Part shown: in pieces, positions 1-54,261 of the stretch
How positions within the stretch are numbered: position 1 is the stretch's first letter
How the letters are laid out: each line of letters begins with the position of its first letter
IMG/VR virus record: IMGVR_UViG_3300048822_000004
Coordinates: 1 to 54,261 of that record
Source of the DNA: a virus
Taxonomy: Duplodnaviria; Caudoviricetes
Strand: one strand, 5' to 3'
Length of the DNA: 54,261 bases
The notes under the pieces: model-generated
What the model was told of the DNA's origin: nothing
Databases searched by the model: none
What the model saw: only the letters and a program-made list of their open reading frames with translations
Position numbers and translations under genes: made by a program

Positions 1-1
1 A

Positions 2-358
2 AAACACATAATTATAGAAGATGAATCCAAACGAATTCCCGTATCAAATGCTTCGTTTGGCGCACAACAATTCACCATGAAAGATGTCAAATGTGATATA
101 TTAAAGCCTGATGATATTGTACTTGTACGAGTAAAAGGCTCTAAAGAAGACTTAGCACGAATAGACAAGCAAATGGTGGCTTATAAATATAGTATAAAGC
201 AGTCTTTCAAACTTGACTTAATACCTACAGACGAACCGAATAAAGTTTTTGTTGCACAAAACTTGACATTACCGCAGCAACTAGATGAAATTATTGAGAA
301 ACTCCAAGTAACTAAGGATCGTAAGGAAACTATTAAAAAACTCTGGAAGGACTTATGA
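2..358 (+). CDS. C-terminal part of a gene cut by the window edge; probable Mre11/SbcD-like recombination nuclease
   Basis: The frame of ORF 77..358 is open back to nt 2 (KHIIIEDESKRIP...). It overlaps the SbcC-like gene (ATGA). Function inferred from position. Confidence 0.55.
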   Translation, partial: KHIIIEDESKRIPVSNASFGAQQFTMKDVKCDILKPDDIVLVRVKGSKEDLARIDKQMVAYKYSIKQSFKLDLIPTDEPNKVFVAQNLTLPQQLDEIIEKLQVTKDRKETIKKLWKDL

Positions 359-1968
359 AAATCCTCAGTGTTCACCTAGAGAATTTCGCGAGTTATAAGG
401 AATTAGACTTCAATTTCAATGATAAGGGACTTGTACTAATACACGGTGCCACTGGATCAGGTAAATCGACATTATGTGATGCCATTCCTTGGGTTTTGTT
501 TGGGATTACGGCTAAGAACGGCAAATCCGATGATGTACTTAGCTGGGATGGCGGAGGTACATTTGGAACTATATCACTAGAAGTAAACGGTAAATCAGCT
601 CAAATAACCCGCAGTAGAAAGCCTAATGACTTATATTTCAGAACTGAAGATAACTTAGATGCTAATCCGAGTAGAGGTAAGGACCTTAACGACACGCAGA
701 GACTTATTAATGAGTTATTAGGCATTGATGCAGACCTGTATCTTACCGGAGCTTACTTTCACGAGTTTTCTCAGACCGCACAATTCTTTACTACTACCGC
801 TAAGAACCGTCGCGATATCACTGAGCAACTCGTAGACCTGACGCTACCAGTTAAACTACAAGATAAAATAAAAGAACAGAATAAAGTAAATACTATTGAA
901 ATCAATACTTTAAGTAATAAACTCTTTACCATCAACGCTAAACTTGAACTTCTAGAAGAAACTGCTAAGGAATCAAAAAATAGCAATATGCTATGGGCGC
1001 ATGAACAGGCTAACCGCATATCTACATTAGAGACTAAAAGAGATACATTCGAAGTTTCTAGACGTAGCAGTTTAAAATCATTGGAGTTAGAGCATAGTGT
1101 ATTAAAGTATCAATCTCCCCTCAATATTGACTTAAAAATAAACGAAATACAGAAATCAATGCCTCCAGAAAACGCGCCTTGCAAGACCTGCGGTATCCCT
1201 GGACCTAATCCTGATAGGGAATACGCACTACAAGCTTTGTCAGAATTAAAGCTCGAGAAACAAGAAAATGATAGGAATATCAAGAAGTCTCATGAAATAA
1301 CTACACGAATAAACGAATTAAAAGACCAAGAAAATCCATATATTCAAGAGATCATAGAAGCCAAGAACCAAACAAATCCTCATGTAAGCCAACTCCTTAA
1401 ATTTGAAAAAGATATAGATAAACAACAAAAACAGTTAGTCGCTGCACTTAAAACACTTGAGGAGTTAAAAGACAATCAATTAAATTTAGAATTACTGAGC
1501 GACGCCGTAGTATCGTTTCGTGCAGAACTCATTAGAAACACTGTAAAAGAACTTGAAACGAGGACTGTATCGCATCTTAGAGACTTCTTCGAGGGAGAAA
1601 TTTCAGTCGAATTCACAATTCAAGAAAATGATAAACTAGACGTTCTTATCCGTAAAGACGGAAATGAATGTAGTTACACACAGTTAAGTAAAGGCCAGCG
1701 CCAAATGCTTAAACTTTGTTTCGGCGTATCTGTAATGGAGTCGATCCAGCAATCCCACGCCTTAGAATTTAATCAGTTATTCTTCGATGAAAGCTTAGAT
1801 GGAATGGACGATAACAATAAGCTTCGCGCGGTCAAAATGCTAGAGACTTTAGCAAGTCAACGTGATAGTGTTTATATAGTGGAGCATTCAGAAGGTATCA
1901 AGGCACATATCGATCAAAAATACTTTGTGGAATTAAGAGATGGTAAAAGCACAATATGCCTAGCCTAA
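355..1968 (+). CDS. SbcC/Rad50 (T4 gp46-like) ABC-ATPase recombination subunit
   Basis: Walker A GATGSGKST, coiled coil with CKTC Zn-hook, signature LSKGQ, Walker B FFDE, H-loop VEH. Confidence 0.9.
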   Translation: MKILSVHLENFASYKELDFNFNDKGLVLIHGATGSGKSTLCDAIPWVLFGITAKNGKSDDVLSWDGGGTFGTISLEVNGKSAQITRSRKPNDLYFRTEDNLDANPSRGKDLNDTQRLINELLGIDADLYLTGAYFHEFSQTAQFFTTTAKNRRDITEQLVDLTLPVKLQDKIKEQNKVNTIEINTLSNKLFTINAKLELLEETAKESKNSNMLWAHEQANRISTLETKRDTFEVSRRSSLKSLELEHSVLKYQSPLNIDLKINEIQKSMPPENAPCKTCGIPGPNPDREYALQALSELKLEKQENDRNIKKSHEITTRINELKDQENPYIQEIIEAKNQTNPHVSQLLKFEKDIDKQQKQLVAALKTLEELKDNQLNLELLSDAVVSFRAELIRNTVKELETRTVSHLRDFFEGEISVEFTIQENDKLDVLIRKDGNECSYTQLSKGQRQMLKLCFGVSVMESIQQSHALEFNQLFFDESLDGMDDNNKLRAVKMLETLASQRDSVYIVEHSEGIKAHIDQKYFVELRDGKSTICLA

Positions 1969-2270
1969 GTAAAATATACACTAGGAAACAAATCGATGCG
2001 ATGCGCGAAGAACTAATCGCAAAACATGGCGATAAGTGCAGCATATGCGGTAAGCCTCGTTCTAATTTTAAGAAAAACTTAAGCGTTGATCATTCGCATA
2101 AATCAGGACGCATTAGAGGCTTACTTTGCTTTAGATGTAATAAATTTCAACTAGGAAGACATACTATAGAAAGTCTCAATAATTTATTATATTATTTGTT
2201 TACATATGACTTACCTGTTAAGGATAGCGATTATTGGCAAACATTAAAAGCCATAGTGGAGCACAGATGA
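1956..2270 (+). CDS. Endonuclease VII-family (HNH) nuclease / possible resolvase
   Basis: CSIC...VDHSH..G.IRGLLC..CN motif. Confidence 0.85.
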   Translation: MPSLSKIYTRKQIDAMREELIAKHGDKCSICGKPRSNFKKNLSVDHSHKSGRIRGLLCFRCNKFQLGRHTIESLNNLLYYLFTYDLPVKDSDYWQTLKAIVEHR

Positions 2271-2722
2271 TTACGTGGAAAGATTGGCATGAAGATAAAG
2301 CATACAGCGTGTCTTCTCATGGACAAGTTTACAGTCGTAAAACTAAAAAAATCTTAGCTGCAAATGACAACGGTAAAGGCTACAAATCAGTTAGTCTTAC
2401 AATAAATGGCATCGCAATTAGGCGCTATATTCACAGAATGGTCGCGCGTACTTTTTTGACTCAAGCAGCTAAGTATGAAGTTAACCATAAAGATTTGGAT
2501 AAAAGTAATAATTGGGTTGAAAATTTAGAAATTGTAACGAGATCTCAAAACCAACGCCATATGATACTTAATGGTAAGCATAATAAAGCTAAATTGACAA
2601 AAGAAGATGTTGAGTTTATTAGGGAGTCGAAAGTCTCTCAAAAAGAAATAGCAAAACTTTACGGAGTAAGTAACTCTACTATAAGCTCTATTAAAAATTT
2701 TAAAATTTGGAGTTGGCTGTGA
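2267..2722 (+). CDS. NUMOD4-HNH homing endonuclease
   Basis: WK...YSVSSHGQV, IHRMVA..F, VNHKD.DK.NN...NLE, C-terminal HTH. ATG 2267 overlaps the upstream stop. Confidence 0.85.
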   Translation: MITWKDWHEDKAYSVSSHGQVYSRKTKKILAANDNGKGYKSVSLTINGIAIRRYIHRMVARTFLTQAAKYEVNHKDLDKSNNWVENLEIVTRSQNQRHMILNGKHNKAKLTKEDVEFIRESKVSQKEIAKLYGVSNSTISSIKNFKIWSWL

Positions 2723-3411
2723 GCACAGTACTGTGTATTCCTGATACCCATTGTCCTTTTGAGCATAAAGACGCTATTTCATTCCTTAAGGCAGTAAAGA
2801 AAAAGTATAAGCCAAATATTATTGTTCATTTGGGAGACGAAGGAGATTTCCATTCCCTTGGTAACTATGATCATGACCCGGACGGAATGGCAGCAGGTCT
2901 TGAGTTACAAAAGACCGTAGAACATCTCCAGCCATTCTATAAACTATTTCCCAAAGTCAAAGTATGTACGTCTAATCATACCTCTCGTCCATTTCGTCAG
3001 GCCTATAAGTACGGAATGCCAAATGCCCTGCTTAAGGACTACAAAACATTCCTAGAAGCGCCTAAAGGCTGGGAATGGGCCGACGAATGGGAGATCGACG
3101 GTGTGATATACGAGCATGGCGAGGGTTTTACAGGAGCATCAGCGGCTATTAAATCAGCGCAAGGCAATATGCAACCTACCGTAATAGGACATATCCACTC
3201 ATTCGCTGGCATACAGTTCAACGCAAATAGTAAGCATCTCATCTATGGGTTCAATGTGGGATGTCTCATTGATAGACATGCCTATGCATTTAATTACGGT
3301 AAAAAACTCAAGAATAAACCGATACTTGGGTGTGGAGTCATAATCAATGGTACTCCTACGTTCATACCAATGAAACTTTTAAAGTCGGGTCGTTGGACAG
3401 GTAAACTCTAG
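2719..3411 (+). CDS. Calcineurin-like metallophosphoesterase
   Basis: DTH, HLGD, SNH, HG and GHIH motifs. GTG start after GGAG. Confidence 0.85.
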   Translation: MSTVLCIPDTHCPFEHKDAISFLKAVKKKYKPNIIVHLGDEGDFHSLGNYDHDPDGMAAGLELQKTVEHLQPFYKLFPKVKVCTSNHTSRPFRQAYKYGMPNALLKDYKTFLEAPKGWEWADEWEIDGVIYEHGEGFTGASAAIKSAQGNMQPTVIGHIHSFAGIQFNANSKHLIYGFNVGCLIDRHAYAFNYGKKLKNKPILGCGVIINGTPTFIPMKLLKSGRWTGKL

Positions 3412-3422
3412 TATGCTATACT
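3394..3422 (+). promoter_or_regulatory. sigma70-type promoter, probably giving a leaderless mRNA for 3429
   Basis: TGGACA-17-TATACT with extended TG. ATG lies 6 nt after the -10 and there is no RBS. Confidence 0.6.
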
Positions 3423-3428
3423 CAAGTA

Positions 3429-3806
3429 ATGTTAACAGCATTATTTCTTTCAGTAAGTATATCTACAGGTTTACCCCCAGAGCTTCTTAGTTCTCTATGC
3501 TACGTAGAATCTAGACACAACGTAAAAGCAATCCATCACGACGACGGTACCCAAGATAGCTTGGGTATTTGTCAAATCCAATACACTGCAGCTAAAGAAA
3601 TGGGCTTCAAAGGGACGCGTAAAGAGCTTATGAAACCAGTCAATAATATTACTTATGCAGGTCTTTATTTAAAACATCAGATTACTAGATATAACTCTGT
3701 ACAAAAAGGCGTAATTGCTTATAATAGGGGAAATGCCAATGCCATTAGAACTACCGAATATCAACGCAAAGTCTTCAGGAGATGGAATGTTCAAACCAGG
3801 CGATGA
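3429..3806 (+). CDS. Soluble lytic transglycosylase (SLT) domain protein
   Basis: Catalytic VES, G(I)CQI, AYN motifs. Confidence 0.85.
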   Translation: MLTALFLSVSISTGLPPELLSSLCYVESRHNVKAIHHDDGTQDSLGICQIQYTAAKEMGFKGTRKELMKPVNNITYAGLYLKHQITRYNSVQKGVIAYNRGNANAIRTTEYQRKVFRRWNVQTRR

Positions 3807-4275
3807 AATCGTATGTATGAACGCAGATAAATTAGATTTAGAATTAAATGGTGTTTACATAGTCAAAACATACGAAGTAGGTGCGGACTATTTATACAGA
3901 GTTACTTTAGAAGGCCATAAAGGATGGTATTTTGCTGACCGCTTTCATTTAAAAAATGAAGAAAAAGCTTCTAAAAACGATCAAAATAAAATCGATATGA
4001 GTCTTATTCCTGCCGTTTCTATGCGAGAACATGCCAAAGCATTTATGGTAGGAGAGAAGAAATATGGGAGATACAATTATACGAAAGGCCATAAAGCAAG
4101 TCAGTTAGTAGCTGCGGCTATGCGCCATTTAACTGCGTGGTTTGAAAGGGAAGACCACGATCCTGTGGATGGTCAGCATCATCTTGGCAGTGTCATGGCA
4201 TGCTGCAGCATGATCCTTCGTCAACAGGAACTAGGTACATTAAAGGATGATAGATATGAAAATAACAAAAAGTGA
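3787..4275 (+). CDS. dATP/dGTP diphosphohydrolase (DUF5664-like) with an N-terminal SH3-like domain
   Basis: K.DQ.K..MSLIP, GEKKYG.YNY.KG, AAMRHL.AW...ED.D...G.HHL, DDR. RBS GGAG precedes ATG 3787. Confidence 0.8.
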   Translation: MFKPGDEIVCMNADKLDLELNGVYIVKTYEVGADYLYRVTLEGHKGWYFADRFHLKNEEKASKNDQNKIDMSLIPAVSMREHAKAFMVGEKKYGRYNYTKGHKASQLVAAAMRHLTAWFEREDHDPVDGQHHLGSVMACCSMILRQQELGTLKDDRYENNKK

Positions 4276-4624
4276 ATACACAGTTTTTTGTGACGTCGAT
4301 CATTGCTTGATATTTCCTACCGATCCCGAAGTACCTGGCATGAAAGTACCTGTCTACGATGCGGTAACAAAAAAATACTTGACTATGATAGCTAACGAGT
4401 CTATGATAAGGCTTATGAAAGAAGAAAAACATCGTGGAGCACATATCAAAGTTTGGAGTCGCGGAGGGTGGGAGTGGGCTGCTAACGTAGTTAGGGCACT
4501 TGACTTAGTTCCTTATGTAGATGAAGTCCTCAGTAAGCCGCTGGCTTACATGGATGACCTAGAAATCGGAGACTGGCTTAAATATCGAGTTTACATTCCA
4601 CCAACAGTTCCTTATAAAAAATAA
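4256..4624 (+). CDS. HAD-superfamily phosphatase-like protein
   Basis: FCDVD (DxD), WSRGG, KP..YMDD. Confidence 0.7.
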   Translation: MKITKSEYTVFCDVDHCLIFPTDPEVPGMKVPVYDAVTKKYLTMIANESMIRLMKEEKHRGAHIKVWSRGGWEWAANVVRALDLVPYVDEVLSKPLAYMDDLEIGDWLKYRVYIPPTVPYKK

Positions 4625-4642
4625 CCCAAACCAGGAGTAAAA

Positions 4643-5158
4643 ATGAGTCTAGAAGAAGTAGTATCGCTAGAAGCCGACGTAACGTACAGCCTTGGCAAGC
4701 TCAACAAAAAAACAGGTAAAGTAGACCCTAAAACTGTGGAAGGTTATTACCTTGGTTTTCGTAAAGTAGAAAACCGACTTGGTGAGAGCCAAATCCATTT
4801 TTTTAAAACAGAAAAAGGTAACGTAGCTATCTGGGGTTCTACAGATTTGAACCGTAAGCTCCAATCCGTTAAACTTGGCAACATGACAAAAGCTGAATTC
4901 GTCGGTATGAAAGAAACACCTAAAGGCGATATGCGTTCATTTAAAGTATATCAAGACCGTACTAACTTCATTGAAGTAGATGAAAATCTCTCGGCTTCTC
5001 CTGTCATTGAAGATGCCGACGAAGACGATGAAGTAGTTAATGACGAAGACGATAGTCAGGACGTATACCTCCCGCAGGGTATTAACACCGTTCAGCTATC
5101 TGCTTCTGAGCGGCAAGCAAAAGTACAAGCTTTATTGAATAAGAATAAAAAGAAGTAA
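4643..5158 (+). CDS. Probable single-stranded DNA-binding protein
   Basis: OB-like N-terminal domain, strongly acidic C-terminal region, strong RBS AGGAG, next to the primase-helicase. Confidence 0.65.
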   Translation: MSLEEVVSLEADVTYSLGKLNKKTGKVDPKTVEGYYLGFRKVENRLGESQIHFFKTEKGNVAIWGSTDLNRKLQSVKLGNMTKAEFVGMKETPKGDMRSFKVYQDRTNFIEVDENLSASPVIEDADEDDEVVNDEDDSQDVYLPQGINTVQLSASERQAKVQALLNKNKKK

Positions 5159-5163
5159 AGGTT

Positions 5164-5306
5164 AGGCTGTCAGTCGGTAGCTGTGGGAAGTTCCCACTGG
5201 AACCGAGGGTCTCTGTAGCAGGCGAACACTGGCCGCAATCCTGCGCAGCAGCATACGGAATTGGCCGTAAGACCGGCACCTAGGTGCGTAGCGAACATCA
5301 CAGCCT
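5164..5306 (+). ncRNA. Candidate multi-stem structured RNA (or ssDNA) element
   Basis: Closing stem AGGCTGT/ACAGCCT encloses several nested hairpins. GC-rich intergenic region followed by a T-run. Confidence 0.55.
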
Positions 5307-5318
5307 TTTTGAGGTAGT

Positions 5319-7112
5319 ATGCTTTGTCGTTTAATAGCTCCTGCATGGGCTACTAATCTTAAAAAAACTATGGAAGGTCAGTTCTCAGAAACTGACCTCA
5401 AGTCATTAAACGAACAAGGCTATAACGTTTATTTTTGGCCGAACCCTCCGGAAACTCCGGATAGTTCAAAACCCGTTGATGGTAGCCAAATAACATCTTT
5501 TTCTCAAGTCTTCGTAGATATGGATTTAAAAGATAAAGTCTACCCTAGTAAAGATGCATTCATTGAGACTATTTTAGCTGCTGATTTGGCCCCCACAAGG
5601 ATAATAGATTCTGGTCATGGTGTACATGTTTACTGGCGCGTTACTAATCTTGACGCCATGAGTTATTTAAGGTTTCAGCGCAGATTATGTAGACTATTTA
5701 ACACAGATGAAGCGGTAAGTAAGATAGCACAACTCATGCGTTTGCCAGGTACTTTTAACACTAAATCTAAGGAATACGTGCCTTGTACATTAGTGGCAGA
5801 AACAGATAATATATACACCGCAGAGGAATTCGATAAGCTGCTTCCCTCCATTACTAAAGAAGATGATACGTATTGCAAGCAGCACCACGATAAGACCTAC
5901 AACATAGGTGGTATTACCGAAATCTCAGAAGAAATGCCAGCTAAGTTTGGTGAGTTGATTTTAAATAATGCAGAAGTAAAGTCTTTATGGACTGGACCTA
6001 CCGATGATCGCAGTAGTAATGATTTTAGGTTAGGTCACTTAATGTTCGCAGCTGGTTTTACTAATCAAGAGGCTATGGCTGTGTTAGCTCAATCCGCCAA
6101 GGCTCTACAGCGCGCCCCGGTACATAGGGTAAGCTATGCTAAAAACATAGTAGATAAAATATGGACATTTGAAGGCGCTACAGAAACAGAGAAGATCCTA
6201 ACTCCTACAAGCGTACGTGATATCCTTATGAGACCACGGTCCGAGAATGGCGTACGTATCCGGACTTGGAAATACATAGACGATACTGAATACGGTTTTC
6301 GCACAGGACAAGTACTAGGACTTGTAGCAGGCTCTGGGGTCGGTAAAACTACAATGGCTTTAAATATATTCCTGGGCTTCGTTGAAAGCAATCCAGACTT
6401 AGATCATTTCTTTATTCCTTTAGAGCAGCCCGACAGAGAAATAGCTGATCGCTGGGCTTTGATGTGCAACGGCAAAGAACATCTCTATGATAAGGTACAT
6501 GTAATAAGTAACTATGACGATAACGGCGCTTTTAAGGACCTATCATTGGATGACATTAAAGCTCAGATAAATAATTTTATTGAGACTACAGGAAAGAAAG
6601 TCGGATGCGTCGTTATTGACCACATAGGTGTATTGTGTAACAATAACAAATTAGGCATGGAAGAAGGATTGAAAGGAATTTGTAAGGCCATGAAGGGGTT
6701 TGCTATGGAAACCAAAACATTCCTTATTATGCAATCCCAGACTTCTAGAGAAAAAGCGGGTATAGGCGATCTTGAAATCAATAAAGATGCAGCTTTTGGT
6801 ACAAGTGCATTTGAAAACTTTTGTGATTATCTCATTACTTTATGGCAGCCTTTGAAGCGAGTCTACTCTAAAGGCGCGCCTACCATACTTAGCTATAAGT
6901 TTTGTAAGATACGCCATAAAAAACAAGGCAAGGACGTAATACAAGAGGATACGCCTTACTCAGTCTTTTTTGATCCTGACACACAACTCATAAGGGAGCT
7001 TACAGAAATGGAAGATAAGAGTTTGAGTTACTGGGTAGGTCAAGCCACAGCCAGGCGCAAACTAGACCGAAAGACAGACGTGGTAAACTACACCTCTATC
7101 AGGTGGACATAA
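5319..7112 (+). CDS. Primase-helicase (RepB/AEP-type primase plus SF4 DnaB-like helicase)
   Basis: FVDMD, DSGHGVHVYW, MRLPG.FNTK; Walker A GSGVGKT, VVIDH, QSQ. Confidence 0.88.
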   Translation: MLCRLIAPAWATNLKKTMEGQFSETDLKSLNEQGYNVYFWPNPPETPDSSKPVDGSQITSFSQVFVDMDLKDKVYPSKDAFIETILAADLAPTRIIDSGHGVHVYWRVTNLDAMSYLRFQRRLCRLFNTDEAVSKIAQLMRLPGTFNTKSKEYVPCTLVAETDNIYTAEEFDKLLPSITKEDDTYCKQHHDKTYNIGGITEISEEMPAKFGELILNNAEVKSLWTGPTDDRSSNDFRLGHLMFAAGFTNQEAMAVLAQSAKALQRAPVHRVSYAKNIVDKIWTFEGATETEKILTPTSVRDILMRPRSENGVRIRTWKYIDDTEYGFRTGQVLGLVAGSGVGKTTMALNIFLGFVESNPDLDHFFIPLEQPDREIADRWALMCNGKEHLYDKVHVISNYDDNGAFKDLSLDDIKAQINNFIETTGKKVGCVVIDHIGVLCNNNKLGMEEGLKGICKAMKGFAMETKTFLIMQSQTSREKAGIGDLEINKDAAFGTSAFENFCDYLITLWQPLKRVYSKGAPTILSYKFCKIRHKKQGKDVIQEDTPYSVFFDPDTQLIRELTEMEDKSLSYWVGQATARRKLDRKTDVVNYTSIRWT

Positions 7113-7115
7113 ATT

Positions 7116-7301
7116 ATGACACTCATTCAAAAAATTGATAGTATTATAGAGTTAGTTAAGTCCGGCATAATAGACCAGAACACAGCAAGATTTTTGTTGC
7201 ATAATACGGGCGACACACAAGATATAAAAATGTATGAGTTTTTAAACGAATGTGAGGCAGTAATTGCTAAAAGTAATAAGCGACTTACAGGGCTTGAATG
7301 A
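7116..7301 (+). CDS. Hypothetical protein
   Basis: Short ORF filling the gap in the operon. Confidence 0.5.
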   Translation: MTLIQKIDSIIELVKSGIIDQNTARFLLHNTGDTQDIKMYEFLNECEAVIAKSNKRLTGLE

Positions 7302-9333
7302 TATTATAAATCTGATAGAAAATTCTGAATACATCGCAGTAGATACAGAGACTACAGGATTGACTAAATACGATGAAATCATAGGCATATCTTTATGCGC
7401 CAGCGAAAACACTTCATACTACATAATCACTGCTAGATGGGATAAGAACCAGCAAAAGCTTTTATATCCAGATAATGAATATAAGAAACGGGTTTGGGAA
7501 ATAGTTCAAATGCTCACGACCCGTAAACTTATAATGCATAATGCGATATTCGATTGCATGATGGTAGAGTCTTTCTTTAAAGTAAGACTTATTGACAGTC
7601 TACACACCGATACTATGATACTTGCGCATCTTCTTAACGAGAACCGCAGAGTAGGATTGAAAGATCTCGGTGTATCTATGTATGGAGACAGCGCGGCTGA
7701 AGAATCCCGCATAATGAAAGAAAGTATAGTAGAGAACGGAGGCAGCGTGACTAAAGGCGCTTTTGAGCTATACAAAGCCGATTCAGAGCTAATCGCTAAA
7801 TATGGCGCTAAAGATGCGTTATTGACATACAAGCTATTCACAGACTTAGTTCCTGAGTTATATGAACAGAATCTAGATAAGTTTTTTTATGAAGAAGAAT
7901 CAATGCCGCTTCTTAAAGGACCTACCTACGATCTAAACACCACTGGACTGATGGTAGACACTAATAAGCTAATCCAACTAGAAAAAACACTACAGGTGGA
8001 ATGCGCTGAAGCAAAAGCCTTTATATACAGAGAAATACAGCCGTTTATTAAAGACAAACCTAAGTTCAATATAGAAGCCCCACAGCAGCTTTCCTGGCTT
8101 TTATTTGGTGTGCTGGGCATGGAATTCAACACACTAACTAAAGTTGGTAAAGCAGTATGTAAAGAACTTATGAGTAAACTTCCTTATACTAAGGTAGCTA
8201 AACGAGACTTCATTGATATCTGTTTGCGTGACCAAGGAAAACCGTATGCTTTAGGCGGAATAGTTAATGGCAAGGCAACTAAGCCGAAGCTAATCAAGGC
8301 CCCCTGGTGTTACATAGTAGCTGATAAAAATACGCTTAAAAAGGTCTCGCATAGATTTAAGTGGATTGAAACCCTTTTAGAATATAAAAGAAAGAAAAAG
8401 CTTCTCAATACCTATGTCGAGGCTATTAAGACTAAGACTAGATATGGAGTACTTCAGCCTAGTTTTCTAATGCATGGGACTTCATCAGGACGATACTCTA
8501 GCAGAAACCCAAATCTACAGAATTTGCCTAGAGACGACCAGCGCATCAAGGAATGTTTTATTGCAAGACCAGGCAAGGTATTCGTGTCAGCGGACTATAG
8601 TCAGCTAGAACCCAGGGTGTTTAGCTACTATAGCCAAGAACCAAAACTCATGAATGCCTTTAACGGCGAATCAGACTTCTATAGTGTAGTAGGCATAGAA
8701 ATATTTGATAAACACGATGCGTTGCCTTTAAAAGAAGGTCATCCTAATGCATTCGGCGTGAAGTATAAGAAACTCAGAGACATATCAAAAACGATAACTC
8801 TTGCTAGAGCGTATGGTGCTACGCCATACCAATTAGCTACTGCCACAGGCAAGTCAGTAGAAGACACTGCAGAAGACATTGCTAGGCTGGATGAAAGATT
8901 CCCTGGAATTAAAAAAATGATGCTAGAAGCCCATGCATTAGCTAAGAAAGACGGGTATGTAACAAGTCTATTCGGTAGGAAACGTCGTATGCCGGAAGCT
9001 AAGAAGATTACTAAGATCTACGGAGACCAAGAGCACTCCGAGTTGCCGTATGAAGACAGAAGCCTTTTAAATTTGGCTTGTAACCACAGAATTCAGAGCA
9101 CAGGGGCATCCCTTTGTAATCGGGCTATGATAGCATTTCATAATAATATCAAGGACTTAGGATTGAATTGCAAGATCGTATCCCAGATACATGATGAAAT
9201 AGTAGTAGAATGTTTAGAAAAAGATGCAGAAAATGTAAGTTTGCTCTTGCAAAACGCTATGGAATGTACTAATATGATACCAGGACTCCAGCTAGAGGCC
9301 TTACCAAGAACAACGAAGACACTCGCAAAATGA
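7264..9333 (+). CDS. polA: Family A DNA polymerase with 3'-5' exonuclease
   Basis: Exo DTETTG, HNAIFD, DTM; GR.SS.NPNLQNLP, motif A DYSQLE.R, motif B R..SKTITLARAYG, motif C HDE. Confidence 0.95.
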   Translation: MLKVISDLQGLNDIINLIENSEYIAVDTETTGLTKYDEIIGISLCASENTSYYIITARWDKNQQKLLYPDNEYKKRVWEIVQMLTTRKLIMHNAIFDCMMVESFFKVRLIDSLHTDTMILAHLLNENRRVGLKDLGVSMYGDSAAEESRIMKESIVENGGSVTKGAFELYKADSELIAKYGAKDALLTYKLFTDLVPELYEQNLDKFFYEEESMPLLKGPTYDLNTTGLMVDTNKLIQLEKTLQVECAEAKAFIYREIQPFIKDKPKFNIEAPQQLSWLLFGVLGMEFNTLTKVGKAVCKELMSKLPYTKVAKRDFIDICLRDQGKPYALGGIVNGKATKPKLIKAPWCYIVADKNTLKKVSHRFKWIETLLEYKRKKKLLNTYVEAIKTKTRYGVLQPSFLMHGTSSGRYSSRNPNLQNLPRDDQRIKECFIARPGKVFVSADYSQLEPRVFSYYSQEPKLMNAFNGESDFYSVVGIEIFDKHDALPLKEGHPNAFGVKYKKLRDISKTITLARAYGATPYQLATATGKSVEDTAEDIARLDERFPGIKKMMLEAHALAKKDGYVTSLFGRKRRMPEAKKITKIYGDQEHSELPYEDRSLLNLACNHRIQSTGASLCNRAMIAFHNNIKDLGLNCKIVSQIHDEIVVECLEKDAENVSLLLQNAMECTNMIPGLQLEALPRTTKTLAK

Positions 9334-9339
9334 GGCAAC

Positions 9340-9738
9340 ATGCTACAAAAACTAAAACTGTTACTTAAACAGCTTCTTGCTTACCTTCCTAGCAAACTTC
9401 CCGCAGGCAAGACAGAAATGCATAAATTCATGGATGAGATCATAGAGATTTCAGGAAAATTTGCAGACGTAGACTCTATGAAGTTTGCGATTTCTAGCAT
9501 GGTGTTACGCCTAGACTCTACGGCATCGCGCGTCAGCAAGCAATACTTCGCAAGATCATTGCGCAAGGCAGCAGCAAACCAGGTAGTAAGCGTTATCCTT
9601 AACGATATTAAGGACGCGCAAGCAGCAGCACAAAAACTTCAGCAAGAAGCATTAGCCGAAGCCGATAAACTCCAAGCCGAAGCCACGGCAACACCGCAAA
9701 GTAACGCTAGTGGCCAAACCAACAAAACAACTCCTTAA
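9340..9738 (+). CDS. Hypothetical protein
   Basis: RBS GAGG; in operon. Confidence 0.65.
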   Translation: MLQKLKLLLKQLLAYLPSKLPAGKTEMHKFMDEIIEISGKFADVDSMKFAISSMVLRLDSTASRVSKQYFARSLRKAAANQVVSVILNDIKDAQAAAQKLQQEALAEADKLQAEATATPQSNASGQTNKTTP

Positions 9739-10123
9739 GACTTGGTACGCCAAACTTAAGAAAGACGGATTTAAGGATATAGAACAGGATGAAGACAATC
9801 TAAAGGTATGGTCTAATGTATTTATAAGACCAGATGCCAATGTAAAGAACAGAAATGACTACAACGCCAGACCTAAAAGTGTAAGACAAAAGAAAGATGA
9901 ATTCGAAGCAAAAAGAGACTATTACTATTACGCAGAACATTTCCTCACAAACCATAAATTCCAATCCGAAAGAGAAAGAATTATATGGGAATATCACGTC
10001 CATGGAGTTAGTGCTCGTAACACATCTAGACTATTAGAGAAAGTAAAGATTAACATTAGTAAATCAGCAGTGAACGATATAGTAAAGAAACTCCAAATAA
10101 TCATGAAAGACCAGCTAAAGTGA
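9710..10123 (+). CDS. HTH protein (sigma region-4-like); candidate late transcription regulator
   Basis: ERERIIWEYHVHGVSARNTSRLL...ISKSAVNDIVKKL resembles a sigma4/LuxR-type HTH. Confidence 0.55.
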   Translation: MAKPTKQLLKTWYAKLKKDGFKDIEQDEDNLKVWSNVFIRPDANVKNRNDYNARPKSVRQKKDEFEAKRDYYYYAEHFLTNHKFQSERERIIWEYHVHGVSARNTSRLLEKVKINISKSAVNDIVKKLQIIMKDQLK

Positions 10124-10404
10124 TAAAAGAAATAGGCGAAAATATAGAGAGTTTTCTTAATAAAAAAATAATTAAGATTAAAGGGTATGAAGAATTATTT
10201 ACACTCCATGGTGTATTTCGTTCAATTTCTTGGGATTCAACAGAGATGAGGTTCTTAAGTTATCCTAAAAAAGACTACTATGTGTTTATAACAATTTCAG
10301 ACCAAGAACTTATTGCCGCTAACAATATGTTACGAACACTTAACCACTATATAGAAATGCCTAATTTAACATGCCTAGAAAAAATTATTTATGACATCGA
10401 CTGA
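10120..10404 (+). CDS. Hypothetical protein with C-terminal LEKIIYDI tag
   Basis: Ends LTCLEKIIYDID; overlaps both neighbours. Confidence 0.7.
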   Translation: MIKEIGENIESFLNKKIIKIKGYEELFTLHGVFRSISWDSTEMRFLSYPKKDYYVFITISDQELIAANNMLRTLNHYIEMPNLTCLEKIIYDID

Positions 10405-10816
10405 GTTTTCAGAACATTACGACATCAGGGACTATCAGCCTTCAGATAAGAACTTCGTGCTTGCGACATTTCTACGAGGTGTTTATTACGGAGATAGTTG
10501 GTTTTCTCAAATCCGTAAAGACATATTTATGGATAACTATAAGCGTATAGCGGAATTCGCTATTGACTCAGGTAAGGTAACAGTTAAGGTGGCATGTCTG
10601 CGCGAAGACCCTGATATCATTATAGGTTATAGCATCCTTAGTTCAGACTTTCAAGCTGTTTCGTGGGTGTATGTAAAGAAAGCTTGGAGACTCAAAGGAA
10701 TAGCCAAAAGCCTTTTACCGAAATTTCCACAGTATATCACACACTTGACTAAGCTAGGACAAGAACTAATGCCTAAACTACCAACAGCGACTTTTAACCC
10801 ATTCTATGGCGCATAA
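10391..10816 (+). CDS. GNAT-family acetyltransferase
   Basis: IRDY...D; YVKKAWRLKGIAKSLL acetyl-CoA motif A. Confidence 0.75.
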   Translation: MTSTEFSEHYDIRDYQPSDKNFVLATFLRGVYYGDSWFSQIRKDIFMDNYKRIAEFAIDSGKVTVKVACLREDPDIIIGYSILSSDFQAVSWVYVKKAWRLKGIAKSLLPKFPQYITHLTKLGQELMPKLPTATFNPFYGA

Positions 10817-11006
10817 AATGGGAGTAGCTCAACTCGACCCAGGAGCATTGGCTAATGCGGCGGCCAATCAAAATCAGAAACTTAACAACAATCTGGGAAC
10901 TATAGTAACAACTCCTAAGTTTTGGAAAGAACAAGTAGAAAAACAGAGAATGGATGATTTCATAAAACAATGCGAAACAGTAACAAAGGAGACAAACAAT
11001 GTCTAA
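10806..11006 (+). CDS. Hypothetical protein (RxxxFIxxC family)
   Basis: Overlapping operon ORF; QRMDDFIKQCE. Confidence 0.55.
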   Translation: MAHKMGVAQLDPGALANAAANQNQKLNNNLGTIVTTPKFWKEQVEKQRMDDFIKQCETVTKETNNV

Positions 11007-11262
11007 GTTTTTTAAGTCCAAGAAAGTAAACCTAAATCCCGCTAAGCCAGAGCCGCGTAAGCTAGAAGATATTACGAAAGAGCTTAACAATGAATGCTGG
11101 GCTTTAGGTCAACTAGAATATCAGATCTACGTTCTTCAGCAAGAAGCAGAACGAAAAAACAAGAAAATCCAAGAGCTTAACTACGAAGGAGCTAGCCGTA
11201 AAGAATTAGACTCTAAAGCCGCCGCTGACGCCCCTAAGCAAGAGGTGTCGAATGGGAACTAA
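10999..11262 (+). CDS. Coiled-coil hypothetical protein
   Basis: RBS AAGGAG; heptad pattern. Confidence 0.7.
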   Translation: MSKFFKSKKVNLNPAKPEPRKLEDITKELNNECWALGQLEYQIYVLQQEAERKNKKIQELNYEGASRKELDSKAAADAPKQEVSNGN

Positions 11263-11479
11263 AATCAAGGAAGCAACATTGTCAGGGCCTATTCATACGA
11301 TTAAATCAGGTCATATCAAGAAAGAGCTTAGTAACCAAAATTCACCTACCCATAAGGCGGTAGGCATGGAGCTTAAGTCCATTGAAGGCGGCACTTTCGT
11401 AGAGCTTACTGTACAGCACTCAAAAGAGAAAATCCTTGTGCCTTATACAGACTTTCGCAATTTAGTCCCCGGTGAATAA
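11252..11479 (+). CDS. Hypothetical protein
   Basis: RBS GAGGTG; coupled to neighbours. Confidence 0.65.
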   Translation: MGTKIKEATLSGPIHTIKSGHIKKELSNQNSPTHKAVGMELKSIEGGTFVELTVQHSKEKILVPYTDFRNLVPGE

Positions 11480-11706
11480 TGAACAGTAAAGACATGATAC
11501 GCGGTCTTATAGATTCATATAATGGCGAAACTAAAGACGAAAGAGTTATGCGAGAATTCGTTAATAAATGCGCTGAAATTAAAGGCTTAACGCAAATTCC
11601 AGAGCCTGAAAAAGAATGCCTTAAAAGCATAATTTATAAGCCTAACCCATTCTTCGAAGAATTAAAAAGGAACAGTGAAACGAAAGTTAAACCCACAGGT
11701 GAATAA
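11479..11706 (+). CDS. Hypothetical protein, tandem paralog A
   Basis: Shares DERVMREFVNKCAEIKGL with the next ORF. Confidence 0.7.
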   Translation: MNSKDMIRGLIDSYNGETKDERVMREFVNKCAEIKGLTQIPEPEKECLKSIIYKPNPFFEELKRNSETKVKPTGE

Positions 11707-11954
11707 TGGCTAATCAATCCGCGAACAGTATGATAGAAGCGCTTAAAAAAATTTATGGCGCAGGTGAGACGGAAGACGAAAGAGTTATGCGAGAATTCGT
11801 TAATAAATGTGCAGAGATTAAAGGTTTGCCACAGACTCCAGCACCTGAAAATTGGTTCTTGAAAGACATATTTAATAGAGGCAATCCACTTCTTAAAATA
11901 ATTAATGATGAAGCTAAAGGCTCTTATGTGCCAGTTCCAATAAAGGTAAAATGA
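11706..11954 (+). CDS. Hypothetical protein, tandem paralog B
   Basis: Same core; TAATG coupling. Confidence 0.7.
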   Translation: MANQSANSMIEALKKIYGAGETEDERVMREFVNKCAEIKGLPQTPAPENWFLKDIFNRGNPLLKIINDEAKGSYVPVPIKVK

Positions 11955-12103
11955 GCTATTCTGTAACACCTCCAACAAGGAAAGACAGGCTACTTCAAAA
12001 TTTCATTAATCGCTGCTTAGAAGTAACTAAAAGAGATAGGGTCATAAAAGCCTTTTTAAAACCAAATGAAAAGAATAGTAAAAGATCAGACGACAAAAAC
12101 TGA
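11951..12103 (+). CDS. 50-aa hypothetical protein (not in ORF track)
   Basis: ATGA overlap; MSYSVTPPTRKDRLLQNFINRCLEVTK..., resembling the upstream paralogs. Confidence 0.55.
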   Translation: MSYSVTPPTRKDRLLQNFINRCLEVTKRDRVIKAFLKPNEKNSKRSDDKN

Positions 12104-13514
12104 AGTAGATCAGTTTTGGCACCGTAAGTTCAATATAACTTCCTTTCTGTTCGATAGACAGCTCGCATTCGTTCAAGACCCTAGCCCATTTAAAGTAGCG
12201 GTTTGTAGCCGCAGAGCCGGTAAGACCGTTGCCTGCGCAGCCCACCTAGTGCATACAGCTATTAATAATCCAAATACTACAAGTCTTTACATAACACTTA
12301 CTGGTACTAGCGGTAAGCGTATCATCTGGAAAGAATTTAAGAATTTACTAAGGAATTTTAAACTAGAGAATGACGCTAAACTCAACGAAGTAGAACTATC
12401 AGTGACATTTCGTAACGGCGCAGTGATTTACGTAGTAGGAGCAGGAGATTCAGCAGAAATCAATAAATACAGGGGTTTAGCTCTTAAACTTGTGTATATC
12501 GATGAGTGCCAGTCCTTTAAAGAATACATCAAGGATTTAATAGACGACGTAATAGGCCCAGCTCTCATAGATTATGCAGGCGAACTATGCCTTATAGGAA
12601 CACCAGGGCCAGTGCCGGCAGGGTATTTCCATGAATGCGCAGCCGAAGGTAGCGATAGTGTATGGTCTAGACACGCATGGACTTTTTGGGATAACCCGTT
12701 TATACCAATCACATCTAAAAAGACCCATCAAGAAGTATTCGACAGAGAGATGAAGCGTCGAGGTATATCGGACCTTAATAATCCTAGTGTTCAAAGGGAG
12801 TGGTTTGGTAAGTGGAAGATCGATGATGACTCATTAATACTTCATTACCGAGAAGCCAAGAATAACTACGATGTCCTGCCTCCCCATAAGCAGTATAATT
12901 ACATAATGGGCGTAGACGTGGGCTTTAGAGATGCCGACGCTATAGCCATTCTGGCATGGTCTGAGGCTGATAAGGTAACGTATCTAATCGAAGAAATCAT
13001 TACTACGAAGCAAGACACCACTGCATTAGCTACTCAAATCAAGGACTTAGAGAAGAAGTACAAGATCGATAAAATCGTTATGGATATGGGAGCACTTGGT
13101 AAAAAGATAGGCGAGGAATTCATTAGACGATGGCACATACCAGTAGAACCTGCTGATAAGACCAGGAAGATAGAAAACCTGGCCTTGTTAGATGATGCCC
13201 TTAGGAATGGTACTTTCAAAGCCAAAACAAAGTCTACATTCGCTCAAGATACCTATAAGGTAGAAAAAGACGTAGATAAATCCACGCCTGAAAAAACAGT
13301 CATAAGTACAAGATTTCACTCAGATATAATTGATTCTGTGCTTTATGCTTTCAAAATCAGTCCTGCCTATGCTTACGTAAAACCTACAGAGAAGCCTAAG
13401 TATGGTACGAAAGAATGGGCAGATGCCGAAAATGATGCCATGTGGGAAAAAGAACTCGAGGGATATAAGCAGGATGATTCCTACCAGAAATGGCTAAGCG
13501 GAGAAGAAAACTAA
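12066..13514 (+). CDS. terL: Terminase large subunit
   Basis: SRRAGKT Walker A, YIDE Walker B, IGTP, nuclease GVDVG..D, H.D..D. Confidence 0.93.
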   Translation: MKRIVKDQTTKTEVDQFWHRKFNITSFLFDRQLAFVQDPSPFKVAVCSRRAGKTVACAAHLVHTAINNPNTTSLYITLTGTSGKRIIWKEFKNLLRNFKLENDAKLNEVELSVTFRNGAVIYVVGAGDSAEINKYRGLALKLVYIDECQSFKEYIKDLIDDVIGPALIDYAGELCLIGTPGPVPAGYFHECAAEGSDSVWSRHAWTFWDNPFIPITSKKTHQEVFDREMKRRGISDLNNPSVQREWFGKWKIDDDSLILHYREAKNNYDVLPPHKQYNYIMGVDVGFRDADAIAILAWSEADKVTYLIEEIITTKQDTTALATQIKDLEKKYKIDKIVMDMGALGKKIGEEFIRRWHIPVEPADKTRKIENLALLDDALRNGTFKAKTKSTFAQDTYKVEKDVDKSTPEKTVISTRFHSDIIDSVLYAFKISPAYAYVKPTEKPKYGTKEWADAENDAMWEKELEGYKQDDSYQKWLSGEEN

Positions 13515-13539
13515 TCAATTAAATACTATAGCACACGTT

Positions 13540-13554
13540 GGACTGTATCGCAAT
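13540..13554 (+). promoter_or_regulatory. Putative late promoter / activator site GGACTGTATCGCAAT (copy 1)
   Basis: 15-mer repeated at five intergenic sites; this one heads the head-gene operon. Confidence 0.75.
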
Positions 13555-13575
13555 ATAGAACATTTGAGGTGAGCT

Positions 13576-13824
13576 TTGCTGCCGTTCCTACGTAAAAAAC
13601 AAGAAGAAGGCTCCTCACCCACATTATCCATTAAAACAAGAACCCCAGATAAAAAAGAAGATAGCGACGACGCAGGGCTTAATGCCTGTGCTCAAGACCT
13701 ATTAGATGCAGTACAAGCCAGAGACGTATCAGGCGTTGCAGCCGCATTGAAAGCAGCCTTTGAGATAGCTGATTCTCAGCCTCATGAAGAAGGCCCTCAC
13801 ACTTACGAAGACCAAAAGGAATAA
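13576..13824 (+). CDS. Hypothetical protein
   Basis: RBS GAGGTG, TTG start. Confidence 0.7.
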   Translation: MLPFLRKKQEEGSSPTLSIKTRTPDKKEDSDDAGLNACAQDLLDAVQARDVSGVAAALKAAFEIADSQPHEEGPHTYEDQKE

Positions 13825-13826
13825 TA

Positions 13827-14234
13827 ATGGCAGTCAATATGACCCAAACAGTAAACGGACTATCTACTACAACTCTTAATATCCCTACTACGGATTTCTA
13901 CACTGTTTCAGGTACTCTTGAACTACCAAAGACAGGCCCAGTGGCAACACAAGGCCCTGGTGGTGGCGCAGGTACAGGCGCTGGCGGCACTGTAGGTGGC
14001 ACAGGCCAAATGGTTCCTTCCCAAGTAGTAGTAACGGTGAACCATAATGGTACTCCGATCTATACAGGTGCTGCAGGCGCTAAAGGATTTATTACAGGTG
14101 CGGCTTGTACTGCAGGAGATACGCTTACAGTAGTACTCACGTCTAGTGAGAACTCAACTCAAGCCGATCCACAGCTAAACGCAGTTAAATGCACTATAGT
14201 TTTAATTGAAGGTTTTAATCTAGGCGAAGCATAA
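13827..14234 (+). CDS. Small beta-rich virion protein (paralog family)
   Basis: T/G-rich; shares GD...TSS...D.QLNAVK with 14234, 47950 and 48278. Confidence 0.65.
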   Translation: MAVNMTQTVNGLSTTTLNIPTTDFYTVSGTLELPKTGPVATQGPGGGAGTGAGGTVGGTGQMVPSQVVVTVNHNGTPIYTGAAGAKGFITGAACTAGDTLTVVLTSSENSTQADPQLNAVKCTIVLIEGFNLGEA

Positions 14235-14557
14235 TGAATTTCAATATAAACGAGACATTCGTAGGGCTTCGCACTATACAGCTAGCCTGTCTAACACCAG
14301 GGCCTACTGTCATAGTAGGTAAGCTGTCTTTACCAAAGGTAAGCCAAGGCGACTCAGGCGCTTCTACCTGTGTAGTAACAGTGAATCAAAATGGCACGCC
14401 TATATACACAGGCAACCCAGGCGCAGACGGCTTTAGAACAGGCGTAACCACACTCCCCGGTGACATCGTAACTATCACGACTAGTTCTAGCAGCCCTGTA
14501 GACCAACAACTCAACGCAGTAAAAATGACTTTGTCTTTATGGCAAGGTGGAGAATAG
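14234..14557 (+). CDS. Small beta-rich virion protein (paralog family)
   Basis: VVTVNQNGTPIYTG is near-identical to VVTVNHNGTPIYTG in 13827. Confidence 0.65.
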   Translation: MNFNINETFVGLRTIQLACLTPGPTVIVGKLSLPKVSQGDSGASTCVVTVNQNGTPIYTGNPGADGFRTGVTTLPGDIVTITTSSSSPVDQQLNAVKMTLSLWQGGE

Positions 14558-14558
14558 A

Positions 14559-15992
14559 ATGCCACTAATCAAGGGTAAGTCCAAAAAAGCAATGTCAGAG
14601 AATATCGAAACTGAAATGCACGCAGGCAAGCCGCAAAAGCAAGCCATTGCAATCGCGTATGCTACACGCAAAGCCGCAATGAAGCCTAAAAAGAAAGCCT
14701 CAGGCGGTACTGTTGAATCAGGCAGCCGTGATATGAACTACGCTGATGGCGGACTACTCGGTAAAGACGATGTAGTATCGGCTTCTAATGAGAAGCGTCC
14801 CATGCCTAAAAATCGTTATAACGACTCTAAGAACATATCGCAGAACTCAGGCGATAAACCTCTTAGAGACAGCGACTGGACAGACACACCTACAGAGCGC
14901 CAAGCCAAAGCAAACGATATTAGAGGCAGAACTCAAAAGATAAAACACCCCAGCATGGTGAAATCAGACGTCCTTCAAGTCCGTCTCCGCGACGAAGAAG
15001 ACGATCTCCAAGACTCAGCAGGCACCAACGAAGGCCCGCAACGTCAGCCTCCAGAACACGACAATGAAGAAGGTCCTGATCGCTCAGGTACAGAGCCTCA
15101 TAAACAAACCGCTATTAGCACAGGCCGTAAGGTCATGGCTAAAGGCGGTAAAGTCGAATCAAGTGATTACGACGATACAGACCCTAATGCTGCTACAGAT
15201 AGCTTTAAAGACGACACGCCTTCAGAAGACGAAGGCGCAGAAATGGCTAGACATCATAACGAAGAATACCAGCGCCAGACTTCTGGCAATCCCGACATGT
15301 CTAAGCCGCATAATAAAGACCAGTCTAGCGCATATAGCAACGAAGAAGACTCAGAAGACGCCTATGGCGAAGATGATTTAGACCAAGCCCCTTCGGCCTT
15401 TGCTGACGGCGGAGAAGTAGAAGAAGATGATAGCGCTTTAGGAGATACATCTACAGGCAATACAAAGCCTTATTCAGCTGAAGATAATTACAATAAAAAC
15501 GCTATGGAAGCTCGTAAAAAATCAGCATATGATTCGGCAGATACAGCTGGATATGCATACGGCGGTGAGGCCGAAATGGAAGGCGAGCACCATGACTCTA
15601 TTGCGGCAGCTATTATGGCTAACCGTGAGCGTATGCATGCAGAAATCGACTCAGGCGCTCGTGATCTAGACGAAGCCGTCCGTATGGCACGAGGCGGCGA
15701 AATCACTGAAGAAAGAGGCCATATCCTTTCTGAAGGTGCAATGGACTCCGATGACTCCTCACAAGTAGACCTTCGCCGTAATGCCGAGGAAGATCAAAAC
15801 CAAGAAGATCAAGCCTCGTTTCATGCACTAGAAAAAGAAAACTACAATGAATCTAGTGGTTTAGATGATCTCGACTACGACACTAGTAGATCAGTAGGCG
15901 ACAGAGAAGAATCAGACGACTCTGACAAAAAAGACATGGTGGACAGTATTCGTAAGAAGATGCGTCCCAAATGGAAGTTATCTGAAACCTAA
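14559..15992 (+). CDS. Acidic, likely disordered protein with repeated AxGG motifs
   Basis: N-terminus MPLIKGKSKK...GKPQKQAIAIAY; D/E-rich; six AxGG motifs. Confidence 0.75.
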   Translation: MPLIKGKSKKAMSENIETEMHAGKPQKQAIAIAYATRKAAMKPKKKASGGTVESGSRDMNYADGGLLGKDDVVSASNEKRPMPKNRYNDSKNISQNSGDKPLRDSDWTDTPTERQAKANDIRGRTQKIKHPSMVKSDVLQVRLRDEEDDLQDSAGTNEGPQRQPPEHDNEEGPDRSGTEPHKQTAISTGRKVMAKGGKVESSDYDDTDPNAATDSFKDDTPSEDEGAEMARHHNEEYQRQTSGNPDMSKPHNKDQSSAYSNEEDSEDAYGEDDLDQAPSAFADGGEVEEDDSALGDTSTGNTKPYSAEDNYNKNAMEARKKSAYDSADTAGYAYGGEAEMEGEHHDSIAAAIMANRERMHAEIDSGARDLDEAVRMARGGEITEERGHILSEGAMDSDDSSQVDLRRNAEEDQNQEDQASFHALEKENYNESSGLDDLDYDTSRSVGDREESDDSDKKDMVDSIRKKMRPKWKLSET

Positions 15993-16099
15993 TGGATGAT
16001 GATTCGTTATATCTCATCCTAGCATTCGTATGCTTTTGTATTGGCTTCATAGGATTACTTAAAACAATAGAGCCTAATAATGATTCTAAAAACGATTAA
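15992..16099 (+). CDS. 35-aa membrane peptide (not in ORF track)
   Basis: TAATG coupling; MDDDSLYLILAFVCFCIGFIGLLK... Confidence 0.4.
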   Translation: MDDDSLYLILAFVCFCIGFIGLLKTIEPNNDSKND

Positions 16100-16343
16100 A
16101 GACCTTGATAAGCTCATAAAGCTCTGCAAGAAGCAGGGAATCTCCGGCATCAAGGTAGGAAACGTAGAGTTTAACCTAGAGCCTATTAAGCCGTCTAGCA
16201 TAGAGCCTATATCACCTGAGGCTACTGTCAAGGTTCCTAAGTTCAATGGAAGCCTAGAACCTGACAAAATCGACAGCGATCAGCTCACAGACGAGCAACT
16301 AATGTATTACTCAGTTAAGCCAGAGCCTGGAGCGGATAGCTAA
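16080..16343 (+). CDS. Hypothetical protein upstream of the portal
   Basis: Coupled to the portal gene (TAATG). Confidence 0.65.
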   Translation: MILKTIKDLDKLIKLCKKQGISGIKVGNVEFNLEPIKPSSIEPISPEATVKVPKFNGSLEPDKIDSDQLTDEQLMYYSVKPEPGADS

Positions 16344-18247
16344 TGAAAGTCACTAATAAACCCGCCAACAAAGCCCAGGTAACATTTAAGACTCGACCAG
16401 ACATCGAGTCCATGACTCTTTCGCCTTGGTGGGAATTTAAAGAGCCTGACAAAGCCGCTATGTATCTCCTTACGGCGGCTGCCTACCTAAAAGAAGCCCA
16501 GAACTATAGATATAAGCAAGCAGCTATTTATGCGAGATTATATGGAAATCAAAGTCTTTATGCTTTCGCTGGGTCCAATATTAATAAAATGGACCAAACG
16601 AAAGGGCTTCCGCAAGAGCGTCCCACGTTTAACCTTATACAAAGTGTCACTGACACATTGGTCTCTCGCCTTTCACAGAGTCGGCCTGCGCCTGTGTTCC
16701 TCACCGACAATGGAGACTACAAGCAAAGGACCTTATCTAAAAAGCTTAATAACTTCGTTCAAGGTGAATTTTATCAGACCGATGCTTATGAAAAAGCCAC
16801 TATCGCATTACGAGACGCCCTAGTCCAGGGCACAGGCGTACTACATACTTATGAGACACCAGACCATAAAGTAGGCCTTGAGCGCGTACTCCTGACAGAG
16901 CTTCTCATAGACCCTACAGAAGCCATGTATGGCGAGCCTAGGCAACTCTATCGTTTAAAGCTAGTAGACAGAGAAGTCCTTAAGGCTAACTTCCCTAAGT
17001 TTAAAGATAAATTAGAGATAGCAGCCAAGGGCTATCCAGATAACAGCACAGAAGCCTCTAAAACCGTTTCAGACCTAGTAATGGTTGTAGAAGCCTGGCA
17101 TCTGCCGTCAGGTAAGAACATCGGGGATGGACGTCATACGATTGCTTGCAGCTCTGGTTATCTTTTAGATGAAGAATACACTAAGGATCGTTTCCCATTT
17201 TCATTCATACACTATAGCCCACGTCTCCTAGGATTCTGGTCTCAAGGTGTTGCAGAACAGCTCATGGGGACGCAAATGGATCTCAACTCCATTCTATTCA
17301 CTATCTCAAAAGCCATTAAACTCGTAGGAGTTCCTCGTGTATTTCAAGAAGAAGGCTCAAAAATCTCCAACGCTGCGCATAACAATGATATCGGTGTCAT
17401 TGTTAAGTACAGAGGCACAAAACCAGAATATGAAGTCGCACCGTGCAATGCGCCTGAACTCTACGCAGAGCGAGATAAGCTGATCGCTTATGGATACCAA
17501 CAATCCGGCGTATCGGCTCTACAAGCATCTTCTCAAAAACCTCAAGGCCTTGACTCAGGTGAAGCTATCCGAACGTACGATGATATATCTACGGATCGCT
17601 TTGCTTCTTTATCTCGCCGCTACGATAATCTATTCATCGACCTTGCTTATCAAATCGTAGATCTTGCTAAAGACATTGCTATCGAACAGGGCTCTTATCA
17701 AACCGTTTATCCTAACAAGGACGGCACGAGAGAGATAGACCTTCCCCATGCCCAGCTCGTAGATGATCCCTTTATCATCCAGTGTTTTACGCAGTCCAGC
17801 CTACCTAAAGACCCCGCAGGCCGTCTCTCTAAGATAACGGAAATGGTTCAGGCCGGAATGATTACGGTTCAGGAAGGTCGTAGGTTATTAGACTACCCAG
17901 ACCTTGAACAGATAGAGAAGCTCGCTAATGCCGCTGAAGAACGTATATTTCAAATCCTAGATGAGATCATCGAGACTGGGACATACACTCCTCCAGACCC
18001 TTTCATGAACCTGGACTTAGCCACTCAACTCACAACCCAGTATATAAACCTTTATGGCCAAGCCAAACTAGAAGAATCTAAGGCCCAGAAGCTCAGAGAT
18101 TTCTTTACTCAAGTCCAAACCCTGAAGCAAGCCGCTATGCCGCCGCCAATGCCTCAGGCAGGCGCGCCAGGCCCGCAGGCTAACCCACAACCCGCGCCTC
18201 AGTCACCATTGATTCCAAATAGCCCTAATCCACCGCCCCAGCAATAA
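16343..18247 (+). CDS. Portal protein
   Basis: 634 aa, position between terminase and scaffold, NLIQSVTDTLVSRL...P and SG.A motifs, Pro/Gln-rich tail. Confidence 0.85.
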   Translation: MKVTNKPANKAQVTFKTRPDIESMTLSPWWEFKEPDKAAMYLLTAAAYLKEAQNYRYKQAAIYARLYGNQSLYAFAGSNINKMDQTKGLPQERPTFNLIQSVTDTLVSRLSQSRPAPVFLTDNGDYKQRTLSKKLNNFVQGEFYQTDAYEKATIALRDALVQGTGVLHTYETPDHKVGLERVLLTELLIDPTEAMYGEPRQLYRLKLVDREVLKANFPKFKDKLEIAAKGYPDNSTEASKTVSDLVMVVEAWHLPSGKNIGDGRHTIACSSGYLLDEEYTKDRFPFSFIHYSPRLLGFWSQGVAEQLMGTQMDLNSILFTISKAIKLVGVPRVFQEEGSKISNAAHNNDIGVIVKYRGTKPEYEVAPCNAPELYAERDKLIAYGYQQSGVSALQASSQKPQGLDSGEAIRTYDDISTDRFASLSRRYDNLFIDLAYQIVDLAKDIAIEQGSYQTVYPNKDGTREIDLPHAQLVDDPFIIQCFTQSSLPKDPAGRLSKITEMVQAGMITVQEGRRLLDYPDLEQIEKLANAAEERIFQILDEIIETGTYTPPDPFMNLDLATQLTTQYINLYGQAKLEESKAQKLRDFFTQVQTLKQAAMPPPMPQAGAPGPQANPQPAPQSPLIPNSPNPPPQQ

Positions 18248-18256
18248 GGAAAAACA

Positions 18257-19312
18257 ATGAAAGTAACACCCGTAGCATCACCATTAGCTGTTCAGCAAAC
18301 CAGTACTAACACAGCAGCGGTATCGGACGCCAAAGCCCGTGCCGTAGCAATACTGTCAGGTAAAGCCGCACCGACCCAAGGACAAGCCCAGGAAACACCT
18401 GTCAGTAACCCTAATCAAGTCTCAGCTGAGGAATTATCGGCTATACGCGCTCCTACAGAAGCCCCCGCTACCCAGGTAGAGGCCCAGGCTGAAGCACCTC
18501 AAGGCGAGGCTGATAAGCATCCAGAAGTACCAGAGAAAAAAGACCCAAAGGCAAGTCAGGAATGGGCTAGACTTGCCCGCCAAGAACGTATCCTGCGCCA
18601 GCGCGCCAAGGAACAGGATCAGAAGTTCCGACAACGTGAAGAAGCAATTAAGGCCAGAGAGGCCGAAGCCGCCTCTAAAGCCGATTTATATCAGAAAGGG
18701 TATATTTCAGTTGAGGAGCTAAAGAGAGATCTATTAAGCGCTACTGAGAAGGCAGGACTTAGTTACGATGAAGTAGCTCAGCAGATGTTGAACACTACTA
18801 AAATCGATCCTAGACTTCAGTCTCATATAGACCGCTTACAAGCCAAAATCGACAGCTTAGAGAAAGCCACTATTGAAGGCAACGAAAGAGCCACGAAACA
18901 ACAACAGGACTCCTACAACGCAGCTGTTAAACAAATCAAGACTGATGTAGCTAACTTAGTGAAAACAGACCCGAATTTCGAAACTGTTGCTAAGACTAAC
19001 AGTGTCAACGACGTCGTAGAACTCATTACTAGGACTTATGAGAAAGACGGCATCCTGTTGACAGTGGAAGAAGCCGCTCAGGAAGTCGAAAATTATCTTA
19101 TCGATGAAGCATTGAAATTAACTCGTATCGAAAAAATTAAGCGCAAGCTCCAGCCTATGGCCAATAGTTCTGGTGAGAAGACAGCGCAATCCGCAGCTAC
19201 AAAAGGGGCCGCTCAACCCCAAATGAAAACCTTGACTAACGCCGTATCTAGTACTCGGAAGCTGAGTGCCAGGGAACGCGCCTTGTTAGCATTTCGAGGT
19301 GAGCTTAAATAG
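18257..19312 (+). CDS. Capsid scaffolding protein
   Basis: Helical/coiled-coil, directly upstream of the capsid gene. Confidence 0.75.
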   Translation: MKVTPVASPLAVQQTSTNTAAVSDAKARAVAILSGKAAPTQGQAQETPVSNPNQVSAEELSAIRAPTEAPATQVEAQAEAPQGEADKHPEVPEKKDPKASQEWARLARQERILRQRAKEQDQKFRQREEAIKAREAEAASKADLYQKGYISVEELKRDLLSATEKAGLSYDEVAQQMLNTTKIDPRLQSHIDRLQAKIDSLEKATIEGNERATKQQQDSYNAAVKQIKTDVANLVKTDPNFETVAKTNSVNDVVELITRTYEKDGILLTVEEAAQEVENYLIDEALKLTRIEKIKRKLQPMANSSGEKTAQSAATKGAAQPQMKTLTNAVSSTRKLSARERALLAFRGELK

Positions 19313-19319
19313 TATAGCC

Positions 19320-19340
19320 GTATACTGAAATTCAGTATAC
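19320..19340. repeat. 21-bp palindrome in the capsid leader
   Basis: GTATACTGAA-A-TTCAGTATAC. Confidence 0.7.
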
Positions 19341-19403
19341 CTATATACCATGCTTGGCATAGGGTTAAGTATTGGAAATAATTAAATAAATAAAGGAAAT
19401 ACA

Positions 19404-20705
19404 ATGGCAGCAGTATATGCTAATAGTAGCAACCAAATCGCTGCGTTAAAAGAATTGTATACCGACGATAAAGAGTATATGAAGGACCTTGTTTACAAGG
19501 AAAATCCCTTCCTAGCTCTTGTACCTAAGGATGAAAGCCCGGACGGCTTTGCGGGAAAATATATTCCCGTACCGCTCGAATACGGCAATCCTATGGGTCG
19601 TGCGCATACATTTGCTAACGCACAGAACCAACAAACCGCGACTTCACTCGTAAGCTATTTCGTTTACGTCATTCAAGATTACCAACTCGTGACTATCACG
19701 AACCTCTTGATGGAGCAAACGAAAACTAATGCAGGTGCATTCGTAGATGCAGCAAAGCTCCAAATGGATGGTGGCTTTCGCAATATCACGAATAACATCG
19801 CATTCGAACTCTTCGGTGATGGTACAGCGACTCGCGGTACTTCAACTGCGGCTTCGACACAAACCGGTGGCGTAGCAGTAGGCGGAGTAGTATTGCCTCT
19901 CACGAACGCGCAACAAATCGTGCAGTTCGAAGTAGGTCAACTACTCGTGGCTTCTGCAACTCCTGGCGGCGCACCTTCAGCAGACACCGTACTTGTTACG
20001 GCTGTGGATCGTGCAAACGGTATCGTATCTGGTACAGCTTCGGCAGCAGTTCTGTCGGCTAACTGGGCAATCGGTACTGGTAACGCCTACCTCTCGGTAT
20101 CTGGAGATATCCCGACTACTGGAGCGACGAATACAGGCTCATTCCTGGCATTGTCAGGTCTTGCAGCATGGATTCCGATCGCTACTCCGGCAGTAACGGA
20201 TAACTTCTGGGGTGTTAACCGTAGTGCAGACCCGACCCGTCTTGCAGGCCTGCGTTACAACGCAACTGCTCAGACGATCGAGGAAGGCATCACAAACGCA
20301 CTAGCATTCACTAACCGTGAAGGCGGTAAACCAGACCTTTGCATTATGGACTTTGCTTCATATGCAGCTCTAGTTAACGCTCTCGGCGCGAAAGTCCAAT
20401 ACGTTCAAGTCAACCACGATGAAGTAGAAGTAGCATTCGAAGGTATTACGTTCCAATCAGCATATGGTCGCGTAACGATCCTTGCTGACCGCTCGTGCCC
20501 TCCGACTACTGCATATCTATTGACGATGGCGACTTGGAAGCTTCGTTCATTAGGCAAAGTGCCTCATATTTTGACATATGGCATGGAAGGCCTCGAAGGT
20601 CTAAGAGTCGGAAACGCCGATGCTTTGGAGATTCGTATTGGCTATTACGGAAACCTAATCTGTAGTGCCCCGGGCTTCAATTGTGTGGTACAATTAAGTT
20701 CTTAG
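19404..20705 (+). CDS. Major capsid protein
   Basis: 433 aa after the scaffold; LKELY, NPFLALVPK, P..YG, GDG; strongly biased codon usage; followed by a terminator. Confidence 0.88.
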   Translation: MAAVYANSSNQIAALKELYTDDKEYMKDLVYKENPFLALVPKDESPDGFAGKYIPVPLEYGNPMGRAHTFANAQNQQTATSLVSYFVYVIQDYQLVTITNLLMEQTKTNAGAFVDAAKLQMDGGFRNITNNIAFELFGDGTATRGTSTAASTQTGGVAVGGVVLPLTNAQQIVQFEVGQLLVASATPGGAPSADTVLVTAVDRANGIVSGTASAAVLSANWAIGTGNAYLSVSGDIPTTGATNTGSFLALSGLAAWIPIATPAVTDNFWGVNRSADPTRLAGLRYNATAQTIEEGITNALAFTNREGGKPDLCIMDFASYAALVNALGAKVQYVQVNHDEVEVAFEGITFQSAYGRVTILADRSCPPTTAYLLTMATWKLRSLGKVPHILTYGMEGLEGLRVGNADALEIRIGYYGNLICSAPGFNCVVQLSS

Positions 20706-20750
20706 CTAGTATTGCAAGAATTATAAAAAAAGTTCTTGCATAATAGCCTG

Positions 20751-20786
20751 ACTCCTGTTATCTTAATTGGTAACAGGAGTTTTTTT
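20751..20786 (+). terminator. Intrinsic terminator after the capsid gene; stem also covers the RBS of the next gene
   Basis: ACTCCTGTTA/TAACAGGAGT 10-bp stem plus T-tract. Confidence 0.75.
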
Positions 20787-21224
20787 ATGTTTAAAATATG
20801 TAATAAATGTTCTAAAGAAAAACCTTTAACAGAATTTTTTAAAGATAAATCTAACAAAACAGACGGCTATTATTCTATTTGTAAGGACTGTAAAACTAAA
20901 TCAACTTTAGCTTATCGAGCTAAAAATAAAGATTTATATAATGCTAAAATGCGTGCCTATAGAAAAATTAACTACCAAGCAGAACGATTATACCGATATA
21001 AGTTAACAGTAGCCCAGCATCAGGCAATGCTCGCAGAACAAAACCACGTCTGTGCTATCTGCAAGTGCCCGCCTAAAGGCAAACGACCTTTAGTAGTTGA
21101 TCATAGACATTCGGACGGTAAAGTCCGAGGATTACTATGTTATGGCTGTAATAGAGCACTACATGTATTAGAATCGATCGATCTGCTTCAAAAAGCACAA
21201 GACTACCTTAAGAAATATGAATAA
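20787..21224 (+). CDS. Endonuclease VII-type homing endonuclease with N-terminal Zn finger
   Basis: CNKC...CKDC; Q...CAIC...VDH.H..GKVRGLLC..CN. Confidence 0.85.
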   Translation: MFKICNKCSKEKPLTEFFKDKSNKTDGYYSICKDCKTKSTLAYRAKNKDLYNAKMRAYRKINYQAERLYRYKLTVAQHQAMLAEQNHVCAICKCPPKGKRPLVVDHRHSDGKVRGLLCYGCNRALHVLESIDLLQKAQDYLKKYE

Positions 21225-21244
21225 CCTTGACTTAATTTAACCCC

Positions 21245-21279
21245 TAAAGTTTGACAGAAATCCTCCGATAAGTTAATAT
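21245..21279 (+). promoter_or_regulatory. Interleaved sigma28 and sigma70 promoters
   Basis: TAAAGTTT-N11-TCCGATAA and TTGACA-N17-TAATAT. Confidence 0.75.
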
Positions 21280-21323
21280 AAATTTATGATACATGCAATT
21301 TGGGCATTTAGCGAGGTGTTTAA

Positions 21324-22046
21324 ATGAGCGACTCAGTATTACTATTAGGCGACTGCCTAGAATTAATGAAAGACATTCCAGACAAATCAATAGACCTTGT
21401 GCTGACTGATCCGCCTTACGGAACTACAGCTTGTAAATGGGATAGTGTTATTCCTTTTGAACCAATGTGGGCTGAATTAAAACGAGTAAGAAAAGACAAT
21501 GCGGCTATTTGTTTGTTTGGGAGTGAGCCATTTAGTTCTTCTTTGAGATTTAGCAATAGGGACGAATATAGGTACTGTTGGACTTGGAAAAAGCAACGCG
21601 CTGGGGGCTTCCCAATGGCTAATAAAAGGCCGCTTAAAAATATCGAACTGATATCTGTTTTTTCATTTAAACAATCAAAGTATTACCCTCAAGGACTTGT
21701 TGATTGCCTTATAGATCAACGACGAAAATCAAAATTATGTGCTTTCGTTAAATCAATTAAAAATCATGGCGGTATTCAGACAAAAACTAATTACCCCAAA
21801 ATGCTTTTAGAGGGCTTTAAACAAGATTTTAAAACGGTTCACCCGACTCAAAAGCCAGTCGCCCTACTCGAATACCTAATCAAAACCTACACGCTTGAAG
21901 GCAACACAGTCTTAGACTTCACTATGGGCAGCGGATCGACTGGCGTGGCTTGTAAAAACCTAGGCCGCAAATTCATAGGCATTGAGAAAGACGAAAACTA
22001 CTTTAAAATCGCTGAAAAACGCATAGAAGAAGCAGGTAATAAATGA
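21324..22046 (+). CDS. Orphan N6-A/N4-C DNA methyltransferase (beta class)
   Basis: TDPPYG, HPTQKP, DFTMGSGSTG. Confidence 0.93.
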   Translation: MSDSVLLLGDCLELMKDIPDKSIDLVLTDPPYGTTACKWDSVIPFEPMWAELKRVRKDNAAICLFGSEPFSSSLRFSNRDEYRYCWTWKKQRAGGFPMANKRPLKNIELISVFSFKQSKYYPQGLVDCLIDQRRKSKLCAFVKSIKNHGGIQTKTNYPKMLLEGFKQDFKTVHPTQKPVALLEYLIKTYTLEGNTVLDFTMGSGSTGVACKNLGRKFIGIEKDENYFKIAEKRIEEAGNK

Positions 22047-22124
22047 AATTAGGAGTATCCCTCATCCCTCAGGCCGTAATCGCCAAATCAATGATAAAAA
22101 ATTTATAGACAATAAGCTCAAGGA

Positions 22125-22355
22125 ATGCAGAAAATGGCTGAATTCAAAGTAGACGATACGGTAATAATGGTACACGCGGATAACTTATCACTTGTGGCTA
22201 GAGATCTTATTGGCGTTCCTCACCAAGTCATAGGAGTGATAGGAGATTGCTTATTAATTGACCCTCAAGATAAAAACCAAGGCTGGTTTGCATGGAGATT
22301 CATAAAAGCTACGGAATTGTCTCAACTCGAGAAAATAATTTACGATATCCCCTAA
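22125..22355 (+). CDS. Small SH3-like protein with LEKIIYDI tag
   Basis: FKVDDTV...GWFAWRF; ends LSQLEKIIYDIP. Confidence 0.7.
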   Translation: MQKMAEFKVDDTVIMVHADNLSLVARDLIGVPHQVIGVIGDCLLIDPQDKNQGWFAWRFIKATELSQLEKIIYDIP

Positions 22356-22387
22356 AGTTTGCTTTAGAACTGCCGATAAGCTATTAT
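22353..22387 (+). promoter_or_regulatory. Consensus sigma28 promoter interleaved with a sigma70 promoter
   Basis: TAAAGTTT-N11-GCCGATAA (perfect) and TTGCTT-N17-TATTAT. Confidence 0.82.
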
Positions 22388-22409
22388 AACAAGAAACCAA
22401 GGAGTAATA

Positions 22410-23513
22410 ATGATTATCAAGGATTTTAAAGAGAGTCTTCAGTATCTAACAAAAGCAGAACTAACCCCGTTCGTGTGGGGACATGCCGGGATTGGCAAGA
22501 CTGAGAGCATTAAGCAGTGGGCAGTAGAGAAAGGATATAAATTCTTTCCTTTCTACTTAGGTACGATGTCTGATACAGGCGATATACTAGGGCTTGCAGA
22601 GTTTACGAAACGAGCCAAGGGTGGTAAATCCACTGATTTCGCGCCTCCTGGATGGCTTCTTGATATGATAGACTACTGCAATGAAAACCCTGATTCTGGC
22701 GCAGTAGTCTTCCTAGATGAGTTTAACCGCGCTAGGAAAGATATCATGAACGGTATGTTCTCGTTTGCACTGGATAAGCGCTTCCATACTATACAGTTAC
22801 CTAAGAACTGTCATGTAATCGCTGCTGGTAATCCTCCTACGGATGAGTACTGCACTACTGATGTTGATGAAGCCGCTCTTATGGCTCGTTTCGTACATAT
22901 CAAGCTTGAGCCTTCGATTCAAGAATGGGTAGAGTACGCTAAAGACAGAAGCTTAGATAGTAATCTCATAGGTTTTATTCAAGATCAGCCTAATCTATTA
23001 GAAGACAAGCGATCAGAGTTTCTGCTGCCTATCAAGGTGGATCGTCGCGCCTACTCACGATTAGATAAGTTATTCAAGCTAAATACACCGGCGCATCTCA
23101 TGGAAAGCCTTATGCCTGGCATTATCGGTCTTGAAAGAACTATTGCTTATAAGCAATATCTCAAGGAAATCGATAAGCCGCTTACAGGAGAGCAAGTCCT
23201 TCGCCATGAAAGACCTGATCTCATCGAGAAGTGGAGTAATTCCGATAACGTAGCGGCTTCATTTCTTAACATCACCTGTGATAGCCTTGTCGAGGTACTT
23301 AATAAAAGAGATGCAGCTAAAGACCTCTTAAAGGCAGATGAAAAGAGTAATCTCATGTGGTTCTTGTCTGCAGCTCCTAAGGATATCTCCTATCGAGTTA
23401 TATACACGTTAGTGACCTCTAATAACTCATTATTTAAGAACTTCTTTACTGATGAGAAGTACGAGAAACAAATCGCGGAGCTTACGTTAGCCGCTAAAGG
23501 AAAGACTAAATAA
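22410..23513 (+). CDS. MoxR-like AAA+ ATPase
   Basis: GHAGIGKT, FLDEFNRA, AAGNP, AL.ARF. Confidence 0.9.
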   Translation: MIIKDFKESLQYLTKAELTPFVWGHAGIGKTESIKQWAVEKGYKFFPFYLGTMSDTGDILGLAEFTKRAKGGKSTDFAPPGWLLDMIDYCNENPDSGAVVFLDEFNRARKDIMNGMFSFALDKRFHTIQLPKNCHVIAAGNPPTDEYCTTDVDEAALMARFVHIKLEPSIQEWVEYAKDRSLDSNLIGFIQDQPNLLEDKRSEFLLPIKVDRRAYSRLDKLFKLNTPAHLMESLMPGIIGLERTIAYKQYLKEIDKPLTGEQVLRHERPDLIEKWSNSDNVAASFLNITCDSLVEVLNKRDAAKDLLKADEKSNLMWFLSAAPKDISYRVIYTLVTSNNSLFKNFFTDEKYEKQIAELTLAAKGKTK

Positions 23514-24673
23514 TGGAATTCAAGAATAAAGATGTCGTAAGCCAAGCCATAGTAAATCTATTCGAATCGGAAAGATTCTATGCTGAGCTGATATGTCAGA
23601 TGCGTAGATTCGTATCTGATAAGATACGAACGGCAGGGGTTTGTGTTAAAGATCAAATCGAACTCCACATAAACCCTGAGTTCTTCGAAAGTCTTACATT
23701 ACAAGAACGTGTATCTGTTCTTAAGCATGAATGCGAGCACATCCTTAGAGACCATATCGGCAGGGCTAAGGAACTAGCCCCAGATATTTACGATAATAAA
23801 AAGAAGGACTTAGAAGACAATATCATTAACAACATGAAGCACAAGACTTTAAATATTTCAATGGATTGTGCCATCAACGGCAATATGACTAACCTACCAG
23901 AAGGAGGAGTATTTCCTAAGCAATTCGATCTTGAGAATGGCCAAACCATGGAATGGTATCTAGCGCAGCTAAAAGACAATGAAAAAGCAAAGCAGCTCAT
24001 GAAATTCGATGATCATGAGCTTTGGGGCGAATCAGATGGTGATAAGGAAATCCTTAAAGAGAAGGTTCGTCAAGCCGTTAATAAGGCTGCTAAAAGTACT
24101 CGTGCGGCAGGTAAAATGACCGCAAACAATGAGCTACTCGTATCAGAACTCAACAAAGCCGTGGTGAATTGGCGCCAACAGCTCAAACGGTTCGCTGCAC
24201 GTACTATCGAGACTGCCCTAGACACTAGTAAAAAGAAAAGGAATCGCCGCTACGGTATATTATTTCCGGGTACTATAAAAACAGAAAGTCTTCATATAGG
24301 AGTTGCTATAGATACTTCTGGTAGCGTTTCTGATGAAAGTTTGAAACAATTCATGAGTGAAATCGGCAATATAGCTAAATATGCCAAAGTAACGGTTATT
24401 GAAGCAGACACAGAGATCAAGAACAGTTATATTTATGATCCTAAAAAGAAATACAGAGTCTCAGGCAGAGGCGGAACTGCTTACAAACCTGCCTTCGACT
24501 TCTTCAACGATAAAAATAATGAAGTAGACGCCATGATTTACTTTGGGGATATGGATTGTTATGATACAGAGGCTTTAATTAAGCCTAAATACCCTGTGTT
24601 ATGGGCTATAGTAGGAGGTCAAAATCCTCCAGCTAATTTCGGAGCACAAATCAGAATAGAGGTTAAAGATTAA
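23513..24673 (+). CDS. Metallopeptidase-like plus vWA domain protein (DUF2201-like), AAA+ partner
   Basis: HECEH (HExxH), D.AIN, MIDAS DTSGS, GRGGT, FGD. Confidence 0.88.
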   Translation: MEFKNKDVVSQAIVNLFESERFYAELICQMRRFVSDKIRTAGVCVKDQIELHINPEFFESLTLQERVSVLKHECEHILRDHIGRAKELAPDIYDNKKKDLEDNIINNMKHKTLNISMDCAINGNMTNLPEGGVFPKQFDLENGQTMEWYLAQLKDNEKAKQLMKFDDHELWGESDGDKEILKEKVRQAVNKAAKSTRAAGKMTANNELLVSELNKAVVNWRQQLKRFAARTIETALDTSKKKRNRRYGILFPGTIKTESLHIGVAIDTSGSVSDESLKQFMSEIGNIAKYAKVTVIEADTEIKNSYIYDPKKKYRVSGRGGTAYKPAFDFFNDKNNEVDAMIYFGDMDCYDTEALIKPKYPVLWAIVGGQNPPANFGAQIRIEVKD

Positions 24674-25191
24674 TGAGTGACAATAAAAAAATTGATTATT
24701 TCGAAAAGATAGGAAAACTACTCAATAAATCGCCAAAACCGATATATATTGCTTTTGCGCTGTACTGCGCTAGAGACCAACTCCATAATATTAAAGATAA
24801 AAACATCTACAATGAATGCCATAAAGCCTTAGCTATTACAGAGGCTTTTATTAAAGGCCAAGCCACTCAATCAGAAATAGAAGCAGCCTACAGCGCGGCC
24901 TACAGCGCGGCCAGCAGCTCGGCCTACAGCTCGGCCCACACGGCCCACGCGGCCAACAGCGCGGCCCACGCGGCCAGCAGCGCGGCCCACGCGGCACACA
25001 GCGCGGCCTACAGCGCGGCCTACAGCGCGGCCTACGCGGCCTACGTGGCCTACGTGGCCTACGCGGCCTACGCGGCCCACGCGGCCCACGCGGCCTATAA
25101 CAATAAATTAGAAGAGTATTTTGAAAAATTAGAGGATATGCTACGAAATCTACACAGAATTGAAAAAATAGTGTTTAATATATGCGATTAA
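24673..25191 (+). CDS. Ala-rich repeat protein, copy 1, with tag IEKIVFNI
   Basis: AAYS/AAH repeats; near-identical paralog at 42963..43466. Confidence 0.8.
   Translation: MSDNKKIDYFEKIGKLLNKSPKPIYIAFALYCARDQLHNIKDKNIYNECHKALAITEAFIKGQATQSEIEAAYSAAYSAASSSAYSSAHTAHAANSAAHAASSAAHAAHSAAYSAAYSAAYAAYVAYVAYAAYAAHAAHAAYNNKLEEYFEKLEDMLRNLHRIEKIVFNICD
24883..25098 (+). repeat. GC-rich 9/12-bp tandem repeats
   Basis: GCGGCC(T/C)AC and GCGGCCTACAGC units. Confidence 0.9.
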
Positions 25192-25811
25192 TTTTAATAC
25201 TCATATTCATACCTAGCGTATCGATTGCAAAACTAAGAGTTGCAGTACTAGACACTGGCGTAGATACAGAGATAACAAACGCTCCTTTGTGCTCTAAAGC
25301 ATCTCCTGACTCTAGCAATATAAAGCACGGGACTTCAATAGTTGATTTAATTGCTAAAAATGCAGGTAAAGCTGATTATTGCATAGAGTCTTATAGAATA
25401 TATACCAATAAATGGGATAAAAAGGCTTATTTCAATGTTCTTAGGTATTTACTAAAGAATCCACCAGATATCATTAACCTCAGTATTCAAGGCACAGGAG
25501 AAAGCCCCACAGAGACTAAACTCATTAAACAACTCCTCAACAAAGGCGTGACGATATTAGTAGCGGCTGGTAACTATGGAGAAGTCCTGTCTAAAAAGTC
25601 TTGTAATGTATACCCGGCTTGTGCTGATAACAGGATAATAGTTGTAGGTACATACTCGCCTAGCAGCGATAAAGGCGACAGGATTAACATACTTACCCAT
25701 AAAGACAGTGGGTGCGTTGGAGCTTATTGTTTGTCAGGAACTAGTCAAGCCACTGCAATAGAGACTGGCCGTTTCATTAATTTCTTGAGTACTAAGGAAA
25801 ACGCCAAGTAA
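25182..25811 (+). CDS. Exported subtilisin-like (S8) serine protease
   Basis: Signal peptide; VAVLDTG, HGT, AAGN, GTSQAT. Confidence 0.88.
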   Translation: MRLILILIFIPSVSIAKLRVAVLDTGVDTEITNAPLCSKASPDSSNIKHGTSIVDLIAKNAGKADYCIESYRIYTNKWDKKAYFNVLRYLLKNPPDIINLSIQGTGESPTETKLIKQLLNKGVTILVAAGNYGEVLSKKSCNVYPACADNRIIVVGTYSPSSDKGDRINILTHKDSGCVGAYCLSGTSQATAIETGRFINFLSTKENAK

Positions 25812-26037
25812 ACACTATTTTACGATCTACTATGGTTTGTCCAACAAAAGCCCCGCCTACCAAAAAGAATTTTTCATCGTTAGGCACGAGTTTACTCATA
25901 TCATTCAATGTCTTATTAATGCCGTCATTAGCGCCTGTGTAGCGAGCAAAGGCATCTGCAGACTTCTGTACAGATTTTCCGTTACTAGCAAGTCCTGCTG
26001 TGAATAGCATTATAAACAGTAAGGCATTAGATTCCAA
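25792..26037 (-). CDS. Hypothetical, possibly exported protein
   Basis: Hydrophobic N-terminus; start uncertain. Confidence 0.4.
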   Translation of the reverse strand: MESNALLFIMLFTAGLASNGKSVQKSADAFARYTGANDGINKTLNDMSKLVPNDEKFFLVGGAFVGQTIVDRKIVFTWRFP

Positions 26038-26239
26038 GAATCACCATGCCTGGATAGTCCACAGAATTGACAGGACGATCAGACCCGTCAAACACCACAA
26101 GTATGTCTGGCATACCTCTACCCGAGTATTCGATTTTAATGATTTCGCCTTCTCTATGGCTATCCCTATCGTAAACCCTAATACCAGGATAAAGAGAGTT
26201 AGGATCGACAGCACGCAATAACCTATTATTCTCATACAT
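26027..26239 (-). CDS. Small SH3/KOW-like protein
   Basis: PGIRVYD....EGEIIKI......ILVVFD; ATG 26239 lies just after a sigma70 promoter. Confidence 0.5.
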   Translation of the reverse strand: MYENNRLLRAVDPNSLYPGIRVYDRDSHREGEIIKIEYSGRGMPDILVVFDGSDRPVNSVDYPGMVILGI

Positions 26240-26245
26240 ATCTAT

Positions 26246-26273
26246 ATGATACACGAGTTGAAAAAAAAGTCAA
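26246..26273 (-). promoter_or_regulatory. sigma70-type promoter
   Basis: TTGACT-N16-TATCAT on the minus strand. Confidence 0.55.
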
Positions 26274-26280
26274 ATCCTGC

Positions 26281-26307
26281 TAAAGTAATTCCTAGGTCGA
26301 CCGATAA
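26281..26307 (+). promoter_or_regulatory. sigma28-type promoter
   Basis: TAAAGTAA-N11-ACCGATAA, followed by RBS GGAGGT. Confidence 0.7.
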
Positions 26308-26324
26308 GTACTATAGGAGGTAAC

Positions 26325-26555
26325 ATGGAATTCAATAAAACGTATAGTAATTGGGTAATGCATAATAAAGAGCATCTCAATATCAGAGAGGTAGAAACAC
26401 ACGGCAAGGATTTAAAGGACTTCTTAGCCAACGCCATGATTTATATAGAGACTTGGCACGGCGGGGAAGGTCCAGATTACAGTGTCGATGATCTTTCTAG
26501 TAAAGACTATGACATGCTTGTAAAAGAATTCACTGAATACTTGGAGGGAACATGA
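26325..26555 (+). CDS. Hypothetical acidic protein
   Basis: Strong RBS; first gene after the sigma28 promoter. Confidence 0.7.
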   Translation: MEFNKTYSNWVMHNKEHLNIREVETHGKDLKDFLANAMIYIETWHGGEGPDYSVDDLSSKDYDMLVKEFTEYLEGT

Positions 26556-26755
26556 GAGCAAGTAACGTAGTGAAATTAAACACTAAAATCAAACCAGACG
26601 ATAGCGGTGTCTATAGAACTAAGCATTTCTATAGAGATCAATACACTGCTATGTTTCAGCATATGAATAACATGATTAAGACATACGGTAAAGGCCAAGT
26701 AGCTATAATGATCCGCGATCTCATCGCATCGGGAGGATTGAATGGTAACGATTAA
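26552..26755 (+). CDS. Hypothetical protein
   Basis: GGAGG RBS, ATGA overlap. Confidence 0.65.
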   Translation: MRASNVVKLNTKIKPDDSGVYRTKHFYRDQYTAMFQHMNNMIKTYGKGQVAIMIRDLIASGGLNGND

Positions 26756-26927
26756 AAAGATTGAAACACCTAACTACGTAATTTTGTTAGAAGAAACTGA
26801 GGACTGTCGTTACATAGTAAGATATAAGAGATCTTCAATGGAAGAATACTCATACTTTAGCTTCCAGGATTACAAGTTCGCCAGCGAGATGTTCGACTAT
26901 AATTTAATAGCATTGGAGGGCCATTGA
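26742..26927 (+). CDS. Hypothetical protein
   Basis: GGAGG RBS. Confidence 0.65.
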   Translation: MVTIKKIETPNYVILLEETEDCRYIVRYKRSSMEEYSYFSFQDYKFASEMFDYNLIALEGH

Positions 26928-27020
26928 AAATCAAGAAGGGTCAAATCTACATGGATTTTAATTTCAGAGATATCTGAAAAAATAACTGAATTAGAGAGGA
27001 TTATATGGGAAATAGACTGA
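26924..27020 (+). pseudogene. Frameshifted or deleted remnant of a tag-bearing small gene
   Basis: GGAGG plus TTG gives MKIKKGQIYMDFNFRDI*; the +1 frame ends ITELERIIWEID*. Confidence 0.55.
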
Positions 27021-27081
27021 ATTATGACCAAAAAGTATATATTTTAGCTATTCTAGCCTGTTTTTTAGCTATAGGTGTGAT

Positions 27082-27306
27082 GTGGATGAAGTAAAGACCG
27101 GACAGCTCAGAATGGACCGCATATTTGGTTTATATATGGTAGGAAAAAAAGTCAACGGAGAATTCAATATATTGTGGAAATATACCGGCTATAAACAAAT
27201 AAAAGATCAACAGGTCTTTACTTTTAGTCCTCATACGCTGAGTTTAGATAAGCTCGTAGTTGATGAAGTGACATTACTAGAAAAAATCATATACGATATC
27301 CTATAA
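27082..27306 (+). CDS. Small protein with LEKIIYDI tag
   Basis: RBS AGGTG; ends VTLLEKIIYDIL. Confidence 0.7.
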   Translation: MDEVKTGQLRMDRIFGLYMVGKKVNGEFNILWKYTGYKQIKDQQVFTFSPHTLSLDKLVVDEVTLLEKIIYDIL

Positions 27307-27322
27307 CCAATATAATGACTCT

Positions 27323-27337
27323 GGACTGTATCGCAAT
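27323..27337 (+). promoter_or_regulatory. Late motif copy 2
   Basis: GGACTGTATCGCAAT before the tail operon. Confidence 0.75.
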
Positions 27338-27350
27338 TACAGAACCAGGG

Positions 27351-27436
27351 ATTACCTCTGTTCTTCCCGCTATGCTAGCCACAGCTAACGGTGAGTAGGA
27401 CTAACTACCCTACATAACGTGGCAAATAGAGGTAAT
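27351..27436 (+). promoter_or_regulatory. Structured leader sequestering the RBS of 27438
   Basis: ATTACCTCTGTT pairs with AATAGAGGTAAT; inner stems GCCAC/GTGGC and GTAGG/CCTAC. Confidence 0.6.
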
Positions 27437-27437
27437 T

Positions 27438-28115
27438 ATGGCTAACAGGAACTATCCTAACGGCGGACGTCTTTACATGCGTCACGTCAAACCCGCAAAC
27501 ATTACATGCTCTTTCATCGTAGATAGTACGAACGGCAATGGCTTTGGTATTAGAAGCCTTAAAGGCCCAGGCCTTGCCAATGTATTTATGCACACTACGG
27601 CTACCCCTGCTGGTGGTAACCCGAATCCTGCTTCAGGTCTTATCATGGTTCAACTCCAAGACAATTATTTTGCAAGCATTACAGGCGGTAACACGCTTGG
27701 TTCGCCTGTCTCAGGCACTCCCCTTACGTCTGTAACATCTGGAAATGCCTACACAATCGTAAGCGTTGGTACTACTACTCAAGCCCAGTGGCAAGCCTTA
27801 GGCCTTCCTACAGGCATGGTGCCAAACGTAGGTTCTACATTCATCGCAACAACTACTGGCGCTATCCCAGGCACGGGTTCTGTAGAAGCTCCTCTTGCAA
27901 CAGGTACTGGTATTACCAATATTGAGATTATCGGCGACCCTAACCAAACAATCGCTACTACTAATCCTCCCCAGCCCGGCTTTGGCGCTACTATTATCAT
28001 GCAATGCATGAAAAACGGAGTATTGACAGCACCGGCTAATGGCACTGTGATTAGTCTGAGCTTCTTAATGAACGAAAGCTCTGTTAGTGCAGGCAGTCCT
28101 ACACCAGGGAACTAA
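27438..28115 (+). CDS. Virion structural protein
   Basis: T/G/P-rich beta protein, first gene of a late block. Confidence 0.65.
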   Translation: MANRNYPNGGRLYMRHVKPANITCSFIVDSTNGNGFGIRSLKGPGLANVFMHTTATPAGGNPNPASGLIMVQLQDNYFASITGGNTLGSPVSGTPLTSVTSGNAYTIVSVGTTTQAQWQALGLPTGMVPNVGSTFIATTTGAIPGTGSVEAPLATGTGITNIEIIGDPNQTIATTNPPQPGFGATIIMQCMKNGVLTAPANGTVISLSFLMNESSVSAGSPTPGN

Positions 28116-28145
28116 GTCTTAAGTCTCTGTTATTAAAGGAGATTT

Positions 28146-29216
28146 ATGGCAGGAGCACCAGGAACGCCTACAAATTTTATAGCCCAGACTGCAAATATGC
28201 AGAATCTCGTCAGCTGGAATCTTTCAGCTGGCGCGACTTCCTACATAGTACAGCGTAGTCTAGACAATGTTACATATAACACTATCGCAACTATTACTGG
28301 CAGTCCTCTAGCAACGTCTTATCTTGATACAGCCGTTACATCAGGCACCCAGTACTGGTATCAGGTAGCATCTTCTAGTACGGGCGGTACAAGCCCTTAC
28401 ACAATACCGCAGACAGTGACTCCAGCACCTACAGGCGAATGGAGTCTAGGCGCACTTCGCTTAGCAGCTCAGCAACGTGCCGACAGAGTTAATAGTCAGT
28501 TCGTAACTACGGCTGAGTGGAATTCCTACATAAAACAAGCAATGTTTGAGCTATACGACCTTCTCGTTACGTGCTATGAAGATTACTTCTTAGCAACACC
28601 ACTTCAGTTCATGGCTGACGGCGTTACGTTTCAGTTCCCACTCCCTAATGGCGTAAACAGTTATTTCAATGGTATTACGCTACAGCCTGGGTATATCGCT
28701 CCACCATTCTATAAAATCATGGGAGTAGACCTTGCCCTTAATAATGCCAATAATTCGTACGTTACGATTAATAAGTTTAATTTTATTGATAGAAATCGTT
28801 TCGTTTACCCTAACACGGCCTCTACTATATACGGCGTTTTTAACCTTCAGTATCGCGTACTTGGCAACGTCATTGAGTTTATACCTACTCCAGCTGGCGG
28901 CCAAGGAATAAGGATTTGGTATATCCCTAGAATGACTGAGCTTTTACAAGACACCGATACTACGAATTTCGGTATTTCAGGCTGGCAAGAATATGTAATC
29001 GTACGTGCGGCTAAGTATGCGTTAGATAAGGAAGAATCAGATACTACTATCCTTACACAGGAAATCGCATTTCTCAAAGCCCGTATAGAAGAAACTGCTA
29101 GTAACAGAGATGCCGGTCAACCCGACAGGATTAGTGATACGCGCAGCGGTAATGGCAACGGCTGGGGGACTGGGGGCTTTGGCTCAGGTTACAACGGCGG
29201 CACAGGTGGTTACTGA
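28146..29216 (+). CDS. Head-tail adaptor-like protein with N-terminal FN3 domain
   Basis: FN3 pattern W...GATSY.V.RS...YLDT.V..G.QYWYQV; adaptor-like C-terminal part (QRAD, EW..YI, F.PTP, IWY.P). Confidence 0.7.
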   Translation: MAGAPGTPTNFIAQTANMQNLVSWNLSAGATSYIVQRSLDNVTYNTIATITGSPLATSYLDTAVTSGTQYWYQVASSSTGGTSPYTIPQTVTPAPTGEWSLGALRLAAQQRADRVNSQFVTTAEWNSYIKQAMFELYDLLVTCYEDYFLATPLQFMADGVTFQFPLPNGVNSYFNGITLQPGYIAPPFYKIMGVDLALNNANNSYVTINKFNFIDRNRFVYPNTASTIYGVFNLQYRVLGNVIEFIPTPAGGQGIRIWYIPRMTELLQDTDTTNFGISGWQEYVIVRAAKYALDKEESDTTILTQEIAFLKARIEETASNRDAGQPDRISDTRSGNGNGWGTGGFGSGYNGGTGGY

Positions 29217-29222
29217 ATGATT

Positions 29223-29687
29223 TCAAGTACTTACAAGTTTCTTAGCTCGCCGCCTATTAGATTCAGCAATTTTAGCTCGTGTCTCAGCAGAATGCGTTTT
29301 GCCATAAAAAGGGTTACTACTTCCGGGCATTGGTGGCGGGATATGCTTAGAATTACGTCCTTTTTTAATCATATCAGCCGTATTGTCTTTAGGCGTGCCG
29401 AGGAATAGATGCTTTGGATTAATGCAACTAGGATTATCGCAAGTATGACAAATCAACTGATCAGCCTTAAGCGATCCTATAGTGAGACCTTTGCTTATTT
29501 CATAGGCAACTCTATGAGCTCTAAGATTTCTGCTTTGGTAAGTAATTTTACCATATCCATTCTTGTCTCTAAGTTTATACCAATTCCAACACAAGGAATT
29601 GTCTGGTTGAAATCCATCAGTAGCTGGTATATTCGCGTAACTATCAGTGAAAAATCGTTGTTCAAGAGGCAGTTTGTATTTACCCAT
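29223..29687 (-). CDS. HNH homing endonuclease with NUMOD3 tail
   Basis: CWNW...GYG...AHRVAY...HTCDNPSCINPKHLFLGT..DN..D; NPFYGKTHS.ETR.KI. Confidence 0.9.
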   Translation of the reverse strand: MGKYKLPLEQRFFTDSYANIPATDGFQPDNSLCWNWYKLRDKNGYGKITYQSRNLRAHRVAYEISKGLTIGSLKADQLICHTCDNPSCINPKHLFLGTPKDNTADMIKKGRNSKHIPPPMPGSSNPFYGKTHSAETRAKIAESNRRRAKKLVST

Positions 29688-29694
29688 AAGCCTT

Positions 29695-29722
29695 ATTATA
29701 CACAAAATCGTATGGGTGTCAA
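29695..29722 (-). promoter_or_regulatory. Consensus sigma70 promoter (leaderless HNH transcript)
   Basis: TTGACA-N16-TATAAT; ATG 7 nt downstream. Confidence 0.78.
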
Positions 29723-29725
29723 CTA

Positions 29726-30022
29726 ATGGCACAGCTCCCACAACGGCTTACACTGACGCAGACCCAGCAGCAATGGGCTTCTATTCTAAATCCTTTGCTA
29801 TCGAATCAGCTAACACAAGGTCAACTCCTTACAGGCGTGACCCTTAAAGACGGCCAAAACGTCGTTAATCATAAGCTTGGCAGGCCCTTAGTAGGATGGT
29901 TCGTTGTAGGACAGAACGCTATGGCGAGCCTGTGGGACAGCCAGGCTAGTAACCAGACGCCTCAGCTAACACTGGTGCTTAACTCTAACGCGGCGGTCAC
30001 CGTTGCATTGTGGTGCTTTTAA
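29726..30022 (+). CDS. Small virion/tail protein
   Basis: V.HKLGR...GW.VV pattern; within the tail operon. Confidence 0.65.
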   Translation: MAQLPQRLTLTQTQQQWASILNPLLSNQLTQGQLLTGVTLKDGQNVVNHKLGRPLVGWFVVGQNAMASLWDSQASNQTPQLTLVLNSNAAVTVALWCF

Positions 30023-31755
30023 TGGCTAATACGATATCCCCTAACATGAATCTCATAGTACCGTCGGTCGGAAACGAATCTGGGCCGCAGTATGCGACAG
30101 ACATCAATAACAGTTTGGCGCTTATAGACCAACACGACCATAGCCCTGGTAAAGGCGTTAAAATCACGCCTGCCGGTATGAATATCAACGCTACACTGAC
30201 TTTCAACAGTAATGCCGCTACGAATCTCTTATATACGTCGTATACAGCTGAGTCGTCACCAAGTACTGCCCTTCAGTCCATATCTGTGGCACCCGTAAGC
30301 GGAATAGATGAGCTGTTCTACACAGATAGCAACGGTACTACTACACAAATCACTACGAATGGCAAGGTAGACGCCACTATAGCTACTATAGCAGGGCTAT
30401 CCTATAACGCCACTACGAATTCGTGGAGTTTTACTGATCCTGTCTCGCCTTACTATCCATCAAACCTGTACATTGCAAATCTATATTTACAAACTACTAC
30501 CGGTACTTATAATACCGAGATCGTACCGCCTACTTCGGGCAGCTATCAAATCACTCTCCCCGTACCAATGGCGGAAGGTTATTCAGGAATGCCTAACTTC
30601 TTGAATATGAATCCCAGCGGACAAATCGTAAATACCTATTATCTCGATAATACGACTTTGAACGCCTCTGGTAACGTAATTCAAGTCAAACCTGGCGGAA
30701 TAGGCCCTACACAGCTTAGCGCAGCCGCTTTGTCTGAATTTACTACATGGAATGTACAAGATCTCGATTCAAACGGTACTTGGACAGCGCCTACAGGCGT
30801 TAACCAGATATTTATATTGGGATGGGGCGGAGGCTCAGGCGGAGGCGGTGGTGCTGCTTACTCAGCTACTTCTGGTCCTGCAGGAGGAGCAGTAGTTTCT
30901 GGAGGCGGCGGCTATGGTTCGTCTCCATCATTGGTTACTGTGCCTGTAACCCCAGGTACTACATATAACGTAATCATAGGAGCAGGAGGCGCCGGAGGAG
31001 CAGGGGGCGTTACTACGTATTCACCGGCTAGTGGCAATAACGGTTCGATAGGATCGGATAGCTTATTTGTTTTAAACGGTACGACATTCACTGGAACTAC
31101 TACGAATGGATCTAATGTAATCACAAGCGTATCTAGTGTTGCTGGTCTTGCCGTCGGTCAAATCGTTAACGGAACTAATTTACCTGCCAATTCCGTAATC
31201 GCAATAGTTGGCAGTACTACAGTTACTCTCCTCCAAAAGGCCACCGGTAGTGCATCAGGCACAGTATTTACGCCTGCTACGTTCCTTGTTAGATTTCAAG
31301 GCGCTCAAACCGTAGGTGCAGGTGGTCCTGCAGTTACTACTGGCGGAGGCTTTACAGGCTCTCCAGGAACGGATGTATACGCCGCAGCCGGGGGCCAAAC
31401 AGCTGGTGGTGGGGGCGGGGGCGCCACAACTACCCAAACAGGCGCAGGAGCGAATGGCAATAACTCTAATTATGCTTCTGGCGGGTTAGGCGGAACTAGC
31501 AGTGCCGGTACTTTAGGCATTCCTGCTGCAGGCGCGGGCGGAGGCGGGGCTGGTTACGGCGAAGGTGCGAATGGTGCTAACGGATATACATCGGGTTCTA
31601 CTGCTAATAACGGGTCTTCAGGCGCAGCTAATTCAGGCGCTGGCGGAGGCGGTGGTGGAATGATTTACTATAATGCTGCAGGAACTGTTACGGGCGGTAC
31701 AGGCGGAGCAGGTGGTTCTGGCGGATTAATCCTTTATTGGTTAGGAGCGGCATAA
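30022..31755 (+). CDS. Tail fibre/needle-like protein with glycine-rich domain
   Basis: N-terminal L..P.VG...G..Y...IN..L..ID.HDH; WTAP.GV...GGG glycine-rich domain. Confidence 0.72.
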   Translation: MANTISPNMNLIVPSVGNESGPQYATDINNSLALIDQHDHSPGKGVKITPAGMNINATLTFNSNAATNLLYTSYTAESSPSTALQSISVAPVSGIDELFYTDSNGTTTQITTNGKVDATIATIAGLSYNATTNSWSFTDPVSPYYPSNLYIANLYLQTTTGTYNTEIVPPTSGSYQITLPVPMAEGYSGMPNFLNMNPSGQIVNTYYLDNTTLNASGNVIQVKPGGIGPTQLSAAALSEFTTWNVQDLDSNGTWTAPTGVNQIFILGWGGGSGGGGGAAYSATSGPAGGAVVSGGGGYGSSPSLVTVPVTPGTTYNVIIGAGGAGGAGGVTTYSPASGNNGSIGSDSLFVLNGTTFTGTTTNGSNVITSVSSVAGLAVGQIVNGTNLPANSVIAIVGSTTVTLLQKATGSASGTVFTPATFLVRFQGAQTVGAGGPAVTTGGGFTGSPGTDVYAAAGGQTAGGGGGGATTTQTGAGANGNNSNYASGGLGGTSSAGTLGIPAAGAGGGGAGYGEGANGANGYTSGSTANNGSSGAANSGAGGGGGGMIYYNAAGTVTGGTGGAGGSGGLILYWLGAA

Positions 31756-34700
31756 TTGGCCCTTCAAAAGCAACCCGTATCTATAAACTTCATTCAAGGT
31801 GTAAACACCAAGCCTGATCCTTATCAAATCCCGGTCGGCTCGTTTGCCATGATGAATAACTCAGTCTTTACAACTCTTGGAAGGCTGAGTAAACGAAACG
31901 GCTTTCAAAACATTACTAGCCTCCCACAGCTTGACGGCCAAACCAATTTACTTCAAACCAATATAACGACTCTTAATGACACCCTTGTTATTACAGGTAC
32001 TGATCTCTATGCATTCAATGCGGATGCAAACCAGTGGAATAACAAAGGAATCGTACAACCCGTACAGCTCTCTACTAATACCATAACGAGGACTTCTACG
32101 TCTCAATATGGATCAGATGTAGCCGTCGCCTCCAATGGTATGGCATGTACGGTTTACATGGATACGAACGGGAATAGCTATTATCAAATCTCAGACTCGG
32201 CTACTGGGCAATCTATACTCCCTAGAGTTGCGCTAGAAGCTACTGCCGCTAATCCAAGAGCCTTTGTACTTGGTGGTATTTATTTCGTAGTGACTTATAT
32301 AACATCTACTTTAGCTCTTAAGTACGTGTCAATACCTATAGCAAACGTATCTAACCCAAGAGCGGCTGCGACATTTAGCGCCTCTGTAACGTCTCAAAAC
32401 GCGGGATATGATGGCATATCTATCGGCGGCCTTTTATTTCTGTCTTGGTCTTATTCTACTACTTCTATAGCTACAGGCTTTATAACTACTTCGTTAGCGC
32501 AGTCCGCAGCTGTGCAGTCCGCGACTACCGGCGCGACTTCATTAGTAAGTCTAACCCCTGATACAATCAATAATATCCTCTATGTTACGTACTACTCAGG
32601 CGGATCAGTGTACAGTATTAGTTATACTTACGGGCTAATACCTAAGATGACTGCCACTACTGATGTAACGGCAGCTAACATAGCTACACTCACTAGTATT
32701 ATAAATAATGGAATACTCTACGTTTTTTATGAAACTACTAATCTCGTAACTGTATTACAAGGTTCTGATCAGAATTACATATCAGGCGTACAAGTCGTTA
32801 CGTCCATGATAGGCGCGGGTACTCCAGGAACACCATATGTAATACTGAGATCTCTAGGACTTGCTTCTAAAGCTTTCATTCAATATCAATACACATTGAC
32901 TTCATCGCCTAACGTCCTGATTACATCGAATGTACTTCCCACGACTGCGTACACGTTGCTTGGTTCTACGATTTACATGCTTGCGGCTTATGGAGAGCCT
33001 GCCACGCCTGCACCTCCTTCAGCTCCAGATACTCCGCCCACCTCTAATCAGCCTACGTATCTTTTGATAGATAGCACAGGCCAGATATATATGCGTCTCG
33101 CCTATTCTAATGGTGGAGGATACGAGATCACTCAAGTCTTGTCTAGCGTTCCGTACGTAAACAGCAACTGGTATGTATCTTATCTCTATAAGGATTTACT
33201 CACTTCTGTAAACAAAAACACGGCTACTGGATTGCCTTCAGCTGCTATATACACGCAGACTGGAGTAAATCTAGCTACTTTCACGATTAATGATAATCAA
33301 CAATACTCGTCTGAAATAGCGGGAAGTTTACACCTCACGGGTGGGATGCTCTGGCAATACGATGGTGTAGAGCCTGTAGAACATGGATTTCATGTCTGGC
33401 CGGAAGATCAAAGCATTGTGAATAACATGACTGGCGGAGGACTTGCGCCTCAGGTGTATTACTATCAGTTCACTTATGAGTGGACAGATGCCACGGGTAA
33501 CATCCATCGCTCAGCACCTAGTATCCCTATTACTACAACACTCACAACTACTCCCATTACCTTTACTTCTACTTTTGCTTCCGGAGTATCTAGCATAACA
33601 GCCTCTAGCGTTGCTGGTCTTAAAGTCGGACAGGTGTTGACAGACATTTCTACACCAACGCCTGTCACGTTTCAGTCCGTATTTGCTGCTGGCGAGACAT
33701 TCCTTACCATTACAAGTCCTTCAGGTACATTATATGTCGGCGATATCATTACTGATACTACGACCTCCACTAATATACAAGCCAATACGACTATCGTTAG
33801 TATATCGGGAAGTACTGTAGAGATCTCTCAGCCTACTATAGGAGCATCAGCTACTACCCCTGGCGATACGATTTCTACAATTACATCTAATACGTTACAG
33901 GCCAACACTACTATAACAAGTATTAATGGGACGACGCTAGGCCTGAGTCTACCTACCACAGCGCCTTCTACGGGATCTAATACCCTTCAGACAGTAGATA
34001 CGGGTTCTACGACGATTTACGTTCCTACTCTAAGGTTAACATCTAAACAACCCGATCCAATCGAAGTCGCTGCAGGTAACCCAGTCACTAACCCTGTACG
34101 CATAGTAGGCTATCGCTGGAGTGAAGCCCAGCAAAGCTATTACCAGTTCACTAGTATTCAAAACCCAATCATAAACAATCCAACAGTGGATTATGTAACG
34201 ATTACAGATACTTTGCCGGATAATCAAATCGTTGGGAATGCCTTGATTTACACTACTGGCAGCGTTGTAGAAGATATAGCAGCTCCTGCATCTACTGCCT
34301 CTGCATTGTTTAATAACAGACTTTGGCTTGTAGATGCAGAAGATCAGAACCTTTTGTGGTTCTCTAAGCAAGTAATCGAAGCCGTTCCTGTAGAAATGAG
34401 CGATCTCTTGACGCTCTATGTAGCACCTACTTCAGGTGCTCAAGGTTCTACCGGTGTTATAACGGCATTAGCTCCTATGGATGACAAACTCATTATTTTT
34501 AAAAAAGATGCGATATATTATATCAATGGCACAGGTCCGGACAACACTGGCGCTAACAGCCAATATTCAGACCCGATTTTCATTACTAGTGCTGTGGGCT
34601 GTAATAATCCAAGTTCTATAGTACTAATGCAAAATGGATTGATGTTTCAATCCGATAAAGGCATTTGGCTATTAGGTAGAGATCTAAGTACTAACTACAT

Positions 34701-35415
34701 TGGTGCACCAGTAGAGTCCTATAACTCCATCCCAGTAGTATCGGCGCAAAGTATACCAGCCACGACTCAAGTCCGGTTTATTTTAAATAACAGTATTACA
34801 CTCATGTACGACTATTACGTAAATCAGTGGGGAACGCATTCAAACATCTCTGCTATTTCTGGTACTTTATATCAAAGTTATCAAACCTATTTGAATTCTT
34901 TTGGTCAGATATTTCAAGAAACGCCTAATACTTATGTGGATGGCTCTGAGCCTGTCCTTATGAGCTTTACAACGTCTTGGATTAATATAGCCGGACTCCA
35001 AGGATACGAGCGGTTTTACTTCGGTTATCTCCTTGGTACATACTTCACTCCATTCACGCTGAACGTTCAACTAGCCTATGACTATAATGCTAGCGCGGTA
35101 CAAAATATCACGATCACTCCTGATAATTACGTACCTAACTGGGGCGGCGAAGCACAGTGGGGATCAGGTAATAGCTGGGGTTCTAGTACGATAGCGCAGC
35201 CTGGTAACGGTAGTACGGCTAATATATTTGAGACTCGCTTTTTCCCACAATTCCAGAAATGTGAGTCGTTTCAAGTAACTATATCAGAAGTCTATGACTC
35301 ATCATTAGGCATTCAAGCAGGCCAAGGACTTTCGCTTTCAGGATTGAATCTCATCGTAGGTATGAAGAAAGGTTATAGGACGCAACGTGCTTCAAGAAGT
35401 TTTGGATCAAATTAG
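31756..35415 (+). CDS. Tail hub/nozzle (tail tubular B / stabilisation-like) protein
   Basis: 1219 aa, beta-rich; RLW, LWFSK, LIIFK..AIY.I.G.GP and VGC..P.S propeller pattern. Confidence 0.78.
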   Translation: MALQKQPVSINFIQGVNTKPDPYQIPVGSFAMMNNSVFTTLGRLSKRNGFQNITSLPQLDGQTNLLQTNITTLNDTLVITGTDLYAFNADANQWNNKGIVQPVQLSTNTITRTSTSQYGSDVAVASNGMACTVYMDTNGNSYYQISDSATGQSILPRVALEATAANPRAFVLGGIYFVVTYITSTLALKYVSIPIANVSNPRAAATFSASVTSQNAGYDGISIGGLLFLSWSYSTTSIATGFITTSLAQSAAVQSATTGATSLVSLTPDTINNILYVTYYSGGSVYSISYTYGLIPKMTATTDVTAANIATLTSIINNGILYVFYETTNLVTVLQGSDQNYISGVQVVTSMIGAGTPGTPYVILRSLGLASKAFIQYQYTLTSSPNVLITSNVLPTTAYTLLGSTIYMLAAYGEPATPAPPSAPDTPPTSNQPTYLLIDSTGQIYMRLAYSNGGGYEITQVLSSVPYVNSNWYVSYLYKDLLTSVNKNTATGLPSAAIYTQTGVNLATFTINDNQQYSSEIAGSLHLTGGMLWQYDGVEPVEHGFHVWPEDQSIVNNMTGGGLAPQVYYYQFTYEWTDATGNIHRSAPSIPITTTLTTTPITFTSTFASGVSSITASSVAGLKVGQVLTDISTPTPVTFQSVFAAGETFLTITSPSGTLYVGDIITDTTTSTNIQANTTIVSISGSTVEISQPTIGASATTPGDTISTITSNTLQANTTITSINGTTLGLSLPTTAPSTGSNTLQTVDTGSTTIYVPTLRLTSKQPDPIEVAAGNPVTNPVRIVGYRWSEAQQSYYQFTSIQNPIINNPTVDYVTITDTLPDNQIVGNALIYTTGSVVEDIAAPASTASALFNNRLWLVDAEDQNLLWFSKQVIEAVPVEMSDLLTLYVAPTSGAQGSTGVITALAPMDDKLIIFKKDAIYYINGTGPDNTGANSQYSDPIFITSAVGCNNPSSIVLMQNGLMFQSDKGIWLLGRDLSTNYIGAPVESYNSIPVVSAQSIPATTQVRFILNNSITLMYDYYVNQWGTHSNISAISGTLYQSYQTYLNSFGQIFQETPNTYVDGSEPVLMSFTTSWINIAGLQGYERFYFGYLLGTYFTPFTLNVQLAYDYNASAVQNITITPDNYVPNWGGEAQWGSGNSWGSSTIAQPGNGSTANIFETRFFPQFQKCESFQVTISEVYDSSLGIQAGQGLSLSGLNLIVGMKKGYRTQRASRSFGSN

Positions 35416-35803
35416 AATTGAACCCTTTAGGGTATCTAAGCATATGAAACTGTTACAGGAAATGCTTGTATCTCAAGATTACAATGTACCTGTTCTAGAT
35501 ACAAGCGTACCTAAAATAGGGTATATAGCAATGCTTGGAGATCAGCCTATAGCGGCATGTTTTCTTCGTAGAGTCGAGTGTGACGTGGTAGCTCAGATAG
35601 ACGGACTAACGTCTAATAAGCACTTCGGGAGTGTTCTAAGACACGAGGCTATATCACAAATAGTAGAGACTTTGATAAACGAGGCTAAAACTTTAAAACT
35701 ACAAGGCTTGATAGCCTTCACTACTGACTTAACTATAGTCAATAGATTCGAAGCTACGGGTTTTATTACGTTAAACCATAATTTATTGAGTTTAACATTC
35801 TAG
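35387..35803 (+). CDS. GNAT-like protein following the nozzle gene
   Basis: Position typical of podovirus acetyltransferase-like genes; GNAT-like pattern; start uncertain. Confidence 0.55.
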   Translation: MLQEVLDQIRIEPFRVSKHMKLLQEMLVSQDYNVPVLDTSVPKIGYIAMLGDQPIAACFLRRVECDVVAQIDGLTSNKHFGSVLRHEAISQIVETLINEAKTLKLQGLIAFTTDLTIVNRFEATGFITLNHNLLSLTF

Positions 35804-35810
35804 GAGAACT

Positions 35811-36020
35811 ATGTCTTTCTTAAATTCGTTATTAGGCGGAAGTTCAGGAGCAGGCTATCAAGCCATTGATATGATAGTAGATCAACTCATCATTGAAGCA
35901 AAAGCACTGGAAATCCAGGGACTTATGGCTTTTACACACGACGAAGGCGTACTAAAGAGAGCAAAAAGCCGAGGATTCAATATCCTAGGCGAGAAATTAA
36001 TATCCATAAGTTTCAAGTAA
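35811..36020 (+). pseudogene. Chimeric ORF: ejection-protein N-terminus fused to a GNAT-like C-terminus
   Basis: MSFLNSLLGG resembles 36078 SFISGLLG; IVDQLIIEAKAL.IQGLMAFT resembles 35387 IVETLINEAKTL.LQGLIAFT. Confidence 0.65.
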
Positions 36021-36021
36021 T

Positions 36022-36036
36022 GGACTGTATCGCAAT
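36022..36036 (+). promoter_or_regulatory. Late motif copy 3
   Basis: GGACTGTATCGCAAT before the ejection genes. Confidence 0.75.
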
Positions 36037-36077
36037 ATAGACGACTTGAAGACACTAGTCATATCTAGAGGTGTATC

Positions 36078-37568
36078 ATAAGCTTTATATCAGGTCTTTT
36101 AGGACTAGCAGGCGGCGTAGCTGGAACTGGCTTTAGTGCTCCTTCCAGTGCTAATATACTTCAACCAACAACTGCAGCTCAGGCAACTACAGCCTATAAT
36201 CAAAATCAGACGGCATTACAACAGCAGCAAAATTTTTTAAATGCTGTTCAAGCCCAGAATGGGCTAGGTAATCAATCCCAAGTATATAATCAGCTCCAAA
36301 ACATAGCCTCAGGCCAAGGCCCTAATCCAGCTCAAGCCATGCTTAATCAGGCTACTGGCCAAAACGTAGCGTCTCAAGCCTCACTTATGGCAGGGCAGCG
36401 TGGATCAGGAGCTAATGCGGGTTTGATGGCTCGGCAAGCCGCTCAGCAAGGCGCCGCGACTCAGCAGCAAGCCGTAGGCCAAGGCGCTACTATGCAAGCA
36501 AACCAAAGTTTGAATGCATTGTCAGCTGCTGGCAATATGGCTAACAATCAAGCCGCGCAGCAAGCACAGGCCACAAGTGCCGTTACTAATGCGAATCAAT
36601 CAGAACAATCCAACATATTAAATGCAATAGCAGGTCAAAATAACGCCAATGTAGGCATGCAATCCAATATAAATTCTGCTAACACAGCCTTAGCGGGACA
36701 GGAAATGCAATCCCAGAATCAATTATTGGGTAGTATGATGCCTTCGGCTGGTTCGGCTATGCAAATGCTAGCTGATGGTGGTGAAGCGACGGAAGGCGAT
36801 TCTGGCGTTCAAGTATCGGCACCACAAGTATCCTCTGTATCTATTCCGTCTACTTCGAATCCTTTTACGTCTTCTAGTGGTGGCGGTGGTAAAGGCGGAG
36901 GATTACTAGCCTTACTAGCAGATGGCGGCGGCGTTCAAGTATCGGCACCACAAATTTCTGCAATATCCATACCTTCGATATCTAACCCATTTCAAAGTTC
37001 TCAATCCCCTAAGCAAAGTCAGTCTTCAGGCGCTGGGCCAAAATCTACGGTCGGCAAAGCATTTGCTAGTGCTAATAACACAGGTTCTGGTAATCAAAGT
37101 TTTCAGCCTAAAACACTTGGAGATTATGCCATAAATGGCATTAAGAGTCTTTTTAGCTCTCCTGATCCCAATTCCCAAAAGGTTACTTCCCAAGATATTG
37201 CTACGCCAGGCCAAGGAAATGCTCCAGACACATACAGCGCCCCTGGCGCTATAGATGTAACAGACCAAACAAAAATGGCACACGGCGGTAAAGTACCTGC
37301 TTTAGTAAGCCCTGGCGAGATACGCATTAAAGCCAAGGACGTCAAGAAAGTCGCCGAAGGAAAGAAATCTCCGATGTCCGGTGAGAAAATCCCAGGTAAG
37401 CCTAAAGTCGGAGGCGCTAAAAACGATTATGCTAATGATACCGTGCCTAAGACCTTGAATGAAGGCGACATTATTCTTCCGCGTAGTGTTACTCAGTCAA
37501 AGCATCCTCACTGGGCCGCACATAAATTCGTTCAAGACATCATGATGCAAAAACACAGAAAGAAATAA
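36078..37568 (+). CDS. Internal virion/ejection protein 1 (probable ATA start)
   Basis: Frame of 36339 is open 87 codons upstream to ATA, which follows RBS GAGGTG; Q/A/N-rich; AxGG motifs. Confidence 0.72.
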   Translation: MSFISGLLGLAGGVAGTGFSAPSSANILQPTTAAQATTAYNQNQTALQQQQNFLNAVQAQNGLGNQSQVYNQLQNIASGQGPNPAQAMLNQATGQNVASQASLMAGQRGSGANAGLMARQAAQQGAATQQQAVGQGATMQANQSLNALSAAGNMANNQAAQQAQATSAVTNANQSEQSNILNAIAGQNNANVGMQSNINSANTALAGQEMQSQNQLLGSMMPSAGSAMQMLADGGEATEGDSGVQVSAPQVSSVSIPSTSNPFTSSSGGGGKGGGLLALLADGGGVQVSAPQISAISIPSISNPFQSSQSPKQSQSSGAGPKSTVGKAFASANNTGSGNQSFQPKTLGDYAINGIKSLFSSPDPNSQKVTSQDIATPGQGNAPDTYSAPGAIDVTDQTKMAHGGKVPALVSPGEIRIKAKDVKKVAEGKKSPMSGEKIPGKPKVGGAKNDYANDTVPKTLNEGDIILPRSVTQSKHPHWAAHKFVQDIMMQKHRKK

Positions 37569-39922
37569 TGGCTAATGTTAAGTTAGATTTTTCTAAGATG
37601 CGACATGTCTCGACTGACGAGCATACTACTACACTTAAGCATCCAGATGGCCATGAAATCCGATTAAGTCATAAATCACTGTCTCCTGATAACCAAAAAG
37701 CCCTTGCTGCTCTAGCTAAGATGTCGTCTCAAGCCCAGACGCCGCTTCAAGCCAATCAAGCCTCACAGCAAATGGCTGAGGGCGGACGAATAAAAGCTGC
37801 TTGGGGCTTTGGATCAAACCCAGTCTCCGATGATCCGAGCTCACCTAAATACGACCACAGTGAAGCCGTCGGTAAATATGGAGTGGATGCTGCTAATACC
37901 CGTGAAATCCGAAGTATGCACGGTCAAGATCTCGAGACAGGAGATCCAATAGTACAAACTGCGCCGGCTCCATCAGCACTAGTAAACAGAATGCCGGCAT
38001 CAGACACTCCTGCTCCCCAATCTAATGCAAAAGGCGGAGAAATCTCGCCTATGAGCATGCCCACGACTGTTACAGGGCAAGCCAAGGGCGGTATTCAAAG
38101 TCTTAGCGAACCTGGACACCCTGGTGATACGACTTGTCAAGCCTGCGGCGGTCCTATCCGTAAAGCCTATGCCGATCCAGACCAGCCCGTTTCTCAAGAT
38201 GACAGCGCTCCTCAAGTACCGACTAATTTAGATCCAGACTCTGCAGGTGTTCCAGCCTCTGTTCCTAATTACAGAGATCCACAGCAGGCTACTTCAGAGC
38301 CTATTTCAAAAGAAGATCCTGACAGGGCTAGAACTAAAGAAATATACAATAGAATGATGAGTAACGTTATTCCTAAAGGTATGACAGCTCCCATTGCTAT
38401 TGCCCAGTTTGGTAAGGATGGGCAGTCTCCTCAGCAGTTCAATTCTAATAATTGGATAAAAGCACAAAAACAAGAAACTGACGAAAAAGCGGTGAATGCT
38501 GCTGCCATCTCTCAGCAACAGCAAGACATAATTAAAGAAAATCAAGCCCGCGTAAGTGCAGGTTTAGCGCCTCTACCGGTTCCTGACGTGCCGAATGGTC
38601 CTCAAATCCCAGGCACGCCTGAGAATCCTCCAGAACCTAACGCGATTAATCCTTCAGGTCAGCCTGTCGATGCCATAGATCAGGGCACTCAGAACATGCT
38701 CACGATGTCTAACCAAGGGTTTATGAGACAATTGCTTGGTATAGAAGGCACAGGCGCTGCTCAAAGCCAATTCGCACAGCAGCAAGCCAAGATTTATGAT
38801 ACACAAGCCAAGGCAGAGAGAAACATCCTGAATAACTATCAAGATGCCTACCATAGCATTGATGGTGAAATGAATGCCGTGAGAGATGATATCGCTAATA
38901 ACCATATCACACCTGAGAAATATTGGACGGGCGATAAAGACGGCAACGGAAGCCACAGTAAAATAGCTAGTGCTATAGGTATGATAATCGCAGGATTTAA
39001 TCCTACTAATAAGCCTAATGCAGCAATTGATTTCCTTAAGTTCAATATGGAACAGAATCTTAAGGCGCAAGCCGCGGAAATGACTAAGAAACAAAATGTT
39101 CTTACGTCTCTCCAGAATAAGTTCCGCAATATGAACGATACCATGAACTTCGCTAGACTTACGAATGCCCAGATGGCATATGCTCAACTCCAGAAAGCAG
39201 CAGCCAATGCTACTGGCGGACCTAATGGACTTGCAGCTATGGAAGCATTACAGAAGGGCGGAGCACTCCTTCAACAATATGCTCCTCTCCAGCAAAAAAT
39301 CGCTATGTCTCAAACCATGATGCATATGGCGGCTAACTCTACAGGTGATCCAGACCTTGAGGTTGCGCAGTCTAATAAGATGGCTCGTTATGCCACGGCT
39401 TTAGGTGACACAGCTATGGCTAAACAATGGCAAGACGCCACAGTCCCCGGCGTAGGTGTTACTCGTAACCTTGCGCCTGTACCCGATGCTGTTAAAACCC
39501 AAATCTCTACGCATAAAACCGTTAGTGATATAATGAATCAAGCCCTTGAGATTGCCAAACAGCCTATTCCTACAAATCCGGCTGAGTATGCCAAATATGA
39601 AGCCCGCGCTTCTACTATTCAGGGCCAGCTTATAGGCATGGTGAAACAAGCCCAGCATGACGGCGTATATAAGCCTTCAGAAGCAGAATTTCTTACTTCT
39701 CAAATAGGCGGAAGTCCAGGTTCTATTTTCAGAAATTTCAGCGCTATTCCTAAGATCGAAGAGCTTCAGGAAGTCAAGCAAAACGAGTATAACAACCTCC
39801 TTCATACCTATAATCTGCCTACTCGTCAACTCCCTAAAGCTACACAACAGCCTCAGACTAAGACAGTTAATGGCGTGACTTATAGACGCGGTCCTAACGG
39901 CGAAGCCATTCCAGTCAAATAA
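37568..39922 (+). CDS. Internal virion/ejection protein 2
   Basis: Position; P/Q-rich then helical; AxGG motifs. Confidence 0.68.
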   Translation: MANVKLDFSKMRHVSTDEHTTTLKHPDGHEIRLSHKSLSPDNQKALAALAKMSSQAQTPLQANQASQQMAEGGRIKAAWGFGSNPVSDDPSSPKYDHSEAVGKYGVDAANTREIRSMHGQDLETGDPIVQTAPAPSALVNRMPASDTPAPQSNAKGGEISPMSMPTTVTGQAKGGIQSLSEPGHPGDTTCQACGGPIRKAYADPDQPVSQDDSAPQVPTNLDPDSAGVPASVPNYRDPQQATSEPISKEDPDRARTKEIYNRMMSNVIPKGMTAPIAIAQFGKDGQSPQQFNSNNWIKAQKQETDEKAVNAAAISQQQQDIIKENQARVSAGLAPLPVPDVPNGPQIPGTPENPPEPNAINPSGQPVDAIDQGTQNMLTMSNQGFMRQLLGIEGTGAAQSQFAQQQAKIYDTQAKAERNILNNYQDAYHSIDGEMNAVRDDIANNHITPEKYWTGDKDGNGSHSKIASAIGMIIAGFNPTNKPNAAIDFLKFNMEQNLKAQAAEMTKKQNVLTSLQNKFRNMNDTMNFARLTNAQMAYAQLQKAAANATGGPNGLAAMEALQKGGALLQQYAPLQQKIAMSQTMMHMAANSTGDPDLEVAQSNKMARYATALGDTAMAKQWQDATVPGVGVTRNLAPVPDAVKTQISTHKTVSDIMNQALEIAKQPIPTNPAEYAKYEARASTIQGQLIGMVKQAQHDGVYKPSEAEFLTSQIGGSPGSIFRNFSAIPKIEELQEVKQNEYNNLLHTYNLPTRQLPKATQQPQTKTVNGVTYRRGPNGEAIPVK

Positions 39923-39930
39923 GGTGAATA

Positions 39931-42675
39931 ATGGACTTTGATAGTCTACCTAATGATGCTGCAACACCTGCTACGCCTACACCTGCTCCAACTGGAACGC
40001 CTACACAGAATACGCAGCCCCCAGTTAGTTTTGACTCCTTGAAAGACGACTCAGAAACCTATGGAACACCAGGTCAGCAAGCCATTGCAGGTTTGGAAGG
40101 CGTAGGTCGTGGTCTATTAGGACCTTTAGCTACAGGAGCTGAGCGGATATTTGATGTACCAGCCCAGGATATCTTGGCTCGTCAAAAGGCTAATCCCTGG
40201 ACTGCAGGTATAGGCGAAGCCGCAGGTCTTACAGGAGGGCTGCTTACAGGCACAGGCGAGGCCGCCTTGATGACCAAGGCAGGCGAGCTAGGTGTGGAAG
40301 GCCTGGGGCTTGCTACGAAGGCTGGTGAGGCTACTAGCCTTGCCCATAAGATAGGCTCATCTGCTGTGCAGCAAGCCATAGAGATGGGCGTACTGTCAGG
40401 TTCAGATGAGACTAGTAAGCTTATCTTGCAAGATCCCAACACCAGTGCCGAGTCAGCATTAGCTAATATAGGAATAGGTTCAGCTATAGGGGCAGCATTT
40501 GGTGCTACAGGCGCTGTGGTTAGTCCTTTATGGAAGGCTACGTTTGGTCCTAAGCTAGAGGAATTCCTTAATGCAGCTAAGAACCAAGTAGACGGAAAAA
40601 GCATGATAGCCCTTTCTGAGGGCGTCAGTAAAGACCTAGAGACATTGGGTGTAAATCCCACAGCCCTTCAGCGTGCCGACCTTTCCGATACGCCATTCGT
40701 TACTGATAAAGTAGCTAATCTTAAGCGTTCCGAGAATGCCTCAATGCTTGCCGAACAGGAAGCTTTGAAAAAGCAAGTCTCTGATTCCGTGCTACAGCCT
40801 TTAGGCTCCAATTTAGAAGATCTCAAAGTCTACGATAACGATGATGCGGGACGTCAAATCGCAGGTAAGATCAACGATAAGATCAAGGAAACTTTTGAGC
40901 CTCTCTGGAAAGGCATGGACGAACGCAATGCCACGGCAGCTAAACTACCTACTTCGGATGATTCAAAGTTGGCACTAATGGATAGACTTAGAGAGCGAGG
41001 TGTAACGGACTTCGCTCCTAATTCACCGCATGCCGATCTATTCTACGATGCCGGTGAGAGACAACTCTCTTTTAAAACCATTGCAGACTTTGATAAATAC
41101 GATTCAGAACTTCGTGGCGCCTTAAGTAAGGCATCTCGTTCCGGCGACTTTGAAGAAGCCAAGGCCTATTCAACTATCCGAAATATGCTTAAAGACTATA
41201 AAAACCAAGTCATCGCATCGTCGGCAGATAATGCCGAACGGGCAGGTGTTATAGGCGCAGGAGATGCAGGCGCTAACCTCATCGCATCTCGCAATGCCTT
41301 AAATAAAGAATACGCCATGGCTGAGGCTGTACGCGAACAGCTCGGAGATCATTTCAATATAAATTCTAGGAATTCCAGAGATTTCATGAAACAGCTCACA
41401 GAGAATATGACACCTGAACAGGTCCTAAAGAAATTCTCGATTAAAAACAACATGGACGGGGCTAGATTCTTACAAGAGAATTTTCCTGAAGCATTTCAAG
41501 AAGTAATCAAGAATGAACGTCGCGCAATCCTTAAACCAGCCATAAACGAAGCTGGAGATATAAACGTAAATAAACTAGGAACCATCATAGACAAGACTAA
41601 GGCTGGTAAAGACTCTTATCTCAAAACGATACTACCTCAGGAATTCCTAGATAGAGCAGAAGCTGGTAGCCGTGTGTTGAAACAAATCACTAGCCCTAGA
41701 GACAGCGGCACACCCGCAGGTCTATGGGGAATTGTAAAGCATTTAGGCGGCTCTGCTATGGGAGCTGCAGGTCTTTTAATGGGCCATAATCCTTTGGCAT
41801 ACGTAGTGGCTGGTGAAGCCGCAGCGCGTCTTGGCAAGGAAGGCCCAGAGGCAGCTAGGCTTGCACTACTTCGTTTCATGGGATCTACAGAACCTATCGA
41901 CGCTCCTGGCTTTAAAGCCATGGCTAACTTCATTAGTAATGTAAAAAAGAACCAAGACACCCTGTCCAACGCCGTTAAAAATACCCTGAAGCCAGGCGCA
42001 ATGGTATTGGCTCGTAATGCCATACCTGATAGTTCGGATAGAGAAAAACTAGAGAAATCACTTAGTAAAGTCCAAAATCAGCCCAATCAGTTCGCGCAAG
42101 GCCAGAATAGTGAACTCGGTCATTACATGCAACAACACCAGCAAGCCGTCTCAGCCACGCAAACCAGAGTTGCTCAATACCTACAAAACTTAAAGCCTAA
42201 GACTAATCAGCCTGGTGTTTTAGATAAGACTATAGAGCCTACAAAGGCAGAGAAGTCTCGTTATGCCAGAGCACAAGACATCGCTATTAATCCCAATGTA
42301 GTACTTGCTCGCATCAAGAATGGCTCGCTTCAAGCTTCTGATATCCAAGATCTAAACGGCATGTATCCTGGTCTTTATAACCAGATGATGCAAAAGCTCA
42401 CTAATGAAATAGGGAGTATGCAATCCGAGAATGGCATGATTCCGTACAAGACCAGGATGTCTTTAAGCCTATTCCTAGGTAATCCTTTAGACGCTACAAT
42501 GCAGCCCATGTCTATACAATCCGCACAGATGGCATTACAGCCCCAGCAACAGCCACAACAACAGGGTAAGCCTAAGAAAGTAACTAAAGAAGCCGGCAAA
42601 GGACTTCAAAAAGGTGCGGTTAAGTATCAGACTTCTGATCAGGCGGCTGAGTCGGATCGATCTTCTCGAGAATAG
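39931..42675 (+). CDS. Internal virion/ejection protein 3
   Basis: 914 aa, helical, G/A-rich hydrophobic segments. Confidence 0.68.
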   Translation: MDFDSLPNDAATPATPTPAPTGTPTQNTQPPVSFDSLKDDSETYGTPGQQAIAGLEGVGRGLLGPLATGAERIFDVPAQDILARQKANPWTAGIGEAAGLTGGLLTGTGEAALMTKAGELGVEGLGLATKAGEATSLAHKIGSSAVQQAIEMGVLSGSDETSKLILQDPNTSAESALANIGIGSAIGAAFGATGAVVSPLWKATFGPKLEEFLNAAKNQVDGKSMIALSEGVSKDLETLGVNPTALQRADLSDTPFVTDKVANLKRSENASMLAEQEALKKQVSDSVLQPLGSNLEDLKVYDNDDAGRQIAGKINDKIKETFEPLWKGMDERNATAAKLPTSDDSKLALMDRLRERGVTDFAPNSPHADLFYDAGERQLSFKTIADFDKYDSELRGALSKASRSGDFEEAKAYSTIRNMLKDYKNQVIASSADNAERAGVIGAGDAGANLIASRNALNKEYAMAEAVREQLGDHFNINSRNSRDFMKQLTENMTPEQVLKKFSIKNNMDGARFLQENFPEAFQEVIKNERRAILKPAINEAGDINVNKLGTIIDKTKAGKDSYLKTILPQEFLDRAEAGSRVLKQITSPRDSGTPAGLWGIVKHLGGSAMGAAGLLMGHNPLAYVVAGEAAARLGKEGPEAARLALLRFMGSTEPIDAPGFKAMANFISNVKKNQDTLSNAVKNTLKPGAMVLARNAIPDSSDREKLEKSLSKVQNQPNQFAQGQNSELGHYMQQHQQAVSATQTRVAQYLQNLKPKTNQPGVLDKTIEPTKAEKSRYARAQDIAINPNVVLARIKNGSLQASDIQDLNGMYPGLYNQMMQKLTNEIGSMQSENGMIPYKTRMSLSLFLGNPLDATMQPMSIQSAQMALQPQQQPQQQGKPKKVTKEAGKGLQKGAVKYQTSDQAAESDRSSRE

Positions 42676-42862
42676 GATCTACTGAAATTCCTTTGTAATT
42701 CGCTATATTAGCTTGTACGCATTCTTTTGCTTTTTCTAGACTGTCGAATTCCAAATTCTTACCGAATACATTATTACCTATACGCCAGCCATGTTCTTCA
42801 TAAAAGAACTCTACTAGGAATTTAGAATCAAGGTTTTTTATTCTTAGTTTTATTGGTTTCAT
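42620..42862 (-). CDS. Hypothetical protein
   Basis: Just downstream of a minus-strand sigma70 promoter; overlaps the 3' end of 39931..42675. Confidence 0.55.
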   Translation of the reverse strand: MKPIKLRIKNLDSKFLVEFFYEEHGWRIGNNVFGKNLEFDSLEKAKECVQANIANYKGISVDPILEKIDPTQPPDQKSDT

Positions 42863-42873
42863 TGGCTTTAAAT

Positions 42874-42933
42874 ATAATAGCTTATCTGCGTTTAAATGTC
42901 AATTAGGACTGTATCACAATATGAACCCTAGAG
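42874..42933. repeat. 60-bp direct repeat, copy 1 (divergent promoter cassette; late motif variant GGACTGTATCACAAT)
   Basis: Two mismatches to 43482..43541; holds minus-strand TTGACA-N17-TATTAT. Confidence 0.9.
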
Positions 42934-42962
42934 AGCGTCACATCTACGCCTCGCTATATTAA

Positions 42963-43466
42963 TTACTCATTGATGTTATAAATTATTCTTTCAATTCTGT
43001 GTAGATTTCGTAGCATATCCTCTAATTTTTCATAATACTCTTTTAATTTATTGCCTCTGGCCACGTAGGCCGCGTAGGCCGCGTAGGCCACGTAGGCCAC
43101 GTAGGCCGCGTGGGCCGCGCTGTAGGCCGCGCTGCTGGCCGCGCTGTAGGCCGCGCTGTGTGCCGCGTGGGCCGCGCTGCTGGCCGCGTAGGCCGCGTGG
43201 GCCGCGCTGCTGGCCGTGCTGCTGGCCGCGCTGTAGGCCGCGCTGTGTGCCGCGCTGTAGGCTGCTTCTATTTCTGATTGAGTGGCTTGGCCTTTAATAA
43301 AAGCCTCTGTAATAGCTAGGGCTTTATGGCATTTATTGTAGATGTTTTTATCTTTAATATTATGGAGTTGGTCTCTAGCGCAGTACAGCGCAAAAGCAAC
43401 ATATATTGGTTTTGGCGATTTATTGAGTAGGTTTTCTATTTCTTCGAAATAATCAATTTTTGCCAT
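42963..43466 (-). CDS. Ala-rich repeat protein, copy 2, with tag IERIIYNI
   Basis: Paralog of 24673..25191; RBS GGAGG; own sigma70 promoter. Confidence 0.8.
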   Translation of the reverse strand: MAKIDYFEEIENLLNKSPKPIYVAFALYCARDQLHNIKDKNIYNKCHKALAITEAFIKGQATQSEIEAAYSAAHSAAYSAASSTASSAAHAAYAASSAAHAAHSAAYSAASSAAYSAAHAAYVAYVAYAAYAAYVARGNKLKEYYEKLEDMLRNLHRIERIIYNINE

Positions 43467-43481
43467 TAATCCTCCAAAAAC

Positions 43482-43541
43482 ATAATAGCTTATCTGCGTT
43501 TAAATGTCAAATAGGACTGTATCGCAATATGAACCCTAGAG
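43482..43541. repeat. 60-bp direct repeat, copy 2 (minus-strand sigma70 promoter plus late motif at 43514..43528)
   Basis: ATAATAGCTTATCTGCGTTTAAATGTCAAATAGGACTGTATCGCAATATGAACCCTAGAG. Confidence 0.9.
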
Positions 43542-43572
43542 TTTATAAGCTCTTATCCCACAAGGAAGGCAT

Positions 43573-43944
43573 ATGGCATCTCGCCCTTTAGCTGGCCCCT
43601 ACTCCGTTATAACGAACGCCAGCATGACTACAAGCGTCACATCTACGCCAACTATAATCCAAAATCTATCAATGATCGGCTATGATATCTCATGGACCGG
43701 CACGCCTACAGGCACATTTTCAATACAAATATCAAATACTTATGCTCTTAACGCCGCTGGAGTAGTGACTAACCCCGGCGATTGGACTACCGTTACTCTC
43801 AGCACAGTACCAGCTGCTACAGGCAGTCCAGGAAACGGTTTCATCGACATTGACGCTATGAGTGCCTATGCTATTCGCCTTGTTTATACCGCTGTTTCAG
43901 GCACAGGCGTCTTAAACGCAGTAGTTTCAGCTAAGGTTACATAA
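43573..43944 (+). CDS. Small beta-sandwich virion protein (paralog of 45469)
   Basis: WTG.P.G.F.IQ.SN...W...RL.YTA.SGTG. Confidence 0.7.
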   Translation: MASRPLAGPYSVITNASMTTSVTSTPTIIQNLSMIGYDISWTGTPTGTFSIQISNTYALNAAGVVTNPGDWTTVTLSTVPAATGSPGNGFIDIDAMSAYAIRLVYTAVSGTGVLNAVVSAKVT

Positions 43945-45461
43945 TGAGTCAGTTCTACGCTAAATACCCTGTATTAGGGGGCACAGGTGTTACTGGTCTG
44001 AATGGTTTGACAGGCTCCCTTACCCTTGTAGCTGGCGCTGGTATATCTGTTACTCCTTCTGGCACTAACATTACTATTACTAATACATCGCCTAGCTTAG
44101 GCGGAACTGTAACGAACTTCTCTTTTACTAATGGGAACGGCTTTACAGGTACCGTAACTAATCCTACTACGACTCCTGCCTTATCTCTTACTGGAAGGCT
44201 GACAGGAGATATTACTGGAACACTTACAGCCACGGCTTTAACAGCTACGACTAATAGCACACTCACAACGCTTTCGGCATTGTCATTGCCGTATTCTCAA
44301 TTAACTGGAGCTCCTACACCTCTGACTTTTACTTTGCCTCTTGTAAACACGTCCGGAACAGTTTCAGCAAACGTTTTTACTGGGCCGCCGCTTATTACAG
44401 GAGCTATCACATGGACGGCAGTTACAGGCGCTACGACTGGTTCTGGCGGGAGTATTACAGATACCGCTACTAGCGGATGGGGAAATTCAGGCGCGTTTTC
44501 ATCTCAAAGCTTTACGAGTGGCAGCATTATTTCCTTTACTTTTTTGGCGGGAACTGTAGGACTTTGCGGATTTAGTGCCACTAACACAGGTAATGCAGAT
44601 ACCGATGTACAATTCGGAATTAATTTCTCAAGCGGCTATGCAATTATTTATGAAAATGCAGTAAATAAATATTCTATAGGTCCAAGCACAACATCGGATG
44701 TCTTTAGTATTCAATTGTATTTAGGACAAGTAACCTATTATAAGAATGGTACTCTTGTTTATACTTCTTTAGCAGTGCCAGCTTCTACGCTGTATGGTAA
44801 GACTTCAATTCACGATAACGGTACTGGTCTTTCATCTGCATCTTTCAGTATGCCAGGAGTAACTAATGGCACTAGTGGTATCGTACCAGCGCCGCTTGCA
44901 GGTCAAGAAAATTACTTTTTACAAGGAAATGGTAGTTGGGGCTTAGTTCCTTCAAGTTATGCAAACCAAAGTCTTTCGAACTTGACGTCTCCTACGTCAG
45001 TAGGACAGGATTTACTATCGAACGGTACTACGATGTTAGGCGAACTCGGAACGCCTTGGCCTAATGAATACATCACTACATTATCCGTAACCTCTGCGGG
45101 TTACGTTTGGGGTACTCTTAATTCTAATGTAAACACAGGATTCGGTATACAAAGTATGTTTCCTGGGAATAGCGCTAACCCAGGTGGGCCACTTTCTATA
45201 ACTACTATTAATACACCTACTTATGCGTCAGGCAATATTACTATAGCAACAGGCAATGCATCTAGTTCTACTTCTGGTAATATAGTGCTACAAACAGGAA
45301 CGGCTTCTACTACTAGAGGCTCGATTCAGCTAAACGCCTTGTATGCTGTACTGCCTATGCAAACTACAGATCCTACAGGGACAGCGGGTGCTATTTACTA
45401 TAACACTACTAGCAATACGATTAGATGGTATAACGGAACTGTCTGGGCTACTTTAGTTTAA
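43944..45461 (+). CDS. Tail fibre with a lectin/SPRY-like central domain
   Basis: T/S/G-rich repeats; W...GAFS...V.YYKNG.LVYTS; C-terminal GAIYYNT......YNG..W. Confidence 0.7.
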   Translation: MSQFYAKYPVLGGTGVTGLNGLTGSLTLVAGAGISVTPSGTNITITNTSPSLGGTVTNFSFTNGNGFTGTVTNPTTTPALSLTGRLTGDITGTLTATALTATTNSTLTTLSALSLPYSQLTGAPTPLTFTLPLVNTSGTVSANVFTGPPLITGAITWTAVTGATTGSGGSITDTATSGWGNSGAFSSQSFTSGSIISFTFLAGTVGLCGFSATNTGNADTDVQFGINFSSGYAIIYENAVNKYSIGPSTTSDVFSIQLYLGQVTYYKNGTLVYTSLAVPASTLYGKTSIHDNGTGLSSASFSMPGVTNGTSGIVPAPLAGQENYFLQGNGSWGLVPSSYANQSLSNLTSPTSVGQDLLSNGTTMLGELGTPWPNEYITTLSVTSAGYVWGTLNSNVNTGFGIQSMFPGNSANPGGPLSITTINTPTYASGNITIATGNASSSTSGNIVLQTGTASTTRGSIQLNALYAVLPMQTTDPTGTAGAIYYNTTSNTIRWYNGTVWATLV

Positions 45462-45468
45462 AGGACAT

Positions 45469-45867
45469 ATGAGTAAAAAAGATTCTACCCCTATAATGAA
45501 CGCCGCCTTAGGTAATGGAACATTGCCAGCCACAGGTACTGTTAATTCAATCGGCATAGAGATCAATCAACTCTACTCATGGTCGATACAAGCCGAATGG
45601 ACTGGCGCGCCTGTAGGAGTATTTCAAATCCAAGTATCTAATGATATCGTGCCCTTAGCGCCTTCTACTAGCAATCCCGTAGGACCTGATCCGGCGGCTT
45701 TAGTTACGAATTGGAGTAATTACACTAATTCCCAGGTAACAACTCTAGGAACTTCAGGCAACTGGACGTGGATTGCAGGGTTAGCGGCTTATAAATGGGT
45801 GCGTCTAAGCTATACGGCTACTTCTGGTACAGGCACAGTAACAGCTAACTTCTTCGCTAAAGGCTAA
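45469..45867 (+). CDS. Small beta-sandwich virion protein (paralog of 43573)
   Basis: WTGAPVGVFQIQVSN...WVRLSYTATSGTG. Confidence 0.7.
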   Translation: MSKKDSTPIMNAALGNGTLPATGTVNSIGIEINQLYSWSIQAEWTGAPVGVFQIQVSNDIVPLAPSTSNPVGPDPAALVTNWSNYTNSQVTTLGTSGNWTWIAGLAAYKWVRLSYTATSGTGTVTANFFAKG

Positions 45868-45868
45868 T

Positions 45869-47752
45869 GTGGCAATTCAATCCGGCACCACAGATCTAGG
45901 CTCTAATATAGGCAATGGCACGGAAGGTGTCATAAGTATTAATGGCCTTGAAGGCGCATTATCGCTAATGCCAGGAACTGGAATAGCAATTACTACTTCT
46001 GGCTCAAATATAATTATATCTAATACTGAGGCCGGTGGTTCTGTAACGAACTTCTCTTTCGTTAATGGCGGAGGCTTTACAGGTACCGTAACTAATCCTA
46101 CTACGACTCCTGCCTTGTCCCTAACAGGTACATTATCTGGTGATGTAACAGGACCGCTCACGGCTACAGCACTTACAGCTACTACTAATAGCACACTCAC
46201 AACACTTTCGGCATTGTCATTGCCTGGATCTCAAGTCACCGGTAATATCGCAGGCAATGCCGGTAATATTACAGCCACGACTAACTCGACTTTAACTACA
46301 TTATCTGCTTTAAGCCTTCCCACTTCACAGCTAACAGGAATTCTTACTATAGCTCATGGCGGTACGGGGCTAGGCACGGCACCTTCTAATGGCCAACTCC
46401 TAATAGGAAACGGGACAGGATACACACAGTCCACGCTTACGGCTGGGTCGGGTGTATCAATAGTTAACGGCGCAGGCTCTATAACACTGTCTGCTACAGG
46501 ATCGGGCGGTACTGTAACGTCTGTATCGGTAGCTTCAGCTAATGGTTTTGCCGGTACTGTCGCTAACCCTACCACTACTCCTGCCTTGACTTTATCTACA
46601 ACAGTTACTGGTATTCTGTACGGTAATGGCACGTCTGTTGCAACTGCTGTGGCTGGTAACTTTCCTACTTTGAACCAAAACACGACAGGAACTGCTGCGA
46701 ATATAACAGCAACAACGAATAGCACGCTCACTACATTGTCGGCTCTTAGTCTTCCTACTTCACAACTCACCGGTGTGCTTCCAATAGCAAACGGCGGAAC
46801 TGGAACGACTACATCTACTGGCACAGGATCAGTAGTACTATCGAACAGTCCTACACTTGTAACACCTGCCCTGGGGACTCCGGCATCTGGCGTGGCTACT
46901 AACTTGACCGGCCTTCCTTTGACAACAGGTGTTACGGGAACTTTAGCTCCAGCTAATGGCGGTACTGGATCTACAGCAGTACCGACTAACGGTCAATTAT
47001 TGATTGGTAACGGAACTACTTATACAACGGCAACTTTAGGAACAGGCACGAATGTCACGGCTACTGCCGGGGCCGGTACTTTATCTTTAGGCGCTAAAGG
47101 GCTATTAGTTTCTGTAACTACTCTTACTTCAGGGACGACATTCACTACAGCTGCTGGTGTTACTAGTATATATGCGACTCTTATTGGTGGTGGTGGAGGA
47201 GGCGCAAGCGCTAATTCTACAGGAACAGGGCAAGGATCAGCGGGCGGAGGAGGCGGAGGTGCGGGTTCTGTAGAAACTGGACTATTAACTGTTACGCCTT
47301 CTACGGCATATACAATAGCCATAGGTGCTGGTGGAGCAGGCGGAGCAGCTGGTGGTGCTAATGCAGGAGCTACAGGAGGCAACACTACTCTTACTGTAGG
47401 CGCTACTACCTATACGGCTTCTGGAGGCGTAGGCGGCGCGGCTAGTGTTAGTTCTGCTGGCATTACAGGGGCTACAGGAGGAGCAGGTGGCGCAGCAACT
47501 AATGGTTTAGTAAATATCCCAGGACAAACAGGATTTTCTAGTTTAATAGATGGAAATACTTATGTAACTAGCGGAGCAGGTGGTGGCGGCGCTACTTATG
47601 GTTTTGGCGGTAGTCAAATATCGCCTACAGCTGCAGGAGCGGCTGGTGTGGGACACGGTTCGGGAGGCTCAGGCGGTGCGGCAGTTAACACGAATTCAGT
47701 GGCGGGTGGAGCAGGTAGTAATGGTCTTATAATCATCTACCAATATACATAA
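45869..47752 (+). CDS. Tail fibre with glycine-rich C-terminal domain
   Basis: A.GGTG and GQLLIGNG repeats; three copies of TATTNSTLTTLSALSLP; glycine-rich domain. Confidence 0.75.
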   Translation: MAIQSGTTDLGSNIGNGTEGVISINGLEGALSLMPGTGIAITTSGSNIIISNTEAGGSVTNFSFVNGGGFTGTVTNPTTTPALSLTGTLSGDVTGPLTATALTATTNSTLTTLSALSLPGSQVTGNIAGNAGNITATTNSTLTTLSALSLPTSQLTGILTIAHGGTGLGTAPSNGQLLIGNGTGYTQSTLTAGSGVSIVNGAGSITLSATGSGGTVTSVSVASANGFAGTVANPTTTPALTLSTTVTGILYGNGTSVATAVAGNFPTLNQNTTGTAANITATTNSTLTTLSALSLPTSQLTGVLPIANGGTGTTTSTGTGSVVLSNSPTLVTPALGTPASGVATNLTGLPLTTGVTGTLAPANGGTGSTAVPTNGQLLIGNGTTYTTATLGTGTNVTATAGAGTLSLGAKGLLVSVTTLTSGTTFTTAAGVTSIYATLIGGGGGGASANSTGTGQGSAGGGGGGAGSVETGLLTVTPSTAYTIAIGAGGAGGAAGGANAGATGGNTTLTVGATTYTASGGVGGAASVSSAGITGATGGAGGAATNGLVNIPGQTGFSSLIDGNTYVTSGAGGGGATYGFGGSQISPTAAGAAGVGHGSGGSGGAAVNTNSVAGGAGSNGLIIIYQYT

Positions 47753-47943
47753 TGGTTTATATATACGCTAAAATATTGAATGGATTAGTTATTAATATGC
47801 AGCTTTGTCAACCCACGGATTATTTTGATCCCGCATATATTTGGGTTCAAATCACTACCCAAGTATGCACGGATGGCAGTCCTATACAAATAGGCTGCAC
47901 TACTACAGATAACGTAAACTTTAACCCGCCTACGGGCTATTAA
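47752..47943 (+). CDS. Probable tail-fibre assembly/accessory protein
   Basis: YA.I.NG.V.N...IG......F.PP pattern directly after a fibre gene. Confidence 0.6.
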   Translation: MVYIYAKILNGLVINMQLCQPTDYFDPAYIWVQITTQVCTDGSPIQIGCTTTDNVNFNPPTGY

Positions 47944-47949
47944 GGATAT

Positions 47950-48276
47950 ATGAATACCCAGCAAGAATCAGTAATGAACGGATTAAATACAGACCAATGC
48001 GCTGTACCATCTGCAGGTATGTACTCACTGACAGTGAGATCTACTCTAATACCGGCGTCTGGTATTGTAATAACAGCGACACAGACTGGAAGTACAACGA
48101 CGACTTTTACGTCTGCAACTACCTCGCCTGTCTCACCAGATAATCAGCTTACCGCTCAATTTAATTGTGCAGCGGGTGATATAATCACGGTTGCTGTTAC
48201 ATCTAGTACGGCATTTCCTGCCGACCAGCCGCCCAGCCTTCTTAAAACAACTATTAACTTAAGACAAGGACGCTAA
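47950..48276 (+). CDS. Small beta-rich virion protein (paralog family)
   Basis: NGL...AGDIITVAVTSS...DQ. Confidence 0.62.
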   Translation: MNTQQESVMNGLNTDQCAVPSAGMYSLTVRSTLIPASGIVITATQTGSTTTTFTSATTSPVSPDNQLTAQFNCAAGDIITVAVTSSTAFPADQPPSLLKTTINLRQGR

Positions 48277-48277
48277 T

Positions 48278-48634
48278 ATGGCCACGATAGTAATTCCAAA
48301 CTTTAATACTGCTAAATCATATGTAGGACTCAATTCCTATGTATACACGGTAACACAGGCGGGTGTATCAACCGCAACGCTACAAGTAAGTCCTAGAGCC
48401 AGTTCCACTCTAACAGCATCTATAACTCAGGCAGGAAGCGCTACAGCGAGTTCATCTGTTACACTTAACAGCATCCCCACCACGAATCCGAGTCATATAT
48501 GCACAGTACGGCTTACAATGAATTTAGCCGTGGGTGACACCGTTACGTACGCGCTGACTTCCTCTACTCCTATAGACCAAGAATTAAACACGACTGAAAC
48601 TATTATTAACTTCCTTCAAGGCCAAGTGAACTAA
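48278..48634 (+). CDS. Small beta-rich virion protein (paralog family)
   Basis: VGL...GDTVTYALTSSTPIDQELN. Confidence 0.62.
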   Translation: MATIVIPNFNTAKSYVGLNSYVYTVTQAGVSTATLQVSPRASSTLTASITQAGSATASSSVTLNSIPTTNPSHICTVRLTMNLAVGDTVTYALTSSTPIDQELNTTETIINFLQGQVN

Positions 48635-48638
48635 TGCC

Positions 48639-48845
48639 ATGGACGACAAAAGACTAGATCGTATTGAAAATAGGCTTGATTCCATAGATTACAACTTAGA
48701 AAAACATATGAAGCGCTCAGATAATCTTGAAGAACAAATCAAGCCTATGAAAGAGCTTATGGTAGATATGAGGGCTTTTTATCGGGTTTTAAAGATATTA
48801 GCCGTAATAGCCACTATTGTAGAAGGATTTAGGCTGATCAAGTGA
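48639..48845 (+). CDS. Coiled-coil protein with C-terminal hydrophobic helix (XhlA/holin-like)
   Basis: RLDRIENRLDSID...; hydrophobic C-terminus. Confidence 0.55.
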   Translation: MDDKRLDRIENRLDSIDYNLEKHMKRSDNLEEQIKPMKELMVDMRAFYRVLKILAVIATIVEGFRLIK

Positions 48846-49069
48846 AACGCTGGCTAAAAGACCTATTTTCGGAATCTTCTGATATTTCTTCGATGAGAGT
48901 AATGGCCATGATAGCGTTATTCGCGTCTATTGGACTGGCTTTTACAGGGCATGACTCATCTGCACTGGTTTTTGTTGGTGCAGCTATGGGCGGTAAAGTT
49001 TCTCAAAAATACATAGAAGTAAATGGCGAAAAAAATACCACGGCTGAAGGTAGGAATGATGAAACATAA
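48842..49069 (+). CDS. Holin-like membrane protein
   Basis: SSMR followed by two hydrophobic segments, then GK..QK..E. Confidence 0.6.
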   Translation: MKRWLKDLFSESSDISSMRVMAMIALFASIGLAFTGHDSSALVFVGAAMGGKVSQKYIEVNGEKNTTAEGRNDET

Positions 49070-49805
49070 GATCACTAAAGACGAAATAGTATTGATGACA
49101 CTCGCGTCGGTGTGTATCATATTAGCATTATGTTTCTTTCTGACATCTTGCACTAAAGCCAAGAATGTTTCTTCTGACGCATATATACGAGATAGAGTAC
49201 TTCAGCTTAAAGGAGCGAGAGGCACATGCACTGGAATACAGGTAAAAGCTCCTAGCGGTAACGTATACACACTTACGGCTGGTCATTGCAAGGAAATCCT
49301 AGACGAGGATAACAGTGCCATGTCTATCGATGAGCAAGGCAACGAAAAAAGAATTTATATGTTAGACATAGACGAAGGTATGGATCTCATGCTTATGACG
49401 TCTCCTAACGTTAAAAGCATTGAAATAGCCAAAAAGACCATGAAACACGAGCATGTCCACACGTTGACACACGGGCATATGCATGAAACCTATCGTACGG
49501 ATGGCGAACTATTAGAGGAGCAGAAGCTTCAAGTACCTGAAGATATCGTTATTACGGAGTTAGACGCCAAACAATGTGAGGCTCGTCAATTCCACGAAAC
49601 CGTAGATGCAGGCTTTGTAATTCTTTGCGTTCGTGACTTCTACGAAACCATGATGACAGCCCAGGTATACCCTGGAAGCAGCGGCGGTCCTGTTTTAGAC
49701 GATAGTGGCAAACTAGTAGGTATAGTATCTATATCAGAAGCAGGAACTATCTATAGTGGTGCCGTACAGTTACATCAAATCCAGTCATTTCTTAAGACTA
49801 GATAA
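49056..49805 (+). CDS. Trypsin-like (S1) serine protease, probable lipoprotein
   Basis: LTAGHC, D, PGSSGGP; lipobox LTSC. Confidence 0.88.
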   Translation: MMKHKITKDEIVLMTLASVCIILALCFFLTSCTKAKNVSSDAYIRDRVLQLKGARGTCTGIQVKAPSGNVYTLTAGHCKEILDEDNSAMSIDEQGNEKRIYMLDIDEGMDLMLMTSPNVKSIEIAKKTMKHEHVHTLTHGHMHETYRTDGELLEEQKLQVPEDIVITELDAKQCEARQFHETVDAGFVILCVRDFYETMMTAQVYPGSSGGPVLDDSGKLVGIVSISEAGTIYSGAVQLHQIQSFLKTR

Positions 49806-50354
49806 TTAAAATTGTATTAAACTGTAGAAATCTACAGGCGCATTATTAACTAACGCTTCAACATATGCAGATTCGTTAAGTCCCAGCATACTACCTTCTT
49901 CAGTATTAAATGCATATGGATACATTATACTGAGCGGCTGCCCGTAAGTAAAGTCAAATATATGTCCATAATGAAATATACAATGTCCTAATTCATGGAA
50001 GACTATTTGTTCTTTAAGTATATCGCTGTCCTGTATGCTAGCCCAGTATACAGGATCTATCCTAATCTCTGCTTGAATATCGTTGTAAATACATTCTCCT
50101 ACCAAATCAGAACCTTCTATCGAAGTAGTAAATCCGGCTGACACGTAATACGTAGGAAACCCAGTCTCGGATACAAACCTTTCAAAATAAGGCTCTATAG
50201 CGGGATCTACGCCCTGAAACATAGCTATATTAGGACTTACAGGATTCCAGTAATTACAACCTGATAAAAATACTAGTAATATTAATGCGAATGCGCCGCA
50301 GGCCATCATCCAAAAAAGTGCGCGCATAAAATCGCGTTTAAATTCATCGTCCAC
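49806..50354 (-). CDS. Zn-metalloprotease (metzincin-like) lipoprotein
   Basis: Lipobox LSGC; HELGHCIFHYGH; SIMYP Met-turn. Confidence 0.82.
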   Translation of the reverse strand: MDDEFKRDFMRALFWMMACGAFALILLVFLSGCNYWNPVSPNIAMFQGVDPAIEPYFERFVSETGFPTYYVSAGFTTSIEGSDLVGECIYNDIQAEIRIDPVYWASIQDSDILKEQIVFHELGHCIFHYGHIFDFTYGQPLSIMYPYAFNTEEGSMLGLNESAYVEALVNNAPVDFYSLIQF

Positions 50355-50425
50355 AAACTTCTACCTATTAGGTCGCTATTTAAAAACCCGCTTACAATGC
50401 TTGTTTAATATATCGAAAAATCATA

Positions 50426-50668
50426 TTAAGAATTCTCGTCTTTTTTAACATGTGCTGCTGACAATGCAGCTGTTTCTAATTCTTTCAAAAGTTCTTTGGC
50501 TTGCCAGATAACATCTTCGCATCCTTGCAATGGATGAATATGGGTCTCGGCTGCGCCTATGAGACGATCTAATCTTGCTATTGCTACTTCTAGCTTCGAT
50601 TCGCGTAAAGGATTATTTCTGACGGCCCAGTCAGCCCATTTAAAGCTATCCTTACTCATCTTTGGCAC
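50426..50668 (-). CDS. Hypothetical protein
   Basis: ORF in the minus-strand operon; start uncertain. Confidence 0.45.
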   Translation of the reverse strand: MPKMSKDSFKWADWAVRNNPLRESKLEVAIARLDRLIGAAETHIHPLQGCEDVIWQAKELLKELETAALSAAHVKKDENS

Positions 50669-50727
50669 CTGCTGATGAAAATTCTTTTGGTTTGCTCATC
50701 GCATCAACTCCTGCGTCTTAGACTGTT

Positions 50728-51114
50728 TTATTCAATAACCAAAGTAAACTCATTCACATTATCTTGTAATTCCATGAACTTTGCAAATGTTAATTCACTA
50801 TTCATAATCATATCGCCATTTTTTTGATCGCCTACCAAAATACAACCGTCGCTATCTGAGTTGTAATTCCCGATATGAATCAATATTCCAGTCACAGGCT
50901 TACCTTCAAAATCCGGTACGTTTTGAAGTTCGAAAGTCTTGTAAGGCAGCCGATTCGGCGCGTGTCTAAGGCATGTATACGTACCAGGAGCTACTTTCGG
51001 AGTTCCGTTGAAACTATGTTCTAAAGTAACTCCTATTTTATTGCCTTTATCATCATACATTTCCCCAAACACGCCATTCGGGGAAAATTCTTCTCTTTTA
51101 ATAGTAATGTCCAT
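50728..51114 (-). CDS. DUF5675-like endolysin / L,D-peptidase-like protein
   Basis: TLE...PG.Y...VP...GILIH.GN...DSDGCILVG. Confidence 0.8.
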   Translation of the reverse strand: MDITIKREEFSPNGVFGEMYDDKGNKIGVTLEHSFNGTPKVAPGTYTCLRHAPNRLPYKTFELQNVPDFEGKPVTGILIHIGNYNSDSDGCILVGDQKNGDMIMNSELTFAKFMELQDNVNEFTLVIE

Positions 51115-51121
51115 ATATCAC

Positions 51122-51157
51122 CTAGTGTGTAAAAGCCGAAGCCGGTACAGGGTTCAT
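51122..51157 (-). pseudogene. 11-codon remnant MNPVPASAFTH
   Basis: Matches the C-terminus PVPAFAFTH of 51727..52395; has an RBS. Confidence 0.6.
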
Positions 51158-51175
51158 AGATACTCCTAGAATTAA
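51153..51175. repeat. 23-bp direct repeat (second copy at 51708..51730)
   Basis: TTCATAGATACTCCTAGAATTAA identical at both sites. Confidence 0.9.
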
Positions 51176-51447
51176 ATCCCAGACCTAAACCTAGACCCAG
51201 ACCAAGACCCAGACCAAGACCCAGACCAAGACCCAGACCAAGACCCAAACCAAGACCCAAACCAAGACCCAGACCCAGACCCAGACCCAGACCCAGACTC
51301 AGACCAAGACCCAGACCCAGACCAAGACCCAGACCCAGACCTAGACCAAGACCTAGACCCAGACCCAGACTCAGACCTAGACCTAGACCCAGGCCAAGAC
51401 CCAGACCCAGACCTAGACCTATTTCGGTAACTTTTAGGACTAACCAT
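51172..51447 (-). CDS. Low-complexity (S-G/S-R/S-W)n protein encoded by hexamer repeats
   Basis: AGACC(C/A/T) tandem array; ATG 51447 overlaps the upstream gene end. Confidence 0.6.
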   Translation of the reverse strand: MVSPKSYRNRSRSGSGSWPGSRSRSESGSGSRSWSRSGSGSWSGSGSWSESGSGSGSGSGSWFGSWFGSWSGSWSGSWSGSWSGSRFRSGI

Positions 51448-51712
51448 TTTTAGACTTTCCAAATGATTCGATTAGATTAGTTTGTACATACCATTCTTTA
51501 GTATGAAGCTTCTGAATATCTGCGTAATTTTTATCAGACCATGTTCCTGTAGCGTATACGATGGCAGGATCTTTTAATTTAACAAAAGTTTTATTAACTC
51601 CTGTAAGTTTTCCTTCATAAAAATATCCGGCGCACATAAGTAGTACGCGTTCGCCTAACAACGCGTCTAATCCTTCTCCTTCAACTTCTTGAACTTGAAC
51701 TAGTTTTTTCAT
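51440..51712 (-). CDS. Sm/LSm-like small beta-barrel protein
   Basis: L..LLGERV......YFYEGKL.GV....V.L.D; RBS AGGAG. Confidence 0.65.
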   Translation of the reverse strand: MKKLVQVQEVEGEGLDALLGERVLLMCAGYFYEGKLTGVNKTFVKLKDPAIVYATGTWSDKNYADIQKLHTKEWYVQTNLIESFGKSKNG

Positions 51713-51726
51713 AGATACTCCTAGAA

Positions 51727-52395
51727 TTAATGAGTGAAAGCAAAAGCCGGTACTGGAGATAAAGTTCCCAACCCGGCGTTAGTCGGCCCTTGCCACTTCA
51801 ACGTGAGGCCAATCTGGGTCGGCAAGCTTTGGAAGTACAATAGATTAAATTTATGTTGACCTGCAAATAACTGTACATTATTAACCACAGTCGTTGGATA
51901 GTCTTGAGATTCCGGCATGTTGATGAGCACGACGTTATCAATAGCTAGCTCAGAACCGTCATCACTAGACAATGAAAATGTGTAGAGTCCAGTTTCAGAT
52001 ACTGAAATATATCCATAACAATCCAAAGCCCAGTTAGTAGTACCTAATTCGGTGGCTTGCGTAGGTGTAATACCATTAAACACAGCCGTGTCTAAAGTCT
52101 GTGGATTATCAAGACTAGGTAAAACGGCATCTGTAAACAACAACGTGCCAGTAGAATACAAAGTGTCCCAGTTTACTGTGCCTTGATACGAAGCCGTAGT
52201 AATGGCATATCCATCACACGCGATGCCAGGGCTAATGCCGCTATTTCCTTGAGGGCCGGTAGCTCCTACCGCGCCTTGAGGACCTGTCGCGCCAATAGAA
52301 CCTGCAGGCCCGGTAGGACCAGCCGGAATTGACTGGAATGAGTCGTCTGCACATCCCATAAGACCTAACGCTAAAATCACTATTACTGTTTTCAT
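51727..52395 (-). CDS. Lipoprotein with collagen-like repeats and a PA14 domain
   Basis: Lipobox LMGC; (G-x-y)n; G.YTF.L.SDDGS.L.ID, G.H...L.YFQ, L.W.GP. Confidence 0.85.
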   Translation of the reverse strand: MKTVIVILALGLMGCADDSFQSIPAGPTGPAGSIGATGPQGAVGATGPQGNSGISPGIACDGYAITTASYQGTVNWDTLYSTGTLLFTDAVLPSLDNPQTLDTAVFNGITPTQATELGTTNWALDCYGYISVSETGLYTFSLSSDDGSELAIDNVVLINMPESQDYPTTVVNNVQLFAGQHKFNLLYFQSLPTQIGLTLKWQGPTNAGLGTLSPVPAFAFTH

Positions 52396-53411
52396 ATTCC
52401 CTCCTTGTGGGTCAGTTCTAACTTTAAAGGAGTTACACCGTATTCGTCAAGGAGAATCTTTTTCTGGGCATTATAATGTCTCATTAAAAACCTATGGCTT
52501 CTATCCTTGAATATAATTACTTTGGCGGATGTTTTATCTTGATACTTTCTTACTGCCCTACCTATTTGTTGCTGAAACTGACTTTTGGCTTTGCCTAGAC
52601 CTGCTATTACTACATACTCGCACGGCTTAGTGTCTATGCCCTCTCCTAGTATGCCTGTAGTACCTATGAGTGTCTTTATTCCGCCATTATTGAATTGGCG
52701 GATATAATCCCTGGATTCTTCGTCTTCGCCCGATATGAAAGGAAAGCCCGTGAGCTCAGACAGTATCTTTCCATGAGCTACCTCTTTTACTAAGCATAGC
52801 GTGGGAGCGTCTAACCGACCTAACAACGCGCCTATCATGATATTCCTGGTTTCATTATTTATTACAAGATTGTCATAGACTTCTCGGTATGTAAAGGCAT
52901 CTGTGGCTTGTTTAGGCACTTCTAGGTAATAGGCTTCTACTGGAACTATATAACCTCTAGTTATGGCATCTATATAGTTTAGCTTATAGATTACTTCTCC
53001 GCAGATGGCCTCAAAAAGCAAGGTTTCCTCGTCGTCGTTTCTGAAAGGTGTCGCAGTAAGCATGAAGCGGTAGTAGATGCCTCCCCAAACCCTTTTATTT
53101 AGCCTGCGGTACGTTTTAGCAGCTGCATGGTGTGCCTCGTCTAAGATCAATACAGAGAATCTCATGGTGAGGCTATTAAGGGCGTTAGAATCGATATTTT
53201 CAACAGTTACATAATTGAGATCAGATAGAACGTATTGCATTTGGCGTTTTATCTCAAGCGTTGGTACTACTACTAAAGTAGGAAGTCCTAGAGCTTCTAT
53301 AATCATGCGCGCTACATGGGTTTTACCAGTGCCCGTAGGCATTGATATAATGCCTCTGTGATGTTTTAATGCTGCCTTTACGGCTTTATTTTGATCTAAG
53401 TAAGGCTTCAT
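52392..53411 (-). CDS. SF2 DEAH helicase core (UvsW-like)
   Basis: PTGTGKT, DEAH, TAT, EGID, QQIGRAVR. Confidence 0.92.
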   Translation of the reverse strand: MKPYLDQNKAVKAALKHHRGIISMPTGTGKTHVARMIIEALGLPTLVVVPTLEIKRQMQYVLSDLNYVTVENIDSNALNSLTMRFSVLILDEAHHAAAKTYRRLNKRVWGGIYYRFMLTATPFRNDDEETLLFEAICGEVIYKLNYIDAITRGYIVPVEAYYLEVPKQATDAFTYREVYDNLVINNETRNIMIGALLGRLDAPTLCLVKEVAHGKILSELTGFPFISGEDEESRDYIRQFNNGGIKTLIGTTGILGEGIDTKPCEYVVIAGLGKAKSQFQQQIGRAVRKYQDKTSAKVIIFKDRSHRFLMRHYNAQKKILLDEYGVTPLKLELTHKEGI

Positions 53412-53640
53412 CTATGTCGTATATAATGTTTTCTAGTTTGGTGCCATGGTATTCTGTATCTTCTTTAGCAATACTGTAAGATGCCCAGCTTTCTTCCTTT
53501 GTAACTGTATTTTCAGAGTCGTATATGTACTTATAAAATACTCTATTTTCTTCTTTTTCGATACGAGTCACTTCGTATATAATAAACCTATTAACTGGCA
53601 CTTTAAACCAATAGCGAATACCGACTTTAAACTCTTTCAA
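53386..53640 (-). CDS. Small SH3-like protein with LENIIYDI tag
   Basis: FKVG..YW...; TKLENIIYDID near the C-terminus. Confidence 0.68.
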   Translation of the reverse strand: MKEFKVGIRYWFKVPVNRFIIYEVTRIEKEENRVFYKYIYDSENTVTKEESWASYSIAKEDTEYHGTKLENIIYDIDEALLRSK

Positions 53641-53891
53641 GGTTTTACTCTTAAATCATTGATTCTAAAGGATATTTTATTAGTAATTAGCCAAATCACT
53701 ACTCTATTGTAAAGCCCAGAAGGAAAGTCTCCTTTCCTACCAAGGAGGCTTCGCTTCTTAGGCCCATATTTAGAGAAATATCCACTCTTACCGCCTATGA
53801 CGTAGCTAAGCTCAGTCTTTAAGGACTTTTCTTGTTTAGCTGTTAAACCCTTAATACTACTGTAACTATTATCTATTTCTAATATAACCAT
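53637..53891 (-). CDS. Detached N-terminal domain of the helicase
   Basis: LSY...FPSGL..RV..WL.......I.D.R resembles the N-domain of UvsW-like helicases. Confidence 0.6.
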   Translation of the reverse strand: MVILEIDNSYSSIKGLTAKQEKSLKTELSYVIGGKSGYFSKYGPKKRSLLGRKGDFPSGLYNRVVIWLITNKISFRINDLRVKP

Positions 53892-53896
53892 GTCTA

Positions 53897-53925
53897 ATAA
53901 TACAATTATTTCGTTGTAAAGTCAA
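53897..53925 (-). promoter_or_regulatory. sigma70 promoter (leaderless)
   Basis: TTGACT-N17-TATTAT; ATG 5 nt downstream. Confidence 0.68.
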
Positions 53926-54050
53926 AATAAAGCTTGACAGCCTTGCGGACGGCTAGTACAACTAATGCATTGGCTTTTGCTTTACGCCTTTTTTTAATGT
54001 TTTTTGTTTCAAGTACCTATAACGCATCAGCATAGGCTTTAGAGACGACC

Positions 54051-54079
54051 TTGAAATTTAATAAAAATCATGATAGAGT
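54051..54079 (+). promoter_or_regulatory. Possible sigma70 promoter
   Basis: TTGAAA-N17-TAGAGT with extended TG; followed by mini-ORF MRVGQLYLYGGEK (54085..54126). Confidence 0.4.
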
Positions 54080-54122
54080 TGTTTATGAGAGTAGGACAAC
54101 TATACCTTTATGGAGGTGAGAA

Positions 54123-54261
54123 ATGACTGTTGGGGCAATCGTATGGTGTACTATTACTGTGACCATAAACATACTTGGTATCAATGACAATGGTTACTCC
54201 ACAGTCGCTGAAGGAGCCGTTTTAAATGTTAGGGGCGAAGACCTTGTAGTGGATTTCTCTG
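54123..54261 (+). CDS. Hypothetical protein, truncated by the window end
   Basis: RBS GGAGGTG; frame open to the end. Confidence 0.6.
   Translation, partial: MTVGAIVWCTITVTINILGINDNGYSTVAEGAVLNVRGEDLVVDFS

Follow-up and report, generated by a model that had tools for sequence, protein, structure and literature searches.

[quoted passage not shown] The same paper describes ribosomal protein-binding by Midasin in pre-60S assembly. Group 2.2 jumbo phages encode a MoxR AAA+/metallopeptidase-vWA pair, for which a function as chaperone and co-chaperone with peptidolytic processing has been proposed (Iyer et al., Viruses 2021, PMC7824862). We report that a complete 54-kb phage genome (54,261 nucleotides, analysed as a whole and referred to below as the window) carries a short C-terminal peptide tag on several small proteins together with a gene pair of this kind. 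The closest described analogue is the FxSxx-COOH peptide system of the MoxR-vWA ternary systems. A preliminary description of this DNA did not know the tag as a described system; a search of the available literature gave no description of this tag, and since an analogue has been described the novelty holds for the motif and not for the principle.

A C-terminal peptide on small proteins

A motif regex applied to the six-frame translation of the window gave seven matches, all of them 1-8 residues before a stop codon (Table 1), compared with a mean of 0.06 and a maximum of 1 for a relaxed regex in mononucleotide shuffles of the window (n = 200). The seven scattered copies on both strands given in the preliminary description were thus all recovered, and they far exceed the number in the shuffled controls. 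Related loci totalling 2.26 Mb gave 34 regex matches, 28 of them at most 10 residues from a stop. Altogether 39 C-terminal copies are present in six contigs of uncultured phages, i.e. the window (7) and five related IMG/VR contigs (G001, 8; G002, 9; G003, 2; L214, 7; G006, 6), with up to nine tagged genes per genome. Their consensus, ten residues long, is [TS]-x-L-E-[KR]-[IL]-[ILV]-[YFWL]-[NDG]-[IV], followed by 1-8 residues. The Glu is found in all 39 copies, although the regex also permitted Asp, and T or S occupies the position two residues ahead of Leu, which is outside the regex, in 37/39. The tag is predicted to form a short N-capped amphipathic alpha-helix at the extreme C-terminus, with 1-8 free residues after it.

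Of 168 pairwise comparisons of the eight core codons in the seven window copies, 48 showed the same codon, 65 a synonymous difference and 55 a different amino acid; for 28 copies (378 pairs) the numbers were 869, 999 and 1156, respectively. What is constrained is therefore the peptide and not a DNA site, as had been suggested from a few codons, which were quoted correctly. For a repeat at the nucleic-acid level (site, RNA, recombination or gene-conversion tract) that is translated by chance, only the recurrence itself speaks, and this idea is barely tenable: it is contradicted by the many synonymous differences, every window copy is in frame at the end of an ORF on either strand, and the flanking DNA is unconserved except between the two Ala-repeat paralogs.

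Table 1. Tagged genes, the MoxR/vWA pair and neighbouring genes in the window, with motif positions from the six-frame regex search
Feature	Position	Strand	Size	Motif position	Tail or remark
Tagged small protein	10120-10404	+	94 aa	10375-10398	NLTCLEKIIYDID
Major capsid gene	19404-20705
Tagged small protein, 'EFKVGD' beta-rich group	22125-22355	+	76 aa	22326-22349	ELSQLEKIIYDIP
MoxR-type AAA+ ATPase (Pfam, PHROG)	22410-23513	+	367 aa		candidate tag-receptor component
DUF2201_N zincin-like metallopeptidase fused to DUF2201 vWA	23513-24673	+	386 aa		candidate tag receptor/processing enzyme
Ala-repeat all-alpha Imm5-like protein	24673-25191	+	172 aa	25159-25182	NLHRIEKIVFNICD
ORF ahead of remnant	26742-26927
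Remnant, no start codon	26928-27020	+	30 codons	26991-27014	ends ...KITELERIIWEID
Tagged small protein	27082-27306	+	74 aa	27277-27300	EVTLLEKIIYDIL
Second Ala-repeat Imm5-like protein	42963-43466	-	167 aa	42972-42995	NLHRIERIIYNINE
Helicase gene	52392-53411
Tagged small protein, 'EFKVGD' group	53386-53640	-	84 aa	53413-53436	HGTKLENIIYDIDEALLRSK

The tagged gene at 10120 overlaps the genes on either side; for its body no relatives were detected (the search returned only itself among two candidates), and for that of the gene at 27082 none except one near-copy, P0014. The gene at 22125 is located 55 nt upstream of the MoxR gene, and the AF2 model of its product (pLDDT 54, low confidence) has four strands and a helix at residues 67-72. 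It belongs with the gene at 53386, whose 8-residue extension runs into the beginning of the helicase gene downstream, to one weakly related group. The first Ala-repeat gene begins at the stop of the vWA-peptidase gene and its product matches phrog_18326 (E 4.8e-11); the second is located in the tail-gene region, and the two proteins are 81% identical, in keeping with their earlier assignment as paralogs. In the AF2 model of the second (pLDDT 82.6) the protein is all-alpha with seven helices and a short last helix (157-162), the tag, as a separate and less confident helix (last block pLDDT 66). The remnant had also been recognised as tagged, with 26924 as its start; it begins at 26928, immediately behind the TGA stop of the preceding ORF and in frame with it. 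In three relatives a complete tagged Ala-repeat gene comes after the orthologous ORF, and the remnant therefore represents the 3' end of a deleted Ala-repeat gene.

When the small-protein and Ala-repeat profiles were compared with hhalign, only 17 tail columns aligned (probability 94%, E 1.4e-7). Together with the AF2 models (that of the beta-rich protein being of low confidence), this shows that the tag is carried by at least two unrelated folds, the all-alpha Ala-repeat Imm5-like proteins and small beta-rich proteins, which supports the view of it as a peptide-level, strictly C-terminal element common to differing proteins. That the bodies differ is true of the two folds, which align over the tail only, but 11 of the 23 small bodies show weak mutual homology, so that the bodies are less different than first thought. 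In the A2 alignment the only invariant columns besides Met1 are L68, E69, I71 and I75.

Distribution of the tag and of the MoxR/vWA pair

The pair belongs to a gene island of the structural block, with the major capsid gene on one side and the tail genes on the other. The ATPase scores 24.5 bits with Pfam AAA_5 (cut-off 22; bpMoxR is below its cut-off) and matches PHROG 1297 ATPase (E 9e-49), and its nearest solved sequences are Midasin AAA domains (E 2.6e-12). The partner scores 78.8 and 59.6 bits with DUF2201_N and DUF2201, both over the cut-off, and its HExxH (H72, E73, H76) and MIDAS-type DxSxS (D267, S269, S271) residues are invariant in 7/7 orthologs.

In a tblastn presence matrix (71 window ORFs against 17 relatives) only these two genes were present in all five tag-bearing relatives and absent from all 11 tag-less complete genomes. 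Because no other gene set has the presence/absence pattern of the tag, we introduce the pair as a concrete candidate for its receptor. A tagged gene abuts the pair in 6/6 contigs, and in G002 and L166 a tagged ORF is situated between the MoxR and vWA-peptidase genes; the window copies at 10120, 42963 and 53386, together with copies in G001, G002 and G006, are distant from the island and occur only in pair-bearing genomes. Moreover, when a tail HMM was used to rank the C-termini of 8,877 ORFs at 80 loci surrounding relatives of the major capsid protein (MCP) gene, the top 15 scores all came from five of the eight loci encoding MoxR and vWA-peptidase. Other MoxR/vWA lineages have other tails, e.g. 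LEKLLL[ND]I in G006, xEKAIYG[IV] in L159 and LE[RL]xALGV in L151. The tag is thus almost confined to genomes that also encode the pair, the exception being G017 (L170; 37 kb, 75% complete), in which two Ala-repeat proteins end in SELEKLLL(FN) and MoxR gave no match.

The pair is accessory: most phages of 50-60 kb that are otherwise similar do without it, which makes it dispensable for virion assembly in this group. Its co-distribution with the tag is phylogenetically clustered: two changes suffice to explain the tag on trees of portal and DNA polymerase (16 genomes), a count matched by 12 of 500 label shuffles, so that there are roughly two independent events. Whole genes, beyond the tails alone, co-occur with the pair, and much of the pattern could therefore stem from inheritance of a single accessory island. 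Nor does the link extend to phage MoxR/vWA-peptidase modules in general: 1.06 Mb of sequence around distant MoxR genes (77 loci) gave no Ala-repeat matches and no plausible tail, the five loose-regex matches including only one on an ORF of at least 45 aa, which is unrelated; shared C-termini were seen only in L220 (the same as G005) and came from a different repeat family. In more distant Imm5-like proteins the tail looks to be an ancestral part of that family, and a vWA-peptidase was found on one of the 47 short metagenome contigs that give the context of such proteins.

Possible functions of the tag

Since it occurs almost only with the MoxR and peptidase-vWA genes, the tag resembles a docking label. 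Nothing observed points specifically to export, capsid loading or degradation, which are among the roles suggested in the preliminary description. Our preferred reading is that it might be a recognition handle for the phage's own candidate MoxR/vWA-peptidase machine, with a probability of roughly 0.4. Two diversifying sets of small proteins, Imm5-like Ala-repeat and beta-rich, would then carry the tag and be engaged by the pair; the invariant Glu and the hydrophobic helix face may dock on the vWA/MIDAS domain, the peptidase module or the MoxR ring, and the ATPase could remodel the tagged protein or a partner bound by its variable body. Alternatively, or in addition, the zincin domain might clip the tagged protein.

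The tag could instead serve as a short linear motif recognised by a host protein (e.g. a protease adaptor, the sliding clamp, RNA polymerase or a chaperone), and its co-occurrence with the pair would reflect no more than an inherited accessory set. Short terminal motifs on unrelated proteins are the usual form of host-hub binding, and the three window copies outside the island, the small number of changes on the tree and the MoxR-less contig G017 all fit such a partner, as does the resemblance of the hydrophobic core positions 4, 6 and 8 to the hexapeptide clamp-binding pattern QLxLxL. We regard it as unlikely, given that the position of the clamp-motif Gln is occupied by K, R or N (Gln in 0/39 copies), that the Ala-repeat alignment found no relative in 185,579 prokaryote species genomes, and that the tail shifts between phage lineages along with MoxR/vWA divergence, which a conserved hub would not obviously demand. 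If the tails bound each other, the tagged proteins would be hetero-oligomers joined through their C-terminal helices with no separate receptor. At least two copies are indeed present in every tag-bearing contig, and the Ala-repeat tails continue a 3-4-spaced hydrophobic pattern (YY..L..ML..L[TS].LEKII.NI); conservation in the small proteins, however, spans only approximately 10 residues, T/S caps the N-terminus of the helix, which sometimes follows a Pro, and 2.5 turns would probably be too short for a stable coiled coil. As the co-distribution is also left unexplained, this arrangement is quite unlikely.

It is distinctly unlikely that there is no common partner and that the tail is the conserved last helix of two old families, vertically inherited for folding or stability. 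Distant Imm5-like relatives do have homologous tail regions (e.g. ..QWEYYxELLxFDDIAEKLLLG), the tails retain family-specific traits (at position 7 N predominates in the Ala-repeat proteins, and the small ones often have G or D), and about half of the small bodies are weakly homologous. Folding needs would nevertheless hardly account for one 10-residue pattern on both all-alpha and beta-rich scaffolds; conservation is by far the strongest in the tail, the bodies having diverged beyond detection, and in the Ala-repeat model the tail stands apart from the other helices. The tail could also direct the tagged proteins into the virion or capsid, by analogy with encapsulin cargo peptides and the T4 capsid targeting sequence. 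The position of the island within the structural block would suit such targeting, as would the need for a MoxR-vWA pair in tail development of an archaeal virus and the virion-assembly role proposed for the jumbo-phage pair (PMC7824862). This role is very improbable, since the tag is absent from 11 complete relatives whose capsid proteins are 74-87% identical, so that the capsid protein alone would be insufficient as receptor.

Comparison with described systems

The Ala-repeat carriers resemble Imm5 and Imm5_like (Pfam PF14423, PF21805), which are known from polymorphic toxin immunity. The second window protein scores 17 bits with Imm5_like (E 0.0055), below the curated cut-off of 25, PF21805 was found on 19 of the 103 listed sequence relatives, and the top BFVD match of the model is a phage 'Imm-5-like domain-containing protein' (TMq 0.65, rmsd 2.4 Å). 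The window proteins differ in that they have no toxin partner and that their C-terminal tail is outside the PHROG and Pfam matches.

Terminal docking peptides on unrelated proteins include encapsulin cargo-loading peptides, the C-terminal clamp-binding tails of phage T4 proteins and the ssrA degron. Like them the tag is a short C-terminal peptide on diverse proteins and would act as an address label for one receptor, but its sequence is unlike theirs. No clamp or encapsulin-type receptor was identified for the phage tag and, as its final 1-8 residues vary, it does not preserve the free carboxylate context of ssrA-type degrons. The MIDAS domain of Midasin (Rea1) recognises a conserved Glu on assembly-factor clients. 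Midasin is likewise a MoxR-clade AAA+ ATPase, the nearest solved sequence relative of the phage MoxR, and its vWA/MIDAS domain engages varied clients via one invariant acidic residue, comparable to the Glu of the tag; its clients present this residue on a folded Ubl domain, whereas the tag would present it on a terminal helix.

The jumbo-phage pair has the same two-gene architecture, MoxR and a vWA protein with an N-terminal metallopeptidase, in a phage; the accessible description names no client tag or client family (PMC7824862), and the pair studied here is accessory. From the FxSxx-COOH, RxD and acidic peptide systems, as presented in the accessible text of PMC7159879, the phage locus differs in its setting (phage instead of actinobacterial/multicellular prokaryote), in the fusion of peptidase and vWA protein, and in being without a VMAP, FtsH, AP-ATPase or radical-SAM/SPASM component (no match to the last in the phage genome). 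Its motif is different, predicted to be helical and carried by two unrelated scaffolds, and up to nine tagged genes per genome are scattered over both strands. That the MIDAS ligands there are extended or unstructured peptides is a point against the recognition handle. Common to those systems and the phage are the MoxR AAA+ ATPase, the vWA protein and the zincin-like metallopeptidase, together with a small, fast-diverging protein of which the C-terminal peptide is the conserved part.

A C-terminal peptide on small proteins of an uncultured phage group

The window is a whole virus record in one contig of 54,261 bases and has genes for DNA polymerase, primase-helicase, terminase, portal, scaffold and major capsid protein (MCP) as well as tail genes. 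No relative was detected in the GenBank phage collection by DNA or by capsid protein. At least 163 IMG/VR contigs, many of them complete and 50-60 kb in size, encode a capsid protein that is 65-92% identical to that of the window, which is therefore part of a large uncultured phage group. The MCP match covers approximately 1,850-1,950 nt, compared with 1,296 nt, in L149, L153, L157, L158, L160, L162, L170, L178 and L182, and this points to a putative insertion of ≈600 nt in the capsid gene (an intron, intein or endonuclease gene). In the relative G004 (loci L207-L209) the two ends of the contig have DNA repeats in common with an internal region of 2 kb, seen as common ORF ends in several frames. 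A tandem repeat of hexanucleotide type in the window is free of stops in several frames of both strands (GSWSGS / PDQDPD / TQTKTQ / RPRPRP); a 96-aa ORF was called within it, but probably does not represent a gene.

The preliminary description, made from the sequence alone, reported a common LEKIIYDI-like tail at seven sites. A six-frame regular expression search returned seven matches at the same coordinates, each 1-8 residues before a stop codon, compared with a mean of 0.06 matches in 200 shuffles of the window. One of the seven is a remnant of 30 codons that lacks a start codon and follows in frame directly after the TGA stop of the preceding ORF. A full Ala-repeat tagged gene follows the ortholog of this ORF in the relatives G002, L214 and G003, and the remnant is therefore the leftover of such a gene. 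Read-through of the TGA would yield a 92-aa tagged protein; the in-frame continuation is probably a chance effect of a deletion. Coordinates are collected in the table below.

Features of the window and of related contigs
Feature	Location	Strand	Remarks
Small tagged protein	10120-10404	+	
MCP	19404-20705		
Small tagged protein	22125-22355	+	
MoxR AAA+ ATPase	22410-23513	+	
Zincin-vWA protein	23513-24673	+	
Ala-repeat tagged protein	24673-25191	+	No match to Imm5_like PF21805
Short S8 subtilase (209 aa)	25182-25811		N-terminal signal-like hydrophobic segment; overlaps end of tagged Ala-repeat gene; also in G001, G002 and L214, not in G006
Conserved 75-aa ORF inside the island, without tail	26027-26254	-	Opposite strand; 62-79% identical in G001, G002 and L214; looks like a small beta domain
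ORF upstream of remnant	26742-26927		
Tagged remnant	26928-27020		
Small tagged protein	27082-27306	+	
Ala-repeat tagged protein	42963-43466	-	Imm5_like PF21805, 17 bits (below cut-off 25)
Tandem repeat	51172-51462	both	
Small tagged protein	53386-53640	-	
Common repeats, G004	1-700, 25100-27100, 54600-55200		
QLEGQEYD paralogs, G005 (examples)	1668-1883, 2130-2363, 27789-27977, 30774-30971, 32030-32266, 41574-41916		
Weak Imm5-like ORFs, G012	7930-8442, 8755-9282		
Weak Imm5-like ORF, G013	43566-44210		
Weak Imm5-like ORF, L154	14895-15398		

Pattern scans of IMG/VR together with scans of the relatives located the tail in five contigs besides the window, giving 39 C-terminal copies (7 in the window, 8 in G001, 9 in G002, 2 in G003, which is locus L028, 7 in L214 and 6 in G006); one G001 copy without its stop and one G003 variant are outside this number. 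The consensus reads [TS] (37/39), any residue, L (37/39), E (39/39), K/R (38/39), I/L, I/L/V, Y/F/W/L, N/D/G and I/V, followed by 1-8 residues. Core position 7 is Gly in 10 of the 39 copies; these were recovered by HMM searches and missed by regular expressions having D/N/E/S at that position, and counts based on regular expressions only are thus lower bounds.

On the sequence data searched the tag is rare outside this phage group. The first IMG/VR pattern scan returned at least 120 stretches, mostly noise; of the 120 listed, 39 matched close to a stop, and among these listed matches the credible ones came from L028 and L070 alone. The exact peptide LEKIIY[DN]I was present in 59 IMG/VR stretches with 40 in-frame matches; five passed the C-terminal filter, four in G001 and G003 and one in an ORF that is hydrophobic and does not resemble the tagged proteins. 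When 1.84 billion representatives were searched with a profile built from 13 of the small tagged proteins, 16 proteins were returned; 13 of these were the queries or near-copies, and the three new ones all carry a terminal tail. A similarity search with residues 55-94 of the first small tagged protein (10120-10404) returned only that protein (2/2 candidates). In three SNF2-like helicase ORFs on unrelated viral contigs (L379, L383 and L385) ENTLEKIIYNI is present roughly 30 residues from the C-terminus, either by chance or as a related motif.

Two known types of short motif were considered and rejected. The ssrA-type degrons depend on conserved extreme C-terminal residues and a free carboxylate (LAA-COOH), and here the motif is followed by 1-8 residues of variable sequence in the 39 copies. 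The bacterial beta-clamp-binding motif has a leading Gln (QL[SD]LF or QLxLxL), and at the equivalent site the 39 copies have K (24), R (14) or N (1), never Q.

Carriers of the tag

Proteins of the Ala-repeat family comprise 130-210 residues. Their N-terminal part is helical and conserved; Ala-rich repeats of four residues follow in a run that varies, and the end (K.K.YY..L..ML..L[TS].LEKII.NI) is again conserved. The confident AF2 model (pLDDT 82.6) is all-alpha with the tag as a separate last helix. Its best match in BFVD was a phage 'Imm-5-like domain-containing protein' (E 3.9e-3, TMq 0.65), and a fold search against PDB gave nothing at E ≤ 0.001. Among 103 sequence relatives the tail is present in the 13 closest, and recognisable variants (AEKLLLG, FERMLLGI) occur in more distant ones. 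We found no relatives in prokaryote genomes in a scan of 185,579 species genomes, and a single-protein IMG/VR search with the Ala-repeat protein returned nothing. Relatives lacking MoxR (G012, G013 and L154) have weak Imm5-like Ala-repeat ORFs (E ≈1e-5) that end differently, KQEKLIRTI[IV]LKYW[KR].

The small carriers are 60-100 residues long, and an N-terminal 'EFKVGD' strand is common to about half of them. The AF2 model is poor (pLDDT 54) and suggests a beta-rich protein with four strands and a helix, a candidate for the small SH3-like barrel, a fold of five strands. Except for one weak PHROG, no match was detected in Pfam, PHROG or NCBIfam, and PADLOC and NCBIfam gave no match for the tagged proteins or their neighbours; ESM Atlas placed the small carriers in unnamed clusters, with DUF4314 (20% of members, score 0.89) as a lead only. 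When each body was compared with a leave-one-out body profile, 11 of 23 scored E < 0.03 and the other 12, including those of 10120-10404 and 27082-27306, gave nothing. The small-carrier and Ala-repeat profiles align over 17 tail columns only, and the tag is therefore common to at least two unrelated scaffolds. To this extent the original view of diverse bodies stands, but seven different bodies was too strong a claim, given that the 11 small bodies are weakly related.

The MoxR/zincin-vWA pair and its co-distribution with the tag

The MoxR protein encoded at 22410-23513 scored 24.5 bits against Pfam AAA_5 (cut-off 22), which assigns it to the MoxR clade of AAA+ proteins, and 18.2 bits against bpMoxR, below the cut-off of 27; in the PDB the closest sequences are AAA domains of Midasin. 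The gene abuts that of a zincin-vWA protein. The vWA part of the latter matches DUF2201 (59.6 bits, cut-off 26.4) with D267, S269 and S271 (MIDAS-type, DxSxS) invariant in 7/7 orthologs, and its N-terminal zincin-like metallopeptidase part matches DUF2201_N (78.8 bits, cut-off 23.2) with H72, E73 and H76 of HExxH likewise invariant in 7/7. MoxR-vWA pairs occur widely, in cellular organisms as well as in phages, and to our knowledge little is understood of their client recognition. Complex predictions based on alignments of the vWA-peptidase, MoxR and the small tagged proteins scored 0.63, 0.63 and 0.60; the partner-replaced controls gave 0.00 and 0.00 and the chain-1-replaced control 0.49, by which the required margin was missed, and the outcome speaks neither for binding nor against it.

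All 71 ORFs of the window were compared by tblastn with 16 complete or near-complete relatives and two fragments. Exactly two window genes, those of the pair, occur in all tag-bearing contigs and in none of the 11 tag-less complete genomes (G004 and G007-G016). A tagged gene adjoins the pair in all six tag-bearing contigs, with the recurrent order small tagged gene, MoxR, vWA-peptidase and Ala-repeat tagged gene. Searching IMG/VR with the MoxR protein alone gave three loci, and HMM searches identified five more MoxR/vWA loci among 80 capsid-related loci (L146, L150, L151, L159 and L166), where helical or small ORFs beside the pair have tails of the same type in other wording (e.g. LSKLEKILIFG, LSKVEKAVYGI, LCKLERLALGV, MDEFEREIRRK). 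A tail HMM was scored on the last 24 residues of 8,877 ORFs from the 80 loci, and the 15 best scores all came from five of the eight MoxR/vWA loci (147 kb), while the other 974 kb contributed no more than ranks 16 and 17, which both lie in L170. The contig of this locus, 37 kb long and 75% complete, encodes two Ala-repeat proteins with tails but lacks MoxR; it is either a genuine exception or a remnant in decay.

Portal and polymerase trees group the window with G001 and G002 in one clade and place G006 apart, among tag-less genomes. Because the tag pattern needs only two changes on these trees, the co-distribution is suggestive, not statistical, and it concerns whole genes, not tails alone. 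In 77 loci of distant MoxR/vWA-peptidase phages we found no Ala-repeat proteins and no credible tails. Among distant loci examined for common C-termini of their own, only G005 (L220) has them, and the 27 others gave none above noise. A vWA-peptidase was identified in one (L331, 7 kb) of 47 short metagenome contigs that encode distant Ala-repeat proteins, where it is 5 kb away from two genes of this type; the rest are too short to judge. G005 (loci L210-L212), a sister phage, has a pair that is 30-34% identical to that of the window and no tag. The same genome encodes at least eight small paralogs, MTKHKQLN-(DQLW/DQLR)n-QLEGQEYD, homologous over their whole length and located both flanking and away from the pair; they may represent a different kind of client family, analogous to the tagged proteins.

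Possible roles of the tail and comparison with described systems

The tag itself is a firmly established observation; the mechanism is unproven. We give a probability of about 0.4 to the tail being a recognition handle for the phage's own MoxR/vWA-zincin machine. This reading is based on the co-distribution, the adjacency, the intact active sites, the invariant Glu beside a hydrophobic helical face, and two precedents. In the part of Kaur et al. (PMC7159879) considered here, vWA MIDAS sites bind extended or unstructured peptide, and MoxR-vWA ternary systems are linked with a zincin peptidase and with a small fast-diverging protein from which a conserved C-terminal peptide is released. Jumbo phages have the same MoxR and metallopeptidase-vWA pair, for which chaperone and processing roles were proposed in the portion of Iyer et al. 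(PMC7824862) drawn on here.

Other readings of the tail have lower odds. It might be a motif for a host factor, which is unlikely. Both structure models, that of the small carrier and that of the Ala-repeat protein, predict a short helix at the tag, and its S/T-x-x-E spacing is that of a helix N-capping box. Mutual association of the tails is an unlikely role, and a purely structural helix is rather improbable. Delivery to the virion by a targeting peptide is very improbable. For a nucleic-acid element the probability is close to nil: the codons quoted in the preliminary description were correct, the differences among copies are mostly synonymous, and flanking DNA is similar only between the two Ala-repeat paralogs.

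If the tail is a recognition handle, the tagged proteins may be either substrates (clipped or timed) or adaptors bringing bound targets. The adaptor version is the most interesting, because the bodies diverge fast while the tail is fixed and one carrier is putatively kin to immunity proteins. The phage would then have a self-contained adaptor-and-handle system, a speculative and unlikely proposal in its full form. Two hypervariable binder families, the Imm5-like repeats (whose relatives neutralise toxins) and the small putative beta-barrels, would each capture a different host protein, e.g. a defence effector, and the common ten-residue C-terminal helix would deliver it to one MoxR AAA+/vWA-zincin machine that unfolds or proteolyses it. 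Were this so, it would represent a modular viral system for targeted remodelling, in which each lineage has its own tag variants and these co-evolve with the machine.

The phages offer a compact testable case, having a portable tag of 10 residues, 7-9 natural carriers per genome and a candidate machine next door, with the 11 sister phages without tag and machine as natural controls. Should the link hold, it would reveal the code by which a MoxR/vWA-peptidase recognises its clients, assign a function to the pair in phages and possibly furnish a tool for tag-directed remodelling or cleavage. Should it fail, the tag would still be an unusually clean short linear motif on unrelated phage proteins and should lead to the true partner.

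In the literature searched we found no published description of the tag, its carriers or a connection between them and the pair; pairs of MoxR and vWA-peptidase are as such a known kind. As far as the part of PMC7159879 considered here describes them, FxSxx-COOH-type systems are similar in having small diverged bodies with a conserved C-terminal peptide, encoded beside a zincin peptidase and MoxR-vWA. The motif [TS]xLE[KR]II[YF][NDG]I, however, fits none of FxSxx, RxD and the acidic run, the FtsH-associated type being given there without a motif. Unlike the FxSxx type, this phage has no radical-SAM/SPASM maturase gene (Radical_SAM PF04055 gave no match in the window genome vs 14/14 control genomes), and none of the third ternary components VMAP, FtsH and beta-propeller was detected among 26 Pfam-scanned window ORFs. 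The present system also differs in being phage-borne, in the fusion of the peptidase to vWA and in having many scattered carriers of two folds. By analogy, the tag system would work like the FxSxx-COOH-type systems, yet it departs from them in motif type and accessory genes.

Follow-up and report, generated by a model that had tools for sequence, protein, structure and literature searches.

The window analyzed here, a 54,261-nucleotide stretch of an uncultured phage genome, contains a 6.6-kb accessory island inserted between the capsid gene and the tail module. The island that the initial annotation had proposed is real, as the tail genes directly follow the capsid gene in three distant relatives (L087-L089) that are without it. 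The features of the region are as follows.

19404-20705: major capsid gene, upstream neighbor of the island
20750-20791, + strand: terminator-like hairpin (13-bp stem and T-run; from a scan and the sequence), directly 3′ of the capsid gene
21245-21271, + strand: P1, sigma-28-type box, TAAAGTTT (-35, 21245-21252), N11, TCCGATAA (-10, 21264-21271); 34.9 bits
21251-21279, + strand: sigma-70-like TTGACA-17-TAATAT overlapping P1; 10/12 in a standard scan
21324-22046, + strand: DNA methyltransferase (MTase) gene (N6_N4_Mtase, E 3e-32), first gene 3′ of P1
22125-22355, + strand: 76-aa ORF with no assigned function, its stop codon within the P2 -35 element
22353-22379, + strand: P2, sigma-28-type box, TAAAGTTT-N11-GCCGATAA, perfect canonical; 33.0 bits
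22359-22387, + strand: sigma-70-like TTGCTT-17-TATTAT overlapping P2; fails the standard scan
22410-25811, + strand: four-gene operon downstream of P2, made up of the next four entries
22410-23513, + strand: MoxR-like AAA+ ATPase
23513-24673, + strand: DUF2201 metallopeptidase-like/vWA protein
24673-25191, + strand: 4-residue-repeat protein
25182-25811, + strand: S8 subtilase-like protein
26281-26307, + strand: P3, sigma-28-type box, TAAAGTAA-N11-ACCGATAA; 30.5 bits
26325-26555, 26552-26755, 26742-26927, and 27082-27306, + strand: four small ORFs with no assigned function, downstream of P3
27322-27345, + strand: copy of a phage-specific repeated motif (TGGACTGTATCGCAAT...), candidate late promoter at the downstream edge of the island

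Two of the four small ORFs downstream of P3 have homologs in the related genomes G722 and G737, and the C terminus ...LEKIIYDIP is common to ORFs 22125-22355 and 27082-27306. Endonuclease VII/HNH genes flank the island region; the EndoVII-like gene likely has its true start directly 3′ of the hairpin.

The class 3 flagellar promoters of Escherichia coli and Salmonella, read by sigma-28 (FliA, SigD, WhiG), have the consensus TAAAGTTT-N11-GCCGATAA. The initial annotation had reported three such strings at 21245, 22353, and 26281, each just ahead of a ribosome binding site (RBS), and all three are present exactly as written. Their identification with the FliA consensus held up: both elements and the spacing agree, the boxes are nonrandom, and they are kept in relatives. 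The pattern TAAAGT-N14-CCGATAA has three matches in the whole window, every one on the + strand, and none in any of 100 dinucleotide-preserving shuffles (expected, 0). When up to two mismatches were allowed, nine matches were found in the window versus 1.66 ± 1.27 expected; the six additional matches lie inside coding sequence and look like chance occurrences. CCGATAA by itself is not enriched in the window (10 versus 5.94 expected), and the signal is therefore the combination of both blocks. P1, P2, and P3 are all intergenic and on the coding strand, with a Shine-Dalgarno sequence and then an ATG downstream of each. The last A of CCGATAA is separated from the ATG by 52 nt at P1, 30 nt at P2, and 17 nt at P3, where AGGAGG and the ATG (26325) are accommodated inside the 17 nt downstream of the box. 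P1 and P2 are 75% alike across 44 nt, flanks included.

Related uncultured phages carry this two-block box (c-TAAAGTtt-N11-gCCGATAAG) as well, in every case upstream of genes. Across 80 related loci, the strict pattern was found nine times on the coding strand and never on the opposite strand, and a reversed control pattern had no match in the same loci. Conserved columns were computed over the 21 distinct instances scoring ≥24 bits with a position weight matrix (PWM); the columns without variation coincide exactly with the two sigma-28 blocks and the spacer varies, although conservation of the seeded columns is partly circular because the PWM used to select the instances was itself built from this motif. 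Columns that were not seeded are also conserved, namely, the C before TAAAG (18/21), the T at position 6 (20/21), and the G after CCGATAA (19/21). A simple regular expression detected an RBS and start codon downstream of 17 of the 21 instances, and in 8 of them the start codon lies just 17 to 18 nt past CCGATAA with AGGAGG in between, a geometry that fits a transcription start about 7 nt past CCGATAA and not a start set by a downstream TAnnnT hexamer. The distribution of the box is patchy: it is present in 15 of the 49 relatives' records (5 of the 19 that are ≥90% complete), and no box lies immediately 5′ of the MoxR orthologs in G722, G714, and G001. In viral contigs generally, the full canonical box was found in at least 120 stretches versus 40 for the reversed control, and matches were followed by an RBS, a start codon, and an ORF in 70/135 cases versus 3/40 in the control. 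The boxes most likely belong to a promoter type recurring across this lineage of uncultured peat phages.

Taken with the structure of the island, we consider it probable that P1, P2, and P3 function as true promoters of the sigma-28 (FliA/SigD/WhiG) class, read by a host sigma-28 holoenzyme and serving an insulated island. Each box would head its own transcription unit: the MTase gene, the MoxR-AAA/vWA/repeat-protein/S8-like operon, and the run of small ORFs. The hairpin would shield the island against transcription from the capsid gene, and the motif copy at 27322-27345 is a candidate site at which transcription of the tail module restarts; because the block would be insulated from late transcription in this way, the island genes would depend on the box promoters. 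Whenever this alternative sigma factor is active in the infected cell, the accessory genes would then be turned on independently of the phage late program. Provided that the host has a sigma-28, transcription would begin about 7 nt past CCGATAA, with predicted starts at ∼21278 (P1), ∼22386 (P2), and ∼26314 (P3). Long contigs from RNA libraries that run across the capsid gene stop at 20570 or earlier, and other RNA-library contigs start at 27356 (two runs), 27360, and 27373; both are weak hints, and the RNA runs are assembled contigs.

The most probable reader is a sigma-28-family holoenzyme belonging to the host itself. Searches for the Sigma70_r2 domain came up empty, both in the window (E ≤ 1) and in the 49 relatives' records (E ≤ 0.1), and this lack of a detectable sigma-70-family gene makes a host sigma-28-family factor the best candidate. 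The sole region-4 hit (20.3 bits, under the cutoff) was the helix-turn-helix of an HNH endonuclease. In addition, the sigma-28-type box is constant among the phages, but the late motif at equivalent syntenic positions changes with the genome, a combination that fits a conserved host reader for the box and a coevolving phage factor for the late motif.

As for the host itself, no cultured relative was found, the major capsid protein (MCP) and portal were without a match, and identity to unrelated phages is 24.5% for TerL and 28% for PolA. There were four matches in bacterial assemblies, the closest being free phage contigs that binning had assigned to Candidatus Saccharibacteria metagenome-assembled genomes (MAGs), with 88% and 65% MCP identity to the phage. 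FliA/WhiG exceeded the cutoff in 0/301 genomes of the Saccharibacteria class, flagellin was not found in G001 and G002, and the Saccharibacteria search did not find a motif regulon (37 matches, 2 of them on the phage contig, versus 18 in the control). If the binning is right, host FliA is excluded as the reader. A distant relative (63% MCP identity; structural genes only, with the MCP in two frames) is integrated in an Acidobacteriaceae MAG, and this one relative points weakly to an Acidobacteriaceae host, a candidate with a GC content of ∼60% versus 42.7% in the phage. FliA/WhiG is present in 97/151 genomes of that MAG's class, and the same box also occurs ahead of chromosomal genes in Acidobacteriae, but the raw motif counts (40 versus 19) are no better than those in the Saccharibacteria class. 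In the class of the Acidobacteriaceae MAG, which is that of G003, the consensus is in use: positions 7 and 8 are TT in 18 of 40 strict hits, judged by eye, and the motif recurs upstream of orthologous genes, with Fer2_4 in 4 of 10 tested.

It is unlikely, in our estimation, that the boxes are instead read by an unrecognized phage specificity factor, either a divergent sigma factor or an RNA polymerase-binding mimic of sigma-28, in a host that may lack FliA. The Saccharibacteria matches speak for such a factor, as does the genome-specific late motif, from which the phage evidently has some transcription specificity of its own. Many ORFs are without a family match, and three small ORFs with no assigned function (77-358, 11252-11479, and 16080-16343) occur in the motif-positive genomes compared and not clearly in the four motif-negative ones; this co-occurrence is confounded by relatedness, however, since the genomes with the motif are at the same time those most closely related to the phage, and none of the ORFs that accompany the motif is the size of a sigma factor. 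The G001 bin is of mixed composition, with contigs of 38 to 52% GC, and the absence of Sigma70_r2 applies here as well. The box is identical to the cellular sigma-28 consensus and is constant over divergent phages and other viral contigs, which would not be expected of a private phage factor; the phage's own late motif does drift.

Somewhat less probable still is the full model of the initial annotation, in which sites 1 and 2 serve both sigma-28 and sigma-70 and the genes are expressed in a Bdellovibrio-like host both while it is motile and nonreplicating and while it grows. The sigma-70 hexamers are present as read, but only the overlay on P1 passes the scan, and sigma-70 scan matches in the region are at chance level (21 versus 19.3 ± 4.9 expected). 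A -35 with ≥4/6 matches is combined with a TAnnnT -10 in only 4 of the 21 instances, so the overlay is not conserved. TAAAGTTTGAC(A/T) is kept in the homologous subset W1, L007, L086, and G722, and the MoxR promoter of G737 keeps TTGACT-17-TATAGT with an altered sigma-28 -10; the GACA instances look related by descent and are thus not independent. The leaders of P1 and P2 (52 and 30 nt) have room for a second start, whereas in 8/21 instances a TAnnnT-set start would land within or past the Shine-Dalgarno sequence. Dual use at sites 1 and 2 is possible from these sequences; expression in two states is unsupported. The proposed link to Bdellovibrio found no support either, with 0/4 bacterial-assembly matches being Bdellovibrio. 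FliA-type promoters do dominate the attack-phase genes of Bdellovibrio bacteriovorus, a regulon in which, as here, a sigma-28-type box extends well beyond flagellar genes; its published consensus is TTAAG-N16-CCGATA (PMC3627812), differing in a -35 letter and in the stated spacing from the phage TAAAG-N15-CCGATA, which is found in 18/21 instances (TTAAG in 3/21).

We regard as very unlikely that the sites are ordinary sigma-70 promoters, with the TAAAGT and CCGATAAG blocks being binding sites of a regulator or incidental. A TAnnnT hexamer follows CCGATAAG in 11/21 instances, and the sigma complement of the candidate Saccharibacteria hosts is essentially a single primary factor plus small sigmas of ECF size. 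Nevertheless, a sigma-70 -35 with ≥4/6 matches is found in only 7/21 instances, conservation falls on the sigma-28 blocks, spaced as for sigma-28, and the Shine-Dalgarno geometry disfavors a TAnnnT-set start in 8/21. Two blocks around a variable 11-nt spacer are typical of sigma recognition and do not make a palindromic operator. Least probable is that the boxes are cassette-junction or recombination sequences at mosaic boundaries rather than promoters: they do lie at the borders of variable gene cassettes, are patchily distributed, and are in a region flanked by Endonuclease VII/HNH genes, with 44 nt common to P1 and P2 and with upstream ORFs, both in the window and in G737, ending in ...LEKIIYDI beside promoter elements, but only two short blocks are conserved and the spacer between them is free, the orientation is always that of the downstream gene with an RBS and start at short, fixed distances, and the same box precedes Acidobacteriae chromosomal genes and many unrelated viral ORFs.

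As probable sigma-28-class promoters, the boxes resemble class 3 flagellar promoters in both blocks, in the 11 nt that separate them, in an invariant CGA core, and in lying a short way 5′ of genes. They differ in preceding the MTase gene, the MoxR/vWA operon, and small ORFs instead of motility genes, and in showing an additional conserved C in front of TAAAG and an additional conserved G behind CCGATAA.

Two E. coli prophage genes offer a parallel for phage-origin genes under a host motility sigma factor: flxA of the cryptic prophage Qin and, as a candidate, ykfB of CP4-6 are listed as sigma-F (FliA) dependent (PMC1935009). Those are single genes of defective prophages in a known host, whereas here several units are involved and the class recurs across a phage lineage. 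The phage is apparently virulent: searches revealed neither an integrase nor a resolvase, and it encodes PolA, a primase-helicase, and SbcCD of its own. Phage morons are independent transcription units inserted between conserved genes (PMC3594210). The island units resemble them in having their own promoter, in lying between two conserved structural genes, and in their presence or absence among relatives. The classical moron logic of prophage expression does not apply to this phage, which shows no lysogeny genes. The units further differ from morons in that the scan found no terminator-like site downstream of them and in that their promoter class is of the alternative-sigma type.

The record is 54,261 bp long, is rated 100% complete, and has linear ends and a GC content of 42.7%. 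Its genes fall into the following blocks, with the accessory island located between the capsid and tail genes:

0.3-11 kb: replication and recombination genes (SbcC-like, endonuclease VII, HNH endonuclease, metallophosphoesterase, primase-helicase, and PolA)
12-20.7 kb: large terminase, portal, and major capsid genes
20750-20791: terminator-like hairpin with a 13-bp stem and a T-run, just 3′ of the capsid gene
20.7-27.3 kb: island, between capsid and tail
27.4-49.8 kb: tail genes
49.8-53.9 kb, minus strand: helicase, PA14/collagen protein, and DUF5675 genes

The island encodes an endonuclease VII-like protein, an N6/N4 methyltransferase, a 76-aa ORF, a MoxR-like AAA+ ATPase, a DUF2201 metallopeptidase-like/vWA protein, a repeat protein, an S8 subtilase-like protein, and four small ORFs. 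No match to the Phage_integrase or Resolvase families (E ≤ 0.1) and no tRNAs were found in the window. The phage, which possesses its own replication module, looks virulent, although lacking these two families is not proof of virulence.

The initial annotation described three sigma-28 (FliA) promoters at the head of this island, each just ahead of a ribosome binding site. The three strings that it quoted are present exactly at 21245 (P1, upstream of the methyltransferase gene), 22353 (P2, upstream of the MoxR/vWA operon), and 26281 (P3, upstream of small ORFs), and a Shine-Dalgarno sequence and an ATG follow all three. The common pattern TAAAGT-N14-CCGATAA has three matches in the window, all on the plus strand, and none in 100 dinucleotide-preserving shuffles. 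When up to two mismatches were allowed, nine matches were found, versus 1.66 ± 1.27 expected; the six additional matches are all within coding sequence. CCGATAA by itself is not enriched in the window. The −35 blocks (TAAAGTTT at P1 and P2, TAAAGTAA at P3) agree with the sigma-28 −35 element TAAA(GTTT), the −10 blocks (TCCGATAA at P1, GCCGATAA at P2, and ACCGATAA at P3) agree with (G)CCGATAA and its CGA core, and the spacing between the 8-mers is exactly 11 nt in each case. All three boxes are intergenic and oriented with the downstream gene, and the distance from the end of CCGATAA to the ATG is 52 nt at P1, 30 nt at P2, and 17 nt at P3. A minus-strand sigma-70-like element (TTGACT-16-TATCAT, 26246-26273) points away from P3 and faces two small minus-strand ORFs (26027-26254 and 25792-26037); judging from this layout, the gap at 26236-26324 may be a divergent promoter region.

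Relatives were collected by a capsid-protein search of viral contigs, in which 163 were confirmed and 80 of the 163 were kept as loci. The strict pattern has nine coding-strand matches in eight of the 80 loci and none on the opposite strand, and the reversed-control pattern has no match in the same loci. At the true spacing, 13 forward matches were found, versus one at a spacing one shorter and three at a spacing one longer. A position weight matrix iterated from the instances gave 40 matches at ≥14 bits (35 on the plus and 5 on the minus strand), versus 6 in shuffled sequence. At ≥24 bits, the window and its relatives contain 21 distinct instances, a set extended by two full genomes and the related viral locus L086; the instance in another locus, L060, sits in coding sequence and is probably a false match. 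The invariant columns over the 21 instances coincide with both sigma-28 blocks, and the 11-nt spacer is variable. In the −35 block, T1, A3, A4, and G5 are each present in 21/21 instances, and in the −10 block, CCGAT is present in 21/21 and the next AA in 19/21, values that are partly circular for the seeded columns. Conservation extends to columns that were not seeded, namely, the C located 5′ of TAAAG (18/21), T6 (20/21), and the G located 3′ of CCGATAA (19/21). A ribosome binding site and start codon, identified by a simple regular expression, are found downstream in 17/21 instances, and in 8/21 the start codon lies 17 to 18 nt 3′ of CCGATAA with AGGAGG between.

Across whole records, the box (≤1 mismatch) is present in 15 of the 49 relatives and in 5 of the 19 records that are ≥90% complete. 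Boxes also occur outside the capsid-tail gap: the complete relative G737 (locus L135) carries two divergently oriented boxes in the early part of its genome (approximately 6724-7009), one of which drives a homolog of the small membrane-like window ORF near 54123, whereas the window ORF follows a sigma-70-like TTGAAA-N17-TGATAGAGT instead. The MoxR ortholog of G737 has kept the box upstream with an altered −10 (GCCGAATA), and no box is found directly upstream of the MoxR orthologs in the related phage genomes G722 and G714 and in the phage contig of G001, a Saccharibacteria metagenome-assembled genome (MAG). The promoter class is therefore subject to turnover.

A sigma-70 promoter has TTGACA-like and TATAAT-like hexamers 16 to 18 nt apart. 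Of the sigma-70 elements proposed to be interleaved with the first two boxes, only the one at P1 passes a scan for such hexamers. There, TTGACA-17-TAATAT agrees with the consensus at 10 of 12 positions and is the best sigma-70-like match in the region. At P2, TTGCTT has 3/6 agreement and fails a scan that requires four of six positions per hexamer, and P3 has no sigma-70 −35. The region 20500-27600 contains 21 sigma-70-like matches, versus 19.3 ± 4.9 expected, which is the chance density. Among the 21 instances of the box, a −35 with at least 4/6 agreement is present in 7 and a TAnnnT −10 in 11; both hexamers are found in only 4/21, so the overlay is not conserved. Instances with TAAAGTTTGAC(A/T) have spacer letters in common and look related by descent. 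Dual use by sigma-28 and sigma-70 is possible at P1 and P2, and the MoxR promoter of G737, which carries TTGACT-17-TATAGT, hints likewise; dual use is not a property of the promoter class. In compact instances, a start set by TAnnnT would land within or beyond the Shine-Dalgarno sequence.

The accessory island that the boxes were said to head is a real insertion. Three more distant relatives (L087, L088, and L089) have homologs of the tail genes at 27438 and 28146 immediately behind the capsid gene, and L086 (88% capsid identity) carries an island in which two sigma-28-type boxes and a homolog of MoxR are found. The capsid-tail interval and its gene content vary among complete relatives. Like a moron, the island is an insertion that separates genes neighboring each other in relatives. 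A moron has its own promoter and terminator; the island has promoter-like boxes, and the only two terminator-like sites found in a scan of 20500-27600, at 20552 and 20750, are both upstream of its units. Morons are, in addition, expressed from a prophage, which would not apply to a phage that looks virulent. Three genes for endonuclease VII/HNH-type nucleases are present in the window (1956-2270, 2234-2722, and 20736-21224), the third at the upstream edge of the island and immediately past the terminator of the capsid gene. The three may be of the homing type and linked to the mosaicism. Two otherwise unrelated small ORFs (22125-22355 and 27082-27306) both end in LEKIIYDI(P/L), each stopping at or just before a promoter element, and in G737 this tail likewise precedes the MoxR promoter. 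The tail may represent a conserved cassette-junction sequence that is read through as protein.

A second, phage-specific repeat bears on what reads the boxes. This candidate late promoter, TGGACTGTATCGCAAT..., lies at the starts of the window's late operons, in intergenic positions (13539-13560, 27322-27345, 36021-36042, and 43514-43535), with a variant at 42906-42927 and a further copy at 1562 inside the SbcC-like ORF. At the same syntenic sites in G708, G712, and G714, which are complete relatives, the motifs are different ones, specific to each genome; this pattern implies a co-evolving transcription factor or polymerase of the phage. Neither an RNA polymerase nor a sigma family was detected, and eight large ORFs of no assigned function contain no canonical DxDGD-type polymerase motif by regular expression. 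The sigma-28-type box, in contrast, keeps the same form across all the genomes, other viral contigs, and bacterial chromosomes. The main argument follows from this comparison: since the box keeps one form and the late motif is specific to each genome, the box would have a conserved cellular reader and the late motif a co-evolving phage factor. Sigma-70-family region 2 was found neither in the window (E ≤ 1) nor in the records of 49 relatives (E ≤ 0.1). Pfam searches with region 2, 4, and 4_2 yielded as the only region-4 match the sub-threshold helix-turn-helix of an HNH endonuclease, which was rejected as a phage sigma candidate. When the 71 window ORFs were compared with 7 full relatives, no sigma-sized ORF tracked the motif; three small ORFs did, but this association is confounded because the motif-positive genomes are the closest relatives.

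We consider it reasonably probable that the boxes are functional sigma-28-class promoters in an apparently virulent peat phage. A FliA/WhiG-family sigma factor of the host would read them, and the boxes would drive insulated accessory units of the phage. Sigma-28-dependent transcripts would be expected to begin some 5 to 9 nt past the −10 block.

The host was sought in several ways. The major capsid protein (MCP) and portal had no match among cultured phages, and a megablast search with window positions 20000-28000 gave no match. The large terminase and PolA had no close counterpart (24.5% identity with T5-like Vibrio phages and 28% with Clostridium phages, respectively) and were set aside as host indicators. 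The habitat is peat. A capsid scan of one genome per prokaryote species recovered four relatives. Two Candidatus Saccharibacteria MAGs contributed free contigs (32.9 and 37.0 kb; 88% and 65% identity), and single sites lie within a 360-kb contig from an Acidobacteriaceae MAG (63%) and a 1-Mb contig from an Alphaproteobacteria MAG (39%).

The Acidobacteriaceae element is physically integrated (G003:C6, approximately 155-191 kb; L088 and L116-L119), comprising about 36 kb at 45 to 50% GC bordered on both sides by sequence of about 60% GC. Homologs of portal, capsid, and tail genes are present in it, with the capsid gene split in two frames, and homologs of PolA, primase, and SbcCD are absent; the element is either a prophage remnant or a temperate relative with sequencing errors. 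FliA/WhiG scored over the cut-off in 97 of 151 genomes of this MAG's class (including the unpublished genomes G401, G410, and G379), and the strict box has 40 matches there, versus 19 for the control (including the unpublished G401). Among 12 fetched sites from this class, 9 have a C just 5′ of TAAAG and 8 a G just 3′ of CCGATAA. Orthologous genes are found repeatedly behind the sites, with Fer2_4 proteins encoded by 4 of the 10 ORFs tested; other genes behind them encode a LuxR-type regulator, an HD-GYP protein, and an S8 peptidase. The phage's low GC content argues against an Acidobacteriaceae host.

The closest capsid relatives would place the phage in a Saccharibacteria (CPR) cell. That cell would have no FliA, no flagella, and no regulon with the box, and a phage-encoded sigma mimic of a new kind, free of detectable sigma-70-family similarity, would have to confer sigma-28-like specificity on the core RNA polymerase; this factor might also be what recognizes the genome-specific late motif. 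In the Saccharibacteria MAGs, the sigma factors are limited to one of RpoD size and small ones of ECF size, and flagellin is absent. FliA/WhiG exceeded the cut-off in none of 301 genomes of the class (including the unpublished G249), and the strict box has 37 matches there, versus 18 for the reversed control, with 2 of the 37 on a phage contig. The G001 bin is mixed in composition (contigs of 38, 51, and 52% GC), and its phage contig is tied to it by binning only. We regard infection of Saccharibacteria with such a mimic as very improbable. The promoter class argues for a host that bears FliA/WhiG and away from Saccharibacteria.

Raw box counts were discarded as a host discriminator because they are alike in the two classes (37 versus 18 and 40 versus 19) and only the extended letters differ: by eye, free positions 7 and 8 are TT in 18/40 matches of the Acidobacteriaceae MAG's class versus 2/35 non-phage matches of the Saccharibacteria class. 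Prophage frequency was uninformative: the capsid family is uncommon in both classes, with the MCP found in the seed genome of each only (1/301 and 1/401 genomes). A shared S8 gene was likewise dropped, as the phage S8-like protein and the Acidobacteriae S8 protein behind a sigma-28-type site are 28% identical over 61 residues.

To gauge generality, viral contigs (IMG/VR loci L165-L284) were scanned for the full canonical TAAAGTTT-N11-GCCGATAA. At least 120 stretches with at least 135 matches were found, versus 40 stretches, all with single matches, for the reversed control, an enrichment of at least threefold. At least 11 viral loci hold two or more canonical boxes, and some contigs have three or four copies. 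Of the 135 matches listed, 70 have a ribosome binding site, a start codon, and an ORF of ≥40 aa within the next 80 nt, versus 3 of 40 for the control. These counts suggest that viral contigs commonly have canonical sigma-28 boxes upstream of phage genes.

The kind of promoter is already known, and the window boxes are a new, fairly clean case. A precedent in print is flxA of the Qin prophage, a phage-derived gene under FliA (PMC1935009, Table 2). The initial annotation had modeled expression in both motile and growth states of a host, with Bdellovibrio in mind. Its statement that FliA-type promoters are prominent in Bdellovibrio attack-phase genes is correct in itself (PMC3627812); the consensus there is TTAAG-N16-CCGATA. 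This differs slightly from the phage box, and nothing links the phage to a Bdellovibrio host. The two-state model is not supported. A limited literature search found no paper on sigma-28 phage promoters or on FliA-dependent bacteriophage morons, which is not a claim of absence from print. Sigma-28 boxes ahead of phage genes are rarely discussed in the literature searched, and the point may generalize beyond this phage. If a host sigma-28 reads the boxes, a lytic-looking phage couples its methyltransferase and MoxR/vWA module to a motility or developmental sigma factor of the host, a simple route by which accessory genes would be tied to host physiology rather than to the phage late program. 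The promoter class is also usable as a host-range clue, here against hosts without FliA/WhiG, such as the Saccharibacteria bins with the closest contigs.

Four peat metatranscriptome runs contain parts of 19000-29000 as assembled contigs only, which cannot show starts, sigma-28 dependence, strand, or level and may include DNA carry-over, and uncovered parts of the island are uninformative. Long contigs are found over the capsid gene (19042-20570, two runs) and over the tail genes. Those over the tail genes start at 27356 (X10 and X15), 27360 (X12), and 27373 (X6), 11 to 28 nt past the late-motif copy at 27322, with adaptor-like loose ends on two; this is a weak hint of a 5′ end just after that copy. 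Short contigs lie in the island at 20865-21015, 21116-21266, 22442-22592, 22834-22984, 23016-23217, 23950-24100, 24672-24873, 26325-26594, 26438-26588, 26651-26801, and 26717-26867. No conclusion on the sigma-28-type promoters is drawn from these contigs.

Repeats were also observed elsewhere in the window. A 64-nt direct repeat (42870-42933 and 43478-43541, 95% identical), which includes the late motif, flanks the minus-strand ORF 42963-43466. The 12-nt tandem repeats of this ORF are the reverse complement of those in the plus-strand island ORF 24673-25191, and the two encode paralogous proteins with 4-residue repeats rich in Ala/Tyr/His/Ser; one of the two copies seems to have been inserted recently. 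Inside the minus-strand ORF 51172-51462, a 12-nt unit is repeated in tandem about 18 times (51132-51454).
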